From a virus (taxonomy: Duplodnaviria; Heunggongvirae; Uroviricota; Caudoviricetes), in IMG/VR virus record IMGVR_UViG_3300005323_000036: DNA of 64,000 bases. One strand, written 5' to 3'. Positions 1 through 64,000 of this stretch are shown here, piece by piece. Under the pieces are notes generated by a model that saw only the letters and a program-made list of their open reading frames with translations, did not search any database and had not been told where the DNA came from. Numbering within the stretch: position 1 is the first letter of the stretch; each line of letters opens with the position of its first letter. The position numbers and the translations under genes are program-made.

Positions 1-1
1 T

Positions 2-373
2 CTACCAAACTATGGATACTTTGTTTCACACGGAACAGTTACAAAGGCAGAGGTTACTTCAGGTAAGGATGATGATGGTAGAGAATGGTTTAGGGCAGTT
101 GTTCAGATCAACGATGATGGTTTCCCACGTGGTATTACTCTGACAAGTTACTATGTTCCACTATGCGATGTAGTAGAAGAGATTAACGAGGGTGATGAGG
201 TAGTAATCATTGGTGAGCGTGGATCAAAGAAGACTGATGATAAGGATGAGAACGGTAAGACTATCTACAGACCAAAGAACACACTCTGCGGTATTATCAA
301 GAATCCACAAGTAAATGATATGAGTGATGCTCTTGCTAAACTTAAAGCCGCGATGAAAGAGAATAAAGAGTAA
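2..373 (+). CDS. C-terminal fragment of a protein whose gene starts upstream of the window; possible OB-fold/ssDNA-binding partner of the adjacent Sak4-like ATPase
   Basis: The frame is open from the window edge to TAA at 371-373 (…GDEVVIIGERGSKKTDDKDENGKTIYRPKN…). GC content is higher than the surrounding sequence. The function is guessed from context only. Confidence 0.35.
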   Translation, partial: LPNYGYFVSHGTVTKAEVTSGKDDDGREWFRAVVQINDDGFPRGITLTSYYVPLCDVVEEINEGDEVVIIGERGSKKTDDKDENGKTIYRPKNTLCGIIKNPQVNDMSDALAKLKAAMKENKE

Positions 374-420
374 AGAAGAGTATAGATAAATTAAATTTTT
401 ATTTTTCAATTATCGATATT

Positions 421-612
421 ATGAAATTTAGGCAGTTTTATCCAATTATTATGCTTATTCTTGTTACTGGATGGGCATATTTTATCCAACTTGATTATAT
501 TAAACATGATCTAGTGTGGGTTATTGTAGATACTTTCTTTCTAGCATGGTCAACATGGGTTATGATGGAATATGCTATAGATAATATTAATAAAATGTTT
601 GTAAAAGAATAG
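421..612 (+). CDS. small membrane protein (2 predicted TM helices)
   Basis: 63-aa ORF with two hydrophobic stretches (IIMLILVTGWAYFI and WVIVDTFFLAWSTWVMM). Confidence 0.35.
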   Translation: MKFRQFYPIIMLILVTGWAYFIQLDYIKHDLVWVIVDTFFLAWSTWVMMEYAIDNINKMFVKE

Positions 613-701
613 ATTGTATTTAATAGATCTATTATTTTCATTCTCCTCTTCTTTTCCATGCCTTTTCTTTTATATACTGTAAAATTTAGTTTATTGTTGA
701 A

Positions 702-947
702 ATGACTGATAACTGTTTAAATTGTAAGCATATTATGGTTACAAGTTACAATGAGACAAACCCTGCAGGGGTATGTCATCGATTCCCCCAAGCAGTACAT
801 AGAAATGCAAAGGCTATAAAGAATGGCTGTGGTGAATGGCAGAAAGGAACTGAAAACAAACTTATTCCAGAAAAGGAAGTTAAAAAGCCAGTTCTTCGTA
901 ATACTACCCTGATTAATAATGTCGCAGCAAATGAAGGGGAACAATAA
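702..947 (+). CDS. small Cys-rich (zinc-binding?) protein
   Basis: 81 aa with CLNC…CHRF…CGEW cysteine spacing. A CT-rich tract plus TATATACTG lies upstream. Confidence 0.4.
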   Translation: MTDNCLNCKHIMVTSYNETNPAGVCHRFPQAVHRNAKAIKNGCGEWQKGTENKLIPEKEVKKPVLRNTTLINNVAANEGEQ

Positions 948-1117
948 ATATAGATAAATAAAGATTTTAATTTAATTTTAATTTTTTAGATTAGATATAG
1001 TATTATTGTTTTAATTTATTTTTTATTCTATTATTTAATGGATCTACTACTTTATTCATTCCCCTTTCTTAATAGCAAATGTTTATATGTGTTAAAGTTT
1101 AATTTAATAATACAAAC

Positions 1118-1945
1118 ATGGCCAGTTGGAAAAGTAAGTCTGCAGAAGACATAGGAACTACTCCAGGAAAGTTTGATTTTAATGCTGTTTTTAAACCTTC
1201 CAATGAGATTGAAAGCACTATTTTGTTTATGAGCATTTTTGGTGGTCCGGGTGATGGTAAGTCGCATTTTTGTCTATCTTCAAAGTTGCCAATTGTGCTA
1301 CTTGATACTGAAGTTGGAACTACTGCGCTTATTAAGAGACTTCCTGAAGATGTGCAGAAACAGATTTACAGGGTTAATCTTCTTGAGTATTCTGGTGAAG
1401 TAACTGCTGAATCATCTAATTCTGGAGAAAAGGTTACAAGTAACATTCTTGATGCAATTTATAATATTCTGTGTGGATTTATTGAAACTAATCCATTTGG
1501 AGATCAGCGCGGGACATTTATCATTGATTCAATGAGTGATGTGTATGTCTGGCTTCAGAATTGGCTACTTAACAGGCCAGATCTAAAAAGGTTTGAAAAG
1601 AACAACGAAATGATGCCTATTGAATGGGCTAGAATTGAAAGGCGTTGGAATGATATTATTCTACTGCTTCGTAAAACTGGGTGGAATGTTGTTCTTTCAT
1701 TTAAGCCTAGACAGAAATGGGTAAATGGAAAACCATCTGAAGAACAGGAAGCAAAATGGCAATCATCAGCACTTCATAACTTTGATCTACATGTAGAAAT
1801 TAAAGCAGTTGATAAAGGAGTGCATGAGATGACCATTAAGAAGACTCGATTCGGTGATGAAACATATTATGCAAAACTCACCAATGCATCATTTAAGAGT
1901 CTATGTGATTACCTTGAAAAAGAAAGCGGTGTAAAACTAGGGTGA
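1118..1945 (+). CDS. Sak4-like RecA-family ATPase (AAA_24-type ssDNA annealing/recombination protein)
   Basis: ATG verified at 1118. Walker A is GGPGDGKS and Walker B-like is TFIIDSMSD. The size (275 aa) and placement next to a nuclease fit phage Sak4 proteins. Confidence 0.6.
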   Translation: MASWKSKSAEDIGTTPGKFDFNAVFKPSNEIESTILFMSIFGGPGDGKSHFCLSSKLPIVLLDTEVGTTALIKRLPEDVQKQIYRVNLLEYSGEVTAESSNSGEKVTSNILDAIYNILCGFIETNPFGDQRGTFIIDSMSDVYVWLQNWLLNRPDLKRFEKNNEMMPIEWARIERRWNDIILLLRKTGWNVVLSFKPRQKWVNGKPSEEQEAKWQSSALHNFDLHVEIKAVDKGVHEMTIKKTRFGDETYYAKLTNASFKSLCDYLEKESGVKLG

Positions 1946-1951
1946 CTATTT

Positions 1952-2128
1952 ATGGGTAAAGGAGAAATGGTTTGTCCATATAATAAATTTGCGCTATGTT
2001 TTAAAGAACAGTGTCCAGCATTTATAAAATCTACAGTAATTAAATTAGATAATGGAAAAGAAGTCATTACTGACAATGGTTGTAGATTTGTTAAACGTGG
2101 GATGAATCCAATGCACCGTTGTAAATAA
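1952..2128 (+). CDS. small Cys-rich protein
   Basis: 58-aa ORF MGKGEMVCPYNKFALCFKEQCPAF…CRFVKRGMNPMHRCK that is absent from the ORF track because it is under 60 aa. It fills an intergenic gap in coding orientation. Confidence 0.3.
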   Translation: MGKGEMVCPYNKFALCFKEQCPAFIKSTVIKLDNGKEVITDNGCRFVKRGMNPMHRCK

Positions 2129-2267
2129 ATTATATTTGTTCTTATCTTTTATCTTTTTATTTATGAATTTAAAAGGAGGTGAATTTTTATTGTCGATGCT
2201 TCCTTAATTAATTGGTTTCTTTATAATTATATTAATTATGTAAATGTTACAATAAATAGGAATAATT

Positions 2268-3173
2268 ATGGTTGCTATTGAAACTATTGAACAAATCTTC
2301 TTCCCTTGGTTTTTCTGGGATGATTATGAGAAGTTTGATAGTAAAAGCAGAATTCAGACAATGAATTTTTGTGAATATCAATATAAGAAATCATATGTAT
2401 TTAAAGAAAAGAATTCTAGTTATGCTACAGTAATTGGTTCCAGGATTCATCATTGGCTTGAGATATTTTACGATTATGCGTATTTAATTCCAATTGAACA
2501 GTGGGAATTGTGTATTACAAGTGAATATTGTGATTATGAAAGAAGAATGTTGCTTAATTTCATTAGGGATGAGAAAGTTAGATTAGAAAGATTAAATTAT
2601 GATTTTAAGATATGGAAACCATTAGCAAGAGAATTAAAGGTAATCAATGAAGAACATAAAATACGTGGTTTAATTGATAGGATTACAGGAGATCCATTAG
2701 TATTAGAAGATTATAAAAAGTATCTGATGGATAAATACATGGAACAATATGAATATGGGGATAGTGAAACAAAGATTACAAAGAAAGAAATTAAAGTTTT
2801 AACTGATATAGTTGAAGGTAAAATTAAAGAGATTGTTTGTATTGGTGAATATAAAACATCAAGGAAAGTGGATGTAAAATCATTGTCATTTGAATTTGGA
2901 TTTTATAAGGTGTTACTTAAAAGTTTACCAGAATACAAGGATAAATTTATGATAGGTGAACTTATAAACCCACGATTAAATGTAAGACAATTTATACCAA
3001 TACAAGAAGAAGTTTATGTTTTAAAAGCATTAGATAGATATAGAAAAGTTGTAGAAAGTGGTGAATTCAAGAAAGAATGTAATCGAATCTTATTACATGT
3101 ATGTGGTAGATGTAGTTTAGAAGAATGCGGTTTATACGATGGAATAGATCCTGAATGGAATGTAAAAAGATAA
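2268..3173 (+). CDS. Cas4/RecB-family PD-(D/E)XK exonuclease with C-terminal Fe-S cysteine cluster
   Basis: ATG verified at 2268. Motifs are LIDRITGD (D motif), GEYKTSRK (ExK) and C-terminal CGRCSLEEC (Cx2Cx5C), plus an N-terminal Cys (MNFCEY) as in Cas4. Confidence 0.6.
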   Translation: MVAIETIEQIFFPWFFWDDYEKFDSKSRIQTMNFCEYQYKKSYVFKEKNSSYATVIGSRIHHWLEIFYDYAYLIPIEQWELCITSEYCDYERRMLLNFIRDEKVRLERLNYDFKIWKPLARELKVINEEHKIRGLIDRITGDPLVLEDYKKYLMDKYMEQYEYGDSETKITKKEIKVLTDIVEGKIKEIVCIGEYKTSRKVDVKSLSFEFGFYKVLLKSLPEYKDKFMIGELINPRLNVRQFIPIQEEVYVLKALDRYRKVVESGEFKKECNRILLHVCGRCSLEECGLYDGIDPEWNVKR

Positions 3174-3192
3174 AGAAAGGATGGGAAAATAA

Positions 3193-3387
3193 ATGGGTAT
3201 AGATTGGGATAAACTACATGAAGAATGCAAAAAAGAAGTAAATTATATGTATAGAAAACATCATAATTCATGTATGTATAGATGTGAAAATAGTTCTTGT
3301 GATAAACTTGATGGTTATTATTGTAAATGGGATCATGACGAATCTGCATTAAAACACTGTCCAGTTTTTAGACCTATAATTCTGTGA
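3193..3387 (+). CDS. small Cys-rich protein
   Basis: 64 aa with 7 Cys (CKKE…SCMYRCENSSCDKLDGYYCKWDH…HC). Confidence 0.35.
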   Translation: MGIDWDKLHEECKKEVNYMYRKHHNSCMYRCENSSCDKLDGYYCKWDHDESALKHCPVFRPIIL

Positions 3388-3404
3388 AGATAGGATGGTA
3401 AATA

Positions 3405-3902
3405 ATGAATAAAGAATTTATGGATAAAGTGTATAATAGGCAGAAAATAGAGAATAATAAAATATGTGCTCCATATTATATTAATATTCCAGACACTAAT
3501 GGATTTTCAAATGGGGATGAAATAGTTAAATCTGGAGATAGTATTGATATTGTGTCAGAATATAAATTTGATGCGGTGAATCCAAACGATCCTACACTGG
3601 AAGAAAATTTTGAAGATATGATCAGTGATGCTATAAAAGAAATAAGAACTAAATCCTCACTTAAATCTTCATCTCTTACATCTTTAAAGCGGGTTATTGA
3701 GACTATTGATAAGAAAGATAAACAGTATAAACGAGATCCTATTGATGTATTGTCAGTTGATGATTTGACTACACAGATTAAGATTAAAGCAATAAGAGCA
3801 TGTTTAACAAGTGATAATATAAAGAAAGAAGATGAATTGTTAGATATTGCAGTATATAGCATTTTAACATTAGAAAAAATGATTAAGGAGAGGGGTGGAT
3901 AA
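3405..3902 (+). CDS. hypothetical protein
   Basis: 165-aa ORF, acidic. A GGATGG-type RBS lies upstream. The antisense ORF 3476..3862 is rejected. Confidence 0.4.
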   Translation: MNKEFMDKVYNRQKIENNKICAPYYINIPDTNGFSNGDEIVKSGDSIDIVSEYKFDAVNPNDPTLEENFEDMISDAIKEIRTKSSLKSSSLTSLKRVIETIDKKDKQYKRDPIDVLSVDDLTTQIKIKAIRACLTSDNIKKEDELLDIAVYSILTLEKMIKERGG

Positions 3903-4224
3903 TATACTTATTAGTGATAGAATTATTAATGATGATTATTATAAAAATAATTGTATTTACTTAATTAAGAATGAAGATGATAAAGAAATTGAATATAGGT
4001 GTTCGTGTAAAGAAATAAATAAAAATGCTTATACTAGAAAGTGTATATTTGAATGGGATGGTAGACATGCTAAACATTGTTGTAAATTTTATAATGATTC
4101 TAGAATAGTATTTAGAGATGGTAAATATGAAGTTAGATTGATTAATGAAGATGTTCCATTTAAATTCACTAAAGAACAATTGCTACAGTTTAAGGATATT
4201 ATAAAAGAACACAATATAGAATAG
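3895..4224 (+). CDS. Cys-rich hypothetical protein with probable GTG start
   Basis: There is no in-frame ATG; GTG at 3895 is preceded by AAGGAGAGGGGTGG. It overlaps the upstream gene by 8 nt. Cys motif is CSCKE…CIFEWDGRHAKHCC. Confidence 0.35.
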   Translation: MDNILISDRIINDDYYKNNCIYLIKNEDDKEIEYRCSCKEINKNAYTRKCIFEWDGRHAKHCCKFYNDSRIVFRDGKYEVRLINEDVPFKFTKEQLLQFKDIIKEHNIE

Positions 4225-4332
4225 TATTAAGATTTAGTTAATTTTATTTTTCCTCTTTTCTTTTTTTTGAGATAGTTTTATCATGTTTTAGATACAATAT
4301 AGTATTAGAAAAGTGAATTACAAAAGGATTGA

Positions 4333-4584
4333 ATGAGAATGAAGAAACTTATTAAATATATTGATAATTGTTGGGATTGTCCATATTTTATTGAAGAGTG
4401 GTGGGGTGAACCTCATTGTGATAATTACAGTGGAAAAAGAGAATTACCTAGAGCAGATGATGGGTTCATTGAACCTCCAGAATGGTGTAAACTTGAAGAT
4501 ATGGGAAAATATGGAAATGAAATAAAAGAATTTTCTGAAAAAGTAGATAATATACGGAATTTGAGAAAACAACTTAAGTTATAA
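4333..4584 (+). CDS. small zinc-finger-like protein
   Basis: CWDCPYF…HCDNYSG…WCK cysteine/histidine pattern. Confidence 0.4.
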   Translation: MRMKKLIKYIDNCWDCPYFIEEWWGEPHCDNYSGKRELPRADDGFIEPPEWCKLEDMGKYGNEIKEFSEKVDNIRNLRKQLKL

Positions 4585-4597
4585 GGAATGATTGAAA

Positions 4598-4777
4598 ATG
4601 TCGATGTATAAAGTGTATTATAATGTGATAATTAATCATAAGTGTATTGCTGAAATAGAAGCAGATTCTGAAGAAGATGCTATTGCAATGGTTGAAGGTG
4701 ACTATTCATGTTATGATGAAGAATCTGTGGAATATGATGATGAGTGTGTGATTGAATATGTTAAGAAGATTGATTAA
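4598..4777 (+). CDS. small acidic protein, member of the 'EADSEEEA' paralogue family
   Basis: The in-frame ATG is at 4598 (the track start at 4592 is TTG). The motif KVYYNVIINHKCIAEIEADSEEDAIAMV is shared with 5547, 5915 and 12750. Confidence 0.4.
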   Translation: MSMYKVYYNVIINHKCIAEIEADSEEDAIAMVEGDYSCYDEESVEYDDECVIEYVKKID

Positions 4778-4778
4778 A

Positions 4779-4958
4779 ATGATATTAACTATAACACTTC
4801 TTAAGGATTCGTGGTTTGATGAAATTGAATACAATTGTGGAACAATACCACAACAACCTATGAAAACGGTTCATATTGAACTTAATAAAGAACAAGAGAG
4901 TCAAATTAAACAAAAAGATTGGCATATTGGATTTACATTTATAGAACCAGAGGAATGA
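4779..4958 (+). CDS. hypothetical protein
   Basis: ATG at 4779 immediately follows the stop at 4775-4777. The track's earlier starts (TTG 4752, ATG 4758) lie inside the upstream gene. Confidence 0.35.
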   Translation: MILTITLLKDSWFDEIEYNCGTIPQQPMKTVHIELNKEQESQIKQKDWHIGFTFIEPEE

Positions 4959-5266
4959 ATAAAATGTCGAAAGATTTTTTGGGTCAGGAAATTAAAATTG
5001 GTGATTTTTGCATATTTGTAGGTGCTGAATCTGGACGTTATGGTTGGGTGTATGTCAAAAATATACTTGAAGAAAAATGTGATATGTATGGGGGAGAACG
5101 CCCAAATATTTCTATCATCAGTGGTTATAAAAAAGAATTAATTAATGGAGATGTGAAATTTATAATTAATAAAAAGACAGGAACTACATATCCAGAACGA
5201 TTGATTGTATTAAATGATAAAATTCCAAATGATTTAAAGGAGGCATTTAAAAATGAAATTGAGTAA
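4955..5266 (+). CDS. hypothetical protein
   Basis: First in-frame ATG is at 4955, with an alternative at 4964. The track start at 4919 is TTG. Confidence 0.4.
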   Translation: MNKMSKDFLGQEIKIGDFCIFVGAESGRYGWVYVKNILEEKCDMYGGERPNISIISGYKKELINGDVKFIINKKTGTTYPERLIVLNDKIPNDLKEAFKNEIE

Positions 5267-5528
5267 TAATATTGAAGTTAGTGGAATTAATAGAATTGTA
5301 GTGAAGAAAAAGAATTCTGTTAGAGTTTATGGAAGAGATCTTTCTAATACAAGTAATGATTGGATTGATACTACAAGTGGAAAAGTTATTGAAGATAAAC
5401 ATATGTGTAATAAAATTAGGAAGATGATAAAACAGCAAAGTGGAAATTGGTGTGTGTCTGAAATTTGGAAACAGTATAAATATAGAGTATGGATTCATAA
5501 TGAAACATTGAACCTAGAAGTGAAATAA
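5253..5528 (+). CDS. hypothetical protein
   Basis: Strong SD AAGGAGG lies 10 nt upstream of ATG 5253. Confidence 0.4.
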   Translation: MKLSNNIEVSGINRIVVKKKNSVRVYGRDLSNTSNDWIDTTSGKVIEDKHMCNKIRKMIKQQSGNWCVSEIWKQYKYRVWIHNETLNLEVK

Positions 5529-5546
5529 GGAGAGATAAATAAAATA

Positions 5547-5690
5547 TGATTAAAACTTATGGTGTATATGTGTCTGATTATTATGAAGTAGAAGCAGAAG
5601 ATGAATTTGAAGCAGAGCAAATTACACTTGAGAATATTAGAAATGGTGTATGGGATATAGATATTACAGTTGGTGATATAATTGAATGAC
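5547..5690 (+). CDS. small acidic protein, 'EADSEEEA' family paralogue
   Basis: 47-aa ORF MIKTYGVYVSDYYEVEAEDEFEAEQITL… preceded by AAGGAGAG. It is not in the track because it is under 60 aa. Confidence 0.35.
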
Positions 5691-5903
5691 AACGATTCTC
5701 CTAATACACAGCAACCTATTATTTATTATCAACCGTCGAATATTGGAAATATTATGGTGATTGTGATTGTTGTAATGCAAAGTTTAATGTTTATATTTAA
5801 TGCGATGTTTAAGTTATCATTAAATATTGAACAATTGTGGTTTCCATTTATTGCATTGATGGGAATTTACATTATTGGATTAATTGGTGGTATTTATAAA
5901 TAA
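5682..5903 (+). CDS. small membrane protein
   Basis: Two hydrophobic segments (IMVIVIVVMQSLMFIF and FPFIALMGIYIIGLIGGIY). Confidence 0.35.
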   Translation: MNDNDSPNTQQPIIYYQPSNIGNIMVIVIVVMQSLMFIFNAMFKLSLNIEQLWFPFIALMGIYIIGLIGGIYK

Positions 5904-5914
5904 GAGATGGAAGA

Positions 5915-6142
5915 ATGAAGAAGTATTTTGTATTTGCTGATGGCGGTATTGAAGATTTCTTTGATACTGAACAGGAAGCAATTGATTGTGCTCAAAAATG
6001 TATTGAAGAAAGTCTCGATGGGAATGAGTGGACTTGTTCGAATGATGATATCTTCTGGGGAGAAGTAAAACAGTCTGGGACATTTGAAAGAGTTACAAGC
6101 ATTCCTCCACACGAATATGACTATTTCCTGGATGATGTTTAA
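5915..6142 (+). CDS. small acidic protein, 'EADSEEEA'-like motif
   Basis: YFVFADGGIEDFFDTEQEAIDCAQKCIEE matches the family motif. Confidence 0.4.
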   Translation: MKKYFVFADGGIEDFFDTEQEAIDCAQKCIEESLDGNEWTCSNDDIFWGEVKQSGTFERVTSIPPHEYDYFLDDV

Positions 6143-6162
6143 AATTGTTATTGAGGTTTATA

Positions 6163-6408
6163 ATGTTGGCAAGTGAATATTTAATTTTGATAAAAAATAA
6201 AATTAATGAAACGTTTGAAAATGTTAAGATAGAAATTGATGATCCAGAAAAAGATATTACATACATTAGTGATGAACTATCCCAAATTTCAGTAGATGCT
6301 GTGGTAAATAAATTTATTGAAAGAATTGACTATATTCCTAACTATATATCTTTAAGAATTGAAATAGTTGATAATATGTATGGTGTTGGTTTTACTTGTG
6401 AGAAATAA
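6163..6408 (+). CDS. MLASEL-family small protein (paralogue 1 of 3)
   Basis: The true ATG is at 6163 (the track start at 6145 is TTG). The 5' end ATGTTGGCAAGTGAATAT is near-identical to those of the genes at 6411 and 6740. Confidence 0.4.
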   Translation: MLASEYLILIKNKINETFENVKIEIDDPEKDITYISDELSQISVDAVVNKFIERIDYIPNYISLRIEIVDNMYGVGFTCEK

Positions 6409-6410
6409 TT

Positions 6411-6569
6411 ATGCTAGCAAGTGAATTAATTAATTTTATTCAATGGTTTATTGATGATTATGGTGATCATGAAATTAGAATAAATGGAGATGTGAATGAA
6501 ACTGACATTAAAATGCATGTTTTTTATAATGAATTTTTCTGTCTTTCCAATTCAGATGAACCTATATAA
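6411..6569 (+). CDS. MLASEL-family small protein (paralogue 2 of 3)
   Basis: 52-aa ORF MLASELINFIQWFIDDYGDHEIRINGD…, starting 2 nt after the upstream stop. Confidence 0.35.
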   Translation: MLASELINFIQWFIDDYGDHEIRINGDVNETDIKMHVFYNEFFCLSNSDEPI

Positions 6570-6580
6570 GAAGTTATATC

Positions 6581-6724
6581 ATGGATATGTGTAAATATTG
6601 TAATACAAAAAATGTAGTTTATTATTCATTCGAAGAAGAATATCCTGTAAATATTGGATATTGTAATAAATGTCATGCGCATTATTGGTATGATGATGGT
6701 GAATGGAAATCTAAAAGAAAATAA
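6581..6724 (+). CDS. zinc-ribbon small protein
   Basis: 47 aa, MDMCKYCNTKN…CNKCHAHYWY, with two CxxC pairs. Confidence 0.3.
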   Translation: MDMCKYCNTKNVVYYSFEEEYPVNIGYCNKCHAHYWYDDGEWKSKRK

Positions 6725-6739
6725 TAAATGGTAAGTTTT

Positions 6740-6934
6740 ATGTTAGCAAGTGAATTAATTAAGCAGTTGCAAGAAGAGATTGATGAGGATGGAGATCTTC
6801 CTGTTTATATTGATCATTGTGATGAAGATGGAGAAGAATGGTTTAATCCAGTAACAAATGCTGAATCTGTAATGAGTATTGATAATGGTGAAGTTAAACC
6901 AACGTGTATTAGAATTATGGATTATATTGATTAA
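6740..6934 (+). CDS. MLASEL-family small protein (paralogue 3 of 3)
   Basis: MLASELIKQLQEEIDEDGDLPVYIDHCDEDGEEW…. An alternative upstream ATG lies at 6728. Confidence 0.4.
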   Translation: MLASELIKQLQEEIDEDGDLPVYIDHCDEDGEEWFNPVTNAESVMSIDNGEVKPTCIRIMDYID

Positions 6935-6935
6935 A

Positions 6936-7232
6936 ATGAAAGAAGAAAGAAGTTTTGATGTAAATAGGAAATACGTATATTGGTATGTAATCACGGAATC
7001 ATTTGATGATAGATACAAACAATATACTAGGTTAATGTGGAAACATCCAAAAGATGTTGATGAATTATTTACAGTTTATAATTCTAAAACTGGAGAACGC
7101 AAGACGTTATTTAGACTTAAGTATATTTGTAGAACAAGTGGGTGGGAAGGAAATAAAATTCCAGAAGACATTTTGAGTTATGTGGACGAACAGTGGAAAC
7201 AAAATGGATATCCAGAACCACCAGATGAATAA
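6936..7232 (+). CDS. hypothetical protein
   Basis: ATG at 6936 directly follows the stop at 6932-6934. The track's longer version, starting at 6879, overlaps the upstream gene. Confidence 0.4.
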   Translation: MKEERSFDVNRKYVYWYVITESFDDRYKQYTRLMWKHPKDVDELFTVYNSKTGERKTLFRLKYICRTSGWEGNKIPEDILSYVDEQWKQNGYPEPPDE

Positions 7233-7258
7233 AAATCTCTTATTTCTTATTCTTTAAC

Positions 7259-7459
7259 ATGTCTGATTATAATTATTCTAATAAAAATGGCAATCCTACA
7301 ATTTCAGATTGTAATTTGACTTGTAAATGTTATAGAGCGCTTGCAAGTGAGGATTATAGACCATATTGTGCAGCATTAGGAAAGTTTGTAAATAGAAATG
7401 TATGTCAGATTGAACTAGATCTAGTAATGCGAAAAATGGAGAATATATGGGAGCAGTGA
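7259..7459 (+). CDS. small Cys-containing protein
   Basis: 66 aa, CNLTCKCY…YCAALGKFVNRNVC. Confidence 0.3.
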   Translation: MSDYNYSNKNGNPTISDCNLTCKCYRALASEDYRPYCAALGKFVNRNVCQIELDLVMRKMENIWEQ

Positions 7460-7477
7460 ATAAAACGGTGTTTACAA

Positions 7478-7705
7478 ATGACAAATAAAATCCGTATTGA
7501 TGGTTTTGGGTGTTGTGGGTGTTATAATTTTAGAGGTGTGACTGTTGATGGCGAACTTTTAAATTACTGTAATGCTATAAGAGGATTACATTTAGAAGAA
7601 TCTATAGGGTTGATTGAATTTGCACATCCAATCATTAGAGATTTTAGTAAGAGATTAATAGAATGTCCATTGGATAAGGAAGATAAAAAGAATGGCATTA
7701 ATTAA
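7478..7705 (+). CDS. hypothetical protein
   Basis: 75 aa with a GFGCCGCYNF motif. Confidence 0.35.
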   Translation: MTNKIRIDGFGCCGCYNFRGVTVDGELLNYCNAIRGLHLEESIGLIEFAHPIIRDFSKRLIECPLDKEDKKNGIN

Positions 7706-8090
7706 ACTAAAATTCTCTCCTGAAATGGAAGAGTTGATATTACAGGGTAAAAAATGCTGCACGACGAGAGATGAACCTAAAGGAGAAGTGGGAGATGTTT
7801 TTAGACTAAAGGGGGATCGATTATACAGAATTATAGAGATCGAAGAGATTTGTATTGATGTGGGGACATCATTTTACAAACAGGAAGGATTTGAATCTTC
7901 CGGTAAATATAGAGAATGTATTAACTTCATATACCCGGGAGTTACTCGATTTTACTTGCATTGGTTCCAGTATTTTGACTCTGGATGTAGAGACTTTGGA
8001 TATAGCGGGAATTGTATGAGCAAGGAGAACTGTAAAGTTGGAGAATATTGTTCTAAAAAGAAATTTGGAACTTCTATATTATGTGATTAA
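7692..8090 (+). CDS. ASCH/PUA-like domain protein
   Basis: N-terminal LILQGKKCCTTRDEPKGEVGDVFRL resembles the ASCH GxKxxExR core. The C-terminal half is Cys-rich. Confidence 0.45.
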   Translation: MALIKLKFSPEMEELILQGKKCCTTRDEPKGEVGDVFRLKGDRLYRIIEIEEICIDVGTSFYKQEGFESSGKYRECINFIYPGVTRFYLHWFQYFDSGCRDFGYSGNCMSKENCKVGEYCSKKKFGTSILCD

Positions 8091-8091
8091 A

Positions 8092-8268
8092 ATGGATGGA
8101 ACTATTGCTATAAAAATTTTTGATAATAAAACAGATGACTGTATTTATATTGTTAAAGAAGAAGAAACTAGAATTGGTGTGAATATAGATAAAAAATACA
8201 TTGATATATCATTAGAAAGGTTGTTTGTTGTTATCAGGAATAATATAAAATATTTGAAGGAAGAATAG
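8092..8268 (+). CDS. hypothetical small protein
   Basis: ATG at 8092 directly follows the stop at 8088-8090. Confidence 0.3.
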   Translation: MDGTIAIKIFDNKTDDCIYIVKEEETRIGVNIDKKYIDISLERLFVVIRNNIKYLKEE

Positions 8269-8327
8269 GTTTGTTGTTTTATTAGTTGACGAATAGTTTT
8301 ATATAGTAGGAATTGTAATATTGAAAC

Positions 8328-8561
8328 ATGGCGCCAAAGAAAAAAGATCCAAACTTTTTGAGCGATATTAAGAAGGGAACATTACATAAAGCATTGGGAT
8401 ATAAACCTGATGAGAAAATTCCAGAATCCAAGATTAATGCATTGGCTAATTCTAATGTTGGGGATACAATAAAAACAAAACAAGGAGAAACGAAGAAGAT
8501 CTCATTAGAAATGAAGCGTAAAGGCGTATTTGCAAAAAATGCTAGGAAATTTAAGCATTAA
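8328..8561 (+). CDS. small lysine-rich basic protein (possible DNA-binding)
   Basis: MAPKKKDP…; about 25% Lys/Arg. Confidence 0.4.
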   Translation: MAPKKKDPNFLSDIKKGTLHKALGYKPDEKIPESKINALANSNVGDTIKTKQGETKKISLEMKRKGVFAKNARKFKH

Positions 8562-8668
8562 AACGAAAAATATCCATTTTAATTAGTTTTTCTATTTTTC
8601 AATATTTTTACTCCATTAATTCTTTTCTTCGGTATGTTTATCTTCTTTTAATTACATATATTATAGAA

Positions 8669-10984
8669 ATGGATTCTGAAATATGGATAATGGAGAATGC
8701 GGGGTATATTGTCGATTATAAAACTAATAAGCCTATTATAATGCTTTTTTCCAGGAACTATAAAGATAAGTATAAAACAATTACTCACAAAGTTTATGGG
8801 TTTGAACCATATTTTTATTGTCCTGCAAATGAAACCGATAAAGAAGATCCTGATAGATATAAACTTCCTCCTAAATGCAGATATGATGATGAAATTGTTA
8901 TAGATGCGCTAGGAAGAGAAGTTAGAAAGGTAATTGTTGATATACCCAATAGAGTTAGGGATATACGAGATAACTATTCATTTACTGATATGAGTGATTT
9001 CTTATTTGAAAAGAGATTTCTTGTAGACTATAAAATAAAATATGCATATACATGGGATGAATTTAATAATAGACCAACTCCCGTAGAAGTAGAAGGAATT
9101 CTTGAACCGCGTATAGTATATTATGATATTGAAAACTTATCTAAAGATGGTGGTTTTCCTGGTGCAGAAGAAGCAAAATATCCAGTTTGTATGATCCAAG
9201 TAAAAGATAGTTATACTAAAAAACATTTCTTGTTTACATCAGGAGTTCCACAAACTAAATTTGAAGGTCATATTGCTTGTAAAAATGAAAGCGAATTGTT
9301 TAAAGTTTTCTTGGAATATATAAAAGATATAAATCCCGATGTAATCAGCGGTTGGTGGAGTTCGGGCTACGACCTTCCTTATTTAATCAAAAGGGCTTAT
9401 AATCTTGGTTTAAATTTTAATGGATTTGGTAGGATAAATCGACCATTTAGAAACTTTGACATTAAAAAGAATGAGTGGAGATCTAAAGCACCCGGAAGAT
9501 CTACACTTGATATGAAAGAAGCATTCAAGAAGAAAACTGCTGTTGATGCTCAAAGAGAAACATATGCACTTAAATCTATATCTGCATTGTATGGATTTGA
9601 ATATAAAGATTTTGGACCTACCATCAATAAATTATTTGAAGATGAAGATTGGGAAACGCTACTTCAATATGGTTTAAATGATGTTCTTGCACTTGAATTG
9701 ATTGATGAAAAAGCAGGATTATTTAGTTTCTTTGAAGGGTTGCGGAAATTTACAGGTTGCTTTCTTGACGATGTGTTGCATACGTCTCTTCCAATAGAAT
9801 CGATTCTTCTACATAAAAATATTAAACCAATGCCAAGGAAATCTATATTCGTAGAAAGTGATAAATCTAAATTTGAAGGTGCGATAGTTCACAAACCTCC
9901 GGCAGGAATTCATCATAACGTTATTACGATAGATATTGCCGCATTATACCCCAATGTGCTCTATGGCTACTCTTTATCTCCCGATGTGGATGGGTTGGTT
10001 CCTAATACATTGAGAGAAATTATGGATGAGCGAGAGAGATTAAGAGCATTAAAAAAACTAAATCCAAGCGATATAAACATTTTTTATGAAGAAACAGCCA
10101 TAAAAATTGTGGCGAATGCCTTTTTTGGTACGATAGGATCGAAATCTTTTAGATTATTTAATGAAGAAATTGCGGGAACTATTACACGTAAAGGTAGAGA
10201 AATAAATCTAATGCTCAAAGAATATGCCGAGAAATTGAATTTAAACGTCATAGCGGGGGATACGGACAGCTTATTTCTTACAGAAGTTAAAACAATAGAT
10301 GAAGGTCTAGAATATGAAAAATTATTTAATGACTTTTTAGAAAAGTTTTCAATTGAGACAAAAAGTAAAGTTATATTTAAACTTAAATTTGAAAAATTCT
10401 TTAGAACCCTTATGTTTAAATTTAAAAAGGATGGTGAACCTGCAAAAAAGAAATATATTGGTAATTTAATTTGGGAAGAAGGAAAAGATTGTAATGAATT
10501 GTATGATAAAGGTACTGAATTAACTAGATCTGATAATTCCAAAATAACAAAAGAAATATTAGAAACGTTTATGGATCTACTATTAATGAAGGATGATTCT
10601 GAAAATGCTAAAAAATATATTAAAGAATCATATGATAGAGTTAAAAATGGAAATGTAGATGTATTTGAAATTTCTATACCGAAGGAAGTTAGGAAAGCAA
10701 ATGCAAGTGGTCCTTGGCAAGAAGGTAAAGATAATACTATAAAATATTTAAATCACCATATAACCGAGGGAGAAAAACCGAGATTAATATATGTAACTAA
10801 AGAACCTTATAAACTTTGTATTGATGAGGATTTAGATATTGGAGAATGGAAAAATTACATTGACTGGAAACTTACACTTGAAAAAACTGTTACTGATAAA
10901 CTTAAAACATACGTAGAAGCAGCGGGTATGGACTGGGACGCAATTGTTCACGGCCAAAAAAGTCTCACCGATTTCTTCAGTTAA
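8669..10984 (+). CDS. polB: family B DNA polymerase with 3'-5' exonuclease domain
   Basis: Exo I is YYDIENLS. Pol motif A is DIAALYPNVLYGY and motif C is IAGDTDSLFL. Length is 771 aa. Confidence 0.9.
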   Translation: MDSEIWIMENAGYIVDYKTNKPIIMLFSRNYKDKYKTITHKVYGFEPYFYCPANETDKEDPDRYKLPPKCRYDDEIVIDALGREVRKVIVDIPNRVRDIRDNYSFTDMSDFLFEKRFLVDYKIKYAYTWDEFNNRPTPVEVEGILEPRIVYYDIENLSKDGGFPGAEEAKYPVCMIQVKDSYTKKHFLFTSGVPQTKFEGHIACKNESELFKVFLEYIKDINPDVISGWWSSGYDLPYLIKRAYNLGLNFNGFGRINRPFRNFDIKKNEWRSKAPGRSTLDMKEAFKKKTAVDAQRETYALKSISALYGFEYKDFGPTINKLFEDEDWETLLQYGLNDVLALELIDEKAGLFSFFEGLRKFTGCFLDDVLHTSLPIESILLHKNIKPMPRKSIFVESDKSKFEGAIVHKPPAGIHHNVITIDIAALYPNVLYGYSLSPDVDGLVPNTLREIMDERERLRALKKLNPSDINIFYEETAIKIVANAFFGTIGSKSFRLFNEEIAGTITRKGREINLMLKEYAEKLNLNVIAGDTDSLFLTEVKTIDEGLEYEKLFNDFLEKFSIETKSKVIFKLKFEKFFRTLMFKFKKDGEPAKKKYIGNLIWEEGKDCNELYDKGTELTRSDNSKITKEILETFMDLLLMKDDSENAKKYIKESYDRVKNGNVDVFEISIPKEVRKANASGPWQEGKDNTIKYLNHHITEGEKPRLIYVTKEPYKLCIDEDLDIGEWKNYIDWKLTLEKTVTDKLKTYVEAAGMDWDAIVHGQKSLTDFFS

Positions 10985-11217
10985 TGTATCTAATAATAGA
11001 TCTATTATCTTCTCCTTTCTTCCGAAACTATTATCATCTTTTAGAACTAATACTATGTATGGAAGAAGAATGTAGAATAATCTCAAAGAAACGGTTTGAT
11101 GAACTTATTGAAGCAGAAGCAATGTTAGAGGCACTTTATGCTGCAGGTGTTGATAATTGGTCTGGGTATGATGAAGCGATGAACATTTTAGACGAATCAT
11201 CTAATGTAGAAGAATAA
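10984..11217 (+). CDS. hypothetical protein (start uncertain: 10984 or ATG 11059)
   Basis: Overlaps the polB stop in an ATGA-like arrangement. The C-terminal motif is AAGVDNWSGYDEAM. Confidence 0.3.
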   Translation: MYLIIDLLSSPFFRNYYHLLELILCMEEECRIISKKRFDELIEAEAMLEALYAAGVDNWSGYDEAMNILDESSNVEE

Positions 11218-11237
11218 AACTATTATTATTGATTATT

Positions 11238-11387
11238 ATGGAAGAATCAACAGAACTTGAATACCTGAAATGGTTTCATCAAATGGCAGATTTTGGTCCA
11301 TCTGATGGAGATGTAAGAATTCACTTACAAGAAATGTTTGAAAGAGAAACTGGAAAAAGAGTTCCTTCAAACTGGAAATATGAATAA
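11238..11387 (+). CDS. hypothetical small protein
   Basis: 49-aa ORF MEESTELEYLKWFHQMADFGPSDGDVRIHLQEMFERE…. Confidence 0.3.
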   Translation: MEESTELEYLKWFHQMADFGPSDGDVRIHLQEMFERETGKRVPSNWKYE

Positions 11388-11745
11388 AATTTATGGTGAA
11401 ATAATTATGAAACAATCATTAGAAAAAACAGAAAATGATATTAAATTTATTAAAGAAGTTATTAATGACCCCGATCCAGAAGATCTCACTTGGGTTTACC
11501 ATGATAAACCAGACCAATTTTACAAATGTGAGATCATAGATGACATTGATGAATCTAATATTGGAAAAATGGTAAAACGGCATTCTAAAAATATTGATAA
11601 AATATCTGTTGGGAAGATACTTACTCATTATAAAAATAATAAAAATGCAGATGATTTTACCGATGTAATTAGAAGATATAAAGTAATAAAGATCTGTGGT
11701 AACAAATGTAAGTATAATGATATGTGTAAAAATTGCAAATTATAA
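11380..11745 (+). CDS. hypothetical protein with C-terminal Cys cluster
   Basis: First ATG is at 11380. The C-terminus is CGNKCKYNDMCKNCKL. Confidence 0.4.
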   Translation: MNKIYGEIIMKQSLEKTENDIKFIKEVINDPDPEDLTWVYHDKPDQFYKCEIIDDIDESNIGKMVKRHSKNIDKISVGKILTHYKNNKNADDFTDVIRRYKVIKICGNKCKYNDMCKNCKL

Positions 11746-11767
11746 ATTTTTTAATTACTAGTATATC

Positions 11768-12511
11768 ATGAAAAATCAAGCACGTATTAAGTATCTCTAT
11801 TTCAGGGATATTGTAAACATTGTAAAGGCATGTAACATTGAAGCGCGATTGCATATTGAAGAAGATAGAATCTGGCTTAAATGCGTAGATATATCAAATG
11901 TGATGATGGTTAATCTTAATATTCCTAAATCAGTATTTGAATCTTACAGCCTTAAACCACAAGTTATTGGCATTGATTTTGCTAAACTATCTACATTCTC
12001 CAACATGACATATGGTTATGTAGATATTATCCAGGGTTTCAAAGATCTAGATGATACATTTGATATTAAATTTGAATCCGGTAAATATAATCTAACAATC
12101 AAAAATGGATTAGATATCACGACAATTAAGAAAGAACCCAATGACTTTAATGAAGAAATTCTCGATACATCTGCAATTGTTAGTTCACCATCAGTTAGAA
12201 AATTCCTCAAAGAAGTCAAGAAAGAATCAAGTAGAGTAAAAATAAGTATTGTGTCTGGAGATCTCTATTTCAATGCATATGATGAATCCGAATACATTTA
12301 TGAATTTGTTACCAGAGATGCTGTATCATCATTAGACTCCAATGCAAAAACATCACTATATTCAATTGAATATATAATCGATTGCTTCAAATATGTTAAA
12401 GGTGATGTTGAAATTTTAATGGGAACTGACAAACCATGTAAAATTTCATTCGGATTAGATGGAATAAACATTGGATCATATGTATTGGCGCCCAGAATTG
12501 AAGGAGATTAA
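11768..12511 (+). CDS. PCNA-type sliding clamp
   Basis: 247 aa. The N-terminal pattern fits PCNA domain 1. The C-terminus GSYVLAPRIEGD matches the PCNA tail YYLAPKIEDEE. Confidence 0.75.
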   Translation: MKNQARIKYLYFRDIVNIVKACNIEARLHIEEDRIWLKCVDISNVMMVNLNIPKSVFESYSLKPQVIGIDFAKLSTFSNMTYGYVDIIQGFKDLDDTFDIKFESGKYNLTIKNGLDITTIKKEPNDFNEEILDTSAIVSSPSVRKFLKEVKKESSRVKISIVSGDLYFNAYDESEYIYEFVTRDAVSSLDSNAKTSLYSIEYIIDCFKYVKGDVEILMGTDKPCKISFGLDGINIGSYVLAPRIEGD

Positions 12512-12525
12512 GAAGAGAATAAATC

Positions 12526-12738
12526 ATGATCTCAATTTACAGTTTTCAATTCTTTGAAGGGATAGCCATATTAGCATGTGTACCAAGCGTAATTGTAATG
12601 ATATTAACTGCTATGGATTATAGATCAAGGCCTGGAGATCCATCGACAAGTGCAATTATAACGTGGATTATAACCATGATTGTTGCTATACTGATAGTTG
12701 CATGTCATTATGCATGGTGTCAGTTAATATTTGTATAG
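12526..12738 (+). CDS. small membrane protein
   Basis: Two to three hydrophobic helices. Confidence 0.35.
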   Translation: MISIYSFQFFEGIAILACVPSVIVMILTAMDYRSRPGDPSTSAIITWIITMIVAILIVACHYAWCQLIFV

Positions 12739-12749
12739 AGGATTTTACA

Positions 12750-12923
12750 ATGACAAATAAAGTTTATATTTTTACAACGTATGCTGAACAAGTGAATGAA
12801 TTTGAAGCAGATTCTGAAACGGAAGCACAAGATCTATTTGATGAATATAATGATAATGTAAATGGTGGATTTGAATGGGATCATATTGACATTGAAGAAA
12901 TAGAATTATCAGATGATGAATAA
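12750..12923 (+). CDS. small acidic protein, 'EADSEEEA' family paralogue
   Basis: ATG at 12750. The motif is KVYIFTTYAEQVNEFEADSETEAQDLFDE. Confidence 0.35.
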   Translation: MTNKVYIFTTYAEQVNEFEADSETEAQDLFDEYNDNVNGGFEWDHIDIEEIELSDDE

Positions 12924-13075
12924 TGGATATAAACATAGGAATTTTAAAAGTAATATTATTCATAATAATTACAATATGTTTATATATACCAAAATCTATA
13001 TTTTCTTCAATAATATTAGTAATTGCATTTTGTATGTTTGTCCCATTAGTAAAATATAATGAAGAGATACCTTAA
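12923..13075 (+). CDS. small hydrophobic peptide
   Basis: 50-aa ORF in TAATG overlap with both neighbouring genes. It has two hydrophobic segments. Confidence 0.3.
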   Translation: MDINIGILKVILFIIITICLYIPKSIFSSIILVIAFCMFVPLVKYNEEIP

Positions 13076-13278
13076 TGAAAAGAACAAAGATTGATCCTGA
13101 CTTTATAGATAATTATAATATCAATTCTCCAACGAAGCAAAAGAAAACTATCTATTTTGAAGATCATTATAATGTTAATATTGATGATTTTAAAACTACA
13201 AAAGAAATAGATGAATTTATAGAAAATCAAACTGGAAAGAAATTAGAAATCGTTAAAATTAAAAATAATCTACTATGA
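13075..13278 (+). CDS. hypothetical protein
   Basis: 67 aa, N/K/I-rich. Confidence 0.35.
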   Translation: MKRTKIDPDFIDNYNINSPTKQKKTIYFEDHYNVNIDDFKTTKEIDEFIENQTGKKLEIVKIKNNLL

Positions 13279-13739
13279 ATGTAAACGATGTAATGATACC
13301 AAAAAATATTAAAAGAGATGTTGAATATTTTTGTAAGTCTTGGAATACTATTTCTAATTATTATAATAAAGAAATTTTAAAGATTAAAAATTTATTCAAT
13401 ATTATAGATTTTTCAATAATTGATAATTATTGCGATATATCATTCATAGGTCCAAATAAAAATAAATATTCATTTGTATTTAATATTCTTGATAATAAAC
13501 GAGATCCATTTGAATATATAAGTAACCATGATATAGATTTTAAACATTATTCTAAAATATATAATAAAATGATAAAACTTTTAGACAATATACCTTATAA
13601 AATAGAAAATCTGATTACAAAAAGAGGATATTCATTTGAATGGGACGAAGATATATGTTATTATTCATCAGACGAATATATTATTACATCTGGAACTTAT
13701 GAAATCGATAAAAATAATTATGAAGTAGAAAAATATTAA
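13275..13739 (+). CDS. hypothetical protein
   Basis: 154 aa, ATGA overlap with the upstream gene, very AT-rich codons. Confidence 0.4.
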   Translation: MNVNDVMIPKNIKRDVEYFCKSWNTISNYYNKEILKIKNLFNIIDFSIIDNYCDISFIGPNKNKYSFVFNILDNKRDPFEYISNHDIDFKHYSKIYNKMIKLLDNIPYKIENLITKRGYSFEWDEDICYYSSDEYIITSGTYEIDKNNYEVEKY

Positions 13740-13755
13740 ACAATCTTCTCTAAAA

Positions 13756-13950
13756 CTATCCTTTAATTTCTTCTATAACACCATTTCTTACAACACTACA
13801 GTAACTTCCTTCTCCAAGTGTAATAGATACATTGTTTGTAATCACTGTATTGTTACTATCGTATAGCGATGTTGTATTAGTAATATAACTACATGAAACT
13901 GGTGAAATGAATAATAACATGACTAAACAAATGATTAAAATTTTAAACAT
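13756..13950 (-). CDS. small secreted protein (signal peptide + ~40-aa mature part with 2 Cys)
   Basis: MFKILIICLVMLLFISPVSCSY… with the start codon verified as cat at 13948-13950. It is first in a reverse-oriented island. Confidence 0.4.
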   Translation of the reverse strand: MFKILIICLVMLLFISPVSCSYITNTTSLYDSNNTVITNNVSITLGEGSYCSVVRNGVIEEIKG

Positions 13951-13967
13951 AACACGAAAATAAGAAT

Positions 13968-14182
13968 TTAATTAGTTTCTTCATCAAACAATGCAGGAAT
14001 AAACTTCAATAGATCAAGTTGAATAGTTTCCATGATTAATTACCAAGTTCATCATAGTTTGAAATGTTAGTTGTTTCTTTCATTTTAATTAGTCTCCTCA
14101 TCAAATCCAATTGTATTATTCTCTTCACCCATGTTAATTACCTTCTCTTCCTTTCATGCTATATTCTATATGTTTTACATGT
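13968..14182. repeat. degenerate ~49-bp tandem repeat (3-4 units) in a divergent intergenic region; units carry tiny minus-strand ORFs ending …DEETN
   Basis: TTAATTA recurs at 14036, 14085 and 14134 (49-nt period). Units starting at 13968 and 14085 share 19 of their first 22 nt. The tiny ORFs are MGEENNTIGFDEETN, MKETTNISNYDELGN and METIQLDLLKFIPALFDEETN. Confidence 0.45.
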
Positions 14183-14280
14183 TTAAAAAGATAGTGATTG
14201 GTATAATAGATCTATAACCATTACCATCCTTCTTCTCTCCTATTACATTTATATACAATTAAAGCGTATATTACTACATC

Positions 14281-14490
14281 ATGTCAATCATGGACAGAAA
14301 AATGGCTACAGATGATGCAAGTGAAGAACTAAAACAAGATCTTGCAAATCCTAGTATGAGTTTCTACGGTAGAGTGCGAGAAGCAGCACGTAATGTTGCT
14401 ATCAAATGTAAAATGATGTGTAAGGGCGAGTCTTCATCTTCATCGTCTAGCAACCCAGATGGAGATTGTAAACTTACAGAAAACGAATAA
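14281..14490 (+). CDS. hypothetical protein with Ser-rich tail
   Basis: 69 aa with KCKMMCKGESSSSSSSNPDGDC. GC content is elevated relative to neighbours. Confidence 0.35.
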   Translation: MSIMDRKMATDDASEELKQDLANPSMSFYGRVREAARNVAIKCKMMCKGESSSSSSSNPDGDCKLTENE

Positions 14491-14513
14491 ATTTTGAGAG
14501 TTTTTTGATACAT

Positions 14514-15266
14514 ATGATTAAAATTAAACATCTTTTTATTCTAATGTTTGTTATGATGCTAATTGCATCTGTAATGTCAACACCTATGGCAACTTCATCT
14601 ATTGAAGTTCAGGGAGCAGGTGGTATTGGAATTCATACAAGCACTAGAACGTCTGAAGTAACTGCAGATGGTATTGGAAGTCACGGGACATATCAGATTC
14701 AATCAGCATCTCGTAAAGTTCTGACTGTTGGAATGGCATCTATTAAAGCAAAAGAAGTCAGTAACCAACAGTATAAGAATACACTTGATTCATCCGTTGA
14801 AGGAGAATTTAGAGATGCTGCACTTGTATCAGATCGTTATGTTCTTGAAGACAATAAAAATGTTGATGGTAGCGCGTCATGGTATGCAGCATTGAATGAA
14901 AATGCAACTCCAAGTTATCAGTATGTAGAAACAGAAGCACTACAGATGGGAAGCGGTGGAGGAGCATATAAATCAGCAGGTGTAATGAATGAAGCGAACC
15001 TGACATCGTCTATAAGTGCTGAAGGAAATGCTGGTGGAATTACCTACAAGACATATGCAACAACAGAAGCGGGTTTCACTCCAGGAAGTAACGACATTGA
15101 CTTCCGTAAGACAGAGCGCACCTATGATGGTCAGTTTGATAAGAATGGCACTGGATATGAACTTGGTATTGATTATATCTGGAAAGATTCTAGCAACCCA
15201 TTTGAAGTTGTAAATAACACTACATCTTCTTTAAATAAAACAACAGAAGTAAATCTTACAGAATAA
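14514..15266 (+). CDS. secreted Gly/Ser/Thr/Ala-rich protein (signal peptide; possible surface/adhesin-like)
   Basis: True ATG is at 14514 (the track start at 14505 is TTG). The N-terminus is MIKIKHLFILMFVMMLIASVMS. No Cys. GC is about 40% against about 30% in flanking DNA. Confidence 0.5.
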   Translation: MIKIKHLFILMFVMMLIASVMSTPMATSSIEVQGAGGIGIHTSTRTSEVTADGIGSHGTYQIQSASRKVLTVGMASIKAKEVSNQQYKNTLDSSVEGEFRDAALVSDRYVLEDNKNVDGSASWYAALNENATPSYQYVETEALQMGSGGGAYKSAGVMNEANLTSSISAEGNAGGITYKTYATTEAGFTPGSNDIDFRKTERTYDGQFDKNGTGYELGIDYIWKDSSNPFEVVNNTTSSLNKTTEVNLTE

Positions 15267-15514
15267 AACAAACATCTCTATTTTTTATTTATATACTTTA
15301 CAATATCCTAATTAATATATAGATAAACTAAATTCTGTTTACTATGTCACAGCAAGTATTACGAATATTAAGTAAAGTAACACTAATGTTATTGATTATT
15401 TATTATAGATGTAAGTGGAAACTAATGCACAAATTAAACATAAGTTAAAGAAAATATCTATAAGTTAAATAATATAATTAAATTTCTGTGTTTTAAAGTA
15501 AAAGTGTTAAACAA

Positions 15515-15619
15515 GTGAGCCTTGGCGAACGAATCATCATAACAAAGAAAAAGAAAAAAGGATCTAATTCTCTGCTATTTTTACGGCACTAACTTATATG
15601 ATCTATCTGTATATAAATG
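15515..15619 (+). repeat. intergenic element copy A of a 5-member repeat family (core CTAACTTATATGATCTATCTGTATATAAATG + polypurine tract + GC-rich box)
   Basis: Shares the core, the AAAAAGAAAAAAGGATC tract and a GGCGAACG box (reverse complement of copy E's CGTTCGC) with copies at 28471, 31358, 40414 and 48683. Confidence 0.6.
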
Positions 15620-15642
15620 TAATGTCTCAAAAAGAAGTGGGA

Positions 15643-15846
15643 TTAATAGTGTCTAGATCCAATGATCTGACCATTGTCTACAGTATAGAATGGATTTCTG
15701 TCTCCAAGTCCTTTATCTAGAATAATGGTATATGTGTTATTTCCTTCTGCTTCATTCCGGTCTACTTCTGAAAGAATAAACTTTGCATCTTCTTCAGTTT
15801 CACCCGCTACAATAAAGGTCCTTCCTTCTTCATTCATTTTTCTCAT
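15643..15846 (-). CDS. hypothetical protein
   Basis: ATG at 15846 on the minus strand, preceded by a GGAGG SD. The track start at 15861 is TTG. Confidence 0.4.
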   Translation of the reverse strand: MRKMNEEGRTFIVAGETEEDAKFILSEVDRNEAEGNNTYTIILDKGLGDRNPFYTVDNGQIIGSRHY

Positions 15847-15877
15847 TTTAATTACCTCCAAAGTTACGATTTCTCTT

Positions 15878-16159
15878 TTATACGGTTTTTCCTTCTAGTG
15901 ATGTCATTTCTACTGGAATATTTTCATCATTCTGAACTTCCTTGATAACACTTACCATGTCTTTACCAAGTTCCTGATATTCAAGATCGGTCCAGGTTTT
16001 ATCAGCCTGTCCTTTGAAATAAGCATCGCCTACTTCAACAACTTTCTGTGCGATCTTGAGATATCGAAGTGCGCGCGCGTTTGTAGCAAAATAGGTTACT
16101 GCAACACCAAGAACGGTTGTAATAATCCCAATAATTGCTACAGGATCGTTATCAGTCAT
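15878..16159 (-). CDS. small membrane protein (N-terminal TM, charged C-terminus; holin-like topology)
   Basis: Internal ATG at 16159 gives MTDNDPVAIIGIITTVLGVAVTYFATN…. The longer track version starts at 16261. Confidence 0.4.
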   Translation of the reverse strand: MTDNDPVAIIGIITTVLGVAVTYFATNARALRYLKIAQKVVEVGDAYFKGQADKTWTDLEYQELGKDMVSVIKEVQNDENIPVEMTSLEGKTV

Positions 16160-16302
16160 ACAATTAAGAAATAATAGTTTTCCAGTATATAAAGAAGAAT
16201 AAATGCTTAAATGTTTAACTAACTGGTTGTATATTATAAATATTGACTTTAATAAATACATATAATTATATACTTTAGAGATTAAACATTATAATTAATT
16301 TT

Positions 16303-17316
16303 ATGTATAAAATAGGTTTGATGATTACTTATAATGAATCTCACTTTATTAAATACTCACTTCCTAATTTATTGAGATGTGTAGATTATGTTTTAGTATT
16401 AGATGGATCTAATAAAGGAGAAGGAACGCGTGAATATTTAGAAAGTTTAGATAATGTAATTGTATTCTATGAAGAGTTTTGTCCCGAAATAAAAACATAT
16501 AAAGATCGTAGACAGTTTCTTTTAGATAGGGGAAGACCAAAAGCATCTCATTTTATTGTTATTGATGCTGATGAAATTTTAAGTGAAGAATTAATCAATT
16601 ATCTAAACAACAATGATTGGAATGATGCTATTTATTGTAAATGGTGGCATGTTGGTAATAAATTAAATTTAGTAAATAAAGATAGGCTAAAAGATACACA
16701 AGGAATTGCATTTATAGATAAGGGAATTAATTATCATGGTAATGAATATGTTCATGAAGATAAAATTCCAATTGGAAGAGAAGAAAACTATGTAATAGTA
16801 AATTATCCATTATTTCATTTTGGGATGTGTAATACAGATTACATAAATATTAAAGAATCTTATTATAAATGTTTATCAATAAAAGAAGGCTATCCAACTT
16901 ATAGAATAAATTTAGACTATCTTAATAACTATTCTAATGTAATTTATACAGAAATACAAAAATATCACTATCCAGATAATATTAATGAAGATATTCTTAA
17001 TATTGATAAATCAATGAAGAACAAATTGTTTGAATTAGTTAAGAAAAATTATATGAGATATTATGATCTTGATATATGGTCAGATGAATTGATAAATTAT
17101 TGCAAGAAAGAATGTGTATTGTTTAAAGAAAATTTAATTTACATTAGACAAAATGAAAGTCATAAAATAAAATATTTTAAAATTATGTATCAAGGGTTTA
17201 AATACAATCTTGAAAAAGGTAATTATATGAACATTTTAAAAGGAATGTTAGAAATATATAACTATTTAAAATCTCATGCTAGATACAGAATTAGTAAATT
17301 TTGGAGTAATTCATGA
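16303..17316 (+). CDS. glycosyltransferase (GT2-like fold)
   Basis: N-terminus MITYNESHFIKYSL…VLDGSNKGEGT…IVIDADE. First gene of the glycan cluster. Confidence 0.55.
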   Translation: MYKIGLMITYNESHFIKYSLPNLLRCVDYVLVLDGSNKGEGTREYLESLDNVIVFYEEFCPEIKTYKDRRQFLLDRGRPKASHFIVIDADEILSEELINYLNNNDWNDAIYCKWWHVGNKLNLVNKDRLKDTQGIAFIDKGINYHGNEYVHEDKIPIGREENYVIVNYPLFHFGMCNTDYINIKESYYKCLSIKEGYPTYRINLDYLNNYSNVIYTEIQKYHYPDNINEDILNIDKSMKNKLFELVKKNYMRYYDLDIWSDELINYCKKECVLFKENLIYIRQNESHKIKYFKIMYQGFKYNLEKGNYMNILKGMLEIYNYLKSHARYRISKFWSNS

Positions 17317-18419
17317 TTAGAGTTGCAATCATCAGAGAAAATGGTTTATTTTATGGTGGAACTGAAAAGTTTCTTCAGATTATGGCCGCTGAAACAAACA
17401 AAGATGAATTTCAAATTGATTATTATACGACAGATAAAATGAGATCTCCAGATAGAAAAAAATATCTATTGGATAATAATGTTAATATAATTAAATTCAA
17501 AGTAAAGCCTAGATATGAGAGGATACCTTTTAGAATTTTAAATCTACTTAATAATAATTGGTCTGATTTTTGGCATAAATTTAATAAAGTTAATAATAAA
17601 ACTCCATATGATGTAATTCAAATTACTAATTTTGGATGGAAAGAAGAGCCATTTCAAAGTTTTAAAGATGATTATAAAGTATGTGAATTTACAGTATTTC
17701 CACCATATGTTAAATTTCCAGGAGTAAAACATCACATTTTAAATTCTGAATGGTTAAGGGATCAATGGTTGTTTAGATTTGCCGAAGGACATAGTGGAAG
17801 GCGTAGCAAAACTACAGTAATACCAGTTCCAGTAAAGAAGACATCAGATAAAAACTTAAGAAAAGAACTTGGAATTTCAGAAGATACCATTGTATTTGGT
17901 TTCCATCAAAGAAATGATAATGGATTGTTTTCTCCTGTTCAATTAGATGCGTTTTCTAAACTAGAGAAAGAATGTGATGATGTAATGATGTTTGTATTAA
18001 ATGGGTGTGATTTATACAAAAAACAAGCAGAAAATCTAAATATAAAAAACATTAAATTTATTCCGTATCAAGATGAGGTTTCTCCATTTCTCAATACATT
18101 AGATGTTTATGCACATGGTAGAAAAGATGGTGAAACTTATGGTATGGTATTAGCAGAAGCAATGTTACATGGTTTACCTTGCATAAGTCACACTACGCCG
18201 TATTATAATGCAATGAATAGTGTTATAGGAAGTGGTGGGTTTGTTGTAAATTCAGGACATGAATATTTTCAGGTGATGGAAGATATGTTAATTGATTCTT
18301 ATAGAAATGCAACATCTAAAAATGCATTGCGAATTGCTAATGAAAATTATACATATGATGTAGTTATTCCAAAAATAGAAGAAGTATGGAGAAAAGTTGC
18401 TAGAAAGGACGTGCTATAA
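17313..18419 (+). CDS. glycosyltransferase family 1/GT4-type
   Basis: C-terminal GT4 signature ETYGMVLAEAMLHGLPCISHTTP. It overlaps its neighbours in ATGA/TAATG fashion. Confidence 0.65.
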   Translation: MIRVAIIRENGLFYGGTEKFLQIMAAETNKDEFQIDYYTTDKMRSPDRKKYLLDNNVNIIKFKVKPRYERIPFRILNLLNNNWSDFWHKFNKVNNKTPYDVIQITNFGWKEEPFQSFKDDYKVCEFTVFPPYVKFPGVKHHILNSEWLRDQWLFRFAEGHSGRRSKTTVIPVPVKKTSDKNLRKELGISEDTIVFGFHQRNDNGLFSPVQLDAFSKLEKECDDVMMFVLNGCDLYKKQAENLNIKNIKFIPYQDEVSPFLNTLDVYAHGRKDGETYGMVLAEAMLHGLPCISHTTPYYNAMNSVIGSGGFVVNSGHEYFQVMEDMLIDSYRNATSKNALRIANENYTYDVVIPKIEEVWRKVARKDVL

Positions 18420-19405
18420 TGGAAGAAGATCTGGTATGTTGTGTTATATCGTCTTGGAATCGCCTTGATATATTAAGACAGAATATTGATGCAATTTATA
18501 AACAAGATTATCAAAACAAAGAGATTATTGTTATTGATAATTGTAGTAATGATGGAACACAAGAATATTTAAAAGATAAATATGAAAATCAGTGTAAATG
18601 GGATTTCTTCTATGAGATAATGCCACATTCGAAATTTACTGCAATGCAAACTCTTAATCGTGGATTTTGGATTGCTAAATATGATCATCATGCTAAATAT
18701 ATTCTCGTGTTGGACGACGATTGTATATTACAAGAAACTAATAGTATCTCTAAACTTGTCGAAGTTGCTAAAAGTAAAAAAGATGTTGGAATGGTCGCAT
18801 GTAATGTAAGAGGTCCTGAAAATAAAATCCCACAAACAGATTTCAAATTTGCATTAAATACACATATTAATTTGAAATCATTACCAAGAAATCCATTTAG
18901 AGTGTATGATTATATTGGAGCATGTGCTTTATATAATACTGATATTTTTAGTGGCTATGATGAATCATTTGGAATTTATTGGAATGAATCAGATACAGCA
19001 TTAAATATTCTTTCAAGAGGGCATGATGTTCTATTTGAGAAGAATGTGCAACCTATACACTTGTATTCTCCAAAACAACGTAATGTAAATAAAGGTGTGT
19101 ATTATTATATTAAAAATGGTAATACTATAATAAATAGATATTTATCATTTAAAAACAGATTAGTATTGATACCCTTAAGACTTGCTACAATGATGATTTG
19201 GGTATGGAGATTTAAAGATATCAAACTTGTAATTAAAGCAATTCTTATAAGTATTCTCGGATTGATTCAGATATTCTATATGAAAGATCGAGTTAAACCA
19301 ATTAATGATACTATTCAAAATGAAATAAACCAAGCATATACTGGATGGTATTTTAGGAAATTTTATGAATGGATATTTGGTTATTCAATTTATGAAGGAT
19401 TATAG
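18419..19405 (+). CDS. GT2 glycosyltransferase with two C-terminal TM helices (GtrB/Dpm-like lipid-linked sugar transferase topology)
   Basis: VISSWNRLDILRQNIDAIYKQDY…IIVIDNCSNDGT and VLDDDC (DxD). The C-terminal helices are LVLIPLRLATMMIWVW and LVIKAILISILGLIQIFY. Confidence 0.65.
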   Translation: MEEDLVCCVISSWNRLDILRQNIDAIYKQDYQNKEIIVIDNCSNDGTQEYLKDKYENQCKWDFFYEIMPHSKFTAMQTLNRGFWIAKYDHHAKYILVLDDDCILQETNSISKLVEVAKSKKDVGMVACNVRGPENKIPQTDFKFALNTHINLKSLPRNPFRVYDYIGACALYNTDIFSGYDESFGIYWNESDTALNILSRGHDVLFEKNVQPIHLYSPKQRNVNKGVYYYIKNGNTIINRYLSFKNRLVLIPLRLATMMIWVWRFKDIKLVIKAILISILGLIQIFYMKDRVKPINDTIQNEINQAYTGWYFRKFYEWIFGYSIYEGL

Positions 19406-19422
19406 AAAGAGGATTTTTATTT

Positions 19423-20148
19423 ATGACTGATATACTGCAAATTGAACCAACTAGAAACTGTAATAAGAACTGTAAAACGTGCTCAAGAGATTCGTCTTAC
19501 TCTGGTGATATTTCTATTGAAACATTTTTTAAAATTTTAGATTATCATAAAAGTGATCATTTTGATATTCTTAAAATTCAAGGATTAGGTGAGCCATTTA
19601 TGCATCCAGATATTGTGAAATTATCTGAAATTGGTAGAACCTATGGATTTAAGAATATCATGACCATTACAAATGGTTCATTTCCAATTGTTGGAGAATT
19701 TGATAATGTTATGTTTTCTATCAATAAATTAAATGAATCTGATTATCATGATCAAAGAACAATTAATCACATATTAGATACAAAAAAGAATGGATACAAT
19801 GTAAGAATTAATTGTGTATTATCAGATCAAACAAAAGATGATATAAATAAAGTTACAGGATTTGCTGATAAATATTCTATACCAATTGATATAATTCCTA
19901 TGGAAGTTTGGTATGGATGTGAATATAAAAATTATGATGAATTGCATAATCAAGCAAAGAATGTATATAATAGATTCAACATAAAAATAAAGAATAGAAT
20001 TGATACATGTGAATGGTATATAAATTCACTCTATTATGATTATCTTGGAAGATTACATCCATGTTGTATCAGAATGACCGATGAATATATTATTACAGAT
20101 GATGAGAAATTTGACTTCAATTCATGCTGTAAAAACTGTCCCGTATGA
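19423..20148 (+). CDS. radical SAM enzyme with C-terminal Cys-rich (SPASM/twitch-like) region
   Basis: CNKNCKTC (Cx3Cx2C), GLGEPFMHPD, and C-terminal C…CC…CC..C. Confidence 0.65.
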   Translation: MTDILQIEPTRNCNKNCKTCSRDSSYSGDISIETFFKILDYHKSDHFDILKIQGLGEPFMHPDIVKLSEIGRTYGFKNIMTITNGSFPIVGEFDNVMFSINKLNESDYHDQRTINHILDTKKNGYNVRINCVLSDQTKDDINKVTGFADKYSIPIDIIPMEVWYGCEYKNYDELHNQAKNVYNRFNIKIKNRIDTCEWYINSLYYDYLGRLHPCCIRMTDEYIITDDEKFDFNSCCKNCPV

Positions 20149-20167
20149 AGAGGAAAATAGTGATATT

Positions 20168-20734
20168 ATGAAATTAGATAATGGCGTTGTTGGTTGCTTA
20201 AGTCCGATTGAAGGAATTGCATTGGAAACATTAAGTAGAAAATGTAGTCCTGAAAATGCAATAGTTAATATTGGATGTTTTAGAGGAAAGAGTCTTACAT
20301 ATATTACAACCGGAGTAAAGTCTAGATTTGTTCAATCTTCTAAAAAACAAGTTTATGGAATTGATATAAGAATAAAAGATATACTTAATGATATAGAATC
20401 TATAAAACATAATACTACTCTATTACAAGGTTCTTCGTATGATCCTGTAATATATAATCAAATAAAAGAACCCGTTGAATTTGTATTTATTGATGGTGAT
20501 CATTCTATAGAAGGTTGTTTAAAAGATCTTGAAATATATTGGAACAAACTTATTTCTGGTGGAGTTATGATGGTTCATGATAAATTTGGAACTAATGGAA
20601 ACATTCACGAACCTGGAGTAAAAGAAGCATGTGAAATTTTTGAGAAAAAACATTTCAATGAATTTGTTCCTGATGATTGGAATGAATCTCCAGTCCATAG
20701 AGTAGATTCAAGTTGGATAGTTCAGAAGAGATGA
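20168..20734 (+). CDS. class I SAM-dependent methyltransferase (Methyltransf_24/TylF-like)
   Basis: FVFIDGDHSIEGCLKDLEIYWNKLISGGVMMVHD. ATG at 20168 was chosen because the longer track form overlaps the radical SAM gene. Confidence 0.55.
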   Translation: MKLDNGVVGCLSPIEGIALETLSRKCSPENAIVNIGCFRGKSLTYITTGVKSRFVQSSKKQVYGIDIRIKDILNDIESIKHNTTLLQGSSYDPVIYNQIKEPVEFVFIDGDHSIEGCLKDLEIYWNKLISGGVMMVHDKFGTNGNIHEPGVKEACEIFEKKHFNEFVPDDWNESPVHRVDSSWIVQKR

Positions 20735-20743
20735 GAGGATAGG

Positions 20744-21178
20744 ATGTTTAGTAATGTAACATATCATAGTAATGAGGTTCCAGATTCTAAAAATGATAAT
20801 CCATCTATGATAATTTATTTTAATTATATGGATTACTCACTATGTGCATTGGTTATAGATTTAGATCAGATAGTAAATTTAAATTATTCTAGTATAAAAT
20901 ATAATAAAATTGAAAATATATTGTGTAAAGTAAATGATACCAATATTCATTTTTCATATGATGTAATTCTTGAAAACAAGAAATCTAAAAATTGGTTAGA
21001 TTTTGTTAAATTTAAACGCAATAACACAGTCCATTGTGATTCTAAAACTATAACAACACGTTTCAGTATGTTTATATATAAATTAGAAGATGATAGAATT
21101 GGAATACTACGATCTAGTTATAGCAGTTCTGATTTAGTTAAACTTATTGCACCCTCACTTACTACATGGCAAATGTAA
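20744..21178 (+). CDS. hypothetical protein
   Basis: 144-aa ORF, ATG verified. Confidence 0.4.
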   Translation: MFSNVTYHSNEVPDSKNDNPSMIIYFNYMDYSLCALVIDLDQIVNLNYSSIKYNKIENILCKVNDTNIHFSYDVILENKKSKNWLDFVKFKRNNTVHCDSKTITTRFSMFIYKLEDDRIGILRSSYSSSDLVKLIAPSLTTWQM

Positions 21179-21224
21179 AAATAACTATTAATATTTTTAT
21201 ACAGTAATAACTTAATTAATACAT

Positions 21225-21365
21225 ATGCCATTTGCTGGATTTAATAATTTTGACGATTGTCTTAAAAAGAATCGTAGAAAGTATGGAAAGAACGCTGAAA
21301 AAGTGTGTGGTGTTATTAAAAATAAAGTTGAATGCAGCCCAAAGAAAAAGAAATCTAGAAAATGA
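21225..21365 (+). CDS. small basic protein
   Basis: 46 aa, MPFAGFNNFDDCLKKNRRKYGKNAEKVCGV…. Its stop overlaps the next start (ATGA). Confidence 0.3.
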   Translation: MPFAGFNNFDDCLKKNRRKYGKNAEKVCGVIKNKVECSPKKKKSRK

Positions 21366-21658
21366 TTGAAGAATTTGATACTATTAATTTTGACAATATA
21401 ACTGTAAGATTACATAAACGATTATTTAATCCAAAAACTGCCTTTAGACTATATCATGAAGAACTAAATAGTATTTATAATCGAATAGAATATGCAAAAT
21501 ATAATTTTATAAGAGATGGAAATCTATTAGGTTATAATAAATGTGATGATGTTGGAAAGGAATTATGTACAGAAGCAGAAAAAAGATTCATGTCTAGAAT
21601 GAATGATTTATCTGAATATATTGAATTGTATGGAACTAAAAATTTAGAATTAATATAG
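21362..21658 (+). CDS. hypothetical protein
   Basis: 98-aa ORF. Confidence 0.4.
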   Translation: MIEEFDTINFDNITVRLHKRLFNPKTAFRLYHEELNSIYNRIEYAKYNFIRDGNLLGYNKCDDVGKELCTEAEKRFMSRMNDLSEYIELYGTKNLELI

Positions 21659-21725
21659 TATATCTGTAACCACTTCCTCTTTTTCTTTAGAAATATTTAT
21701 ATATTATAATATTCAATTATATATA

Positions 21726-21992
21726 ATGTTAAGTGAACTTGATCGCGTAAAACCTATCATTAAGTTTAAAAATTGTAATATTTTATGTTTTGGAAATCAA
21801 AACGATGGAGATTTAAGTGAAACTAATAGTTATGAAGATGTAAGTAATTTTTCAATATATTATAACTATAAAGACAATACTATAAATCTTAAAATGCTTT
21901 ATAATAATACTTATGTTATCGCTGAATTACTTAAGTTAGATAATATCAATGATAATGATATAATTGTTAAAACACAATCTTTGAATTTATAA
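21726..21992 (+). CDS. hypothetical protein
   Basis: 88-aa ORF. Confidence 0.35.
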   Translation: MLSELDRVKPIIKFKNCNILCFGNQNDGDLSETNSYEDVSNFSIYYNYKDNTINLKMLYNNTYVIAELLKLDNINDNDIIVKTQSLNL

Positions 21993-22061
21993 ATCTATTA
22001 ACATTCCCATCTTCTCTCCCTATACAAACATTTATCTATTTTTCACGCTAATCTATTATTC

Positions 22062-22784
22062 ATGTTAGGAATATTTAGAAAACAAGATACATTTCTTCCA
22101 TATGCTGAAGTGAAATCGTTATCTGAAGCATATGAAGTTGCTGTTAGGAATGTTATAAATCAACATGAAGAGGTTGTTACTGAAGATGGTGAAGTTACGT
22201 GGCAATCTAATCCATTTACGATCTGTATTACACAACCTTGGAGAACTAATTTTATTCATAAATTCTCCCCATATGGAAGAGAATTCTATAAAAAATATGC
22301 AGATGATATTGTAAATGGAACATCAAATAAATTTGTTTATACATATCACGATAGACTGTTTCATTATAGGAAACATTATTATGATGATCTTATTAATGAA
22401 TTTATACCAAGTGATGTTTATGGTTTAATTTTAGATGAGTATATAGACCAAATAAATTATGTTGTAGACAAATTAGTTTATGAACCCACATCAAGACGCG
22501 CCATTGCAATTACAATTTCTCCGTATATTGATGAAGTTAAAAAAGATATTCCATGCCTTCAAGAAATTCAATTTTGGATTAGTGAAGGAAAATTAAATAT
22601 TTATGTATTTATGCGATCTAATGACATACTTTTGGGAATGCCTCAAAATATACGAGGATTTTATAAACTGCAATTTGAAGTAGCAAAACGAATTGGTATT
22701 CATTGTGGAAAACTGTTTTATACAGTTACAATTCCACATGCATACATTAATCGGGATAAAAATGAATTAAGTAAATGGCTATAA
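22062..22784 (+). CDS. thymidylate synthase ThyA-family enzyme (dUMP-specific; divergent, possibly a hydroxymethylase)
   Basis: TSRRAIAITISP matches the ThyA SRRIIVSAWN region. IPCLQEIQFWI matches PCHAFFQFYV (the Cys is kept but His is replaced by Leu). MRSNDILLGMPQNI matches QRSCDVFLGLPFNI, retaining the uracil-specifying Asn. IPHAY replaces the GDTHLY loop. Confidence 0.55.
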   Translation: MLGIFRKQDTFLPYAEVKSLSEAYEVAVRNVINQHEEVVTEDGEVTWQSNPFTICITQPWRTNFIHKFSPYGREFYKKYADDIVNGTSNKFVYTYHDRLFHYRKHYYDDLINEFIPSDVYGLILDEYIDQINYVVDKLVYEPTSRRAIAITISPYIDEVKKDIPCLQEIQFWISEGKLNIYVFMRSNDILLGMPQNIRGFYKLQFEVAKRIGIHCGKLFYTVTIPHAYINRDKNELSKWL

Positions 22785-22806
22785 ACTTTAATATAATCTT
22801 TTATGC

Positions 22807-23016
22807 ATGAATGAAATAATTCCAGGGGATAAACCCAATAAAACTAGAACTATACGGTGCTGTATTTGTGGATATTGGATTACAAAACAAGAATATGGTG
22901 GTGTAATTAATGGATCATTTGTTGATTTCACTAACAAAAACTGTGGTTCATTAGTTCTTACAATGTGCAGTGAATGTTGTGAAAAAGTATTAAAATATTC
23001 AGGAGGAGAAGATTGA
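22807..23016 (+). CDS. zinc-ribbon protein
   Basis: CCICGYW…CGS…CSECC. Confidence 0.4.
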   Translation: MNEIIPGDKPNKTRTIRCCICGYWITKQEYGGVINGSFVDFTNKNCGSLVLTMCSECCEKVLKYSGGED

Positions 23017-23310
23017 CAAATATAGTTGAAAGACTTTATGAATGCAATTTTGATGAAGATAGTTTTGATATTAGTGATATAGATAGTGTTGATGATATTT
23101 GGGAACTAATCGATGAAATAAGAAAATTAAAAACAGAGTTAGATTTGATAAAGGATATTTAGGAGATGATATAGAAAAGTAATATTATCATTTATTATTT
23201 TTTTTAATTTTCTTCTTTTACTTATATACTTTTGCATAATATTTTTATACTTATAATTTAAATATATAAATATTGTGGTTAAGTTACAATGTAAAAAATG
23301 TAAATGTTTA

Positions 23311-23433
23311 ATGCCTTATTTTCCAGATACTAATACATATGTCTGTCTTAATTGTGGAAATGTTAAAAGCGGTCAATGTTTCTATGATAATTTATATAAA
23401 AGAAGAAATAAAAAGTTATATGAAGAATATTAA
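23311..23433 (+). CDS. small zinc-ribbon peptide
   Basis: 40 aa, MPYFPDTNTYVCLNCGNVKSGQCFYDN…. Confidence 0.25.
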   Translation: MPYFPDTNTYVCLNCGNVKSGQCFYDNLYKRRNKKLYEEY

Positions 23434-23505
23434 AATCGTCAATAGTGATGTGAGTTTCTACACAACATTTATAACTTTAAACATATAACTTTAATATAAG
23501 ATCTC

Positions 23506-23973
23506 ATGACTGAAGATCTAAAAGAAACTTGTGAATCGTTTAAGATTAAAATTGAAGAAGGAGAACGACTCCTAGATACATTAACTAGGTTAAGAAAACA
23601 GTGTAACATTGATATTGAAAAGTATAAGCGTGCAATGAACAATGAAATTGATGGATATATTAATGCCATTGAACGATTTAACTCTAAACATGAAGCAGAT
23701 CTTCTTGTTATCAAACGCGCTATAACAATTCTTGATGAAACAGAATGGCGCGATGAAGTTTTAATTCGTGATAAATTCAAGTGTCAAAAATGCGGTTCTA
23801 TGCATGAACCAACATGTCATCATATAATTCCAAAAAAGTTTCAAAGTAATTTTACTTATAATCCAAACAATGGAATTGTATTATGTAAAGAGTGTCATGA
23901 AGATTGGCATAAAACACATGATAATGAAACAAGCATTAACATATTCATCAAATGGCTAGAAGATAAAGAATGA
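23506..23973 (+). CDS. HNH endonuclease
   Basis: C-terminal CQKCGSMHEPTCHHIIPKK…NGIVLCKECHEDWH, a canonical HNH/zinc motif. Confidence 0.7.
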   Translation: MTEDLKETCESFKIKIEEGERLLDTLTRLRKQCNIDIEKYKRAMNNEIDGYINAIERFNSKHEADLLVIKRAITILDETEWRDEVLIRDKFKCQKCGSMHEPTCHHIIPKKFQSNFTYNPNNGIVLCKECHEDWHKTHDNETSINIFIKWLEDKE

Positions 23974-23994
23974 AAGAAGATTATTAATTAAATT

Positions 23995-24234
23995 ATGATT
24001 ATACAAGAAACTTATAGAAGTCCAAATGGATTAATATTTACATTTCCTAACAATGAATATAATTTATATAATGAATTATCTTGTTATGGCTGTGAATATT
24101 GTATAGAATGTGAAAGCGATGTTACAGATGAAAGATATTTTTGTGACATTACATTAGAAGACGTAGGTTCTACTGTTCTATATGGTAATGAACATGGTGA
24201 TGTTGGCTATAAATGTCCATTTTATGAAGAGTAA
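23995..24234 (+). CDS. Cys-rich small protein
   Basis: CYGCEYCIECESD…. Confidence 0.35.
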   Translation: MIIQETYRSPNGLIFTFPNNEYNLYNELSCYGCEYCIECESDVTDERYFCDITLEDVGSTVLYGNEHGDVGYKCPFYEE

Positions 24235-24250
24235 TTATTAAGGTATTTAC

Positions 24251-24499
24251 ATGAAAAAAACTGTATTAATTTGTGATAACTGTGAAAAAATTGGTTATTT
24301 AGATTCTGATGGATTTCCTGAAGATCATTGGATAACATTTAACTTTGAAGATAAAGATATAGAATCGTTACATTATTGTTGTATTAAATGTTTTCTAGAA
24401 GATTATTATCCAAATACAATTCTAACTTCTAAACAAGAAGGGAACACTCTAATTATAACCCCAGCATCAAATGACAAAGAACTCTATTTATTTGGTTGA
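24251..24499 (+). CDS. zinc-ribbon small protein
   Basis: CDNCEK…CCIKC. Confidence 0.4.
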   Translation: MKKTVLICDNCEKIGYLDSDGFPEDHWITFNFEDKDIESLHYCCIKCFLEDYYPNTILTSKQEGNTLIITPASNDKELYLFG

Positions 24500-24797
24500 G
24501 ATTTAATTATGAAAGAAATTTATAAATATATAACTGAAGATAATTCTAAACTATTTATCTTTAATATCGATGAAGATAAAGTAATAGTTAAAAGATATAA
24601 TTTAACTATGGAAGAAGAAAAGATTTTTGAATAATATGATAGCAAATTGCCCATATAAAGAGAATGCAAAGTGTATGATTACAAAAAATAATCCATTTTG
24701 TATTACTATTAAGAATTGTCCATGTGAATACAACCCAGAAACTGATTATGTATTTAATAAAGAAATTTGTTAATTTTATACCTACTACTTTATTATC

Positions 24798-25022
24798 ATG
24801 ATTGATGAAAATAAAATTCCATGTAAAGGATGCATATTCGTATATGAAGAAAGATCACACAATTTCATTAATTGTAATAATGGAGCATCATATAAGTGTA
24901 TGAATCCATTACATTATAATGGTAATCGTCTTCTTCCTTATGGAGAATCATACCCAATGTGTAATATGTTCATGGACATTGATCGTTTAAATTATTGTTA
25001 TGAAAAGATCTTAAAATCATAA
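24798..25022 (+). CDS. Cys-rich small protein
   Basis: CKGC…CNNG…C…C pattern. Confidence 0.4.
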   Translation: MIDENKIPCKGCIFVYEERSHNFINCNNGASYKCMNPLHYNGNRLLPYGESYPMCNMFMDIDRLNYCYEKILKS

Positions 25023-25235
25023 ACTCTCCTTTCTATTGCCAAAAACTTTATATATTTTTAAGTGTAATACTATAATGCACAGTGTATATCTCTCCCACTG
25101 TGTAAATATAAATTGTTAGTTAGTTTGTCTCTCCAAATCTCTGACTTGACATCTCTCCACCAATCTCATCACTCCTTTTTATTTTTAATATTCATTAGAG
25201 AAACTATTATTATCTTTCAAAACTAACATAATAGT
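25022..25235. promoter_or_regulatory. C/T-rich intergenic region with a perfect 7-bp inverted repeat (CACAGTG-N11-CACTGTG) and reiterated TCTCTCC boxes
   Basis: 213-bp non-coding gap with higher C content than typical intergenic DNA. TCTCTCC-like boxes occur four times. Confidence 0.25.
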
Positions 25236-25622
25236 ATGAAAGATGAAAGCGAAGAACTATTATTCAAATATAAATCGGGTGAACCTATCCAATTTTATAA
25301 ATGTAAATCGTGTGGTGAAATTATAACCGGAGCACTTTATCACTCACTTGAATATTGTAAATGTGAACATTGGGTTGATCAGGAAGAGTGTTTACTACGC
25401 GCATGTGGTGAATTTGAAAATGTAACTGAAACACTATCTAATGAAGAAAAACGCAAAATATTCACAAAGACAATATTCAATCAAAATATAGTTGACTCAT
25501 TATTTATTAAAGAAGAAATTAAACATCCAAGATTCGATTCAATTAGATTTGATATTAATTATTATAAACAACTGTATAAAGAATGGAAGAAAGAAAACAA
25601 AAAGGTGAAACTAAATGAATGA
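25236..25622 (+). CDS. zinc-binding protein
   Basis: CKSCGEI…YCKCEHW. Confidence 0.4.
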   Translation: MKDESEELLFKYKSGEPIQFYKCKSCGEIITGALYHSLEYCKCEHWVDQEECLLRACGEFENVTETLSNEEKRKIFTKTIFNQNIVDSLFIKEEIKHPRFDSIRFDINYYKQLYKEWKKENKKVKLNE

Positions 25623-25818
25623 ATTTTACGGAATAATATCAGATTCTGATTATGAAAATATAATAACTGCACTAATGCTGCATGGCGTTACACCCGAACA
25701 TCTTTTTAATGGTATAGTGAATTCTCTGAAATCTATAAAGATAGTAGAAGAAACATCGATATCAACACAAGAAAAAGAAACTAGAAAGGCAATTCGAAGT
25801 CTGTATAGGAGAAAATAA
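25615..25818 (+). CDS. hypothetical protein
   Basis: 67-aa ORF, ATGA overlap with the upstream gene. Confidence 0.35.
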   Translation: MNEFYGIISDSDYENIITALMLHGVTPEHLFNGIVNSLKSIKIVEETSISTQEKETRKAIRSLYRRK

Positions 25819-26118
25819 ATGAATGAAGATGAACTTTTAGAATGCCCCATGTGCAATTCAAATGATATAAATGTTATTTATACGGCTGAAATTGCAATCG
25901 GGTATGAGGTGTATTGCAATACATGTGGGTTGGGGTTTGATCATGTTTTTGATATAAAAGAAGAAGCCGTCGCTGCGTGGAATTCCCGCGTGTTCCCGGA
26001 ATGGTTACGGGAGAATATTGAAGACCGAGTTGGAGATAATGGAAGTGATTACGCTATGGGATATGATATGGCACTTCGTTGGGTTCTCACTCTAACACCA
26101 TCTTCTAAATCTCCCTAA
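25819..26118 (+). CDS. Lar-like restriction alleviation family protein with C-terminal extension
   Basis: CPMCNSNDINVIY…YEVYCNTCGLGF…EEAVAAWNSR matches the Lar family pattern (CPFCG…C..CG…A..AWNRR). The gene sits on a GC-rich patch (about 48% GC). Confidence 0.55.
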   Translation: MNEDELLECPMCNSNDINVIYTAEIAIGYEVYCNTCGLGFDHVFDIKEEAVAAWNSRVFPEWLRENIEDRVGDNGSDYAMGYDMALRWVLTLTPSSKSP

Positions 26119-26123
26119 TACAT

Positions 26124-26318
26124 ATGAATCAACATAGAGATATTGCTGAAGTTCAAGAAAGTTATAAACGCTTATTTGAAACTGAAGTAGAAAAAACATT
26201 AAATGATGAATATCTAACAAATAATGAAAAGATTGAATCATTATATATTTTATATGAATTTTATAATGATTTACTTGATTACCTAGAAGAGAAAATAAAA
26301 TGGATGAAACAACAATAA
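26124..26318 (+). CDS. hypothetical protein
   Basis: 64-aa ORF. Confidence 0.35.
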   Translation: MNQHRDIAEVQESYKRLFETEVEKTLNDEYLTNNEKIESLYILYEFYNDLLDYLEEKIKWMKQQ

Positions 26319-26328
26319 ACTATAGATT

Positions 26329-27039
26329 ATGATTGAATTATTTACTATTCCAAAAGAGCACATTAAGATGTTTTTTGATTGGCCTATGCAATTTACAACA
26401 AAGGGTCTTGAATTAAACATCGTAGATGATTGTGTATGGTATTCACTTATAGATACAGGAAATACAGAATTTTTAAAATGTAAATTGCATGTAACTCCTG
26501 TAAATAAAGGTGTAGTTAAAGTAGATACTGTAAAATTAATTAAAACATATGAAAATGATTTTACATTCTTTATAGATGGAAATCTATTAGTATATAAAAC
26601 TAAAAATGGAAAACATAAACTAAATACGCTAGCAGATCCACAAGTTAAAACGACAACACTAAACAAAGCATTAGAGTTTCCTGCAAATTTTGTAATTGAA
26701 AAAGATTATATTAAAGCATTATATTCAGAAGTTTTAGAACTTGTGAAAAAAACAAAAGATGCAAGTAATTATATTATATTTGAAATAGAAAATAAAAAAT
26801 TAAAAGTATATAATAAAGATTTAAATGATTATCATGAATATGAATTTCCAATGGAAATAGATTCAGATAATGTAATGAGTGCATTTAGTGTAGATTTAAT
26901 AGATAATGTATTATATTATTATAATGAATTCGATACTATTGCTGTTGGTATGGGAACAGACTTTCCAATGCAATTTAAATTTAAAAAAGAAGGAATTGAA
27001 TTTGAATCTATAGTTACTCCAAGAATAGAAAAAGAATAA
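26329..27039 (+). CDS. second PCNA-like sliding-clamp paralogue
   Basis: 236 aa. It has a PCNA-like N-terminal pattern, and the C-terminus …FESIVTPRIEKE resembles the PCNA tail. It is more divergent than the clamp at 11768. Confidence 0.5.
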   Translation: MIELFTIPKEHIKMFFDWPMQFTTKGLELNIVDDCVWYSLIDTGNTEFLKCKLHVTPVNKGVVKVDTVKLIKTYENDFTFFIDGNLLVYKTKNGKHKLNTLADPQVKTTTLNKALEFPANFVIEKDYIKALYSEVLELVKKTKDASNYIIFEIENKKLKVYNKDLNDYHEYEFPMEIDSDNVMSAFSVDLIDNVLYYYNEFDTIAVGMGTDFPMQFKFKKEGIEFESIVTPRIEKE

Positions 27040-27098
27040 ATAAAATTATTAAAATTCGAATAGTATTTTAACTGTTAAACTAATTAATATGAGATCAT

Positions 27099-27341
27099 AT
27101 GTGCATGGTTATTGAAACATTGGAAACTGAAGATAAATTTGTAAAGATTAAAGATATTATATGTATATATGATGAAGATAATTACATTTATTGTAAAACA
27201 GAGTTTAAATATTATAAACTATATAAATCAAAAAATATAGATTATGATATGAAACAGAAACTAATGCGAATTATATATGCGCGTAATCTAAACAGAGACA
27301 CGTATACTCAAGAAATGCTAATCAAAGATATGAAAAAATAA
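27099..27341 (+). CDS. hypothetical protein
   Basis: 80-aa ORF. Confidence 0.35.
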   Translation: MCMVIETLETEDKFVKIKDIICIYDEDNYIYCKTEFKYYKLYKSKNIDYDMKQKLMRIIYARNLNRDTYTQEMLIKDMKK

Positions 27342-27393
27342 GAGAGACTAGTGAGAATATTTTAGAATCTAATTAAAACAAGGTAATATTATT

Positions 27394-27528
27394 ATGACAT
27401 GTTATAATTGTAGATATTTTATCATTAAAGGAAATAATCATTATGAATGCGCGTGGAAAGTTGCAACTATCATAAACCCATGGGAAATTTGTGATGAAGA
27501 AGATAGTATTGTATTAAATGAAGAATGA
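27394..27528 (+). CDS. small Cys-containing peptide
   Basis: 44 aa, MTCYNCRYF…HYECAW…. Confidence 0.25.
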   Translation: MTCYNCRYFIIKGNNHYECAWKVATIINPWEICDEEDSIVLNEE

Positions 27529-27546
27529 GTTGGAATTATTTTTATT

Positions 27547-28461
27547 ATGTCCATTCAATTTAAACCAATGCTTGCGTGTAATGCAGATATTAGTAAAATA
27601 AAATACCCTGTTTTAGCAACCCCAAAACTAGATGGTATACGATGTATTATAAAAAATGGAAAATGCATTTCACGCAATTTAAAAGACATTCCAAACAATT
27701 ATATTAGAGAATTATTAATAAATACTATCGGAAATGACTATTATGGAAACTCTAGAATAATATTTGATGGCGAAATTATATGTGGTAACTTTAATACTAC
27801 ATCATCATCTGTAATGAGAAAAACTGGAACACCTATCTTTACATATCATATATTTGATGCTATAACCTTTAATAATTATAATTTGCTATATGAAGATAGA
27901 ATTAATTTTTTAAAAGAATGGTTTTGTGTATTTAAATTAAGAAACAATAAAGAATTTATATCTATAGTAGAACCATATTGTATATCAGATTTTGATGAAT
28001 TACAAAAATATGAGCAAAGGTGCATTAATCTTGGTTATGAAGGCATATGTATTCGCGCGATAGATTCCCCATATAAATTTGGGCGATCTACGGTAAAAGA
28101 AGGATATCTTCTTAAAATAAAAAGGTTTGAAGATTCTGAAGCAGAAATAATAGATTTTGAAGAATTAATGCATAATAACAATGAAAAACTAACCGATGCA
28201 TTAGGTTATACAGATCGTTCAACTTGTAAAGAAAACATGATTCCAATGGAAATGCTTGGATCTTTAAAAGTGAGAGATATTAAAACTAGAATTGAATTTT
28301 CACTTGGTTCCGGTTTTGATTTAAATACGCGCAAGGAAATCTGGAATAATAAAAATAATTACATTGGAAAACTTGTTAAATATAAATATCAACCATCTGG
28401 TAAAAAAGATCTTCCAAGATTCCCAACATTTATTGGAATACGAGATGAAAATGATCTTTAA
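27547..28461 (+). CDS. ATP-dependent DNA ligase (minimal type)
   Basis: Motif I is PKLDGIRC (KxDGxR). Size is 304 aa. It sits next to the second PCNA paralogue. Confidence 0.8.
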   Translation: MSIQFKPMLACNADISKIKYPVLATPKLDGIRCIIKNGKCISRNLKDIPNNYIRELLINTIGNDYYGNSRIIFDGEIICGNFNTTSSSVMRKTGTPIFTYHIFDAITFNNYNLLYEDRINFLKEWFCVFKLRNNKEFISIVEPYCISDFDELQKYEQRCINLGYEGICIRAIDSPYKFGRSTVKEGYLLKIKRFEDSEAEIIDFEELMHNNNEKLTDALGYTDRSTCKENMIPMEMLGSLKVRDIKTRIEFSLGSGFDLNTRKEIWNNKNNYIGKLVKYKYQPSGKKDLPRFPTFIGIRDENDL

Positions 28462-28470
28462 AACCGTTAC

Positions 28471-28577
28471 CTTTATATACAGATAGATCATAAAATTTAG
28501 TACCGGCTTTACACACCCATTAACTTTATGGGAATAACAGGGAAAGTTTTTCTTCTTTCTTTTTCTTTGTTATGAGT
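28471..28577 (-). repeat. intergenic element copy D (reverse orientation) of the 5-member repeat family
   Basis: CTTTATATACAGATAGATCATAAAATTTAGTACCG followed by the polypyrimidine tract TTCTTCTTTCTTTTTCTTTGTTATGA. It lies between the ligase and the ribonucleotide reductase. Confidence 0.6.
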
Positions 28578-28666
28578 TTTTCGGAATTATACTTGTTTCA
28601 TGCGCGCTATATTTGTTTTTAATTTATGATATATTTAAATATGTAAAAAATAAACATATATGTTCT

Positions 28667-30871
28667 ATGCAATCAGATCCTATTGTTGAATCTATTTTAA
28701 AAAAGCGTTATTATCAACCTGGAGAAAGTTCATGGGAAGATATTGCAACCAGAGTATCAAAATTTTTAGCGACAACTGATAAGAATTTTGTAGAATATTT
28801 TCATGCAATTAACGATCTGGAAATTATCCCCAATTCTCCATGTCTTATGAATGCTGGAACTAATAATCCACAATTAAGTGCATGTTTTTCAATTAATATA
28901 GATGACTCAATAGATTCTATTTTTGATGGAGTAAAGGCATGCGCTCTAATTCATAAATCAGGTGGAGGAACTGGAATTAATTTTTCTAAAGTCCGCGGAA
29001 AGGGATCAAATGTTAAAGGAACTGGTCATATGGCATCCGGACCTGTATCTTTCATGTATGCATTTAATCAGGCAACCGAAACGATTAAGCAGGGTGGAAA
29101 ACGTAGGGGTGCAAATCTAGGCTCTCTTGATATTGCTCATTCTGATATTAAAGAATTTATTACATGTAAATCAGAAGAAGGTGTATTATCAAATTTCAAC
29201 ATAAGTGTTAACATTACTGATACCTTTATGAATCATATTAAAAATGAAGAGTTTGATAAAATATGGATAAAATCTACAAATTCTGAAATTCCTGATACTA
29301 CTGTAGGAGAGATATGGAATTTAATTGTGAAAGGTAATTGGAAAAATGGAGAGCCGGGGATTATATTCTCCGATACTGCAGAAAGGGATAACAAACGCCC
29401 AGATTTAGGAAAACTCGAACATACAAACCCATGCGCAGAAACTAGGCTTTTTGCATGGGAATCGTGCAACCTTGCATCAATAAATCTAATGAAATGCTAT
29501 GATACTGATGGTGAATCGTTTAATTGGGACAAATTTCGCTCACTTGTAAAACTCGGCGTTAGATTCCTTAACGATATGATTGATAAAAACAAGTATCCAC
29601 TCCCACAGATTGAAGATGCAACGAAGCGCACACGGAAGATTGGGCTAGGCGTTATGGGATTTGCAGATCTTTTAATTGCACTAAATATGACCTATGGATG
29701 TCAAGGCTCACTTGATTTTGCAGATATGCTATTCAAAGAAATGCGGGATATTGCAGAACAAGAATCTGAAATTATTGGTGGTAAGTTATATAATGCAGCA
29801 TTACTATCAATTGCCCCTACAGGAAGCATAAGTCTATTTGCTGGAGTATCTAGTGGAATAGAGCCCAACTTTGGGTATGTTTATAATAGATCAACGTGGG
29901 TAGATGGTGAAAAGAAGACATATAATATGTTACATCCTATGTTTGAGGAAATAGAAAACATGCTCCGGGAGAATATACTAATAGATACATCAATCGAAGA
30001 TTATGTATTGGAACATGGAACTATAAAGGGAAGTCCATACGAATATGCTTTTGATAATTTCGTCACCGCTAAAGATATCTCTCCAATGGATCACGTTCGG
30101 ATGCAGGCAGTTATTCAGAAACATGTCGATCAAGCAATTAGCAAAACAATAAATTGTCCTGAATCAACGACAGAAACAGAAATTGGAGAACTTATTAAAT
30201 GTGCATGGGAACTTGGTTGTAAAGGATTAACAATTTATAGAGAAGGATCACGAGATGATGTAGTTTTAGAAACAAACTCTAGTAAACCCGAAAACTTTGA
30301 TAAAGAAACAAAAGAAATAAGTAATCCAGTAAAATATAAACTTGTTACTGCAAATGGCAGGATTGTTCCAAAAACTCCGCGCACAATGAATGCTACTGTA
30401 AACAAGCGCAAAACGGGATGTGGAAAACTTTATGTTATTCCTGCAGAAGCATTTGGAGATTTACACTCACTATTCCTAATAAATAAAGGTGGGTGTGATG
30501 CTATGACCCAAACTGTTGCTGAATTAATTGGTTCAATGCGCAGATTTGGTATACCAAGGTGGGAAATTACTAGAATTTGCAGTGGAATTTTATGTCCAGC
30601 GTGTAGAGGCAAAAAAGATGTTGATGGTAAATCTTGTGCTGATATTATTGCAAAGGTAATTCTTGAACTTTATCCAGATGAGATAGAACCAGCAAAAGAA
30701 GATATTATTGAAAATAAAAAAGATGATGTTAAAGTTGAACCTTCTTCTGATGGATTTAAAGGAACCCCGTGTCCTGAATGTTGGGACCCCGTAACTAAAA
30801 CTGGTGGGAGACTTGAATTCATCGAAGGCTGTCGGACTTGCAAATCATGCGGCTACAGTAAATGCTCGTGA
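28667..30871 (+). CDS. nrdJ: class II (adenosylcobalamin-dependent, monomeric NrdJ-type) ribonucleotide reductase
   Basis: TNPCAETRLFAWESCNLASINL active-site region, and a C-terminal Cys-rich tail (CPACRGK…CPECWDP…CRTCKSCGYSKC). The first ATG is 28667; the track start at 28613 is TTG. Confidence 0.85.
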   Translation: MQSDPIVESILKKRYYQPGESSWEDIATRVSKFLATTDKNFVEYFHAINDLEIIPNSPCLMNAGTNNPQLSACFSINIDDSIDSIFDGVKACALIHKSGGGTGINFSKVRGKGSNVKGTGHMASGPVSFMYAFNQATETIKQGGKRRGANLGSLDIAHSDIKEFITCKSEEGVLSNFNISVNITDTFMNHIKNEEFDKIWIKSTNSEIPDTTVGEIWNLIVKGNWKNGEPGIIFSDTAERDNKRPDLGKLEHTNPCAETRLFAWESCNLASINLMKCYDTDGESFNWDKFRSLVKLGVRFLNDMIDKNKYPLPQIEDATKRTRKIGLGVMGFADLLIALNMTYGCQGSLDFADMLFKEMRDIAEQESEIIGGKLYNAALLSIAPTGSISLFAGVSSGIEPNFGYVYNRSTWVDGEKKTYNMLHPMFEEIENMLRENILIDTSIEDYVLEHGTIKGSPYEYAFDNFVTAKDISPMDHVRMQAVIQKHVDQAISKTINCPESTTETEIGELIKCAWELGCKGLTIYREGSRDDVVLETNSSKPENFDKETKEISNPVKYKLVTANGRIVPKTPRTMNATVNKRKTGCGKLYVIPAEAFGDLHSLFLINKGGCDAMTQTVAELIGSMRRFGIPRWEITRICSGILCPACRGKKDVDGKSCADIIAKVILELYPDEIEPAKEDIIENKKDDVKVEPSSDGFKGTPCPECWDPVTKTGGRLEFIEGCRTCKSCGYSKCS

Positions 30872-30948
30872 TATAGAACATAATATATAATTTATTTCTT
30901 TTTCTTCATTAACATTAATTTTAAATAATATATTCATTAATTTATATT

Positions 30949-31323
30949 ATGATTTCTGATGAGTTTAAAAGTGAAGGACATTGGGGTTTATCATCTGCAA
31001 TAACTGTTCACAATTGTGATTCTGATAAGATAAGAAACGGTTCATTTATTAAACAATTTCTATTTGATCTGATAGATTACATTGATATGAAAAGACACGG
31101 TGAGCCTGTCATAGAAAGATTCGGCAGTGGCAGTTTAGTTGGCTACAGTGTAATGCAACTTATAGAAACATCGTCAATAACAATGCACTTTAGCGAGGTT
31201 GATAATCGCGCATTTATTGACATATTCTCATGTAAAGGATATGAACCTGATGAAACCGCTGAATATTGCGAAGACTATCTATCAGGCACTAATGTAACAG
31301 TCTCATGGCAATTTAGAGACTAA
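30949..31323 (+). CDS. S-adenosylmethionine decarboxylase-like (SpeH/class 1 pyruvoyl-enzyme fold) protein
   Basis: LIETSSITMHFSEVDNRAFIDIFSCKGYEPDE matches the AdoMetDC region LAESHISIHTWPE…DVFTCG. The self-cleavage Glu-Ser motif is altered to E-T-S-S. Confidence 0.45.
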   Translation: MISDEFKSEGHWGLSSAITVHNCDSDKIRNGSFIKQFLFDLIDYIDMKRHGEPVIERFGSGSLVGYSVMQLIETSSITMHFSEVDNRAFIDIFSCKGYEPDETAEYCEDYLSGTNVTVSWQFRD

Positions 31324-31357
31324 TATCAAACAATAATCTATTTTTACAGGATCTAGA

Positions 31358-31461
31358 AGAATTACTAAAACCTCATAACAAAAAGGAAAAAGAAAGATCC
31401 TCTTTGCTAGGTCTACACTAAATTATATGATCTTAAAGTATATAAATGTTATTGTTGATTA
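31358..31461 (+). repeat. intergenic element copy B; 104 bp identical to 48683..48786
   Basis: Base-by-base comparison gives a perfect 104-nt match. It contains the polypurine tract AAAAAGGAAAAAGAAAGATCC and the core CACTAAATTATATGATCTTAAAGTATATAAATG. Confidence 0.85.
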
Positions 31462-31559
31462 GTGGATCTTTAAATTTATTTTTTTCTCTTTTATTCTTCC
31501 AATATCTTTATCATCTTATAAGTTTAATATGTAATTGGTCGTAAGACTAGGTATAGACT

Positions 31560-32447
31560 ATGTTATTGTTCTTTATTATAGGACTAGTATTAGGAATTAT
31601 TGGACTAATGGGACTACTAAAGAAGCCATCTTCAGATTATGATGATAGTTTCATTGGTAAAATAATCAGTGGCATATTATTAATTGTAGGATTATTTTTA
31701 ATTGTTAGTTCGTGTGTTATTGTTATTAATCCAGGAGAAGTTGGAGTGGCAGTTACTCTTGGTAATTTAGATAATAATGTTAAATATTCTGGAATTAATT
31801 TTGTATTACCGATTACAGATATTGTTATTTTTAACGCAAAAACTCAAGTAGATACACAACAGGCGAATGTTCTAACATCAGATGCACTTACTATTGCTAC
31901 TGATGCATCGATTAACTATAGAATAGATCCAGCATCAATTATATCCATTTACAAAACAATGGGAACTGAATATAAAGAAACTGTAGTCGATCCTACGATT
32001 CGTTCTGTAATCAGAGATGCATTTGCTACTTATGATACTAAAACACTCTATAGTTCAGGCAGAACTAACTTGAGTGAAGAAATTGAAAAACGTCTTTCTG
32101 TAGATCTTAAACCACGCGGAATTATAATTGAAGATGTTCTACTTCGTTCAGCAGAACCACCGGCATCTGTAAAAACTGCAATTGAACAGAAACAGCAGAT
32201 GGAACAGGAGATCCAGAAGAAGCAGTTTGAAGTTCAAAAGGAACAGGCTGAAGCAAATCGTAAAATTGCAGAGGCTAATGGTATTGCAGAAGCAAATCGT
32301 ATCATCAGTAATTCTATTACACCTGCATATATTGAATGGTATACTGTTGATATGCTTAAGAATCACCACAGTGATGCTATGATGTATATTCCAACTGGTT
32401 CAAATGGTCTTCCAATGGTAACATCATTACCATCTAACAAATCATAA
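31560..32447 (+). CDS. SPFH/band-7 (stomatin/prohibitin/HflKC-like) membrane protein
   Basis: N-terminal TM, then VINPGEVGVAVTLGN… SPFH core, then a coiled coil EQKQQMEQEIQKKQFEVQKEQAEANRKIAEANGIAEANRII. Confidence 0.75.
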   Translation: MLLFFIIGLVLGIIGLMGLLKKPSSDYDDSFIGKIISGILLIVGLFLIVSSCVIVINPGEVGVAVTLGNLDNNVKYSGINFVLPITDIVIFNAKTQVDTQQANVLTSDALTIATDASINYRIDPASIISIYKTMGTEYKETVVDPTIRSVIRDAFATYDTKTLYSSGRTNLSEEIEKRLSVDLKPRGIIIEDVLLRSAEPPASVKTAIEQKQQMEQEIQKKQFEVQKEQAEANRKIAEANGIAEANRIISNSITPAYIEWYTVDMLKNHHSDAMMYIPTGSNGLPMVTSLPSNKS

Positions 32448-32511
32448 TATTTTCTATTTTTTATTTTATATTCCCATACATTTATCATCTTTCTTATCCA
32501 ATACTATATTG

Positions 32512-32769
32512 ATGGATTGTTCAATTAGGTATTGGTTGAAAAATAAACTACTTGACATTACAACTTATTCTACTGTATTATCGGTAGGTGGTGGATTTCT
32601 TGTAGCAAGTAATGAACGATTTATAAGAGAAGTGGGTTATATTATTTGGATTATTTCAAATGTAATTTGGTGTTATCATTTTGGAAACACAAAACAAACA
32701 AATGCAATGATTATGTTTTTCATTTACTTGATTACATCGATTATTGGGCTTTACAACAATTTGGTTTAA
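32512..32769 (+). CDS. small multi-TM membrane protein (possible SPFH partner)
   Basis: ATG at 32512 (the track start at 32509 is TTG). It has three hydrophobic segments and lies directly downstream of the SPFH gene. Confidence 0.35.
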   Translation: MDCSIRYWLKNKLLDITTYSTVLSVGGGFLVASNERFIREVGYIIWIISNVIWCYHFGNTKQTNAMIMFFIYLITSIIGLYNNLV

Positions 32770-32772
32770 TTT

Positions 32773-33207
32773 ATGATCATCGTTATAGACTTCGATAATA
32801 CGATTACTAATTCAGATCTTACGTATCCCGAAATTGATGAGATTAGAATTGGTGCGCGTGAAATAATTAACAAGTATTATGATATGGGACATTGTATTAT
32901 AATCAATACTTGCAGATGTGATGAAGCGCAAAAAATGGCAGAAGAATGGCTCATTGAAAGGAATATTAAATTTTGTCATATAAATGAAAACTGTGAAATG
33001 CGTAAAATAAGATTTGGCAATGATACTAGGAAAATTGGAGGGGTAATAAGTATAGATGATAAAAATGTAGAATCGTTATATTGGAATGGTAAAAAGGGAC
33101 CAGATTGGTATGAGATTGATATTATGCTTGAAAAGATATTAAACAGTATTGATTTTAAACCTCATGAATTGTGTGAAAAGAGAAATAAAGAAATTAATAG
33201 TTGTTAA
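32773..33207 (+). CDS. HAD-superfamily phosphatase
   Basis: Motif I is IVIDFDNTIT (DxDxT), motif II is IIINTCR, and motif IV is GVISIDDK. Confidence 0.5.
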   Translation: MIIVIDFDNTITNSDLTYPEIDEIRIGAREIINKYYDMGHCIIINTCRCDEAQKMAEEWLIERNIKFCHINENCEMRKIRFGNDTRKIGGVISIDDKNVESLYWNGKKGPDWYEIDIMLEKILNSIDFKPHELCEKRNKEINSC

Positions 33208-33208
33208 A

Positions 33209-33376
33209 ATGATATGTAAATGTTGTAATAAAGATGAAGTATATCTATTAAATATTTCAAAATCAAATACAAATTATTATAAATGTAAATCTTGCAGTGC
33301 CACATATGAATTATTTGATGGTTTGAATTATGACACTGTGTATAATTCCCAACTTATGAAAGAAATTAATAGATAA
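33209..33376 (+). CDS. zinc-ribbon small protein
   Basis: MICKCCNKDE…CKSCSATY. The ATG follows the upstream stop. Confidence 0.35.
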   Translation: MICKCCNKDEVYLLNISKSNTNYYKCKSCSATYELFDGLNYDTVYNSQLMKEINR

Positions 33377-33382
33377 TATATT

Positions 33383-33757
33383 ATGTATCCCACTACTAAT
33401 CATCAATTTATTGCGATTAAAGCAGCACTTGATATGAAACTTTCTAGGTTTAAACATGGTGCTATAATTTATGATAAAAATGGAAAGGTCTTGTCTGTAG
33501 GTAGAAATATTCCACATTATAGACCTGGATTAAAAAAGTATGGATATAAGAATCTATTACTTCATGCTGAATCAGATGCTATATTAAAATGTAATCCTGA
33601 AGATCTTAAAGGCTCAAATCTATTGGTGATTAGAACGGGTAAGAATAAACTTTGTAATAGTAAACCATGTGAACACTGTCTATCCATGATATTACAATGC
33701 GGTATTAAACACGTTTACTATAGCAATGTAGATGGTAAGATAGAAAGATTATTTTAA
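33383..33757 (+). CDS. cytidine/deoxycytidylate deaminase-fold zinc deaminase (substrate uncertain)
   Basis: HAESDA (HxE zinc ligand) and PCEHC (PCxxC), with an N-terminal GAIIYDKNGKVLSVGRN typical of the CDA fold. Confidence 0.6.
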   Translation: MYPTTNHQFIAIKAALDMKLSRFKHGAIIYDKNGKVLSVGRNIPHYRPGLKKYGYKNLLLHAESDAILKCNPEDLKGSNLLVIRTGKNKLCNSKPCEHCLSMILQCGIKHVYYSNVDGKIERLF

Positions 33758-33786
33758 AAGAGATAATAAAAGGTTGTTATAAAATT

Positions 33787-34299
33787 ATGAACACTAAACC
33801 TTATGATAAAGAATATATTACATTCCTTTTTAATAAATTTATTGAAATTGCACCCATTGGGAATTGGAAAGTTGAATTAACATTTCTAAATAAAAATGAA
33901 ATGTATGATTTAGTAGGTAGAGATGATTGTCATGGTGTTACAATTTATAAAGATTATATTGAACTTGCTAATATATATTTAAATGTAGATTCTAAATATA
34001 ATGATTGGGAATCTCCAGAGCAAACACTATTTCATGAATTAACCCACGTTGAGATGAGATATTTTGATGAGTATGTAAAAAGTATTGTTGAAGTTCCAGA
34101 TTTATATAATACAATGAGAGAACGATTTGTTAATAATATTGCTACTGCTATGCAGAATATGATTAAAGATAATAGAATAAAAAGAGCAAAAGACTTTAAG
34201 GTGTGTCTTAACAAAATTCATAATGATAAAGAATTTCAAAAAGAAATTGATGAAATAACAGAGAATATAAAGAAACATCATAATAATCCAATTTCTTGA
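33787..34299 (+). CDS. putative HExxH zinc metallopeptidase-like protein
   Basis: FHELTHVEMRY motif. No other family assignment is possible. Confidence 0.35.
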   Translation: MNTKPYDKEYITFLFNKFIEIAPIGNWKVELTFLNKNEMYDLVGRDDCHGVTIYKDYIELANIYLNVDSKYNDWESPEQTLFHELTHVEMRYFDEYVKSIVEVPDLYNTMRERFVNNIATAMQNMIKDNRIKRAKDFKVCLNKIHNDKEFQKEIDEITENIKKHHNNPIS

Positions 34300-34661
34300 A
34301 CTTTTTAATCGTTTAATATAAATACTTGTAAACTAAATTAGTCATTGCATAGGTGGTCGAAAATGTATAAATACAAACCAGAATATAGAACCGCCATTGA
34401 AATCATTTACGATGATCTCAACAAGATTGCAGATAAAAATGATACATCTTTTGAATACGTAATTCGTGATCTGTATAGTTATCATTTTGAAGGATTTAGA
34501 AGAGAATAAATGTCAATTTGTTTTATTGATGAAGATTATCTTGGAAAGTTATTAAAATCTAATAATTATCCATCAGTATTAGATATATCTGAATATGATT
34601 ATGAATCTATATTTTCAGATGAAAAAGAGAATAAAATTATTTAAAATTTTTAAGGTTTAAT

Positions 34662-35330
34662 ATGTGTGATTTATCATTTATTATGGAAATTTTTGCAATT
34701 GAATTAGAAGATAAAGAAACTGACGAATCTTCAATAGAGCATTATTATAAAAATGAAATAGTTAAAACTGAAACTAATTTAAACTATATTAAAGTATTGC
34801 AAAACGAAAAAGATTTTGAATTATATAAAACAATGAGAGGGCTATATAATTTTATTAAAAGAGAGTGTGATTTACATAGGTGGATTTTATATCATTATAA
34901 CACAAAAGTTCCACATTATGATAGATATGAAGAATATGAAAAGTATGCATCTGAATTAATGAGAGAGTATCCAGATCTTATTAAAGAAGATATAGAGACT
35001 TTAAAAACGCTATTAGAAAGATATCTATTTGAATTAAAATCTACAGAATTTCCAGTATCATATTCTGAAAAGTTAGATAAAATTATTAAACACTTTGGAA
35101 TTCATAATCAGGTTCATAAACTTGCTGAAGAAACTGGTGAACTAACTGGTGAAATTGTTAGATTTAATGGAGGTTTTGTTCCTACAAATAAACGCATCAC
35201 TGAAGAATTTGCAGATGTTGTAATGATTCTAAATCAGATTAGACACTACTATAATGTAGATTTAGAAGAAGTTTATGAAATATTAAGAAGTAAACCAGAT
35301 GAAGTAATGGATAAGTATTATATAAAGTAA
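34662..35330 (+). CDS. MazG-like nucleoside triphosphate pyrophosphohydrolase (C-terminal domain) with unknown N-terminal domain
   Basis: HKLAEETGELTGEI…EEFADVVMILNQI is the EExxE…E…D metal-binding pattern of MazG/HisE. Confidence 0.6.
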   Translation: MCDLSFIMEIFAIELEDKETDESSIEHYYKNEIVKTETNLNYIKVLQNEKDFELYKTMRGLYNFIKRECDLHRWILYHYNTKVPHYDRYEEYEKYASELMREYPDLIKEDIETLKTLLERYLFELKSTEFPVSYSEKLDKIIKHFGIHNQVHKLAEETGELTGEIVRFNGGFVPTNKRITEEFADVVMILNQIRHYYNVDLEEVYEILRSKPDEVMDKYYIK

Positions 35331-35718
35331 GAACATTATTTAGGTTATTATTATGTCATATAAAAAAGAAAGCAACGAAAGTAAAAAAGAAGAACAAAAA
35401 GAAAGAAAAACACGAGGCAATAAATCTATGATTGGCAGGGTTACTAAATCTAAAAAGAAATCATAATTAGATCTATTATCTTTACCTCTATCTTTTTATA
35501 CTGATTAATTCTTTTTTATTTTATGGCATGTGGATCAGGTTCTGGTAAGTCAAAAGGAACTTCTAAAGCAAAGAAATCTATGCCCAAAGTTCCAAAGAAA
35601 CCAATGAAATAATTTTATTTGGTTATATTTATAGTATAGTTGTTGAATAATTGATTTTACACTTCATTTTTCTATTTTTGAGATAGTTATTTATATTTTA
35701 AATTACCATTATATATTA

Positions 35719-35964
35719 ATGCAAATCATTTTTGAATCTGATGATGAAATAGTAAACTACATTTCTAAAAGAGAAGATTTAGTAGATTCAATTTTATTAA
35801 GAACTAGTTTAGATATAGTTGTTAAAATTCTAAAAACTAGATATTATGGAAATAGTTGTGAACAGTATTATAATTATACAGATGGAGAATTTAATCTTGT
35901 TTTAAAAAATCGTATAGAAGATTTTGAAGGGGTAATAAAGAGAATTAGAAGTTTTATGAAATGA
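35719..35964 (+). CDS. hypothetical protein
   Basis: 81-aa ORF. Confidence 0.35.
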   Translation: MQIIFESDDEIVNYISKREDLVDSILLRTSLDIVVKILKTRYYGNSCEQYYNYTDGEFNLVLKNRIEDFEGVIKRIRSFMK

Positions 35965-36067
35965 TTGGTTATTTTTTATTTTTAAGGTTTAATTAAAATA
36001 TTGTCTTTCTCCTTTACTTATAAATTATTCGATATATTTATATAGTTTTAAGTTTAATAGTATATAA

Positions 36068-36760
36068 ATGCAAATACCTGGCACATGGGCACCTCTTTTT
36101 AAACCTGATGGAACTAAAGATTATGAACCTAATATTTTTCATATTCAGGATAAAGATAAATTAAGAACAATGGTTGATAACGATCCAGAAGCAAAAGGAT
36201 CACTACTTAAGATATTTTCCGAACTTTCTTTTAATGGAAAACTTGCAAGAACTACTGAACCCGGAGAAATTCCTGTTCCAAATGAACAATTTATTATTAG
36301 ATTAGTTGAAGATTATAACAATGCATTTAATTCTTATAAACCTGGGTTTATTGAAAAGAGAATTAAAGATAGAGCATTAGATTTTCTTGTAGCATTATAT
36401 AGAGTTGATTCTGCATATTTTGAACGTATTGGTGGAATTATATCATATTTAATTGCACAACATTCTACTAAATTTACAGATATTAATGGTAATTATCTAA
36501 ATTCTATTATTGATACACATGGATGGTGGAATGAATCTGACTATAGAGAACGTAGTAGAGGGTGGATAGATTGGGGATTTAGATTCATAGAAAATAAATA
36601 TAAAACTGATCCATTCTATAAGAAGTCTATCAATCATGTATTTCTATTCATTAATTTAAATAAACAGAATTGGGCATTTGATAAACGATATAATCCTGAA
36701 TTCTGGTTTCCATATGGAAGAGGAATGGAATGCAACATGCTTCATGGAGGTAATTATTAA
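36068..36760 (+). CDS. hypothetical protein
   Basis: 230-aa ORF with no recognisable motif. Confidence 0.4.
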   Translation: MQIPGTWAPLFKPDGTKDYEPNIFHIQDKDKLRTMVDNDPEAKGSLLKIFSELSFNGKLARTTEPGEIPVPNEQFIIRLVEDYNNAFNSYKPGFIEKRIKDRALDFLVALYRVDSAYFERIGGIISYLIAQHSTKFTDINGNYLNSIIDTHGWWNESDYRERSRGWIDWGFRFIENKYKTDPFYKKSINHVFLFINLNKQNWAFDKRYNPEFWFPYGRGMECNMLHGGNY

Positions 36761-36814
36761 ATGAATGAGAGAAAAGGAAAGTTTTATACTTATTTTAATA
36801 GAGATGAGTATTAA

Positions 36815-37132
36815 ATGTCAATTGCATATTTTAATAAACCATGTGGCGTTTATAATACAGATCCTGATTTATGTTGCAAGTTTTGTAGTGAATATGGATG
36901 TGAAATTGGAATTATAGATTGTGAAAATGAAGATCCATACTCATTACGAGAATCAGAACTTGAAGAATTTGAAATAATGGAAATGCATCAGGAATTAGAT
37001 GAAGAAGATAAAGAATTGATTGCTTCTAAAAAACATAAATGCTATCTTCATGTTACAGATAATGAATTAATTGATGCGATTCAATTTTATAGAAAATTTA
37101 TGAAAAATAGTTTCAATGGAGATGATTATTAA
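36815..37132 (+). CDS. Cys-rich protein
   Basis: CGVYNTDPDLCCKFCSEYGCEIGIIDC. Confidence 0.4.
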   Translation: MSIAYFNKPCGVYNTDPDLCCKFCSEYGCEIGIIDCENEDPYSLRESELEEFEIMEMHQELDEEDKELIASKKHKCYLHVTDNELIDAIQFYRKFMKNSFNGDDY

Positions 37133-37708
37133 ATGGTAGTTAAAAGGTGTCCTAGATGCAACTCACTATTTGAACCTTTAAATGAGGAACAAGAATTTTG
37201 TAAACCCGATTGTGAACCATCTAAAGTTGTTATTGATCCTGTGACTAAATATCTTGCGTCTATTCAATTTGGAGCGAATCTATTTGTTGAACTTGAGAAA
37301 GCATGGGAAGATCCGGATACATTGGCAAAGTTTTTTCAAACACCAGATGTTCTTGTTTTAATACATGAAGTTCATCAGATGGAATTTTATGATCCAAATA
37401 GAGATGGTCCTGGTGAAATAGATCATAAAGCATTTATAAATCTATTGAAATGGATGATTGTTAAATATACAAACGATCCTGTTTGGTTCTGTTACATTGG
37501 GCATTTGATTAGATTTTTAGCAGCATACTCACAACCAAGTTCAAACTTCCCAATTAGAACATCGCCGAGATTTTATCCAGATAATTTTATAAAACGTGGA
37601 GAGCCAATTAATTTTAGTGAAGAAAATAAAAAAGTAGAAAATCCACAAGACATTTTCAAACGTAAACGTAAAGAAATGGAAGAAAAAAGATTTGGAAAGG
37701 AAGAATAA
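37133..37708 (+). CDS. hypothetical protein with N-terminal zinc ribbon
   Basis: CPRCNSLF…CKPDCE. Confidence 0.4.
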   Translation: MVVKRCPRCNSLFEPLNEEQEFCKPDCEPSKVVIDPVTKYLASIQFGANLFVELEKAWEDPDTLAKFFQTPDVLVLIHEVHQMEFYDPNRDGPGEIDHKAFINLLKWMIVKYTNDPVWFCYIGHLIRFLAAYSQPSSNFPIRTSPRFYPDNFIKRGEPINFSEENKKVENPQDIFKRKRKEMEEKRFGKEE

Positions 37709-37936
37709 AATGTGGTTTAAATTAAAAGATAAAGATATTTTCTATAATGAAAATATTATATATTCTACATTTAAAGAAAATGATAAATGGTTCATAAATT
37801 TTTGTGGAGGTAAGGAAGAAATAGAAGATATAATATATGATAATCCGTTAATATAAATTAATTTTATTTTTAATCTTTCTTTTATATCTTAAATTTTTGG
37901 ATTATATATTTATACTATTAAATATAACTATATAAT

Positions 37937-38455
37937 ATGAATAGATTATATTTATATGGTATAGAACAAGCAAAACTTACTGCTAGTTTTTCTACTTGTT
38001 TATCTACTCATTATGGTGCTGTGATTATAGATCCTGATACAGGGTTTATTACTACTGGAAGGAATGGTTCTCCTAGAGGTATGGAACATTGCACTGATAG
38101 AGGATGGTGTATTAAAAGAGAACTTGGATATGATCATTTTCAACAAGATATGAAAGAATGGATAGGTATGGATAGTTATTGTACGTGTTCACACGCAGAA
38201 CAAAATGCACTCATACAAGCAGGAACTCGTGCTAAAGATTGTATCATGTTTTTATACGGTGAGCGCAATGATGCTCCAATTATACCGTCTCCATGTTTTA
38301 CATGTATAAAATTAATTATAAATGCTGGTATTAAATCAATTATAATTAGACCAAATATTGAGTATATTGAAATTGATCCTATTAAATTGTATAAACATTA
38401 CGAAACCGTTTTAATGAATAAAGTTATTGAATATAAAAACGAAAAGGAAGCATAA
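37937..38455 (+). CDS. dCMP deaminase
   Basis: CSHAEQNALIQAG (HAExNA) and SPCFTCIKLIINAGI (PCxxC), the classic dCMP deaminase signature. Confidence 0.7.
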   Translation: MNRLYLYGIEQAKLTASFSTCLSTHYGAVIIDPDTGFITTGRNGSPRGMEHCTDRGWCIKRELGYDHFQQDMKEWIGMDSYCTCSHAEQNALIQAGTRAKDCIMFLYGERNDAPIIPSPCFTCIKLIINAGIKSIIIRPNIEYIEIDPIKLYKHYETVLMNKVIEYKNEKEA

Positions 38456-38677
38456 ATGGCAATCAATGAATCTATATCAGAAACCATCCCCAGATATCTG
38501 CGATCATGTAAAGGTTGTATTCTTTGTATTGATAATGATGAAGGTTATCCATATTGTTTAGAATCATATCTTGTTCAAGATGATGTTATTCAAAAGTATC
38601 TTTATGAAAAGCCAATTCAATGTTGTAGGAATTTAAATGTTGAAGAATATGAAAAAATAACAGATGAAATGGAATAA
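38456..38677 (+). CDS. small Cys-rich protein
   Basis: CKGCILCIDND…YC…CC. Confidence 0.35.
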   Translation: MAINESISETIPRYLRSCKGCILCIDNDEGYPYCLESYLVQDDVIQKYLYEKPIQCCRNLNVEEYEKITDEME

Positions 38678-38735
38678 TTTATTTAAAAGTAAATCATTTT
38701 ATTTAAATACTGTTTAATTTTTATAATCTTGTCAG

Positions 38736-39116
38736 ATGGATACTCAATCTTCAATTATCGATTTATCTAGGCATATTGGTTCTCTTGAACAACGAATGGA
38801 TAGTATGGAGAAATATATTGTCGCTTCTACAAAAACACAAGATATAAAATTAGAATCCGATAATAAATTTAATTATCCATTTGAAATTGATTTTGAGAAC
38901 ATGAGAGAAGCGACTAGAGGAGAATTACAGTCAATTAAACAATCTCTCTATGATGTATTTATTGTAAGACCATTTTCTGAAAATCCCGAAGAACAGCCTC
39001 AAATTTTTAATATAAGAATTACGCGTGATGAACTTGACATGTATCTATCTCAAAAACCAAGTGAATATGGTGAATACATTTACGAAATAAAACCATTATA
39101 TAAGGATTATTTATGA
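38736..39116 (+). CDS. hypothetical protein
   Basis: 126-aa ORF. Confidence 0.4.
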   Translation: MDTQSSIIDLSRHIGSLEQRMDSMEKYIVASTKTQDIKLESDNKFNYPFEIDFENMREATRGELQSIKQSLYDVFIVRPFSENPEEQPQIFNIRITRDELDMYLSQKPSEYGEYIYEIKPLYKDYL

Positions 39117-39248
39117 ATGAAGAATATATTGAAGAAATTGATAGTATAATTGAAGAAACTAAAAAATTCATTGAACTTTATCCTGAATCTTGTGATAGTT
39201 TAAAATTGGCACTTGAGCAATTTAAAAAACACAGAGAGGAATTAATAA

Positions 39249-39536
39249 ATGGAACAACCTAAAAAAGTTTACATAGCAGTAATATCAATGATCAATGGTA
39301 TAGAGAGATATACATTCTCTACTGTTATTAATCAACTTATTGAAGATACAGAACCGTCTCTTTTACCATCTACATATGAACTTGAAACCGGCGTTAAAAT
39401 AAAACCTGAAAATATTAATTACTTATATTCTGAATGGATTAAATATTTAATTGAAAATGATATGTGGATGCCTTGGATGAACAATTGGACAGATGGATCT
39501 ATTTATCTACTATACATGGGAACTACGGAAATATGA
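39249..39536 (+). CDS. hypothetical protein
   Basis: 95-aa ORF. Confidence 0.35.
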   Translation: MEQPKKVYIAVISMINGIERYTFSTVINQLIEDTEPSLLPSTYELETGVKIKPENINYLYSEWIKYLIENDMWMPWMNNWTDGSIYLLYMGTTEI

Positions 39537-39676
39537 GAGGTTGTAAATTATATTGAACATGTTAAATAAATTAAACTATACTAAATTTTTGGAGATGAAA
39601 TAATAACACTTGAAATAGTAACTATTATAAAAAGCATACAATCACTTTACATATTTTTTAAAAGTGGTGTTATATA

Positions 39677-40321
39677 TTGACACTTGAAATAGCAATAGAT
39701 GTAAGAGAACCACAGTGGCTGCGAACATGGCTGCCAAAACAATTTAAAGATATAAAATTTGAATTTAAAACATTGATTGAGGGTGATTTTTCAAGTGATC
39801 ATGTTCTTATAGAAAGAAAATCTATTGATGATTTATGGTCTTCACTACACGATGGTAGATTTAGATCACAGGTATCTAGATTGACAACTCATCAATGTGA
39901 CAAGATTGTTATGTTTCTTGTTGTGGGATCTATTGATGAATTCATTTATAAGATGCGTAAACTGCATTTTAAAGTAAGTGAAGATATGTTACATGGTGCA
40001 ATAGCATCTTTAATTGTTCGTGACAATATAAGGGTTCTGTGTTGCTCTAATGAGAAGCACGGACTAAAAGAAATGGTAAGGGTAATTCAAAAAATCGAGG
40101 AGGAAGATATATTAAATTATCCGGCAGCCAGAGATGAAAACATGCTATTTGCGCGATTATTAAACATTCCAAAAAATACATGGTTTGATATTAAAGAAAC
40201 CTATGGAACTTCATTAAAATATCTATCCTCGTTAGATAAGAAAGATTTCATGAAAGTTAAAGGAATTGGAAAAGTAAAAGCAGAAAGTATAGTAAACATT
40301 CTCCATAATGGATGGGAATAG
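39677..40321 (+). CDS. XPF/Mus81/Hef-type (ERCC4) structure-specific nuclease with C-terminal helix-hairpin-helix
   Basis: IAIDVREP…GDFSSDHVLIERKSIDDLWSS is the ERCC4 GDx(n)ERKxxxD signature. C-terminal VKGIGKVKAESIVNIL is the HhH. The only start that keeps the IDVRE motif is TTG at 39677. Confidence 0.65.
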   Translation: MTLEIAIDVREPQWLRTWLPKQFKDIKFEFKTLIEGDFSSDHVLIERKSIDDLWSSLHDGRFRSQVSRLTTHQCDKIVMFLVVGSIDEFIYKMRKLHFKVSEDMLHGAIASLIVRDNIRVLCCSNEKHGLKEMVRVIQKIEEEDILNYPAARDENMLFARLLNIPKNTWFDIKETYGTSLKYLSSLDKKDFMKVKGIGKVKAESIVNILHNGWE

Positions 40322-40413
40322 ATTTAAATAGTTTTAAGTTTAATATAGTATTCTAATTTCCTTTGGCGAGTGAATTAGAAATCTTACTCTTTTATTTTCT
40401 TTTCTAACACAAT

Positions 40414-40524
40414 CTTTATATACAGATAGATCATAAAATTTAGTACCGACTCTCAACAAAGAGGAAGACTTCTTTTTCTTTTCTTTCTTTCTTTTTGTTA
40501 TGATGGTGGCTCACGGCGTTCGCA
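40414..40524 (-). repeat. intergenic element copy E (reverse orientation) of the 5-member repeat family
   Basis: TCTTTATATACAGATAGATCATAAAATTTAGTACCG + polypyrimidine tract + GTTATGATGGTGGCTCACGGCGTTCGC. It lies about 200 nt upstream of the AAA+ ATPase gene. Confidence 0.6.
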
Positions 40525-40719
40525 AAGAACAGTTATTTTCTTGATACATTATATTATTGTTGTATTACTTATTTTATATTAGTGTTACTGTGGGATATAT
40601 TTAAATATTGACAATGCAAATTATAATATCCAAAATATGAAATTTGAGTTTTGTTATTCAATTAATATGTTTAAATTGTTACTTTGATTTGTTGGTTTTG
40701 TTATATATTCTTCGTAGGT

Positions 40720-41886
40720 ATGAGGGAGGTGAATAAATTAATATATGACTACGTTATCAACGAATTAAGGTCCAGAAATGTTCAGGATGCAGATATTTAT
40801 GGTCCGTTTTATATCATAAGTTATGCTTGTCATGCATTTAATATTCATAATAAGGAGGCCGCTTCATTTACACATGGCGGACTTATCAAAAGTATGCGTG
40901 TTCCTGTGATTGCAATGGGACCTCCAGGTTGTGGTAAAACTTATTTTTTGGAGCAGATGAGTGATCAGGTAAGTGGTATTTTTCAACGACTTCAATACAA
41001 TATGAAGTTTGAACAAAAGATGACTGATGCCGGTTTAGTTGGAACAGTTGCCAGTAATCCAGAAGATCCCGAAAATCCAATTATAAAACACGGGGTTGCC
41101 GAAACTCATAAAAACTCTATTATATTGATTGATGAGTTTAGTGACTTAATGCGGGCTATGACATCACAGTATGGTGTTAATCAGGAAACGCTGTTGGCGG
41201 CATTAGATAGTGGTAGAGTTGTAAATGCAATGGCTAATGGTGAATATGAATATGAGACTAACTTTACACTGTGGTGTGGTATTCAACCAGTTAAGTGTGA
41301 TATGTCTGGTGGATTAGGTAGGCGTCTATGTATTATTTTAAATATTCCAACTAAAGATTCACAGCGCAGATATAGAAAAGCATCTAGATATAGTGATAAT
41401 GTAAGAATTGATAGGGAACATTTGACCGATTTAAATACGCGCATGAAACTTTGGCTATCTACAATTAGCCTCATTAAAACTGTTAGATTTTCTGAAGCAT
41501 TTTATGATTTTCTAGAATACGATCTCGATGCGGATAATTATATTATAGAATTGTATAAAAAGATGGCAATTGGTTATTATATTGCTAAATGGGGCGGTAG
41601 TGAACATATGATTGTTGATGTAGATACTAATATTAAGAATATATTAATAATGGAACACAAGTGGAGAAAACGTGTAATGCAAGGTCCTGAAATCCAACAG
41701 ATCATATCATTGATTGAAGAAAATGGAATAAAAACAGAATCTTCAATTAGTATACAGAGAATTACACTCAATACTGTTGGATCTGATATGGGTCTATCTG
41801 CATCACAAATTCATAAAATTTTATTAGATATGAAAAATTATGGATATGTGAATATTAAAAATAATGTAGTTACTTTAGCAATGTGA
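40720..41886 (+). CDS. AAA+ ATPase (Orc1/Cdc6- or helicase/clamp-loader-like replication ATPase)
   Basis: Walker A is MGPPGCGKTY and Walker B is SIILIDEFSD. It has a sensor-like NFTLWCGIQP and a C-terminal putative winged helix. ATG is at 40720 (the track start at 40684 is TTG). Confidence 0.5.
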   Translation: MREVNKLIYDYVINELRSRNVQDADIYGPFYIISYACHAFNIHNKEAASFTHGGLIKSMRVPVIAMGPPGCGKTYFLEQMSDQVSGIFQRLQYNMKFEQKMTDAGLVGTVASNPEDPENPIIKHGVAETHKNSIILIDEFSDLMRAMTSQYGVNQETLLAALDSGRVVNAMANGEYEYETNFTLWCGIQPVKCDMSGGLGRRLCIILNIPTKDSQRRYRKASRYSDNVRIDREHLTDLNTRMKLWLSTISLIKTVRFSEAFYDFLEYDLDADNYIIELYKKMAIGYYIAKWGGSEHMIVDVDTNIKNILIMEHKWRKRVMQGPEIQQIISLIEENGIKTESSISIQRITLNTVGSDMGLSASQIHKILLDMKNYGYVNIKNNVVTLAM

Positions 41887-41903
41887 ATAGGTGATATGAT
41901 TTT

Positions 41904-42380
41904 ATGGCAGGTGTTGGTAAAAAGACCATTTCAGCAACTATTAAGGAATCTACATATAATAAATTGAAAGATATGGGAATACCACCTACTTCTATTGTTG
42001 GTGATTTTTTAGAATTATATATAACTGAAATGGATGTTGATGCTGCTGCATTTTTTAAGGCTGCTACAATTAAGGAAAAGATTAAACGACTTGACATTGA
42101 AATACAAGATCTTGAATTTAAAAAAGAACTCCGTGATAATTTAAAACGATTAATGGACGCCACATTAGAAGAATATAAACTTAATAAAAACAAACGTAGA
42201 TTAAGAGATTTAATTCTAAAATTAGATAAGATAATAATCATGTATAATTATGATATTGAAAAGATACAAGAAAAATATGTAGGGTTATTAAAAGAAATTA
42301 AACGATTAGATTCTAAATTTGAATTATTAAAAAGAATTAATAGTGTTAAGTTGATTAATGAAGGCGTTGAAAAAGTATAA
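41904..42380 (+). CDS. coiled-coil protein (possible DNA-binding N-terminus)
   Basis: 158 aa. The C-terminal two thirds are heptad-rich (KEKIKRLDIEIQDLEFKKELRDNLKRL…). Confidence 0.4.
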   Translation: MAGVGKKTISATIKESTYNKLKDMGIPPTSIVGDFLELYITEMDVDAAAFFKAATIKEKIKRLDIEIQDLEFKKELRDNLKRLMDATLEEYKLNKNKRRLRDLILKLDKIIIMYNYDIEKIQEKYVGLLKEIKRLDSKFELLKRINSVKLINEGVEKV

Positions 42381-42593
42381 AATAATGATTTAATTTTAAA
42401 ATATTGTTAAATGTGCTTATTCTATTAAATTGGACTTTTCAAATAAATATTCTAAAATTATAATTGCTTCGAAACTTGTTGATACATCTTCTTCTGAATG
42501 TGAAAATTGTGGGTTTAATTTATAAAAATGATATTTATCTACATAGTAATTATAAAGATTTTTTATATCTTCATCTGATATTTTTAATTCCAT

Positions 42594-43385
42594 TTAATTT
42601 CTGACCATCTTTTTTATATCTTTTTCATTGATTTCTATTGTTTTATTATATAGTTGGAATGGTATTTTAAAAATGTTATAATTCCAGGTGTAATCTGAAT
42701 TGTCGATATTAAGGATTACGTAGCCATTGTCAGGTTGTTCGATTGTTCTTTTTCCAATGTAGCCGTCAATGCCTTTCCAACACGGAACTGATATTGATGT
42801 GTCATTTGAATCCAGAGATGCGTAGAAATGGTGAGTATGTGAGTTGATGAAGATATCTACATCGGTTCCTTGTGCTTTTGCAATAAATGCTTGTTTGCGT
42901 TGTGCAGTGCATCTTGTATAAGGAAGGCTTGCGAAATCTCCATAGTGTTTAAGATATATTGTTATTGTATTATTGATTTTAATGAATTGCCAATCTCCGA
43001 TCCAATCAGCACCAACGAGATCTGATACAATTTTATCTCCAGTTGGATTACCGGTATGATAAGTTGACCCCTGTGTACAATAGATCTTTTTACAGGGAAT
43101 CATATCAACAAGGGCAGCCGCGCATGTTGCTTGTGCATGAATATCAGTAGTCCATACACCAAGTCCTTGTTCTGCTTTGTTTGGACCTTCGATGATATCC
43201 CCATTTAGGATAAGAATGTCTATTTCACCAATAGAATTAAGCATCTGACAGAACTTTTCAAATAGGAATGTTTGAATCTGATTAGCACGGATTGTAATAC
43301 CGGAGTAAGGATCGGTATATTCAGGAAGCATCAATCCAACATTACTCCCTATGTGCCAATCACCAAGAACTAAAACTTTTAACAT
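42594..43385 (-). CDS. calcineurin-like metallophosphoesterase
   Basis: GDWHIG (motif I), NGDIIEG (motif II) and INSHTHH (motif IV/V). ATG and stop verified. Confidence 0.7.
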   Translation of the reverse strand: MLKVLVLGDWHIGSNVGLMLPEYTDPYSGITIRANQIQTFLFEKFCQMLNSIGEIDILILNGDIIEGPNKAEQGLGVWTTDIHAQATCAAALVDMIPCKKIYCTQGSTYHTGNPTGDKIVSDLVGADWIGDWQFIKINNTITIYLKHYGDFASLPYTRCTAQRKQAFIAKAQGTDVDIFINSHTHHFYASLDSNDTSISVPCWKGIDGYIGKRTIEQPDNGYVILNIDNSDYTWNYNIFKIPFQLYNKTIEINEKDIKKMVRN

Positions 43386-43543
43386 GAATTAAGTGACTCT
43401 CCAAAAAGATATTCGAGCATAAGAATGGCTTCTAGGTATCTAGCGCGACTTATATCAGACATGGTTAAAGTTTCCTTTGGTAAGATATCTCTATTTCTTT
43501 TATACATCTCTTTAATTTCTTCATCACTTACCTTTAGATCCAT
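43382..43543 (-). CDS. hypothetical small protein
   Basis: 53 aa, MDLKVSDEEIKEMYKRNRDILPKE…. Its stop overlaps the phosphoesterase start. Confidence 0.3.
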
Positions 43544-43546
43544 TCT

Positions 43547-43900
43547 CTATGTCCCCTCCCCTACATCATCATAAATGTGAATCCATTGAGTTTCATATGG
43601 GTATTTTTTGGTTCCTGTTCCGTCAGTTACTTTAAATGCTGCTTTATACATTCCAGTTGTAGCAGTTTCAAACCCATTTACAGTTGGAAAGTTAAATTGG
43701 ATTATACCGTGGGTAGCATCTGTAATTTCACAAGATTCTCCATTTACAATATAATCAGTAGATTCATCAGCAATTAGATAAAAATTTACAAGACAATTTG
43801 TAAGATCTCTAGCAGTTGGTTGATTTTCAATAAAATCAAGATCTAAAATTGTATATTCTAGTGGAGTTGTATCACCACGCCTAATACGAATAGTCTGCAT
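43547..43900 (-). CDS. hypothetical virion-associated protein
   Basis: 117 aa at the distal end of the tail module. Confidence 0.4.
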   Translation of the reverse strand: MQTIRIRRGDTTPLEYTILDLDFIENQPTARDLTNCLVNFYLIADESTDYIVNGESCEITDATHGIIQFNFPTVNGFETATTGMYKAAFKVTDGTGTKKYPYETQWIHIYDDVGEGT

Positions 43901-43967
43901 AAAAACTATTTAAATATTAAACGTTAATATATTTAAATGTTTGTCAAAAAATAGAAATGTTTAAAGT

Positions 43968-44129
43968 TTATGCGGGGCAGTTAGCAAGAATCCAATCTGC
44001 TTCTTCTTGTGTAATTTTACCATTATTTACAAGAGTCTGAACCTGCGCTGCTGTAATTGTTCCTGCACAGTATCTTACATAAACAATTTTACCAAGTGAA
44101 GATAAATCATCATAAGAAGTAATAGTCAT
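43968..44129 (-). CDS. XkdX-like small phage protein (paralogue 2)
   Basis: MTITSYDDLSSLGKIVYVRY…NNGKITQEEADWI. The motif GKITxEEY resembles Bacillus PBSX XkdX. Confidence 0.4.
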   Translation of the reverse strand: MTITSYDDLSSLGKIVYVRYCAGTITAAQVQTLVNNGKITQEEADWILANCPA

Positions 44130-44130
44130 T

Positions 44131-44238
44131 TTATAACTCCCTCTCTACAATATACTGTTCAAGTGCAGTAATTCTTTTTTCTAGTTTTTCTATAATTTCA
44201 ATTAGTTCTTCTCTTTGAAGATGTCGTTCAATTTTCAT
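44131..44238 (-). CDS. small protein sharing the …ITALEQYIVE motif with the C-terminus of the 44398..44664 protein
   Basis: 35 aa, MKIERHLQREELIEIIEKLEKRITALEQYIVEREL. Confidence 0.3.
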   Translation of the reverse strand: MKIERHLQREELIEIIEKLEKRITALEQYIVEREL

Positions 44239-44240
44239 AA

Positions 44241-44396
44241 TTAATTACCTATAATAAAGTTGTATTCTTCTTGTGTAATTTTACCAGTGTTCAGTAGTTT
44301 TGCGATTTCATCTTTGGAAACTGTTAATAATTTAAATCTTGTGAAAACAATTTTACCAACAGATGAGAGATCAGAGTAAGATGTAATACTCATCAT
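44241..44396 (-). CDS. XkdX-like small phage protein (paralogue 1)
   Basis: MMSITSYSDLSSVGKIVFTRF…NTGKITQEEYNFIIGN. Confidence 0.4.
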   Translation of the reverse strand: MMSITSYSDLSSVGKIVFTRFKLLTVSKDEIAKLLNTGKITQEEYNFIIGN

Positions 44397-44397
44397 T

Positions 44398-44664
44398 TCA
44401 CCCTAGAAGTTGTTCTACTAAATATTGTTCAACTGCAGTCAGTCGTTCTTCAGTTGTTGGATTTGTGTCTATTATTGGTGGATCGGGAGTAATATCAACG
44501 ACTTCAGGTGTGTTACCTGCTGCGATCCAATCGAGATATGGCCGATAGTTATCAGTATCTATGGCTCTATTATTTGCAATCTCCCAGATCACATAATAAT
44601 TTGTTCCATCGTTCTTCTCCCGGTAATCTCCGGTTGATGTTACGTAAATGTGTTTTTTAAACAT
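44398..44664 (-). CDS. hypothetical tail-associated protein
   Basis: 88 aa. The C-terminus is TEERLTAVEQYLVEQLLG. Confidence 0.4.
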   Translation of the reverse strand: MFKKHIYVTSTGDYREKNDGTNYYVIWEIANNRAIDTDNYRPYLDWIAAGNTPEVVDITPDPPIIDTNPTTEERLTAVEQYLVEQLLG

Positions 44665-45373
44665 AAATTCTCCTCGTAGTAATTGCAGAATCTAAAATCA
44701 AGTCTTTAACTACTAAAAATTCATCAAGATATCCATTAAAATATGATGTTCCATCCAATGACATACCTATCCTTGCAGCATTTGTAGCATTGGCGGTTGA
44801 TGGGGTATATGCAGATTTTGATGCAGTTCCTAATGATACGCCGTCACAATACATATTGCAATTTGCACTTGCTAATGATTGATCATAAGTAACTAAGTAT
44901 TCATGCCAATTACTATCATCCGGAACAGCGGTTGTACTTACACCATCCATTATCATCTGCCCTGAAACTCCCCGACCAATGCGCACATACATTTTTCTCG
45001 CGCTTGAAAATCCGATTTCACACCCGACTTGACTACTTAGATAAAAGTTAGAAAAAACCATCGAAGTTAGGGTTCGATTAATCCATTTATATCTAAATCT
45101 AACCGACCATTTCCCAGAAGTTCCAAGCACGTGTAATGCGTTAAAAGATGACGTTCCTCCAATTACAACATAATAACCTGCAGATCCGCCGAAATATACA
45201 TGTTTTCCAACATAATATCCCGGATATGCTTGGTAAGTGCTTCCGTATGCGGTGCATGCCAATCCAGTTGATTCTCTATATGTATTATATTCCCCATCAA
45301 ACCCCATATGGCAAATGATGGTAGGGATAACCCGTCTCAAGACCGCCCCTTGAGTAGATTGACCACATATCAT
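44657..45373 (-). CDS. LamG/concanavalin A-like lectin-fold protein (probable receptor-binding module)
   Basis: WHEYLVTYDQS…MYCDGVSLG…GYLDEFLVVKDLILDSA fits the LamG jelly-roll pattern. Confidence 0.55.
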   Translation of the reverse strand: MICGQSTQGAVLRRVIPTIICHMGFDGEYNTYRESTGLACTAYGSTYQAYPGYYVGKHVYFGGSAGYYVVIGGTSSFNALHVLGTSGKWSVRFRYKWINRTLTSMVFSNFYLSSQVGCEIGFSSARKMYVRIGRGVSGQMIMDGVSTTAVPDDSNWHEYLVTYDQSLASANCNMYCDGVSLGTASKSAYTPSTANATNAARIGMSLDGTSYFNGYLDEFLVVKDLILDSAITTRRIYV

Positions 45374-45377
45374 ATAT

Positions 45378-48173
45378 TTACACCATCACATACGTTAGCA
45401 TAACAGATAGGTCCTGTGCATCACCCGATGTTCCTTTTAATGACATTACGCTGATGATATCGCCGTATGAAATCGCATACTTTGATGTATCAATGTCAAT
45501 TACAGTAGACTTTGCAGCAGTTGTATCAACCAATAGACCAGAATAAGTATTTGAATTGATAATTGGGCTTACGATCTCATACACGCTATCAGTGCTTGGA
45601 TTAGTAGTCCATGTTGCTACAGTTGCAACTTTTGTACTTCCCACATAATCAGTTATTTTACGACTTTGACCAACACCGGTGCCTGCAGTGATTCTGATCC
45701 ACATGTTGTTATAGTAGTCATCAGTATCAGACGATCCGGCAGCAAGCGTGATGGTTGTCGCTGCTCCGGCAGTAGCAGTGCCAGTTGTAACTGCAGACCC
45801 TTGCCTAATGTTTACATACCCATTTGATGATGCATCAACTACACGGCTATACATTAGAGCCCGAACCATCTTTGCAGGCCCCTGTTGCCATACAAGCGTT
45901 TGTCCTAGATCGCCGCACATATTACATGCTTCTGTCGCATCTTCGTAATATCCTGGGATAAGAATAGGTAATTGCACGACTCCTATTTTTGTATAATATA
46001 GTGCGGAAACGTCTCCTGATAAAGATGCACCTGCAATTGTCATCAAGTTTGATGTTATCGTCGTAATGGCTCCGTGGTATACAGTCCCTCCAATCGTATA
46101 CCGAAGCCCATATCCAGGTTTTAATGTTCCGGTTAGGTCACTAGTCATTGTCAGCGTTGATGTACTTGCTGGAGTAGCAGTGTATCCAGATGGTATAGAG
46201 ATCCAATGATCTATTACCCCGGATGCTGATATTGTTAATGTTTCGTTTCCACCATCAGAACCCTCTTCGAATGATATGCCACTACCAGCAACTAATTTAC
46301 CATTTAAATATCCAGCAGTTGAATCATTCGACGATACCTTTACAGTAGAACTTCCAGACAATCCAGCAACAAAGTTTGCCTTCGTCATCTTGCGGTTAGC
46401 AGAAACAGATGTATCGTAAATTGCTATGTAATCATCATCTGCAATAGATGTCTCTGTTGTGAGCCCTGATATGTTTGGATCTCGGACATCTGAAAGTCTG
46501 GAATCATTACCTTGGCAAAATGTTCCGTCAGTAGTTCCAAATTCACCTGCTTGTAATATGCCACTAGTTCCGGTGATAATTGGAATTCCGGACGTTGAAC
46601 CAATTTTACCATCGTTTGTAACATTTCCGTGCACGTGAGTTGTAGGAGAAGCATCTACATCTGAATATGTTAATGCAGTTCCATTGATTTTGTAAAATTC
46701 CCCGGTAGGAATATTAATAGAACCAGTATCATCTACGGTTACTAATGAACTTTGTAATGTAGTTCCTCCAGTTCCATCTGCGCGTATGATTGCATTATCA
46801 GTAGAACCAGTAGTTCCTCCAATTGTTCCAGATGCCGATGAATTAATTGTTATATCACTTGCATTGTTTGTAATAGTTACATTAGTTCCTGCTTTAATTG
46901 TTTTTAATTCTAGATCTACACCTGTTTTTTGTTTAAATATAGTTCCGGTTCCAGTTCCTACATTACTAGCCGTATTTGCTTCTCCAGATGTGGAAGCATT
47001 AATAACAACATCATTGACTTCTGATGTGAGAGTTACATTTGTTCCTGCCTTTATTCTTCTAAATTTGAGTTCTACACCAGATTTGGTTGAATATAAACCT
47101 TCACCATCAGATCCAGTTCCTAAATTAGATGCGGTATTTGCCTCACCTGATGTAGTATCAGAAGATAATGTTCCATCTCCTGTAATAGATAATCCACTGC
47201 CTACTTTAATACCACCAAGCGTAGATGGTGTTGCAGTTGGAAATATGCTAGGAGATAATGTTCCGGATGTAATATTTGAAGCATTTGTAGTATCTACATT
47301 TACTACACTTCCAAGACCAATATCCGATTTATTTAATGTTACCGTAGGTCCAGAATATCCATTTACAGTAGTTACATAACCAGCAGAGTTTCCAAGTTCA
47401 TACCACGTTAAAGTATCTGCATCATAGATTTTAGAAATACTTGTATCAGTATTAATCCAAACCATTCCCTCTGATGGTGTAGATGGCTCTATGGTTGTTG
47501 GAAATACTGACGTTACTGTTATTTGTCCAATGTATGATGATGGAACTTTAGAATCTGAACCAAGTGGACAATATCCATTAGCAACACCTCTACTTGCAAA
47601 ATCTTGTTTATTATTCCAAGTTGTAATTTGAGCATCAGTTACTACTCTATGTGTAGAGTCTGCTGCAAAATCAGAAAGTTCATCCGGAATAGTAATAACA
47701 ACATTAGATGATAACGCTTGCCCATTTACAGTTGTAGTTGTATTAACTTTAGATGCTAATGCGTTGGTTAAATCATCCTGATCTGTTAATGTTCCTGCAA
47801 TTGAACCCCAGGTTGTATTGGTTATAAGATTAGATTTCTTAACTTTCTTTTGAGAGTAAGAATTTTCAGAATCTTCTATAAGAAATACATCATCATTTAC
47901 AAGAGTTACCTTTTCAGTTAAATCGTGTATTGTTGGGAAATCTCCCTTTGGACCTCTTATTACAGGAGTTACATCAACCCATGAACTTATAGTGGTTCGA
48001 TATTGCTGTAGAGATGAAGTTCCTGTAATATACACATATACATTATTTACTAGTTCAGAAGGATTAGAAATAAAATAACTATCACGCGCAGTAGTATCTA
48101 CAAATATGTGACTATCCGAAACTACAATAGATCCCCCACCAGCAGAACCAGAACCCTGAAGATTAAACGACAT
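45378..48173 (-). CDS. tail fibre protein with ~50-aa tandem repeats
   Basis: 931 aa from ATG 48173, which directly follows the upstream stop (the track's longer start at 48212 overlaps). Repeats are SGEANTASN(L/V)GTG…GV(E/D)L(K/E)…IKAGTNVT(L/I)T. It is Ser/Thr/Gly-rich. Confidence 0.6.
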   Translation of the reverse strand: MSFNLQGSGSAGGGSIVVSDSHIFVDTTARDSYFISNPSELVNNVYVYITGTSSLQQYRTTISSWVDVTPVIRGPKGDFPTIHDLTEKVTLVNDDVFLIEDSENSYSQKKVKKSNLITNTTWGSIAGTLTDQDDLTNALASKVNTTTTVNGQALSSNVVITIPDELSDFAADSTHRVVTDAQITTWNNKQDFASRGVANGYCPLGSDSKVPSSYIGQITVTSVFPTTIEPSTPSEGMVWINTDTSISKIYDADTLTWYELGNSAGYVTTVNGYSGPTVTLNKSDIGLGSVVNVDTTNASNITSGTLSPSIFPTATPSTLGGIKVGSGLSITGDGTLSSDTTSGEANTASNLGTGSDGEGLYSTKSGVELKFRRIKAGTNVTLTSEVNDVVINASTSGEANTASNVGTGTGTIFKQKTGVDLELKTIKAGTNVTITNNASDITINSSASGTIGGTTGSTDNAIIRADGTGGTTLQSSLVTVDDTGSINIPTGEFYKINGTALTYSDVDASPTTHVHGNVTNDGKIGSTSGIPIITGTSGILQAGEFGTTDGTFCQGNDSRLSDVRDPNISGLTTETSIADDDYIAIYDTSVSANRKMTKANFVAGLSGSSTVKVSSNDSTAGYLNGKLVAGSGISFEEGSDGGNETLTISASGVIDHWISIPSGYTATPASTSTLTMTSDLTGTLKPGYGLRYTIGGTVYHGAITTITSNLMTIAGASLSGDVSALYYTKIGVVQLPILIPGYYEDATEACNMCGDLGQTLVWQQGPAKMVRALMYSRVVDASSNGYVNIRQGSAVTTGTATAGAATTITLAAGSSDTDDYYNNMWIRITAGTGVGQSRKITDYVGSTKVATVATWTTNPSTDSVYEIVSPIINSNTYSGLLVDTTAAKSTVIDIDTSKYAISYGDIISVMSLKGTSGDAQDLSVMLTYVMV

Positions 48174-48175
48174 GC

Positions 48176-48595
48176 TTAAATCCTTCCACCATGTACAGTT
48201 ATAGATCCCCAATTAAGTGTGGTAGATGCACTATAACGCATGTTCAGTGAATAACCATCTAGCAATGCAATTTCAAAGGTATATCCTGCACTTTCATAAG
48301 ATGAATCAAATCCACCGTTTGTTTTTACAATCGTAGTTGTATTATCGGATAATCTGGTAATTACAAAGTAAAAGTTACCGACTGCTTCAAATGCAACATC
48401 CACGATAACTGTAAACCCTTTTGTAAAGTTAAACTGATTTTCTACAGTAATGTCGTTCCCAATAGTTATATCAGTTGAGAGAATATCTGTATCTGCAGTT
48501 ATACTTTCATTGAATAACACGATATCTGGTAAATATATGGTCTGAAGATTAACATTCATACCACTGCCGCCTTTACCCATCAGATACCGCCCCAT
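48176..48595 (-). CDS. hypothetical tail protein
   Basis: 139-aa ORF. Confidence 0.4.
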   Translation of the reverse strand: MGRYLMGKGGSGMNVNLQTIYLPDIVLFNESITADTDILSTDITIGNDITVENQFNFTKGFTVIVDVAFEAVGNFYFVITRLSDNTTTIVKTNGGFDSSYESAGYTFEIALLDGYSLNMRYSASTTLNWGSITVHGGRI

Positions 48596-48682
48596 TTAGA
48601 TTGAATGAATGAAGCCATGAAAAATAGTAGTGGTTTACTATATATAAATGAATTAGAATCAACGAAAGTTAAATTAGGCAAG

Positions 48683-48786
48683 AGAATTACTAAAACCTCA
48701 TAACAAAAAGGAAAAAGAAAGATCCTCTTTGCTAGGTCTACACTAAATTATATGATCTTAAAGTATATAAATGTTATTGTTGATTA
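48683..48786 (+). repeat. intergenic element copy C; 104 bp identical to 31358..31461
   Basis: Perfect identity verified base by base. It lies between two minus-strand tail genes. Confidence 0.85.
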
Positions 48787-48809
48787 ATGAATCTGCAAAT
48801 TCTCTATTT

Positions 48810-50855
48810 TCACGTGTTAAATTCTAAACTGTCATCGTATTTTATATTTTCTTCAAATGTTTTCATTTGTAGTATTTTAAATCCAAGATTTGACATAACT
48901 GGAGATATAATTTTTCGTTTTACATAATCGGAAACATTTGTAAATACCATTTCACAATATTCATTTATATTTCCATAAAATGATAAATTATTATATTCGT
49001 CTATACCCGGAGAAGATGGATATTCTGATTGACTATATGTTGCATATTCATTAAATAATTTTGCTCTGATAAATGTATCATTGTATGTTGGTGATTCCAA
49101 AAATACTACAATTCCAAATGTTGCAAATGAATCATCATAATTTAATGTTTCTTTAAATGTACGAGATTCATTGTGTATTTTTATACAGTCAATATATGTT
49201 ATTGTATCTGAACCATATGAGTTAGTTGTTGTAAGTGAAACATCATAGTAACCTAGTGATACATAAGAATGTGTTGGAGATTGTAGTTCGGATACGTTGC
49301 CATCACCAAAGTCCCACAGATATGTATTTCCAGATGCAGGATATGATAAATCTGTAAAACTTACGGATACTGGTAAATCAGATGTTATTACATTTAAACA
49401 TGATGGTTTAAAATTTGCAACCGGAGAGTGTTCATATATAATTGATGAAATTGTAATTGTTGTGGAATATTGACTATAATATTGTTGATTAGATGAATAA
49501 AGTGTAACTGTATAAGTTCCCAACTCAACGTAATGATGGATAGGATTTTGTGAATAACTGTAATTTCCATCACCGAAATCCCAATACCATTCATTAGGAG
49601 ATCCTGTGGTAGTATCTGTAAAGTAAACTATATTTCCATTTTTAGTATATGCGAAAGAAGATGTTATTGATGATGAATATGCAACTACAGATGCATATGA
49701 AGTATATAATATATTGTTGTAATAACCTTCTGCGTAGATATTATATGTTCCGAATTCAGAATATGTATGCGTTGTAGAAAATGAAGATTGCAATGAAGAT
49801 GAATATGAATTATTATCTCCAAATATTAAATTAAAATTAGTTAAATTATTTGATATTGATATTAGAAACGTAGGAGTGAATGGTAATACTCCCGAAGGAG
49901 CAGATACAAAAATCTCAATTGGGAGAGATGTATTTATAATTTCTGAATCCCAAGTTGAATGAACTGGTTCTGATGACGAATATTTTCTTTGATAAACCCA
50001 ATCGTAATCAGCAACAGTTGTGCCCCCGTTATATGCTACAGTGTGCAGCGATAAATGAGTCCCTGCGGGATTAATAGCGTATGAACTCCATCCCCCCGAT
50101 TGTCCATTCCGATAATAAAACGTAGATATATAATCGTGTCTTATTTCTAGTGTATACCATGTTGATAAAGAGGCACTTTGAAGAACTGTTCCCCAAGATA
50201 TTGATTCATTACCAGGAAGTAGTTGATACTCTCCTGTAGTTGGGGAATGAAATGCAAATACGGCACCAACTGTGATTCCAGACGTTTTAATATTAAGTCT
50301 TGCACCACAACTAGTTGTACTACATGTCGATACTCTAATTTTTGTTCCTGTGATTACTGTAGCATCATTTATATCTGAAATTGCGGTAATACAATTATGT
50401 GTATTACTGCCGGTTATGGATACATTCATTAAACTATTTGAAAATGATCTTGTCCCAGACGATGCGGTATCTGTCCACTTTGTAGTATTTAATGAACTTC
50501 CTGTAAAATCATCAAAGAATAAAAATGTATTGTCTCCAGAAGATAATGATGTAGCACTTGAATTTCCATAATAAACATATATTGTATTAGATGTAGATAA
50601 TGATGTAAATTTAACCCATATCTTTGCAGAAACTCCAGATGTATAACTTTCTATCCAATATGAATAAACGTTATCAGAAGTATCTGTAAATCTAATATCA
50701 GAAAAATCATCATTACAGTGATTATTGCAATAAATGATAGATCCCGATGATATTCCAGATGCCTTATAAACAGTAAATTGTATTTGGTAATCTGATAAAA
50801 CAGATGAAGATGTTATTATATGAGATTGGCGATATGTCCATCCAGAAAGTGCCAT
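48810..50855 (-). CDS. adhesin-like structural protein: DUF2341-like N-terminal domain + LamG-like domain + three PKD domains
   Basis: N-terminal …DIRFTDTSDNVYSYWIE…AKIWVKF…TIYVYYGN fits the DUF2341 pattern. NTFLFFDDFTGSSLNTTKWT is LamG-like. WYWDFGDGNYSYSQNPIHHYVELGTYTVTLYSSN and YLWDFGDGNVSELQSPTHSYVSLGYYDVSL are PKD repeats. Confidence 0.6.
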   Translation of the reverse strand: MALSGWTYRQSHIITSSSVLSDYQIQFTVYKASGISSGSIIYCNNHCNDDFSDIRFTDTSDNVYSYWIESYTSGVSAKIWVKFTSLSTSNTIYVYYGNSSATSLSSGDNTFLFFDDFTGSSLNTTKWTDTASSGTRSFSNSLMNVSITGSNTHNCITAISDINDATVITGTKIRVSTCSTTSCGARLNIKTSGITVGAVFAFHSPTTGEYQLLPGNESISWGTVLQSASLSTWYTLEIRHDYISTFYYRNGQSGGWSSYAINPAGTHLSLHTVAYNGGTTVADYDWVYQRKYSSSEPVHSTWDSEIINTSLPIEIFVSAPSGVLPFTPTFLISISNNLTNFNLIFGDNNSYSSSLQSSFSTTHTYSEFGTYNIYAEGYYNNILYTSYASVVAYSSSITSSFAYTKNGNIVYFTDTTTGSPNEWYWDFGDGNYSYSQNPIHHYVELGTYTVTLYSSNQQYYSQYSTTITISSIIYEHSPVANFKPSCLNVITSDLPVSVSFTDLSYPASGNTYLWDFGDGNVSELQSPTHSYVSLGYYDVSLTTTNSYGSDTITYIDCIKIHNESRTFKETLNYDDSFATFGIVVFLESPTYNDTFIRAKLFNEYATYSQSEYPSSPGIDEYNNLSFYGNINEYCEMVFTNVSDYVKRKIISPVMSNLGFKILQMKTFEENIKYDDSLEFNT

Positions 50856-50904
50856 TAAGAATATTTAAGAATTTACAGTATAAAAAGAAAAGAGTAAATT
50901 ACTG

Positions 50905-52596
50905 TTATCCTATAAATTTTATATTTCCTGAAGTATATGGATAACATTGAAATACTAGTGGCTGTACATCTCCTCTACAATTTTTGATCTGAATGTCATA
51001 TACATGTAATGTAGTCCTTATAAATGTTCCTACTATATATGATAACCAAGTAGATGCTTCTAAAACCATCCCCTGCTGTACTCCAAATCCGGCTTCAGCA
51101 GTATACGGCCCCCCGCTGTATTCAACATTGGATATGATATTTGTGCGATCACTATATATTCCAGTATTTTGCAAAAATAATCCTAACCAATTTAATCCCC
51201 ATGATAATGGAAATGGTTGCCAATTACCATCTGGCTTCCAATTATCACTCAAAGGATCGTCTCTTGTTGCATTCGATTGTTCTACTTTTAAGTCAAATTT
51301 AAATGTTATATATATATGATTTAATGTATATTTTCCAAATAAATATTCACCTGTTCCGGGAGTATTCCCACAATATGGGTATAATATTGTAGTTTCTCCA
51401 CTCGCTCTCTTATTTTGCTGAATTGTTTGAATTGTAAAATCAGTTACATATGTTTCATTGTCTTGGTAATTTTCATTTACTGTTTCTATATTTGATATTT
51501 TTATAATTCCATTTTCTAAATTTAATGAATCTATATCTGCAGTATATAGTATATTAGAACCCTTTATCAATTCTAATTTAGATGCGGTATCTTTACATCT
51601 ATCATCTATTAGTGTAGGATCTATGGTAATATAGTTACAACATACATTAGACATGGAAATAGATGATGAACAATTTAATAAATAATTAAAATCAAATGAA
51701 CCTATAAATGTAGGATTAGAATCAAATCCAGATCTACATCCTTCATCAATTAAATGCCATACATTATCATCGTCTAAATAAAATAAATAATTATAAAATG
51801 TATCTGAATTTTGATAATGACCTGTCCATATATAAATTGTATTGCAATCTATTTTATATTCAAAATACCATAATCCTTTTTGAGAAGATTCATAACTTTC
51901 GTCTATTATAATTGTATTTGTTCCATGATTTGTTACACCGTAACTTAATAAAGTATATGTTGCACTATTATAATAACAATCATCTGGAGTTTCGGGAGGC
52001 GGAACTAATGGGGCAGGAACAATAATATCTCCTGTTTGTGGATCCCACCCCCCAGATACCCAATTTAATCTCATTGTAACTCTAGAAAGAATATCGCATG
52101 ATAAACAACCACAATCTGTACATTTTTTACAACAGTCTAATATTGATGTTAAACCCGTACCTTTGGTTTCTGTAAATTTAAATGTAGATTTTATATATGG
52201 GAGTGTAGACAAATTAGAGCATGAATTTAATTTTTGCCAAACATCTCCAGTTGTATTAAACCACAAACTAACATCATTAAATATTGTTGATTCTCCATAT
52301 GTTTCAATAAAAATATAATTCTTTCCAGATACACATTTTTTTATTTCAAATATTATTGGTATATAACTATAATCATCTGATATATATAATAGTGATAGTT
52401 GTCCATCGTAAGTATATCCACATGTTTTAGTTTTTATATATGTCGTATCATCTCCGTATATTACATTTGATGATTCTAAAGGAGATAATGTTGTAGAATC
52501 CATAACAATTGCAAACCTATGAAGCCATATTTTACAATTTGATCCTGACAATACACCATATACTCGCTGTTCGGTTCCGGTTACTAAATTAGTCAT
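50905..52596 (-). CDS. large structural (tail/baseplate) protein
   Basis: 563 aa with a Cys-rich patch (CCKKCTDCGCLSCD). Confidence 0.45.
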   Translation of the reverse strand: MTNLVTGTEQRVYGVLSGSNCKIWLHRFAIVMDSTTLSPLESSNVIYGDDTTYIKTKTCGYTYDGQLSLLYISDDYSYIPIIFEIKKCVSGKNYIFIETYGESTIFNDVSLWFNTTGDVWQKLNSCSNLSTLPYIKSTFKFTETKGTGLTSILDCCKKCTDCGCLSCDILSRVTMRLNWVSGGWDPQTGDIIVPAPLVPPPETPDDCYYNSATYTLLSYGVTNHGTNTIIIDESYESSQKGLWYFEYKIDCNTIYIWTGHYQNSDTFYNYLFYLDDDNVWHLIDEGCRSGFDSNPTFIGSFDFNYLLNCSSSISMSNVCCNYITIDPTLIDDRCKDTASKLELIKGSNILYTADIDSLNLENGIIKISNIETVNENYQDNETYVTDFTIQTIQQNKRASGETTILYPYCGNTPGTGEYLFGKYTLNHIYITFKFDLKVEQSNATRDDPLSDNWKPDGNWQPFPLSWGLNWLGLFLQNTGIYSDRTNIISNVEYSGGPYTAEAGFGVQQGMVLEASTWLSYIVGTFIRTTLHVYDIQIKNCRGDVQPLVFQCYPYTSGNIKFIG

Positions 52597-52636
52597 AAAT
52601 GAGTATAATATTTATTTTAAAAGTATAAAAATAAGA

Positions 52637-55123
52637 TCATTTTGTAGATATTGTATTACTTCCCATATCATTTATTTCATAATGAGCATCGATATATAAT
52701 AATCCAACTTTGTCGGTATATGTGTCTCCAGCATCAGATGAATTTCTAAATAAACGGCCCATTAATATACTAGATAATCCATTTTGAGATGCAGATGGAG
52801 TAATGCTTGTAAATTCACTTTTATAGTGTTTATACTGTGTTAATGTAGTATCTCCGGATGTTGTAGTAGATGTATATACTATTGTAGTTGCAGGAAATAC
52901 AGTGTTTGGATTAGCCCAATTATATTCAAGTCCCCATCTAACTGCAGAACTTGCAACTGTTGTATATGGAATAAAATGGACATGTATCGTGATTGCAGTT
53001 TGTGCCCAATCATGGGGCATTTGCATAGTAAAGAACACTTCTTTTTCTGCACTAACTAGTGCATCGTCAAATGAATATAGATATATTCCATGACTTGAAC
53101 TACCATTATCTATATATTTTTCAAATGCAGGGGCATACGTTCCAGTATTTCGTGCTACGGGTTCGATTCTTAAATCGTTCCAAGTAGTAGCAGATCCATA
53201 TAATTTTAATGTTCCGGTTGTAGAAAATTCAGCATAATTAGTAGAATCTCCAAATCTTCCACTTGGAAAACTTAAATTATTAACAGAAGTATATCTTGAA
53301 TTCGTTAAATGATAATATTCATCGGTGGTTCCCCCTTGTAATCCAGAAAGATCATTATGAACTGATGGTGATGATACTGGAAATACTGTAGTGTATGCTG
53401 AAATTATTGATGTAAATGAAATTGCAGATTTTTCAATAATTATCTTTGCTGATAATATTGCAAAATTACTCAATACTGTGGGAATACTTGAAGGTATGGT
53501 CGCATTTTGTGCATTGGTAAGTGTATAAGATTCTTGTCCATATACTACATGTAAATTGCCGTTGTATTCAATATAAACCCAATGAACTCCATACTGATTA
53601 TTTGAAAGAGTGGCTAATGTTCCTGTTCCATTATCATATTGTGTATTACTAATTTGAGTTTGTGGATAAACACTTGTCCACCCGCCCGATCCATTTCTAT
53701 ACCAATATTTAAATGAATCTGATACACTTGTGTCCTTTGCACTAGTAGTTACATTATTTAAACCAAGATAAAAACTTCCAGCAGTAGATGCAATATTCCT
53801 GGTCCCAGTAGCAGATATCACTCCCCCGGAAGATCTTACTAATCCACCATCAGTATATATTAAACGTTCGTGTATTCTGGAAGTTATACAAAACGCTTCA
53901 TTACCAGATTGGATAATGCTTAATAAAGTTCCACTTTTATAAACTCTACCAAACCCAATATTATGACTCAAATCAATATCGTTTCTATTTATAGTCGCAT
54001 ATACTGTTGGAGAGCCACTATTATAATCAAGATATATGTAATTTGTAGATTCGTCAGTTAGTGTAATTGGTGTTGTTGTGGGCCAATTTACAAATCTAGT
54101 TCCCTCTATTGAACTTCCATTTGTTTTAATTAACCCATAACCTGCAGAAATTGCAACAGTTCCATCTCCATTATCTGATATTAAACCACCGTATATTCTT
54201 CCAGCGGCCTGAATATCCATATAATCTTGAAGTGTTTTATATGTTGTAGGTAGAACTCCGCCAGTTGCAAAATTTACGGTGCTTGCATTTTGAGTATGCC
54301 CGGTAGATGCAAAATGTGATGCGTGGTATGTATCAAGAGTGTCTGCATCTAGTCCTGATGTATGTCCATCATTATAAGAAGTCCAAACTTTACTACCGTC
54401 TACTAATAGGGAAGTTCCGTCTGTAGTAATAGTAACACTTGTTGGTTCAGTTGGGAATCCACCTAGTGTTAATGTTGCAAATACATAAGCATTATCTGTT
54501 TCTAGTAAGTCGGTTTCAACTAAAGAAGAGCCAGCATAAATAGTAGGAAATCCCCACGTTCCATCATCTTTGTGAACTTTTCCCTCTGGAGTTGTTACAA
54601 ATTGAAGTTCATTATATGGTTGATATTGTTTATAATCAAGCGAGGCCCCATTGTAATATGGGGAATAATTTGTAGGCCAATCTGAATAATTGAAACCCAC
54701 CCACGGAATTTCATCCTGCGGAGTTATACCATCTGAAACTTTAATTCTACCAGTTACATCATTTGTAGAATCATCAGTTTCGATTAATATTGCAAATGTA
54801 GGAAATATTTCATTATTCGAAATCCAATTAGATTCAATATCTATATACCCCTGAAGTGTATAATCCCATTTATCCAATGTGCTATTGAATCTTATTAATT
54901 GGTGATTTGTTGGAACTGTGGATGGAAATGATTTTCCACCAACTTCTATTACAGATGAACCTATGTAACCTAGAGAACTCCAATGAGTAAACCCATCTCC
55001 TACTTTAGCACGCCCATCATCTTCATCTATATTTACAGCAATAACTCCTTTTGGAACAATAGGATCAAATGCTACAAAGTTTGCAAGATAGTCTGGAAAT
55101 ATATTTTGTGGAGTTCTAAACAT
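52637..55123 (-). CDS. large tail fibre/receptor-binding-like structural protein
   Basis: 828 aa, Ser/Thr/Gly/Asn-rich, with motif SGLDADTLDTYHASHFA. Confidence 0.5.
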   Translation of the reverse strand: MFRTPQNIFPDYLANFVAFDPIVPKGVIAVNIDEDDGRAKVGDGFTHWSSLGYIGSSVIEVGGKSFPSTVPTNHQLIRFNSTLDKWDYTLQGYIDIESNWISNNEIFPTFAILIETDDSTNDVTGRIKVSDGITPQDEIPWVGFNYSDWPTNYSPYYNGASLDYKQYQPYNELQFVTTPEGKVHKDDGTWGFPTIYAGSSLVETDLLETDNAYVFATLTLGGFPTEPTSVTITTDGTSLLVDGSKVWTSYNDGHTSGLDADTLDTYHASHFASTGHTQNASTVNFATGGVLPTTYKTLQDYMDIQAAGRIYGGLISDNGDGTVAISAGYGLIKTNGSSIEGTRFVNWPTTTPITLTDESTNYIYLDYNSGSPTVYATINRNDIDLSHNIGFGRVYKSGTLLSIIQSGNEAFCITSRIHERLIYTDGGLVRSSGGVISATGTRNIASTAGSFYLGLNNVTTSAKDTSVSDSFKYWYRNGSGGWTSVYPQTQISNTQYDNGTGTLATLSNNQYGVHWVYIEYNGNLHVVYGQESYTLTNAQNATIPSSIPTVLSNFAILSAKIIIEKSAISFTSIISAYTTVFPVSSPSVHNDLSGLQGGTTDEYYHLTNSRYTSVNNLSFPSGRFGDSTNYAEFSTTGTLKLYGSATTWNDLRIEPVARNTGTYAPAFEKYIDNGSSSHGIYLYSFDDALVSAEKEVFFTMQMPHDWAQTAITIHVHFIPYTTVASSAVRWGLEYNWANPNTVFPATTIVYTSTTTSGDTTLTQYKHYKSEFTSITPSASQNGLSSILMGRLFRNSSDAGDTYTDKVGLLYIDAHYEINDMGSNTISTK

Positions 55124-55141
55124 TATTTTATACCTTCTGTT

Positions 55142-55438
55142 TTATGCCTTTGAAATTTTACCATCATATCCTATATATGATGTGCTTCCAGATACATTTT
55201 TTAATTTAAAATATATTGAATATGTAGCATTTAACGGTTGAGCAAAGTTAATTGTATCCGTCGCCTTGCATAATAGAATATCATTTGCCCCATCAGTTCT
55301 ATATAATTCGCACTCTACACCATAAGGAATATAAATATTTTGTATACCCCATTCAGTAGTTCCACTAGGTCTAATTGATAAACTAGACCCAGATAATGTG
55401 CTAGTATGTTCAGATACAATATCTCCAATAGACGCCAT
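55142..55438 (-). CDS. hypothetical tail protein
   Basis: 98-aa ORF. Confidence 0.4.
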   Translation of the reverse strand: MASIGDIVSEHTSTLSGSSLSIRPSGTTEWGIQNIYIPYGVECELYRTDGANDILLCKATDTINFAQPLNATYSIYFKLKNVSGSTSYIGYDGKISKA

Positions 55439-55500
55439 TAGATATTACCTCGTAAAGTATTGATAATTTCATTATTTATGGATACTAAAAATGACATCTT

Positions 55501-56058
55501 CTATACTCCTCTATTGTTAATTATTTTCCAGATTGCCCCAAAGTTATCTCCGTTGGAAACAGTCCAATCATAGTATGTTTGGCGGGCACCCATATTTCCA
55601 GAAGTTAAAGCATCGTGAATACCTGCTTCTTTAAGTGTATAATCTCCATCTGAAGTAAATACAGCAGTATATGTTACTGTATCATTTGTAGTATAGGTGG
55701 TGGTTACTGCGTTTGTAGTGGCAACCCTTGACATTACCGGAGCAATTAAATTGGTGTATGTGTATGTTGTTCCATTGGTTCCATCTGTTCCAACTGAACA
55801 ATAAATATATTTTGTACTGAGATAAGTTGATAGATCTGATAGGGCATAGTTTGTAAGTGCATCTCCAGCATAATTACAAATACCAAGTTTACATAATATT
55901 TTTTGTAATATATTTGGATTATTTAGGGTAGTGACTTCAGGTTTAGATTTATTTGGATCCCAATCACCAATATCACAATCTATTCTGTGTAATTCAAATT
56001 TATCAGAAAATGACATCAATTCATGTGAATTTTTTATCGAGAATTGTTTAGTATCCAT
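55501..56058 (-). CDS. hypothetical tail protein
   Basis: 185-aa ORF. Confidence 0.4.
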   Translation of the reverse strand: MDTKQFSIKNSHELMSFSDKFELHRIDCDIGDWDPNKSKPEVTTLNNPNILQKILCKLGICNYAGDALTNYALSDLSTYLSTKYIYCSVGTDGTNGTTYTYTNLIAPVMSRVATTNAVTTTYTTNDTVTYTAVFTSDGDYTLKEAGIHDALTSGNMGARQTYYDWTVSNGDNFGAIWKIINNRGV

Positions 56059-56113
56059 AATTGTAATGATAATTATGTTTAACAGTATATAAAAATTAGA
56101 ATTGTTGAGTGCA

Positions 56114-58066
56114 TTATGATGATTCTTCAGTATCTTTTAAATCATCTGCAGTAACAGCATACGCATCTTGATAAACATCATAACTGTATTTAAATTTAAC
56201 TTTGTATTTGTATTTTGTAGGTGATACTATTCCAAATTGATTTGGTTCAGTATTACTATATACAAAGATATCATTAGAACTCACGCCGTCATTTGGAGCA
56301 TGAATAAGATTTTCTGAAAACTCTAGAGTTTCACCATGCTTTATTGGAAAGTATGAACCATAATCATTTATTGTAAAATAAACAAAATATAATGCTTCTC
56401 CAAAAATAGATTGTAATACTGGCGCACTTTTATATGTAGTATATAATCGTTCATAAAATACTGGATCGATATCTGCACGGTTAACACTAACCGATTGTGC
56501 AAATTCCATTTCTGTATTAAAGAAATTAATTTTTTCTATGTAAGTTGTAAGATCTTGTGTAGTTACAACTTCGTCTATAGATGTATTTGGGACAGTGTTT
56601 AGTTCAAAAATTGCATCATATGAATCTGGACTATATCCATAATTACCTTCGGGATCTTTACATTTTACATTAATTGTTCTGTAATGATCATCTGCTGCTA
56701 ATATTTGGGGAGTCAATACTTTACAATAATCATCTGTAGATAATCCTTTATATGCAAGTCTTTCAAAATCAAATTCTGTAATTCCACTTGTTGCCGCTTC
56801 TAATGTATTGATATATGATTTATATACCACCGGAGGGTGATCTGAACCTGCAGTTTCTTCAATTGGATATAGTGTTAAACAACTTGGAAAATAAATTGAA
56901 TTTGCTGAATCCCATTTGTCATAATAACCATATACTCTTACAACTTCATTTAATTTATATCCATCAATAACTCCAAACAGTGGATAATTTAAAGTTGTTA
57001 TCCTATTTTCTTCTGCACCTTTTGGTAATGTAAATAGTTGATAGAACTCTTTTGATTTGGCTCCTTCTGTTCGTGTATTCATTAAAAGTCCATTTTCATT
57101 ATAGTAAAAATTAAATTTAATGGATACATTACTTAAGGTAACAGAACTACTTAAATTGTTTGTAAGTGTGAACTTAAATTGTGGATTTGATAAGCACGCT
57201 CTTGATATGGCAGTTTGTGCAGTTGTATCTTTGTTATAATCAACAACATACTTCACTTCAACAGGTGGCATTCCAGACCATGTATTCATTGTAAAGTTAA
57301 TATTATTAGATACACCGGGAGATGTCGATGATATCTTTGTTTCTGAATTATCTGATGAAATTAAATTAGTTGTAACGCTGCTTCCATACGTTAGAGTTCC
57401 TTCATACCAATCTGGATAAGATGGGAATTGAATTTCAAGTCCACATTTTACATCAAAATTAGAATCATCATCATCTGATTCAGACATTCTTATATCGGTT
57501 GCAATTGTTCCATAATTATAAAATGCAGGTATAAATTCTAAATTTTTTATCTTCTTATCATCTTCGATAATATATTGATCTGAATCATGGGATTCAAATT
57601 CTCCGGGATCTACATATAATTCATAAGATGAACCACCACTAATAGAAAAAGAATCAAAATTTATAGATGCTGTCCATGCACTTGTTTTACTATCTTCAGC
57701 ATAATTAATAGTATCTGATAACTTTGTAATATTAGCAGTTATTCTAACATCACCAGTGCATTCTGGAGGTAAATATAATGGTTTATCTGAAAAGACATTT
57801 TTAACAGGATCATTTATATCTGTTTTAATAGTAGTAACTGTTATTGAACGAGTTGTTCCTTTTTCATTTCCTTCACCATCTACCCATGTAATTAAAACGG
57901 TATAAGTTCCTGCTATTGCATAGGTATGTGAGCCTGAATAAGAACCATATGTAGAATTCCCATCTCCAAATGCCCAATTTATAGATGCAATAAGTCCAGA
58001 TGTTGCTACGATTGAATAATTAAGTGTTAATCCTGCTGTATTTGTAGTAATTGAAACAGTTGTCAT
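56114..58066 (-). CDS. structural protein with N-terminal PKD domain
   Basis: INWAFGDGNSTYGSYSGSHTYAIAGTYTVLITWVDGEGN is a PKD signature. Length is 650 aa. Confidence 0.5.
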   Translation of the reverse strand: MTTVSITTNTAGLTLNYSIVATSGLIASINWAFGDGNSTYGSYSGSHTYAIAGTYTVLITWVDGEGNEKGTTRSITVTTIKTDINDPVKNVFSDKPLYLPPECTGDVRITANITKLSDTINYAEDSKTSAWTASINFDSFSISGGSSYELYVDPGEFESHDSDQYIIEDDKKIKNLEFIPAFYNYGTIATDIRMSESDDDDSNFDVKCGLEIQFPSYPDWYEGTLTYGSSVTTNLISSDNSETKISSTSPGVSNNINFTMNTWSGMPPVEVKYVVDYNKDTTAQTAISRACLSNPQFKFTLTNNLSSSVTLSNVSIKFNFYYNENGLLMNTRTEGAKSKEFYQLFTLPKGAEENRITTLNYPLFGVIDGYKLNEVVRVYGYYDKWDSANSIYFPSCLTLYPIEETAGSDHPPVVYKSYINTLEAATSGITEFDFERLAYKGLSTDDYCKVLTPQILAADDHYRTINVKCKDPEGNYGYSPDSYDAIFELNTVPNTSIDEVVTTQDLTTYIEKINFFNTEMEFAQSVSVNRADIDPVFYERLYTTYKSAPVLQSIFGEALYFVYFTINDYGSYFPIKHGETLEFSENLIHAPNDGVSSNDIFVYSNTEPNQFGIVSPTKYKYKVKFKYSYDVYQDAYAVTADDLKDTEESS

Positions 58067-58087
58067 AATTTATCCTTAACTTTATAA

Positions 58088-59812
58088 TTATTCTTCGCTT
58101 GATATTGTTTTTGTAATATAACTTCCAGTTGTTTCTGTTATATTTTCACTTACAGTAGGAACACCATCAGATGTAGATAGCGATGTTTTGTAAATATCAA
58201 ATATACTAAAGTAACTTGGACCAACTATTACATCTGTTCCTGACTCTGTAATCACCACATCGGTTATTTTCCACACCGAATCTGTTGGATCTTCAAGAGG
58301 GTTGGCATCACTTCCAGATTTATATGTCATTTTATATTTAACAGTCTGATCTCCTAATCCAGAAAAATAATCCCCTTCTTTAAATCTAACTGTTCCGGGT
58401 GGAAACTTAACTCTGAATATGTCAGTAGTAACATGGGCATCTCTGTAAATTCTTTCTGCAAATGCATCTAATGAGCCATGATATATATTTGATGATAATC
58501 TAAAGTTCATTACAGTTATTTTACCAACATTATAATTACTATTTTTAGGATATATTCCTTTAGCAGTTGCATCCGCATTCCATACAACCACCACATCAGG
58601 AGCATATGCAAGTGCATTATCATCTTCTACCTTTTCAGTAGATAATATAAATTCTTTTGTTGGGTCAACAGATATTGCATCTCTAATGAATCCATATTCA
58701 GGAGTTCCATTTATTCTATTGAACCATAAATTAAATCCACATGTATTTTCTACAAAATCATCAAGTGCTTTTCCTATTGTTTTTCCAGATATAATCATCG
58801 ATGGTAAATCTATATCTTTTCCGGGTATAACTTCACTATCATATAGACTTCCTGCTCTACATACCGGAGTTCCGGGTTCATATGTAATCCTTGGATGATC
58901 TGTATAAAATCCCATTATTGCTTTAATGAAATCTTTTATCTTTAATTTCCCATGACCTTCTGTAGGATTATGGATAATTATTCGGGATTTAAATATTCCA
59001 CCCTTTGCCCTTATAACAGGCATTTCATACATACAATATCCAATCTCTTTACATTCATAGGTGTATGTTCCATTTCTATTATTTATTACATTTTTAACAT
59101 ACCCATGAAATGCAATTGTAGAAGTGTCTCCTCTTTTATATATTTTGACAATATCATCTTTAAATAATCTATTACTTACCGTTGAAAATATAGCAGAATT
59201 AATATCGTTTAATGTTTCATGTATTTTCGTATCAAATATTTCAAAATAAGCATCAGATCCAGTAGTTGCTATAAATTTAACATTGTCATTAGAAGCGCTT
59301 GCAGTATCATCTAAATAAATTCTGGATTCAGTTGGATCTACATATACATACGATAGTTCCATTGTGAATCTATATGAACCTAATGTTTTAGCGTCACGGT
59401 CCCATGTAAATGCATTTATTGCCCAAATTCCAGCAAGTTCAGGAAATTCTGATAATCCTTCATTTACTTTAAGTGCAATTCTTACAACATTTCCATTAGC
59501 ATCAGTTTCTGTAGTATTTAGTAAATCTTCATCTGTAACTTCTGAACTAACTGTAGTATGATTTACACAATCCAGTATCATGTGAGTTTTAAACTTTCCA
59601 CTTATTCTACATACACATGATTTTATTCCCATTGGAACTATTTGTGGTTCAGAAGATTCTTCTATTTTCTCATATGCTGCTAAAGTAGTTATGTTAATAT
59701 CTTCTAATAAACATGGTTGAAAAACATATGATGCGGCCCAATTACTAACTCCAGATTTAGTTTTTACTTCAGTTAGACGCTTAAATTGTAAATATCCAGG
59801 TTCTAGTGTCAT
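58088..59812 (-). CDS. large tail/baseplate structural protein
   Basis: ATG at 59812 forms an ATGA overlap with the upstream stop. The track start at 59833 is TTG. Confidence 0.45.
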   Translation of the reverse strand: MTLEPGYLQFKRLTEVKTKSGVSNWAASYVFQPCLLEDINITTLAAYEKIEESSEPQIVPMGIKSCVCRISGKFKTHMILDCVNHTTVSSEVTDEDLLNTTETDANGNVVRIALKVNEGLSEFPELAGIWAINAFTWDRDAKTLGSYRFTMELSYVYVDPTESRIYLDDTASASNDNVKFIATTGSDAYFEIFDTKIHETLNDINSAIFSTVSNRLFKDDIVKIYKRGDTSTIAFHGYVKNVINNRNGTYTYECKEIGYCMYEMPVIRAKGGIFKSRIIIHNPTEGHGKLKIKDFIKAIMGFYTDHPRITYEPGTPVCRAGSLYDSEVIPGKDIDLPSMIISGKTIGKALDDFVENTCGFNLWFNRINGTPEYGFIRDAISVDPTKEFILSTEKVEDDNALAYAPDVVVVWNADATAKGIYPKNSNYNVGKITVMNFRLSSNIYHGSLDAFAERIYRDAHVTTDIFRVKFPPGTVRFKEGDYFSGLGDQTVKYKMTYKSGSDANPLEDPTDSVWKITDVVITESGTDVIVGPSYFSIFDIYKTSLSTSDGVPTVSENITETTGSYITKTISSEE

Positions 59813-60270
59813 GATGGAAGCATCCCATACCAACGTTTTAATACAAGATTTCCTATTCTTAATTTACGTGATACATTCCTGCGTATCGAAAATGATTCAA
59901 CAAACCATGTAGAATTTGTTGGTATTTCTCTAAAATCTCCACTATATTGTGCAGTTAATATAGAACCTACTAAAAATATATTCTTTGGCGTATTAACAAT
60001 TCTATATGATGCTAATGATGCTAAATATGAAGATAGGTTATTAATTGGAAATTCAATTGTTACAGTATCTAACATTCTACCATGTGTTAAAGAAATAGGA
60101 GCAGAAGATGGTCCTCCAACATATGATTCTACAGATGCTTCTTTCCTATCTTGTATTGTAAAAACATTTAATGTATGAGTAGCACCGTCAACTGGAGAAT
60201 ATATCTTATTTCCCCAATCTGAACCAGCCATTGTTAATTGTAAAAATCTTTCTTCCAATACAAGAGCCAT
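59809..60270 (-). CDS. tail protein located immediately downstream of the tape-measure-like gene
   Basis: 153-aa ORF. Confidence 0.4.
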   Translation of the reverse strand: MALVLEERFLQLTMAGSDWGNKIYSPVDGATHTLNVFTIQDRKEASVESYVGGPSSAPISLTHGRMLDTVTIEFPINNLSSYLASLASYRIVNTPKNIFLVGSILTAQYSGDFREIPTNSTWFVESFSIRRNVSRKLRIGNLVLKRWYGMLPS

Positions 60271-60397
60271 GATTATATATTCAAATCATGTTTACCATAT
60301 AAAAATAGAATGATAAAAAGAAGAATGCATGTGAATAAAAGTTTAATAATAAATTTATAATTTATAAAATATAAATAGTTATAGAATTTATAAAAAT

Positions 60398-63300
60398 TTA
60401 GAGTTTACTTAATGTTGGTATAAACTGTTTTACAATTCCTTTTATTGTATTTTCAAGTGTTGAATTTAAATCAGTTTTTACTTTGGCTGCTATTGCATTT
60501 GAATCATCACCGCGAACATCAACAGTAACATTAACATTCATATCAACAGGTTGAGTTTGCGGTGTCTGCTGTTCTGCTTGTGATAAAACTGCAGGTATAG
60601 TCTGTGATGTATCTCCTGCACTTACATATGACATGCCATAAGTATTAAGATCTGTTTCTGTTTTTGGACTTAATAAATTATTTATCCCAGATAGTGTATT
60701 GTAGAATGTTTCAAGTGATGTATTTGCATTATTCAATTCATCATAAGAAACAGTTTGCATTCCAGTATATCCAAGTTGCGCTGGTTGCTGATTTATTACA
60801 TCCTGTGTTCCTGCCAACCATGATGTAGTTTGGGGCATAGTTGTAGCAGCAAGTAATGGTCCTACTCCGGGAATTAAACCAGTCATACCAAGACTTGCTA
60901 ATGCTAATGGATTTTGTGAAACATCTGATGCTAATGTTACTCCCATTTCAGCAAGTGATACACCCGTGCCCATTATCCCAGTTCCAGTTCCAAACATACT
61001 ACCTACATTTAAATTAGCAAGAGATGCAATTGTATCATAAACTCCAGCATTTAATGCACCTGCACCTTGCCCAAGGAACTTGCCAACATCGTTTCCACCT
61101 ACATTATATGATGCAGAACTCAATATATTGCTTACTGCTTCATTACCACCCTTTAATTTATCAAAGAATTCATTATAATTGTCAAGAACACCAAGTCCTT
61201 CTGCGGCTTTAGATAGAAATGTTCCAGGACCTGCTCCCGTTGACATTAATCCTTGATTTTGATTTAACGAACTTCTCATTTGTTGTTCATTTAAACCAAA
61301 TAATTTACCCCAGGTTTGCATTCCTCTGCCATATCCGGTGCTTATTACATTTCCTGTAAATACACCAGATGCGGCATTTTGATTTCCTTGGATAATATCA
61401 TCAAGTGATCTCCCTTGCATAAATTGTTGATTGGCTTGCCCACCTTCTGCAAATCCAGTAGCACCTACAACTTCAGGAGCACCCGCCAATTTCATGAAAT
61501 CAGTAAATAGAGTTCCAGCGCCAGCAAGTCCTTTACCTACTCCGGAAAATGCTAAATTACGACCTACACCAGTTCCAAATTTATTTGCTAACCACGCCGG
61601 AACTGATTGGGCACCTCGTTGTAATCCTCTACCCATGTAACCTGTGGCAACGTTTCCGGTTACTTGGCTTCCTAAATTTAATGCTGCTGAATATGGATCT
61701 TTATTACGATTTATATCTGCAAATACAGGAAGTAAATCTACAAAATCTGGTATTGCAATCTCTTTACCTGTCCAGATGTCACGGCCTGTAGTTCCTTGTT
61801 GTGCTGGACCAAATCCTCTTCTAGCGCCCTGACCTGGCATCTGACCATATGTATTCTTACCACTTACAAATCTATCCCAAAATCCTGCGTTTCTTGTTCC
61901 AGTTGGACCGTAATTTGTAACGTCACCGTATTGCCTATATCCTGCATGTTGAGCATATGTATCGGTTGCAAAATATGAACCTGTTCTGCCACCCATGCCC
62001 GAAACTATTCCAGTTCCAATAGTAGAAACAGCACCGGTAACAGAAGTTCCTAGATTTTTAGCAATTCCAGTATAAGTTGACGGAGTTGTTAATGTTGTTG
62101 CTAATTCCTTTGCCTTTGCTGCATAACCGGTTATGGTGGATTGTATATTTTCTATAGATTTAATGATAGAATCCCGAATAGAATTAAAGTTACTTTTTAC
62201 AGATTCAGAAATATTTGCCAACACCTGTTCAACATAACCAAGTATACTAGCCGACATTGGGTTAGCATTTGGATTTGGATTAAAGTTTGGTGTAACATTT
62301 ATATTTGGATTTAAATTTGGATTAACACTTGTATTAGGGTTCACATTTGGATTTATACCATTTCCAATTCCAGATACAGGAGTTCCTAATCCATAAAGGT
62401 ATCGATTTGGTAATCCCATTTCAAATGGAAGTTCATTTCCTCCAGTTGCAGTAGAACCTTTAGCATCCCAATTGCCTTTCCAGTTTCTTACATATACACC
62501 AATGCCATCGGTTTCTGCAGCATTATTAAGAACTTTTGCTGTAGTTTTGCTTTGGGTTAAATTATCATCTTGTAGATTTATTGTCTTGAAGTTAAAGTAA
62601 TCACTATTTGATTTATTTATTGCTGAAATATTGCTTAATAATGGTATAGAAGTATTTCCAGTAACTCCACCATTGGCAAATTTATTTAACTGATCGAGAG
62701 TTGTTTTACCTAACCTTCTGGCAGACTTTTTATTGATTACATACTCGCCTTCTTCAACTCGAATAGTTTTATCATCAATTGCTGCAGTTTGTTGACCAGT
62801 AATTTCTCCACCAGAAGCATACCCCATGAAAGTTCCAGAAGTTACACCTTCCATGTTTCCGGTAGCAAGATTTAATCCTGTAGTAATTGGTTTAGTCCAC
62901 CAAGGTGTTTCTTGCCCAGTAAGCATCTGATAAGTGCGAGATAATGCTTCAATAGCAACCATTGCTTCTAATGCAAAAAACGCAGTTTTACCAATGCTAC
63001 TATTAAGTAACATTACTGACTTATTTAAATTCACAACGGTTTCAATTGCAGTAGCGCCTTGTCCGAATGCAGAAAATACAAGTGAAACTCCAGAAGTAAG
63101 TGGCTGCAACAGAAGTGTTAATCCATACATTTGCGCTGCTAGTTTAATTAATCCGGGATGTTCCGCAGCAACACTTAAAATATCAGTAACACCTTTAAGC
63201 GCATCGACTACTTCAGGTAAAGATTTGGCAGCAGCATCTAAAAACTTTGTGAAACTTGCAGTTACTTGTTTATCTTGTAATCTTGTAAATAATGTTGATA

Positions 63301-64000
63301 TTGAACCTACTAAACTATCTGTAAATTTCTTATCTTTAAATATACTTGCAGATAAAGCAGACATTGACAATCCAAATACAGATTGAGCATAGGTTACATT
63401 TTTCCATCCAGTAACAAGATCACTTTGAGTTACTTTAAATGTTCCAAGTATATCATTTGCTTTTTTAGCACCACCGGCAAATGCATTTACATAACCTACA
63501 TTCTTAAATACATTGTTTAGATCAGATAGGGAACTTGTAAGTGATGTTACAGCACTTGATAGTGCCATGAAAATGCCCATCAATGAGAAATATACTCCCA
63601 TTGAACTCATGGACAAACTAGCAGCCTTCCAGGAAATATCTTTAGAAGTAGTTCCTATCTTACCTAACATTCCATTATTGTTAGGAGGCTGACCGCCAAA
63701 TACACCGCTTAATTTATTTTTAGTTGTAGATTGAGTTGCTGCTTCAGTTGCTATTTTTTCTTTTTCGTGTGCTTTTGCTGCTTCATTTACACTTCTAATA
63801 TATTTAGTTAAAGCAACCTTTTCCTCTTCTGTTTTCTTTACAATTGCTTCTGCATTTGCAGTCTGTTGTGATGCACCTTTCATCAATGGAATCTTTGTAT
63901 TTCCAGGAGAAATTAATGATTTACCAAATAATTGATTATAATTTAACCCTTTTAACTCAGGAACACTTTCTCCAATTACTCCAGTAAGATCACCTTTAAT
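60398..64000 (-). CDS. tape-measure-like giant tail protein, 5'-partial (reading frame stays open to the window edge)
   Basis: More than 1200 aa. It has hydrophobic segments, Gly/Thr/Ser/Asn-rich repeats and an (NPN)n tract, NPNVNPNTSVNPNLNPNINVTPNFNPNPNANP. There is no stop between the TTG/ATG at 63886 and position 64000 in frame. Confidence 0.55.
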   Translation of the reverse strand: MKGDLTGVIGESVPELKGLNYNQLFGKSLISPGNTKIPLMKGASQQTANAEAIVKKTEEEKVALTKYIRSVNEAAKAHEKEKIATEAATQSTTKNKLSGVFGGQPPNNNGMLGKIGTTSKDISWKAASLSMSSMGVYFSLMGIFMALSSAVTSLTSSLSDLNNVFKNVGYVNAFAGGAKKANDILGTFKVTQSDLVTGWKNVTYAQSVFGLSMSALSASIFKDKKFTDSLVGSISTLFTRLQDKQVTASFTKFLDAAAKSLPEVVDALKGVTDILSVAAEHPGLIKLAAQMYGLTLLLQPLTSGVSLVFSAFGQGATAIETVVNLNKSVMLLNSSIGKTAFFALEAMVAIEALSRTYQMLTGQETPWWTKPITTGLNLATGNMEGVTSGTFMGYASGGEITGQQTAAIDDKTIRVEEGEYVINKKSARRLGKTTLDQLNKFANGGVTGNTSIPLLSNISAINKSNSDYFNFKTINLQDDNLTQSKTTAKVLNNAAETDGIGVYVRNWKGNWDAKGSTATGGNELPFEMGLPNRYLYGLGTPVSGIGNGINPNVNPNTSVNPNLNPNINVTPNFNPNPNANPMSASILGYVEQVLANISESVKSNFNSIRDSIIKSIENIQSTITGYAAKAKELATTLTTPSTYTGIAKNLGTSVTGAVSTIGTGIVSGMGGRTGSYFATDTYAQHAGYRQYGDVTNYGPTGTRNAGFWDRFVSGKNTYGQMPGQGARRGFGPAQQGTTGRDIWTGKEIAIPDFVDLLPVFADINRNKDPYSAALNLGSQVTGNVATGYMGRGLQRGAQSVPAWLANKFGTGVGRNLAFSGVGKGLAGAGTLFTDFMKLAGAPEVVGATGFAEGGQANQQFMQGRSLDDIIQGNQNAASGVFTGNVISTGYGRGMQTWGKLFGLNEQQMRSSLNQNQGLMSTGAGPGTFLSKAAEGLGVLDNYNEFFDKLKGGNEAVSNILSSASYNVGGNDVGKFLGQGAGALNAGVYDTIASLANLNVGSMFGTGTGIMGTGVSLAEMGVTLASDVSQNPLALASLGMTGLIPGVGPLLAATTMPQTTSWLAGTQDVINQQPAQLGYTGMQTVSYDELNNANTSLETFYNTLSGINNLLSPKTETDLNTYGMSYVSAGDTSQTIPAVLSQAEQQTPQTQPVDMNVNVTVDVRGDDSNAIAAKVKTDLNSTLENTIKGIVKQFIPTLSKL

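Follow-up and report, generated by a model that had tools for sequence, protein, structure and literature searches.

A large tailed virus of a probable archaeal host encodes two deeply diverged PCNA-family clamps, a PIP-box polymerase and an XPF-type nuclease

Background

Large tailed viruses of archaea, among them the magroviruses (Aoguangviridae), the haloarchaeal Druskaviridae and Hafunaviridae and the 110-kb haloarchaeal viruses DHTV-1 and DHTV-2, carry replisome genes of their own, as does the virus described here. They have in common with it a Caudoviricetes-type tail module and the placement of replication and structural genes in two opposed blocks, along with a family B DNA polymerase (PolB), PCNA, an ATP ligase, a class II ribonucleotide reductase (RNR), a thymidylate synthase and a large AT-rich genome (PMC10768690, PMC8651126, 10.1101/2025.02.15.638363). 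XPF-like ERCC4 nucleases with HhH domains, accompanied by PolB, RFC-like and ligase genes, are found in the Asgard archaeal viruses Fenrir and Nidhogg, and PCNA is encoded by Skoll, an Asgard virus related to them (10.1101/2021.07.29.454249). Methanobacterium virus PhiF1, whose host is Methanothermobacter, resembles the present virus in that a single replication block holds its ERCC4-type nuclease, PD-(D/E)XK nuclease, RNR and thymidylate synthase, the last of methanogen type. Additional PCNA copies in archaea tend to be associated with viruses and plasmids (PMC3914693). More than one paralogue is present, as here, in the crenarchaeal PCNA1-2-3 heterotrimer and in T. kodakarensis, whose PCNA2 comes from the integrated element TKV3. 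Chloroviruses, too, have two PCNA genes.

Results

Organization of the genome

The window (the whole 64-kb stretch of DNA analysed) comprises the replication and nucleotide-metabolism arm, on the plus strand from 1 to 42.4 kb, and the tail module, on the minus strand, of a tailed virus of about 127 kb, a size given by two independent assemblies (127,274 and 127,234 bp) with differing start points. We consider it probable that this virus belongs to a previously undescribed clade infecting an uncultured AT-rich archaeal host, probably in anoxic or methanogenic habitats, and that its two clamps, PIP-box-bearing PolB, XPF and MCM-like ATPase act in the manner proposed below.

42594-43385, minus strand: calcineurin-like (Mre11-type fold) phosphoesterase (Pfam Metallophos, weak, 1.3e-4)
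44657-64000, minus strand: tail module with a LamG fibre protein, PKD/DUF2341 proteins, large unannotated proteins and a tape-measure protein (Pfam; PHROG tail assembly, weak)

The tape-measure gene extends from 60398 past the window end, and another record of the same genome (L004), which runs on beyond it, contains the 1842-aa tape-measure protein and a Phage_tube_2 tail tube protein. Together with the PKD, LamG and DUF2341 fibre proteins, these bear out the tailed-virus backbone recognized in the initial annotation. Neither capsid, portal nor terminase genes were seen within the 64-kb window, nor were a viral RFC, primase or full-length MCM; about 63 kb of the genome lies outside it and may hold an RFC, a primase or additional clients of the clamps. 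An archaeal/eukaryotic-style replication and repair toolkit had also been proposed. Its components PolB, PCNA1, PCNA2, ligase and XPF are real, but the set mixes archaeal-type with phage-type genes and is not uniformly archaeal; the ligase, the PolB lineage, the AAA_24 ATPase and the PD-(D/E)XK nuclease have phage affinities instead of archaeal ones.

The polymerase and adjoining genes

1118-1945, plus strand: AAA_24/Sak4-like RecA-fold ATPase, recombination module (Pfam AAA_24 3e-7; PHROG Sak4-like, weak)
2268-3173, plus strand: PD-(D/E)XK (Cas4/RecB-like) exonuclease (Pfam PDDEXK_1 3e-7; PHROG exonuclease)
8669-10984, plus strand: PolB (Pfam DNA_pol_B 6e-32, exonuclease domain 4e-17)
10984-11217, plus strand: small acidic protein of the T7 gp5.9 (RecBCD-inhibitor) family (Pfam PF25708 1.5e-14, above cutoff; PHROG 6234 2.8e-13)

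The polymerase was correctly identified and placed, with both Pfam domains and the catalytic motifs in evidence (ExoI DIE, motif A ..LYP, motif C DTDS). It is only 23-25% identical to that of any deposited virus, and about equally similar to T4-like cyanophage gp43 and halovirus PolB. At its extreme C-terminus, residues 763-770 of 771 form a PIP box, QKSLTDFF, whose Q763 is invariant in 17 PolBs of the clade (consensus GQxxLxxWF). PolB alone has a canonical box at its terminus; the ligase and XPF, likewise envisaged earlier as possible clamp clients, have none. The AAA_24 and PD-(D/E)XK genes keep their places beside each other and PolB in relatives. The gp5.9-family protein encoded next to PolB has no tblastn match in phage records; the family is annotated as a RecBCD inhibitor, and therefore as aimed at a bacterial target, which speaks against an archaeal host.

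Ligase and nucleotide metabolism

22062-22784, plus strand: thymidylate synthase (ThyA), closest to the methanogen-type family (Pfam Thymidylat_synt 3e-16)
23506-23973, plus strand: HNH endonuclease between ThyA and PCNA2 (Pfam HNH 1.6e-5)
27547-28461, plus strand: minimal ATP-dependent DNA ligase, nucleotidyltransferase plus OB, T7/LigE type (Pfam DNA_ligase_A_M 4e-15, DNA_ligase_OB_2 1e-14; NCBIfam PRK09125 6.5e-25)
28613-30871, plus strand: class II (B12-dependent) RNR (Pfam 1.6e-111; NCBIfam NrdJ_Z 7e-163, above cutoff)
33383-33757, plus strand: dCMP/cytidine deaminase paralogue 1 (Pfam dCMP_cyt_deam_1 2.7e-11)
37937-38455, plus strand: dCMP/cytidine deaminase paralogue 2 (Pfam dCMP_cyt_deam_1 1.8e-13)

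The ligase, initially reported without coordinates, is genuine and has the motif KLDGIR, but it is not of archaeal/eukaryotic style: it lacks the Lig1 DNA-binding domain as well as a PIP box, and by its sequence is a phage-type enzyme and not an evident clamp client. ThyA matches the NCBIfam model TIGR03283 (thy_syn_methano) at 4.8e-45, its 153.5 bits falling just under the cutoff of 174.6. An HNH endonuclease occupies the same position in the relative L014 (39% identity by tblastn).

Two families of PCNA clamp

11768-12511, plus strand: PCNA1, a PCNA-family clamp subunit adjoining PolB (Pfam PCNA_N 2e-6; NCBIfam sliding clamp 1.7e-34)
26329-27039, plus strand: PCNA2, a highly divergent PCNA-fold clamp subunit of the clade-wide type (family profile, AlphaFold (AF2) model, Foldseek)

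That the virus encodes two clamp paralogues, as initially annotated, is upheld by independent evidence for each. PCNA1, with its LAPRIEGD tail, gave full-length phmmer matches in the PDB to Haloferax and A. fulgidus PCNA (1.6e-16), and its family profile (A4) matched the latter (1rwz) at 2e-37. The single PCNA2 sequence has no Pfam match; its family profile nonetheless aligns over the full length of A. fulgidus PCNA (1rwz, E=3e-29), and its AF2 model (pLDDT 92.8) superimposes on that protein with a Foldseek TM of 0.82. The two families are deeply diverged (hhalign 99.8%, E 2e-28, 16% identity), yet the ..APRIE tail and the D-x-P proline of the pocket are preserved in each; in the PCNA2 family, which has 21 representative clusters among 1.84 billion proteins searched exhaustively with HMMER, P213 and P231 are invariant.

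The genomic settings of the two also differ. PCNA1 homologues adjoin PolB in L008, L018/L039, L038 and L041, whereas the PCNA2 gene lies 0-1.1 kb downstream of ThyA in six relatives, followed by RNR in L013 and L039. At least three genomes, of widely differing size, carry both types: the window, L038 (135 kb) and L039 (64 kb). Within 10 kb of PolB, five other relatives (L014, L050, L052, L053 and L057) show the PCNA2 type and no PCNA1, so that PCNA2 apparently can work without PCNA1, and in L014 PCNA1 is missing at the syntenic site. PCNA2 is the clade-wide clamp, usually beside ThyA and RNR, and PCNA1 is found in a subset. Among deposited phage records matching PCNA1, none represents a second virus with two such copies, the lone record with two matches being a duplicated genome.

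As to how PCNA1 and PCNA2 would assemble into rings, in what ratio, how they would be loaded and which clients they would serve, we infer that the PCNA2 type would be the ancestral clamp, set in a ThyA-PCNA2-(ligase)-RNR block, and the PCNA1 type an additional clamp kept in some genomes, most likely forming a ring of its own that differs in its clients or its timing. A single heteromeric ring, in which each subunit docks a different client (PolB, ligase or XPF), would accord with the joint retention of such diverged paralogues in those three genomes and with the crenarchaeal precedent of heterotrimers with subunit-specific partners (PMC3914693); we regard it as possible but unlikely, given the relatives in which only the PCNA2 type is seen near PolB, the vacant site in L014 and the finding of only one canonical PIP client, PolB. 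Nor does it seem at all likely that PCNA2, instead of working as a sliding clamp, is a decoy with the PCNA fold that serves in takeover by poisoning or diverting the PCNA of the host or by tying up host proteins that carry a PIP box. Its extreme divergence, and the position of its gene amid nucleotide-metabolism genes instead of beside the polymerase, would suit such a role. However, the full two-domain fold is predicted at high confidence, the protein retains its APRIE tail, the proline of the pocket and lysines on its predicted inner helices, and in several relatives in which PolB still has the PIP box no clamp but PCNA2 is seen near that gene. Two working clamps, probably in separate rings, remain our preferred reading.

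XPF and the adjacent AAA+ ATPase

39677-40321, plus strand: short XPF/Hef-type ERCC4 nuclease with a C-terminal (HhH)2 domain (Pfam ERCC4 2e-16; NCBIfam; PHROG)
40720-41886, plus strand (initially annotated from 40684): AAA+ ATPase of 388-400 aa with a C-terminal winged helix and an MCM-like core, here termed mini-MCM (family profile)

The nuclease, whose TTG start was also chosen by the gene caller, was rightly assigned to XPF. It matches A. pernix XPF (2bgw/2bhn) and the P. furiosus Hef nuclease over its full length, with the euryarchaeal Hef nuclease region as best NCBIfam match, and its catalytic motif is intact (GDx10ERKSIDD); D8, R10, E11, G36, D37, E46, R47, K48 and D52 are invariant across six viral homologues, PhiF1 included. 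The further suggestion that it is a clamp client finds no support, as just 4 residues follow HhH2 and the protein contains no canonical PIP box.

The ATPase gene adjoins that of XPF in five viruses (the window, L037, L040, L049 and L050). It had been labelled Orc1/Cdc6-like, a label that found no support in comparison, although an AAA+ core followed by a winged-helix-like region is also the Orc1/Cdc6 architecture and some archaeal tailed viruses do encode Orc1/Cdc6 (10.1101/2025.02.15.638363). The single sequence yields generic AAA matches only, and its AF2 model is unusable (pLDDT 33.7). In the family alignment (A5), by contrast, the Walker A motif is of the deviant MCM-like form xPxGxxK[ST] and the Walker B motif IDEF is invariant; the eight top PDB matches of the profile, and 11 of 14 at E<=10, are MCM proteins, spanning the AAA core (E 0.0055) and the winged-helix domain of S. 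solfataricus MCM, with weak E-values (0.005-0.06). No ORC/Cdc6 family or structure matched at E up to 10. An origin-binding initiator of Orc1/Cdc6 type consequently seems quite unlikely, and the profile points, weakly, to an MCM-like protein.

Evidence bearing on the host

The host is most likely archaeal, as initially surmised, to judge from promoter-like signals and gene content. Upstream of start codons, at a distance of 24-39 nt, are TTTAWATA boxes; with no more than 1 mismatch allowed, such a box starts 28-39 nt before ATG in 23 instances against 4.4 expected (P about 4e-10), a positional peak that recurs in relatives. T4 late promoters, used as a control, show the same peak, so the position of a TATA-like box does not by itself discriminate; the two differ, however, in Shine-Dalgarno-like 4-mers, present in 1/19 box genes but in 15/16 T4 late-promoter genes (P=8e-8) and in 38/87 other genes of the virus (P=0.0012). 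No enrichment of sigma-70 sites or hairpin (intrinsic) terminators was found. These features suggest that promoter-proximal genes would be transcribed from TBP/TFB-type TATA promoters into leaderless or short-leader mRNAs. The pairing of PCNA with XPF had been called atypical of bacteriophages, and indeed, among 50,697 phage records, PCNA1 matches five and XPF one, all six of them archaeal viruses, with no homologue of either in a bacterial phage. An archaeon is favored, too, by the Methanothermobacter virus PhiF1, which shares with the present virus ERCC4, PD-(D/E)XK, methanogen-type ThyA and RNR.

We give little credence to a bacterial host, such as an AT-rich candidate-phyla-radiation or anaerobic lineage whose phage captured PCNA, XPF and other archaeal-type genes. 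Relatives were binned in MAGs named Dehalococcoidales, Patescibacteria, Saccharibacteria, Syntrophaceae and Paceibacterota, but also Methanospirillum, labels that are mutually inconsistent and typical of mis-binned viral contigs. The gp5.9-family homologue, the T7/LigE-type ligase, the equidistance of PolB from cyanophage and halovirus enzymes and the spacing shared with T4 promoters would likewise fit a bacterium; against this stand the exact archaeal consensus of the box, the near absence of Shine-Dalgarno sequences from promoter-proximal genes, the lack of enrichment in sigma-70 sites or intrinsic terminators, the methanogen-type ThyA, the MCM-like ATPase and the restriction of PCNA and XPF homologues to archaeal viruses. 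CRISPR spacers, tRNAs and proviruses yielded no link to any host.

Discussion

Taken with an archaeal host, which we favor, these genes suggest a scheme in which the PIP box of PolB would hold the polymerase to a ring of viral PCNA. The host clamp loader would load that ring, as the 64 kb covered here show no viral RFC. Replication may be recombination-dependent, through the Sak4-like ATPase and PD-(D/E)XK exonuclease, and XPF, acting as a homodimer with specificity for DNA structure, would cut back the 3' flaps and branched intermediates that arise from it ahead of packaging, perhaps with the aid of the adjoining mini-MCM motor.

PolB, PCNA, ligase and ERCC4 nucleases are already on record from archaeal viruses, so that the novelty here is confined to the second, conserved family of clamps. 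At about 127 kb, the genome exceeds the 90-110 kb quoted for the large archaeal tailed virus groups, which have one PCNA family to its two; its minimal T7/LigE-type ligase, its remote PolB and the lack of RFC, primase and full-length MCM in the window set it further apart. PhiF1, whose ERCC4 nuclease (25% identity) is the sole match to XPF among the phage records, differs in its DnaE-type polymerase, anaerobic-class RNR and lack of a PCNA match. Reports on Fenrir and Nidhogg describe neither two PCNA paralogues nor an XPF/mini-MCM gene pair, and the likeness drawn here is one of gene content. The short crenarchaeal XPFs of S. solfataricus and A. pernix share with the viral enzyme the nuclease plus (HhH)2 architecture, the length and the catalytic GDXnERKX3D, yet they are PCNA-dependent, whereas the viral protein lacks a canonical PIP box beyond HhH2; the cellular crenarchaeal enzyme reportedly (Roberts et al., 2003) binds PCNA via a C-terminal motif. 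Compared with other multi-PCNA systems, finally, both copies here are viral, are far more diverged from each other, and are kept together within a clade of prokaryotic tailed viruses.

Two PCNA families in one viral genome

The replication genes under discussion lie on one strand of the window, in the following positions.

8669-10984 (+), family B DNA polymerase (PolB)
11768-12511 (+), sliding clamp beside PolB (PCNA1)
26329-27039 (+), divergent sliding clamp (PCNA2)
27547-28461 (+), ATP-dependent DNA ligase, 304 aa
39677-40321 (+), short ERCC4 nuclease (XPF)
40720-41886 (+), AAA+ ATPase

PCNA1 is a clamp subunit with two domains, ~245 aa long, and PCNA homology runs along its full length. It matched Haloferax PCNA over residues 11-247 (phmmer, 1.6e-16) and Archaeoglobus PCNA, also full-length, and the profile of its family reached 2e-37 against the structure 1rwz; Pfam PCNA_N scored above its cutoff, and the NCBIfam scores lay under the curated ones. 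The initial annotation, which had called this gene a clamp with a canonical LAPRIEGD tail, is borne out by these matches. PCNA2, proposed as a second clamp ending in TPRIEKE, gave no Pfam match even at E<=10, leaving the PCNA_N and PCNA_C thresholds unmet, and scored 38 bits against NCBIfam NF002222, for which the cutoff is 207. It is a divergent member of the family, recognised only via profile or structure. A word-based search of 5.8 billion proteins returned a single homologue, 96% identical, and exhaustive HMMER searching, across 1.84 billion representatives, a family of 21 members of ~235 aa. The profile of this family aligned with A. fulgidus PCNA over the whole length (3e-29), and an AlphaFold (AF2) model built on the family alignment (pLDDT 92.8, pTM 0.89) superimposed on the same protein in Foldseek with a TM score of 0.82 (E 2e-14), all of the top 50 PDB matches being PCNA. 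The predicted fold is of the PCNA type, with two topologically identical domains and an interdomain loop. Profile and model together mark PCNA2 as a genuine yet extremely divergent PCNA, and the proposal that it is a clamp thus holds on both the HMM and the structural check. Aligned profile to profile, the two families matched at 99.8% probability and 16% identity, which upholds the description of the genes as clamp paralogues.

Both tails belong to the C-terminal ..APK/RIE type. P223 and A241-E245 are invariant among PCNA1-type proteins; the PCNA2 family has invariant prolines at 213 and 231, and 15 of its 20 aligned C-termini read ..APRI/L/F. A predicted PIP-binding surface, consisting of the APRIE tail and a pocket proline, therefore appears to be kept in both clamps. 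The two clamps share an acidic pI of about 5.1, and PCNA2 carries lysines on the predicted inner helices.

Distribution of the two clamps among related viruses

The clade was delineated by PolB homologues of 31-65% identity on contigs of about 50-155 kb. Relatives came in part from IMG/VR scans in which the PolB-clade and PCNA1-family alignments served as queries; a scan of JGI metagenomes with PCNA2 added one 1.2-kb contig, and a genome contig scan with the ribonucleotide reductase (RNR) as query gave no matches, RNR peptide patterns being unconserved. The replication block is syntenic: AAA_24, PD-(D/E)XK and PolB are followed further on by ThyA, PCNA2 and RNR, and then by XPF and the AAA+ gene. 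Every fetched locus (designated L0xx) was searched with HMMs of both clamp families, with the following outcome.

Clamp types in fetched loci of related viruses
Both types in a single locus: L038 (135-kb contig), L039 (64-kb contig)
PCNA1-type beside PolB: L008, L041
PCNA2-type alone within 10 kb of PolB: L014, L050, L052, L053, L057

No PCNA1 was found at the syntenic site in L014. The PCNA2-type gene lies 0-1.1 kb downstream of ThyA in six relatives, and RNR follows it in L013, L039 and the window, where the ligase intervenes. This census and the ThyA-linked position argue, at the level of gene content, that the clade-wide clamp is the divergent PCNA2 and that PCNA1, more canonical in appearance, is the extra clamp, the opposite of the intuitive reading.

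Two further candidates were discarded. A 234-aa ORF beside PCNA1 in locus L018 is not a PCNA. OP630575.1, a Halorubrum tailed virus of 66,249 bp, contains a large internal duplication with ORFs labelled A and B, which doubles its single-copy genes, PCNA included; it has no paralogue pair. This duplicated genome was the sole record with two matches, and no prokaryotic virus with two distinct PCNAs was found among deposited records.

Polymerase, ligase and candidate clamp clients

The assignment of PolB to family B was sustained (Pfam, 6e-32), and its exonuclease and polymerase motifs are in place. Scanning all 110 ORFs for the PIP-box pattern Qxx[LIMV]xx[FYWH][FYWLH] gave two matches where chance would give 2.65; only one of the two is terminal: QKSLTDFF, one residue short of the PolB C-terminus. 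Across 17 polymerases of the clade this glutamine never varies, and the region has the consensus GQxxLxxWF. On the strength of this conserved terminal motif, PolB is the single well-supported candidate for a clamp client. Many PolBs of the clade are split by intein or homing-endonuclease insertions (Pfam PF14890, PF14528; proteins P0023, P0034, P0036-P0038, P0040 and P0042, and loci L041, L043, L048, L050, L053 and L055); that of the window is intein-free. Directly after PolB (10984-11217, +) lies a gene for a small acidic protein of the T7 gp5.9 RecBCD-inhibitor family (Pfam 1.5e-14; PHROG 2.8e-13), for which tblastn found no match in 50,697 phage records.

The ligase has nucleotidyltransferase and OB domains, both above Pfam cutoff, with KLDGIR at residues 27-32, in keeping with its annotation as ATP-dependent. 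Its supposed archaeal or eukaryotic style did not survive: the OB domain is of the T7/LigE type (DNA_ligase_OB_2), the best NCBIfam match is PRK09125, and neither a Lig1-type N-terminal DNA-binding domain nor a PIP box is present. By domain content the ligase is a minimal T7/LigE-type enzyme, not one of the archaeal/eukaryotic Lig1 type. The suggested search for PIP boxes in polymerase, ligase and XPF thus yielded the terminal box of PolB and no canonical box in the other two.

An XPF nuclease gene and its neighbour, a possible mini-MCM ATPase

XPF was confirmed as an ERCC4 nuclease (2e-16), aligning full-length with A. pernix XPF and the P. furiosus Hef nuclease. The catalytic signature GDx10ERKSIDD is intact (G36-D37 ... 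E46-R47-K48-S-I-D-D52), and GDXnERKX3D together with D8, R10 and E11 is invariant in 6 viral homologues. C-terminal matches to Pfam HHH and HHH_5 fell under cutoff (18 bits); the alignment with A. pernix XPF spans its HhH2 domain, ending at residue 210 of 214, and all viral homologues share the GIG hairpin. The idea that XPF is a clamp client, drawn from its archaeal counterparts, found no such footing: the pattern Qxx[LIMV]xx[FYW][FYW] occurs nowhere in the protein, which stops four residues past HhH2 with the C-terminal peptide …ESIVNILHNGWE, and the C-terminal PCNA-interacting motif of the PCNA-dependent crenarchaeal XPF is absent from the viral enzyme. A terminal [IV]L-x3-[WF], kept in 4 of 5 XPFs of the clade, is a lead only towards a possible clamp contact.

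The neighbouring AAA+ gene had been described, from 40684 to 41886, as Orc1/Cdc6-like. The single sequence produced generic AAA matches only, with no ORC/Cdc6 family or structure at E<=10, so that this label is unsupported; the corresponding AlphaFold model (pLDDT 33.7) was unusable. An alignment of five family members, with homologues from related viruses, displays an atypical Walker A, xPxGxxK[ST], and has IDEF as Walker B in every member. Against the PDB, its profile found MCM in the top 8 matches and in 11 of 14 at E<=10, with weak E-values of 0.0055-0.3; these aligned with the AAA+ core (E 0.0055-0.04) and, as a distinct region, with the C-terminal winged helix of S. solfataricus MCM. One of the five members matched Pfam MCM at 0.009. 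The MCM N-terminal OB-fold/zinc domain is not found in the protein, which has ~55 residues ahead of the P-loop. This weak but coherent pattern points to an N-terminally truncated "mini-MCM" at best. The XPF gene adjoins the AAA+ gene in five viruses (39677-41886, +, in the window, and loci L037, L040, L049 and L050), an arrangement that suggests, by analogy, a functional pair of motor and nuclease reminiscent of euryarchaeal Hef.

Genome organization and tail module

Exact-protein look-up placed proteins of the window on two independent assemblies.

Assemblies carrying the genome
ENA ERZ27247097 k141_474768: 127,274 bp
JGI 3300029959 Ga0272380_10000336: 127,234 bp (window at derived positions 47,103-111,102)

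Near-equal size and different start points indicate a complete genome of ~127 kb, circularly permuted or terminally redundant. The window has a G+C content of ~29-30%, and its genes run on the plus strand to ~42.4 kb and on the minus strand beyond. The minus-strand block codes for proteins with PKD, DUF2341 and LamG domains (Pfam) and, running on past the window end, for a tape-measure-like protein of 1842 aa and, ahead of it, a Phage_tube_2 tail-tube protein. No capsid, portal or terminase gene falls within the window. Taken over the window and the adjoining tail genes, these fibre-type, tape-measure and tail-tube proteins support the tailed-virus backbone originally proposed. The tape-measure-like gene (60398-64000, -, continuing to ~65926; 2141-7669 in L004, a locus of the same genome) has an N-terminal HD-domain match, PF01966, odd for a tape-measure protein. 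Other genes of note are listed below.

Modification and auxiliary genes
16303-20734 (+), glycosylation/modification cluster: three glycosyltransferases, a radical-SAM protein and a CmcI-type methyltransferase
30949-32447 (+), S-adenosylmethionine decarboxylase and SPFH/band-7 protein
33383-33757 and 37937-38455 (+), two dCMP-deaminase paralogues

Glycosyltransferases and sugar epimerases occupy the corresponding place in the relatives L013 and L014, and the SPFH/band-7 protein is 65% identical to its counterpart in the 64-kb relative (L018/L039).

Host domain

The window holds no tRNA genes, and thus no tRNA-based clue to the host. Sigma-70-like promoters and hairpin terminators occurred at chance frequency in scans. 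Intergenic regions have a pyrimidine-rich tract and, after it, TTTATATA, TTTAAATA or TTTTTATA; 8-mers within one mismatch of TTTATATA, starting 28-39 nt upstream of ATG, number 23, where about 4.4 would be expected (P about 4e-10 by Poisson), and an equivalent peak of upstream boxes is seen in related viruses. The late promoter of T4, TATAAATA, gave a similar positional peak as a control, so that box position alone has no discriminating power; it was dropped as evidence, and only the motif and the missing downstream Shine-Dalgarno (SD) sequence were used. An SD-like 4-mer at -20..-4 was scored as follows.

Genes with an SD-like 4-mer
Window genes with box: 1/19
Window genes without box: 38/87 (P=0.0012)
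T4 late-promoter genes: 15/16 (P=8e-8)

TTTAWATA boxes occur at 19 sites, 24-39 nt upstream of start codons (for example 669, 1082, 8298, 14248, 21696, 36037, 56093 (-) and 60303 (-)), often with (C)TGT(A/T)AA after them and a pyrimidine-rich tract before, the latter likely the terminator of the upstream unit. A canonical TATA consensus some 30 nt ahead of the start codon, first genes with little or no leader and internal genes preceded by an SD sequence make up the established archaeal pattern.

Gene affiliations point the same way. Of the 50,697 records of phages and archaeal viruses on deposit, five matched PCNA1 (four Halorubrum viruses and one Methanomicrobiales virus) and one, Methanobacterium virus PhiF1, matched XPF; ThyA is nearest the methanogen-type family TIGR03283 (4.8e-45). 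A bacterial host would better suit the gp5.9-family protein behind PolB, annotated as a RecBCD inhibitor, since archaea are not known to have RecBCD; it would also suit the binning of clade contigs in metagenome-assembled genomes (MAGs) named Dehalococcoidales, Patescibacteria, Saccharibacteria, Syntrophaceae and Paceibacterota, but Methanospirillum is named too, and labels that contradict one another most likely reflect mis-binned viral contigs. With TATA boxes lacking an SD sequence, PCNA1 and XPF matches confined to archaeal viruses, and a methanogen-type ThyA, the archaeal host first proposed is very probable.

Four MAG contigs from the PolB-clade scan were rejected as host evidence, their taxon labels being mutually inconsistent. 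Clade contigs inside public MAGs comprise the polymerases P0029, P0065 and P0066 and the loci L008-L011, two of them filed under Dehalococcoidales (155 kb and 136 kb) with consecutive-looking accessions. They are likely bin contamination, which flags public bacterial and archaeal MAGs as contaminated by contigs of this clade; the labels suggest an anoxic or methanogenic habitat.

A working model and its relation to known systems

In the mechanism we propose, a viral PCNA ring would tether the viral PolB through its PIP box and would be loaded by host RFC, as no RFC was found in the 64-kb window. The second clamp would most likely form its own ring, with another client set or timing. A mixed PCNA1/PCNA2 ring is possible, and less likely than separate rings given the relatives seemingly endowed with PCNA2 alone. 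A Sak4-like ATPase and the PD-(D/E)XK exonuclease may constitute a module for recombination-dependent replication, whose intermediates an XPF homodimer would debranch before packaging, cutting 3' flaps and perhaps acting with the neighbouring mini-MCM motor; ThyA, RNR, the two dCMP-deaminases and MazG-like genes would supply dNTPs. The most inclusive reading is a speculative one that we hold to be rather unlikely in its entirety: a new clade of archaeal tailed viruses (55-155 kb) would possess a dual-clamp system, with the strongly divergent, virus-specific PCNA2 family as its core, PCNA1 recruited beside PolB and clients split or rings mixed, alongside an XPF/mini-MCM pair serving as a split Hef-like motor-nuclease at stalled or branched forks. 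If true, prokaryotic viruses would thereby gain their first multi-PCNA system.

Irrespective of that outcome, a compact PCNA family that escapes Pfam, is conserved across a clade and retains a predicted textbook clamp fold offers a natural experiment on clamp divergence in which the PIP-binding tail is kept. The stable co-occurrence of two clamps in genomes of 64 to 135 kb means that specialisation and heteromerisation could be told apart directly, using a pair of small proteins and a PIP peptide, and the conserved neighbourhood of the XPF and mini-MCM genes may be a sign of a modular motor-nuclease.

Two PCNA genes are present in chloroviruses. Among prokaryotic systems, the literature amply documents large archaeal tailed viruses that carry PolB, PCNA, RFC, MCM, primase and ligase (PMC10768690; 10.1101/2025.02.15.638363), and ERCC4/XPF-like nucleases occur in Asgard viruses (10.1101/2021.07.29.454249) and in nanohaloarchaeal and haloarchaeal tailed viruses (10.1101/2025.02.15.638363), so the presence of these genes will not surprise a specialist. 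Where archaeal genomes have additional PCNA copies, these typically come from viruses or plasmids, and crenarchaeal paralogues form heterotrimers (PMC3914693). PhiF1 (L033, MK994522.1, 25648-30442 of the locus), like the window, has ERCC4, a PD-(D/E)XK nuclease, methanogen-type ThyA and RNR in one block, whereas its polymerase is annotated in the record as bacterial-type DnaE rather than PolB; DnaE beside ERCC4 and a methanogen-type ThyA implies that replication modules of archaeal viruses can be mosaic between domains. Set against these systems, the novelty here is one of viral lineage, of protein family (a divergent PCNA) and of arrangement (two clamps, conserved together), not of category.

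Follow-up and report, generated by a model that had tools for sequence, protein, structure and literature searches.

The radical SAM enzymes closest to the one described here are twitch-type enzymes acting on sugars or sugar-nucleosides, namely BlsE (the cytosylglucuronate decarboxylase of blasticidin S), SpeY, BtrN and DesII. To our knowledge none of them has a GT2 glycosyltransferase as obligate partner or fusion domain, whereas such pairing or fusion is a feature of the viral enzyme. Some thymidine hypermodification pathways also include a radical SAM enzyme. Virus-encoded GT2-type enzymes are described as decorating virion proteins or the host envelope, for example in virion glycosylation of the mycobacteriophages Che8 and Rita (Freeman et al., 2023, cited in PMC11256854) and in the prophage-encoded TarP. 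As far as could be found, neither the mycobacteriophage cassettes nor the TarP system includes a radical SAM enzyme.

In the virus studied here, five ORFs with verified coordinates are tightly packed on the plus strand at positions 16303-20734 of the window, which is the whole stretch of DNA analysed (64 kb, half of a 127-kb contig). The presence of PolB, PCNA, RNR and PKD-domain structural genes, together with relatives in IMG/VR, confirmed that the window is viral, and the source is a large, AT-rich, probably archaeal virus with archaeal-type replication genes. Reading frames as long as these (217-368 codons at 26-28% GC), all with orthologs in other contigs (37-64% identity), indicate real genes rather than chance. 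An earlier, sequence-only reading had recognised three glycosyltransferases, a radical SAM enzyme with a Cys-rich C-terminus and a Methyltransf_24 methyltransferase, and profile matches bore this out: ORF2, ORF3 and ORF5 exceed the Pfam cut-offs, and ORF1 falls below while its orthologs pass. The same reading described five consecutive overlapping genes. They are consecutive, and ORF1/ORF2 (4 nt) and ORF2/ORF3 (1 nt) do overlap, but ORF3 and ORF4 are separated by 17 nt. The 68-nt overlap between ORF4 and the longest version of ORF5 (20081-20734, 217 aa) is probably a longest-ORF artefact because the ORF5 orthologs are only 179-189 aa long, which agrees with initiation at M30 (20168), and from there ORF5 probably does not overlap ORF4. 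Nor is the cassette a self-contained toolkit, as had been proposed: the 64-kb window has no recognisable nucleotide-sugar synthesis gene and, by tblastn, no UDP-galactopyranose mutase (UGM), and neither there nor within the cassette itself was a flippase, a polymerase or a priming transferase identified. A protein with a signal peptide and rich in sequons is encoded immediately upstream.

The real unit of the cassette is a pair that the earlier reading overlooked and that is uncharacterised, the GT2 glycosyltransferase ORF3 (18419..19405, +, 328 aa) and the radical SAM enzyme ORF4 (19423..20148, +, 241 aa). ORF1, the GT4 enzyme ORF2 and the methyltransferase are lineage-specific accessories to it. 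Among 34 non-redundant radical SAM proteins of the true family, 26 had enough flanking sequence to judge the linkage. The two enzymes are fused in a single ORF in 7 of these 26 lineages and a GT2 gene is directly adjacent in 16; no GT2 neighbour was detectable in three (L072, L073 and L086). Linked lineages cover at least four virus backbones, including PolB viruses, phages with the order portal<-GT2|rSAM->...<-terminase and phages with the fusion beside or near TerL, and orthologs of ORF3 itself directly adjoin the radical SAM gene in two unrelated backbones. ORF3 and ORF4 are thus a conserved unit, adjacent or fused in many unrelated viruses. The fusions involve two GT2 subfamilies, a P0162-type, which the ORF3-family profile does not match, and a TuaG-like L014-type, which it matches weakly; this difference argues for independent fusion events. 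Both families are small. ORF3 has only 16 family members. Of the radical SAM family, which is largely virus-restricted, about 33 representatives are present in a set of 1.84 billion proteins, and the genomes of 50,697 isolated phages contain none.

ORF4 is a minimal radical SAM enzyme whose auxiliary Fe-S Cys motif is of the twitch type. Among solved structures, BlsE and MoaA are its closest relatives, and the best single-sequence PDB match is SpeY, a twitch sugar dehydrogenase. Identity to BlsE and other sugar-acting twitch enzymes is only 15-21%, and ORF4 reached no curated family threshold (for TIGR04466, BlsE, it scored 21 bits where 400 are required). The nearest cellular relatives by profile score (A1 66-275 bits) are uncharacterised radical SAM/SPASM enzymes linked to UGM in Geobacteraceae, Arcobacter, Sulfurimonas, Nitrospirae, Omnitrophota and others, and they sit in surface-glycan clusters of the polysaccharide or LPS type. 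The earlier notion that the virus encodes a cassette for glycan modification is supported. In the wider clade, a UGM (Glf) gene lies 0-1.4 kb from the radical SAM gene in about 30 cellular loci, a pairing for which we found no paper in the literature. For example, in the Geobacteraceae-type family members (A1 263-275 bits) a UGM gene (E=9e-136) overlaps the radical SAM gene, and a GT9 heptosyltransferase-like gene follows the latter; the gene order is epimerase-Glf-TylF/MT24-rSAM-MT-GT2 in Sulfurimonas and GT2-Glf-x-rSAM-MT in Arcobacter. The cellular and viral enzymes have the motifs KLQGLGEP and D-x-x-G-R-x-HPCC in common, as well as the same partner classes (GT2, TylF/MT24 or other methyltransferases, sugar epimerase or aminotransferase). 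However, most of the cellular proteins are about 340 aa long with a full SPASM domain, no NCBIfam model passes for them, and their constant partner is the mutase rather than a GT2; the viral loci, like the window, lack a mutase gene.

It had been suggested that the cassette might instead make a glycosylated RiPP. In that case the radical SAM enzyme would mature a peptide, in the manner of the sactipeptide, epimerase or anSME types, or would produce a metabolite resembling a nucleoside or cofactor, and the glycosyltransferases and methyltransferase would decorate its product. NCBIfam gives weak matches to metalloenzyme maturases, HxsC and the mycofactocin radical SAM enzyme, but all its peptide-maturase matches lie far under their cut-offs. 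The L014 fusion weakly matches MftF, the mycofactocin GT2, and one distant cellular relative (L041) adjoins an NRPS condensation domain. Against this, ORF4 has only 241 aa, starts directly at the radical SAM core and has no RRE or PqqD-like domain; no small, precursor-like ORF beside the pair is conserved across lineages, and the 95-104 aa ORFs of L008 and L009 are homologous neither to each other nor to window proteins. Neither a protease nor an exporter was seen in the cassette, and both the fusion to GT2 and the UGM neighbourhood of the relatives point to sugar chemistry. We consider a peptide or small-molecule product very improbable. The SpeY match, the UGM and GT9 neighbours of the relatives and the lack of an RRE are best read as an enzyme that would act on a sugar rather than on a peptide.

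The GT2 partner matches Glycos_transf_2 (PF00535, E=1e-19, 71 bits against a cut-off of 23). DDD99-101 and YWNExD are invariant, and DxD, YWNExD and H..S..R are common to orthologs from different backbones. An AF2 model (pLDDT 88.9) has a GT-A core with four C-terminal helices, and the best Foldseek match was TarP (E=3e-13), with PcManGT, hyaluronan synthase and GalNAc-transferases also matched. The GtrB/Dpm-like membrane anchor reported earlier could not be upheld: it is one hydrophobic helix (KD 2.26) that is marginal in orthologs and missing from other subgroups, and neither GtrB nor DPMS is among the top 50 structural matches.

These features bear on whether the cassette alters a lipid-linked or wall glycan of the host (S-layer or N-glycan precursor, LPS or a teichoic-acid-like polymer), blocking superinfection or keeping progeny from sticking to debris, as in serotype conversion or TarP-type wall teichoic acid (WTA) glycosylation. 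The top structural match is itself a prophage-encoded WTA glycosyltransferase, although its relation to ORF3 is limited to the GT-A fold, with no sequence relationship, and PcManGT, an archaeal membrane mannosyltransferase, ranks high. The C-terminal helices of ORF3 and its PolB-virus orthologs are marginally hydrophobic, with a clear TM segment in one of the latter (P0038). The LPS and polysaccharide clusters of the cellular relatives and the sequon-rich protein upstream would also suit such a role. By contrast, the portal-group and fused GT2 forms have no predicted transmembrane segment, which makes access to the acceptor from the cytoplasm likely, and no gene for a flippase, a polymerase or a priming transferase was identified in the cassette. 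Several tailed phages have the pair between portal and terminase genes, in the late structural and packaging block, which resembles phage glycosylation cassettes. The few close cellular homologs of the ORF3 and ORF4 families are also unlike what is expected of a recently host-derived serotype-conversion gene. Envelope remodelling as the main role thus appears rather unlikely.

In PolB viruses, the cassette lies within a module for replication and nucleotide metabolism, with PolB/PCNA on one side and TS-like/ligase/RNR genes on the other. The thymidylate synthase (TS)-like neighbour (22062..22784, +, 240 aa) matches PF00303 (E=3e-16) over its C-terminal half only. Virus-restricted enzymes beside a thymidylate-synthase-family gene in such a module recall T-even DNA glucosylation and thymidine hypermodification. 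If the TS-like protein were a pyrimidine hydroxymethylase, the cassette could build a modified sugar on hydroxymethyl-pyrimidines of the viral DNA as an anti-restriction measure, a more elaborate analogue of T-even glucosyl-hmC. The TS-like gene lies 0.1-5 kb from the radical SAM gene in 7 of 16 loci, including L019 with its different GT2 subtype; sequence cannot separate TS homologs from dUMP hydroxymethylases, and among the weaker phage matches some carry the annotation TS or pyrimidine hydroxymethylase. A largely virus-restricted family is typical for DNA-modification enzymes, and a cytoplasmic polymer would suit the soluble fused forms. However, the gene opens a run of ordinary nucleotide-metabolism genes (NrdD, glutaredoxin, dCMP deaminase), and two modules may simply abut. 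Its product keeps SRR, PC, RSxD, PQN and HxY, with the uracil-specifying Asn and the dUMP-binding residues, and its best full-length phage match, the archaeal 'methanogen-type thymidylate synthase' of Methanobacterium virus PhiF1, accounts for the short C-terminus. Portal/terminase-group loci, on contigs of 10-19 kb, carry the pair without a TS-like gene, unlike DNA-hypermodification sets. No hydroxymethylase signature, DNA kinase (including hmU-DNA kinase) or dNTPase (including dCTPase and dUTPase) was found among the window proteins scanned, and the cellular relatives of ORF4 occur in glycan rather than DNA-modification clusters. The T4 alpha/beta-GT families differ from the GT2 and GT4 types here; the phage DNA glucosyltransferases known to us are GT-B, not GT2. 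DNA hypermodification is therefore regarded as improbable, and the TS-like protein as a syntenic neighbour whose membership in the cassette is putative.

With moderate confidence, we favour a glycan assembly or modification cassette in which the GT2/radical SAM core acts on a sugar, two more glycosyltransferases extend it and an O-methyl group caps it. In the order that we propose, reductive cleavage of SAM by ORF4 would give a 5'-deoxyadenosyl radical that abstracts hydrogen from a nucleotide-sugar donor or a freshly transferred residue, leading to oxidation, epimerisation, decarboxylation or dehydration as in BlsE, SpeY, BtrN and DesII; ORF4 itself is viral and belongs to no antibiotic pathway. 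Cellular relatives, only 20-37% identical, suggest by analogy that the sugar may be a UDP-hexose or hexofuranose. ORF3 would then move it onto an acceptor. Our leading guess for the latter is virion structural proteins (e.g. Ser/Thr-rich PKD-domain tail or fibre proteins), followed by host lipid-linked envelope precursors. Structural proteins in the window contain 19-27% Ser+Thr versus 7-13% in enzymes, which is compatible with an acceptor role but is not evidence for it. Virion glycosylation is putative here, and there is no sequence relationship to the mycobacteriophage cassettes beyond the GT-A fold.

Further residues would be added by ORF2 and ORF1. ORF2 (17313..18419, +, 368 aa) is a GT-B/GT4 enzyme matching PF00534 (Glycos_transf_1; E=1e-11, 45 bits against a cut-off of 26) and PF13692 (E=6.5e-10, above cut-off), with an EX7E motif (GETYGMVLAE) and BshA-type and Alr3699 GT4 enzymes as PDB relatives (E about 1e-5); L002, L008, L009, L016, L068 and L071 carry orthologs. 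ORF1 (16303..17316, +, 337 aa), a GT-A/GT2-like enzyme found in 4-6 related loci, stays below the cut-off for Glyco_tranf_2_4 (E=2e-4, 22 bits against 27.5), but its orthologs in L009 and L016 pass that of PF00535. Its profile aligns with the ORF3-family profile (92% probability, E=5e-7) across the half that binds the nucleotide and the DxD (IDADE), and the one relative with a solved structure is the flagellin O-GlcNAc transferase GmaR, a GT2 enzyme (E=4e-4). ORF5 (20168..20734, +, 188 aa from M30) would O-methylate, and hence cap, the product. This class I methyltransferase had been called TylF/Methyltransf_24-type. The second half of the name stands, given matches to PF13578 (Methyltransf_24; E=5e-13, 50 bits against a cut-off of 26) and PF04989 (RMNT_CmcI; E=1e-8, 35 bits against 23), whereas PF05711 (TylF) had no match and the kinship is at clan level only; the match to NCBIfam rhamnosyl O-methyltransferase (E=4e-4) is far under its cut-off. 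ORF5 orthologs recur after the radical SAM gene in PolB-virus lineages and L019. The methyltransferase of the portal group is a different protein of 221-228 aa with the motif I IIDLGACFGG.

Five consecutive genes on the plus strand occupy window positions 16303-20734, in agreement with the sequence-only reading: ORF1 (16303-17316, 337 aa), ORF2 (17313-18419, 368 aa), ORF3 (18419-19405, 328 aa), ORF4 (19423-20148, 241 aa) and ORF5, the longest frame of which is 20081-20734 (217 aa). A divergent minus-strand gene upstream of them ends at 16261. Open frames of 217-368 codons in DNA of 26-28% GC are not expected by chance, and each of the five ORFs has orthologs on other contigs (37-64% identity). 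The genes had been called overlapping, and this holds for ORF1/ORF2 (4 nt) and ORF2/ORF3 (1 nt), whereas ORF3 and ORF4 are separated by 17 nt and the 68-nt overlap of ORF4 and ORF5 is probably artefactual, produced by choosing the longest ORF. A start at M30 (20168), giving 188 aa, is proposed for ORF5 because its orthologs are 179-189 aa long. The promoter scan, in whose scope archaeal promoters do not fall, was uninformative, with 63 counts, in line with 68±9 in shuffled sequence, and 0 terminators.

ORF4 is considered to be a radical SAM enzyme (rSAM), on which several lines of evidence agree despite a Pfam score below the cut-off (PF04055, 24.1 bits against 29.5). Members of its family score 43-56 bits, and most of them carry a precomputed PF04055 annotation. 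The CX3CX2C motif is present as C13-N-K-N-C17-K-T-C20 and is kept in all family members with an intact N-terminus, the GGE-type SAM-binding motif reads GLGEP, and the protein conforms to a partial (beta/alpha)6 TIM barrel. The Cys-rich C-terminal region noticed earlier proved to be of the twitch type: the signature C196-x12-G209-x4-C214, C215, C236-x2-C239 is invariant in the family, and these five conserved Cys would fit one auxiliary cluster. The full seven-Cys SPASM arrangement is absent from ORF4, and the Pfam SPASM model matched no more than weakly (E=0.003), in the fusion protein of locus L014. No curated NCBIfam rSAM equivalog was reached by ORF4 among those covered (BlsE, MoaA, NirJ, HpnH, anSME, MftC, the W-cofactor maturase and others), the best being TIGR04317 with 45.6 bits against a cut-off of 380. 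Its viral and cellular relatives likewise stayed below every curated NCBIfam cut-off.

The rSAM family is very small: a word-indexed search of 5.8 billion proteins returned 26 members, and about 33 full-length representatives scored above 160 bits when 1.84 billion proteins were searched exhaustively by profile. The ORF3 family, equally small, comprised 16 proteins and was co-distributed with it. A tblastn search of 50,697 isolated phage records with the rSAM protein gave no match; single-sequence scans of IMG/VR with rSAM and PolB gave no match either, but an alignment-based scan did find relatives. Loci were drawn from ENA, JGI, Logan, IMG/VR, GTDB genomes and JGI metagenomes and de-duplicated at 95% identity, which left 34 rSAM lineages, 26 of them with sufficient flank for judging. 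A GT2 gene directly adjoined the rSAM gene in 16 of the 26, and in seven an N-terminal GT2 domain was fused to rSAM in a single ORF. Three lineages (L072, L073 and L086) had no detectable GT2 neighbour; the 318-aa ORF adjoining rSAM in L086 was tested and is not a GT2, and this locus remains an exception.

The GT2-rSAM arrangements sit on unrelated virus backbones. Separate genes occur in viruses with PolB and a window-like backbone (L002, L008, L009, L016, L068, L071), while larger cousins of these viruses carry a GT2-rSAM fusion of 502-530 aa (L010, L011, L063, L064). In tailed phages of the portal group, the pair is placed between portal and terminase in the order portal<-GT2 / rSAM-> ... 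<-terminase (L004-L007, L012, L075-L081), and other phages have a different fusion beside or near the terminase (L013/L014, L057, L082). The GT2 domain of the fusion represented by protein P0162 has a DPDE motif and is unmatched by the ORF3-family profile; that of the L014 type is TuaG-like and is matched weakly (26 bits). As these two domains belong to different GT2 subfamilies, more than one origin of the fusion is probable. Where the partner is a separate ORF3-type protein, the versions from the two main backbones are orthologs with about 25% identity and have DxD, YWNExD and H..S..R in common. Linkage and fusion together are the strongest genomic evidence available that both enzymes would act on the same substrate.

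The three glycosyltransferases (GT2, GT4, GT2) proposed for ORF1-ORF3 were recovered, ORF2 and ORF3 by Pfam cut-offs and ORF1 through its orthologs and a profile match. ORF2 is assigned to the GT-B/GT4 enzymes by PF00534 (45.2 bits against 26.4), by Glyco_trans_1_4, which it also passes, and by its EX7E motif (E-TYGMVLA-E). A 305-nt stretch of ORF2 (17900-18204) shows 66% DNA identity to GT1-family genes of Prochlorococcus phages P-SSM2 and P-SSM5, and the region had no other nucleotide-level match to isolated phages; the match is uninformative. ORF3 scores 71.3 bits with PF00535 (cut-off 23.3), and its D99-D100-D101 is invariant. Its AF2 model (pLDDT 88.9) places four long helices after a GT-A core, with phage TarP, archaeal PcManGT, Chlorella-virus hyaluronan synthase and polypeptide GalNAc-transferases as best solved matches. 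ORF1 alone falls below the cut-off of the Pfam GT2-type model (22.2 against 27.5), but its orthologs pass PF00535 (33.6 and 27.8 bits against 23.3) with an invariant IDADE. In hhalign, the ORF1 family matched the ORF3 family with 92% probability (E=5e-7) over the nucleotide-binding half and DxD, and at profile level ORF1 may thus be counted as GT2-like (GT-A). Among solved structures it has a single relative, the GT2 protein O-GlcNAc transferase GmaR.

ORF3 had also been credited with a GtrB/Dpm-like C-terminal membrane anchor, of which a single clearly hydrophobic helix (residues 270-288, KD 2.26) is what stood. The equivalent helices of its orthologs are marginal (KD 1.5-2.0) and bear Arg or Lys, the portal-group and fused GT2s have no helix above 1.4 KD and no predicted transmembrane segment, and an anchor as a family trait was thus ruled out. 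Neither GtrB nor DPMS was among the best 50 structural matches of ORF3, in which PcManGT ranked about 20th. Membrane association is possible for the ORF3 of the window and is not a property of the GT2-rSAM module.

For ORF5, the Methyltransf_24 half of the "TylF/Methyltransf_24-type" label was borne out (PF13578, 50.2 against a cut-off of 26.3) and TylF proper was not, PF05711 being unmatched, so that membership holds at clan level only. ORF5 also matched PF04989 (RMNT_CmcI, 35.4 against 23.2), and the NCBIfam rhamnosyl O-methyltransferase model gave 19.9 bits against a cut-off of 400. A Methyltransf_24 gene follows rSAM in the PolB-virus lineages and L019, and lies between GT2 and rSAM in L068 and L071. 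Portal-group phages have instead a 221-228 aa protein with the class-I methyltransferase motif I IIDLGACFGG (Pfam only at E=0.04); its 228-aa form is not homologous to ORF5, and class-I motif I is all they have in common. GT4 and ORF1 are confined to closer relatives of the window. With these two so restricted and the methyltransferase varying, the five-gene cassette is a lineage-specific elaboration of a two-gene core. In a 114-kb relative (L002, 4593-7876), four genes are inserted among the GT genes, encoding a nicotinamide/nicotinate phosphoribosyltransferase, a second radical SAM protein (282 aa, unrelated to the first), a DUF5662 protein and a small AAA_33/zeta-toxin-like kinase.

The rSAM family is not exclusively viral, this being ruled out by a subgroup in LPS-like clusters on Geobacteraceae-type contigs (L017, L018, L072, L073), which belongs to the true family by its score with A1, the profile for rSAM relatives (263-275 bits). 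There the rSAM gene overlaps a gene for UDP-galactopyranose mutase (UGM/Glf; E=9e-136 to 4dsg), with a GT9 heptosyltransferase-like gene next and a DegT-like gene in the vicinity. In a wider clade of rSAM/SPASM relatives of about 340 aa, a UGM/Glf gene lies 0-1.4 kb away in about 30 loci, which are spread over many phyla of bacteria and archaea, the two ORFs often overlapping. The UGM-linked cellular loci are L017, L018, L021, L024, L038-L046, L072, L073, L091-L096, L122, L126, L135 and L137. The gene order is epimerase-Glf-TylF/MT24-rSAM-MT-GT2 in Sulfurimonas and GT2-Glf-x-rSAM-MT in Arcobacter. rSAM/SPASM and UGM/Glf appear to form a conserved, undescribed enzyme pair of LPS or polysaccharide clusters; no NCBIfam model passed for it, and the searchable literature on rSAM together with galactofuranose or UGM gave no description of the pairing.

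A sugar substrate is suggested by analogy, because the top structural neighbour of ORF4, BlsE, acts on a sugar-nucleoside (MoaA, SuiB, SkfB, viperin and anSME follow), and because its best single-sequence PDB match is the twitch sugar dehydrogenase SpeY and its cellular relatives lie beside UGM, GT2 and methyltransferase genes. The sequence-only reading had offered a glycosylated RiPP pathway instead, with rSAM of a peptide-modifying type. This is disfavoured: rSAM has neither an N-terminal extension nor a recognition or leader-binding domain, no small, precursor-like ORF is conserved beside it across the 16 loci compared, and the marks of a RiPP cluster are thus lacking.

Glycosylation of hydroxymethyl-pyrimidines in DNA is a live but minor alternative, drawing on the location of the cassette in the replication module and on a thymidylate-synthase (TS)-like gene (22062-22784, plus strand, 240 aa) that is syntenic with it in 7 of 16 loci. 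The same gene, however, also heads an ordinary nucleotide-metabolism block. Its product, in which the TS profile match is confined to the C-terminal half, keeps the dUMP-binding residues, the catalytic Cys and the uracil-specifying Asn, and its best full-length match is the archaeal 'methanogen-type thymidylate synthase' of Methanobacterium virus PhiF1, although TS-family sequence alone does not separate synthase from hydroxymethylase. The short C-terminus was ruled out as a hydroxymethylase mark, archaeal 'methanogen-type' ThyA proteins being equally long. Portal-group phages, moreover, have the GT2-rSAM pair without the TS-like gene, and those window proteins that were scanned yielded no dCTPase, dUTPase or hmU-kinase. 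On balance, and by a modest lean, we favour a glycan cassette with sugar-directed GT2/rSAM chemistry.

From the observed gene set, folds, linkage and contexts, we infer that rSAM would generate a 5'-deoxyadenosyl radical and abstract H from a sugar, either in a nucleotide-sugar donor or in a newly transferred residue. It may thereby oxidise, epimerise, decarboxylate or dehydrate the sugar, and the auxiliary cluster would accept electrons or anchor the substrate. ORF3 would transfer the sugar, ORF2 and ORF1 would lengthen the chain, and ORF5 would O-methylate it.

Much lower confidence attaches to any single acceptor. Our guess is that virion proteins lead, because portal-group and fused GT2s are without predicted transmembrane segments, the pair adjoins portal/terminase genes in several phages and the structural proteins are Ser/Thr-rich; host lipid-linked glycans and then DNA would come next. 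One possible glycoprotein acceptor is a 253-aa protein (14505-15266, plus strand) with a signal- or anchor-like hydrophobic N-terminal segment, 21% Ser+Thr and the most N-X-S/T sequons per length among the proteins checked (7, or 2.8 per 100 aa). It is encoded 1 kb upstream of the cassette, where GC content is locally raised, and is also conserved in both L010 and L011. A bolder proposal, which we regard as unlikely, is that GT2-rSAM is a largely virus-specific bifunctional enzyme that installs a radically rearranged sugar (for example a decarboxylated, deoxygenated, C-branched or ring-contracted hexofuranose derivative) on capsid/tail proteins or genomic DNA; the outcome would be a previously unknown hypermodification resistant to glycosidases or restriction, and a new radical SAM reaction class common to the UGM-linked cellular enzymes.

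Virus-encoded glycosylation is already known, and TarP-type host-wall modification is one kind of viral GT function. To our knowledge, no radical SAM enzyme bound to a GT, as adjacent genes or as one polypeptide, has been described. The searchable literature contained nothing on rSAM+GT fusions, or on rSAM in phage hypermodification together with glycosyltransferases. Mycobacteriophage virion glycosylation, as cited in PMC11256854, is a further known example of viral GT cassettes. Compared with the known viral GT cassettes, the radical SAM partner is new here. This rSAM lies outside the curated families, is paired with GT2 in most lineages, is repeatedly fused to GT2 and is related by homology to equally uncharacterised UGM-adjacent cellular enzymes. 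The pairing offers a testable entry to new sugar radical chemistry, with the natural fusions as ready constructs, and solving the viral rSAM would also annotate the cellular UGM-linked family, widespread in many phyla. Should virions or DNA prove to carry the product, this would bear on host recognition, on evasion of immunity or restriction, and on the biology of an uncultured, probably archaeal virus.

The window is about half of a 127-kb contig (ERZ27247097 k141_474768), and its IMG/VR relatives are 136-143 kb long. The samples of origin seem to be anaerobic. Archaeal/eukaryal-type replication and repair genes (PolB, a PCNA-like clamp, an ATP-dependent DNA ligase and an XPF/ERCC4-HhH nuclease) are found at 8669-12511, 27547-28461 and 39677-40321, besides a ribonucleotide reductase and a minus-strand block of PKD/DUF2341 structural genes. 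PolB is about 25% identical to the polymerases of T4-like cyanophages and to that of Haloarcula tailed virus 2, the latter with the highest bit score. PHROGs gave almost no matches on the structural genes, and it is therefore from PolB, PCNA, XPF and the IMG/VR relatives that the virus type is judged. The window belongs to a large virus of an undescribed lineage, probably archaeal, the host being assigned indirectly. The contigs L016 (CAZCND010000021.1) and L019 (JBAZJW010000007.1), in MAGs of 'Candidatus Saccharibacteria' and 'Paceibacterota', carry the viral gene order of the window (GT2-ORF1-GT4-GT2-rSAM-MT24...TS-like-HNH) and are probably viral contigs mis-binned by composition.

A tRNA scan found none in the window. 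At about 42000-44000, the switch of gene orientation from plus to minus coincides with a sign change in GC skew, and the structural block (44-48 kb) reaches a higher GC of about 0.37. The product of the gene at 31560-32447 (plus strand) is a strong match to SPFH/Band 7 (stomatin/prohibitin-like) proteins (PF01145, E=2e-34). In related viruses, NrdD, PolB and portal genes are interrupted by inteins or homing endonucleases (L002, 13696-16818; L008, 5204-9271; L009, 423-3242; L007, 6040-8829), and L007 also has an IS605 OrfB/TnpB-like gene.
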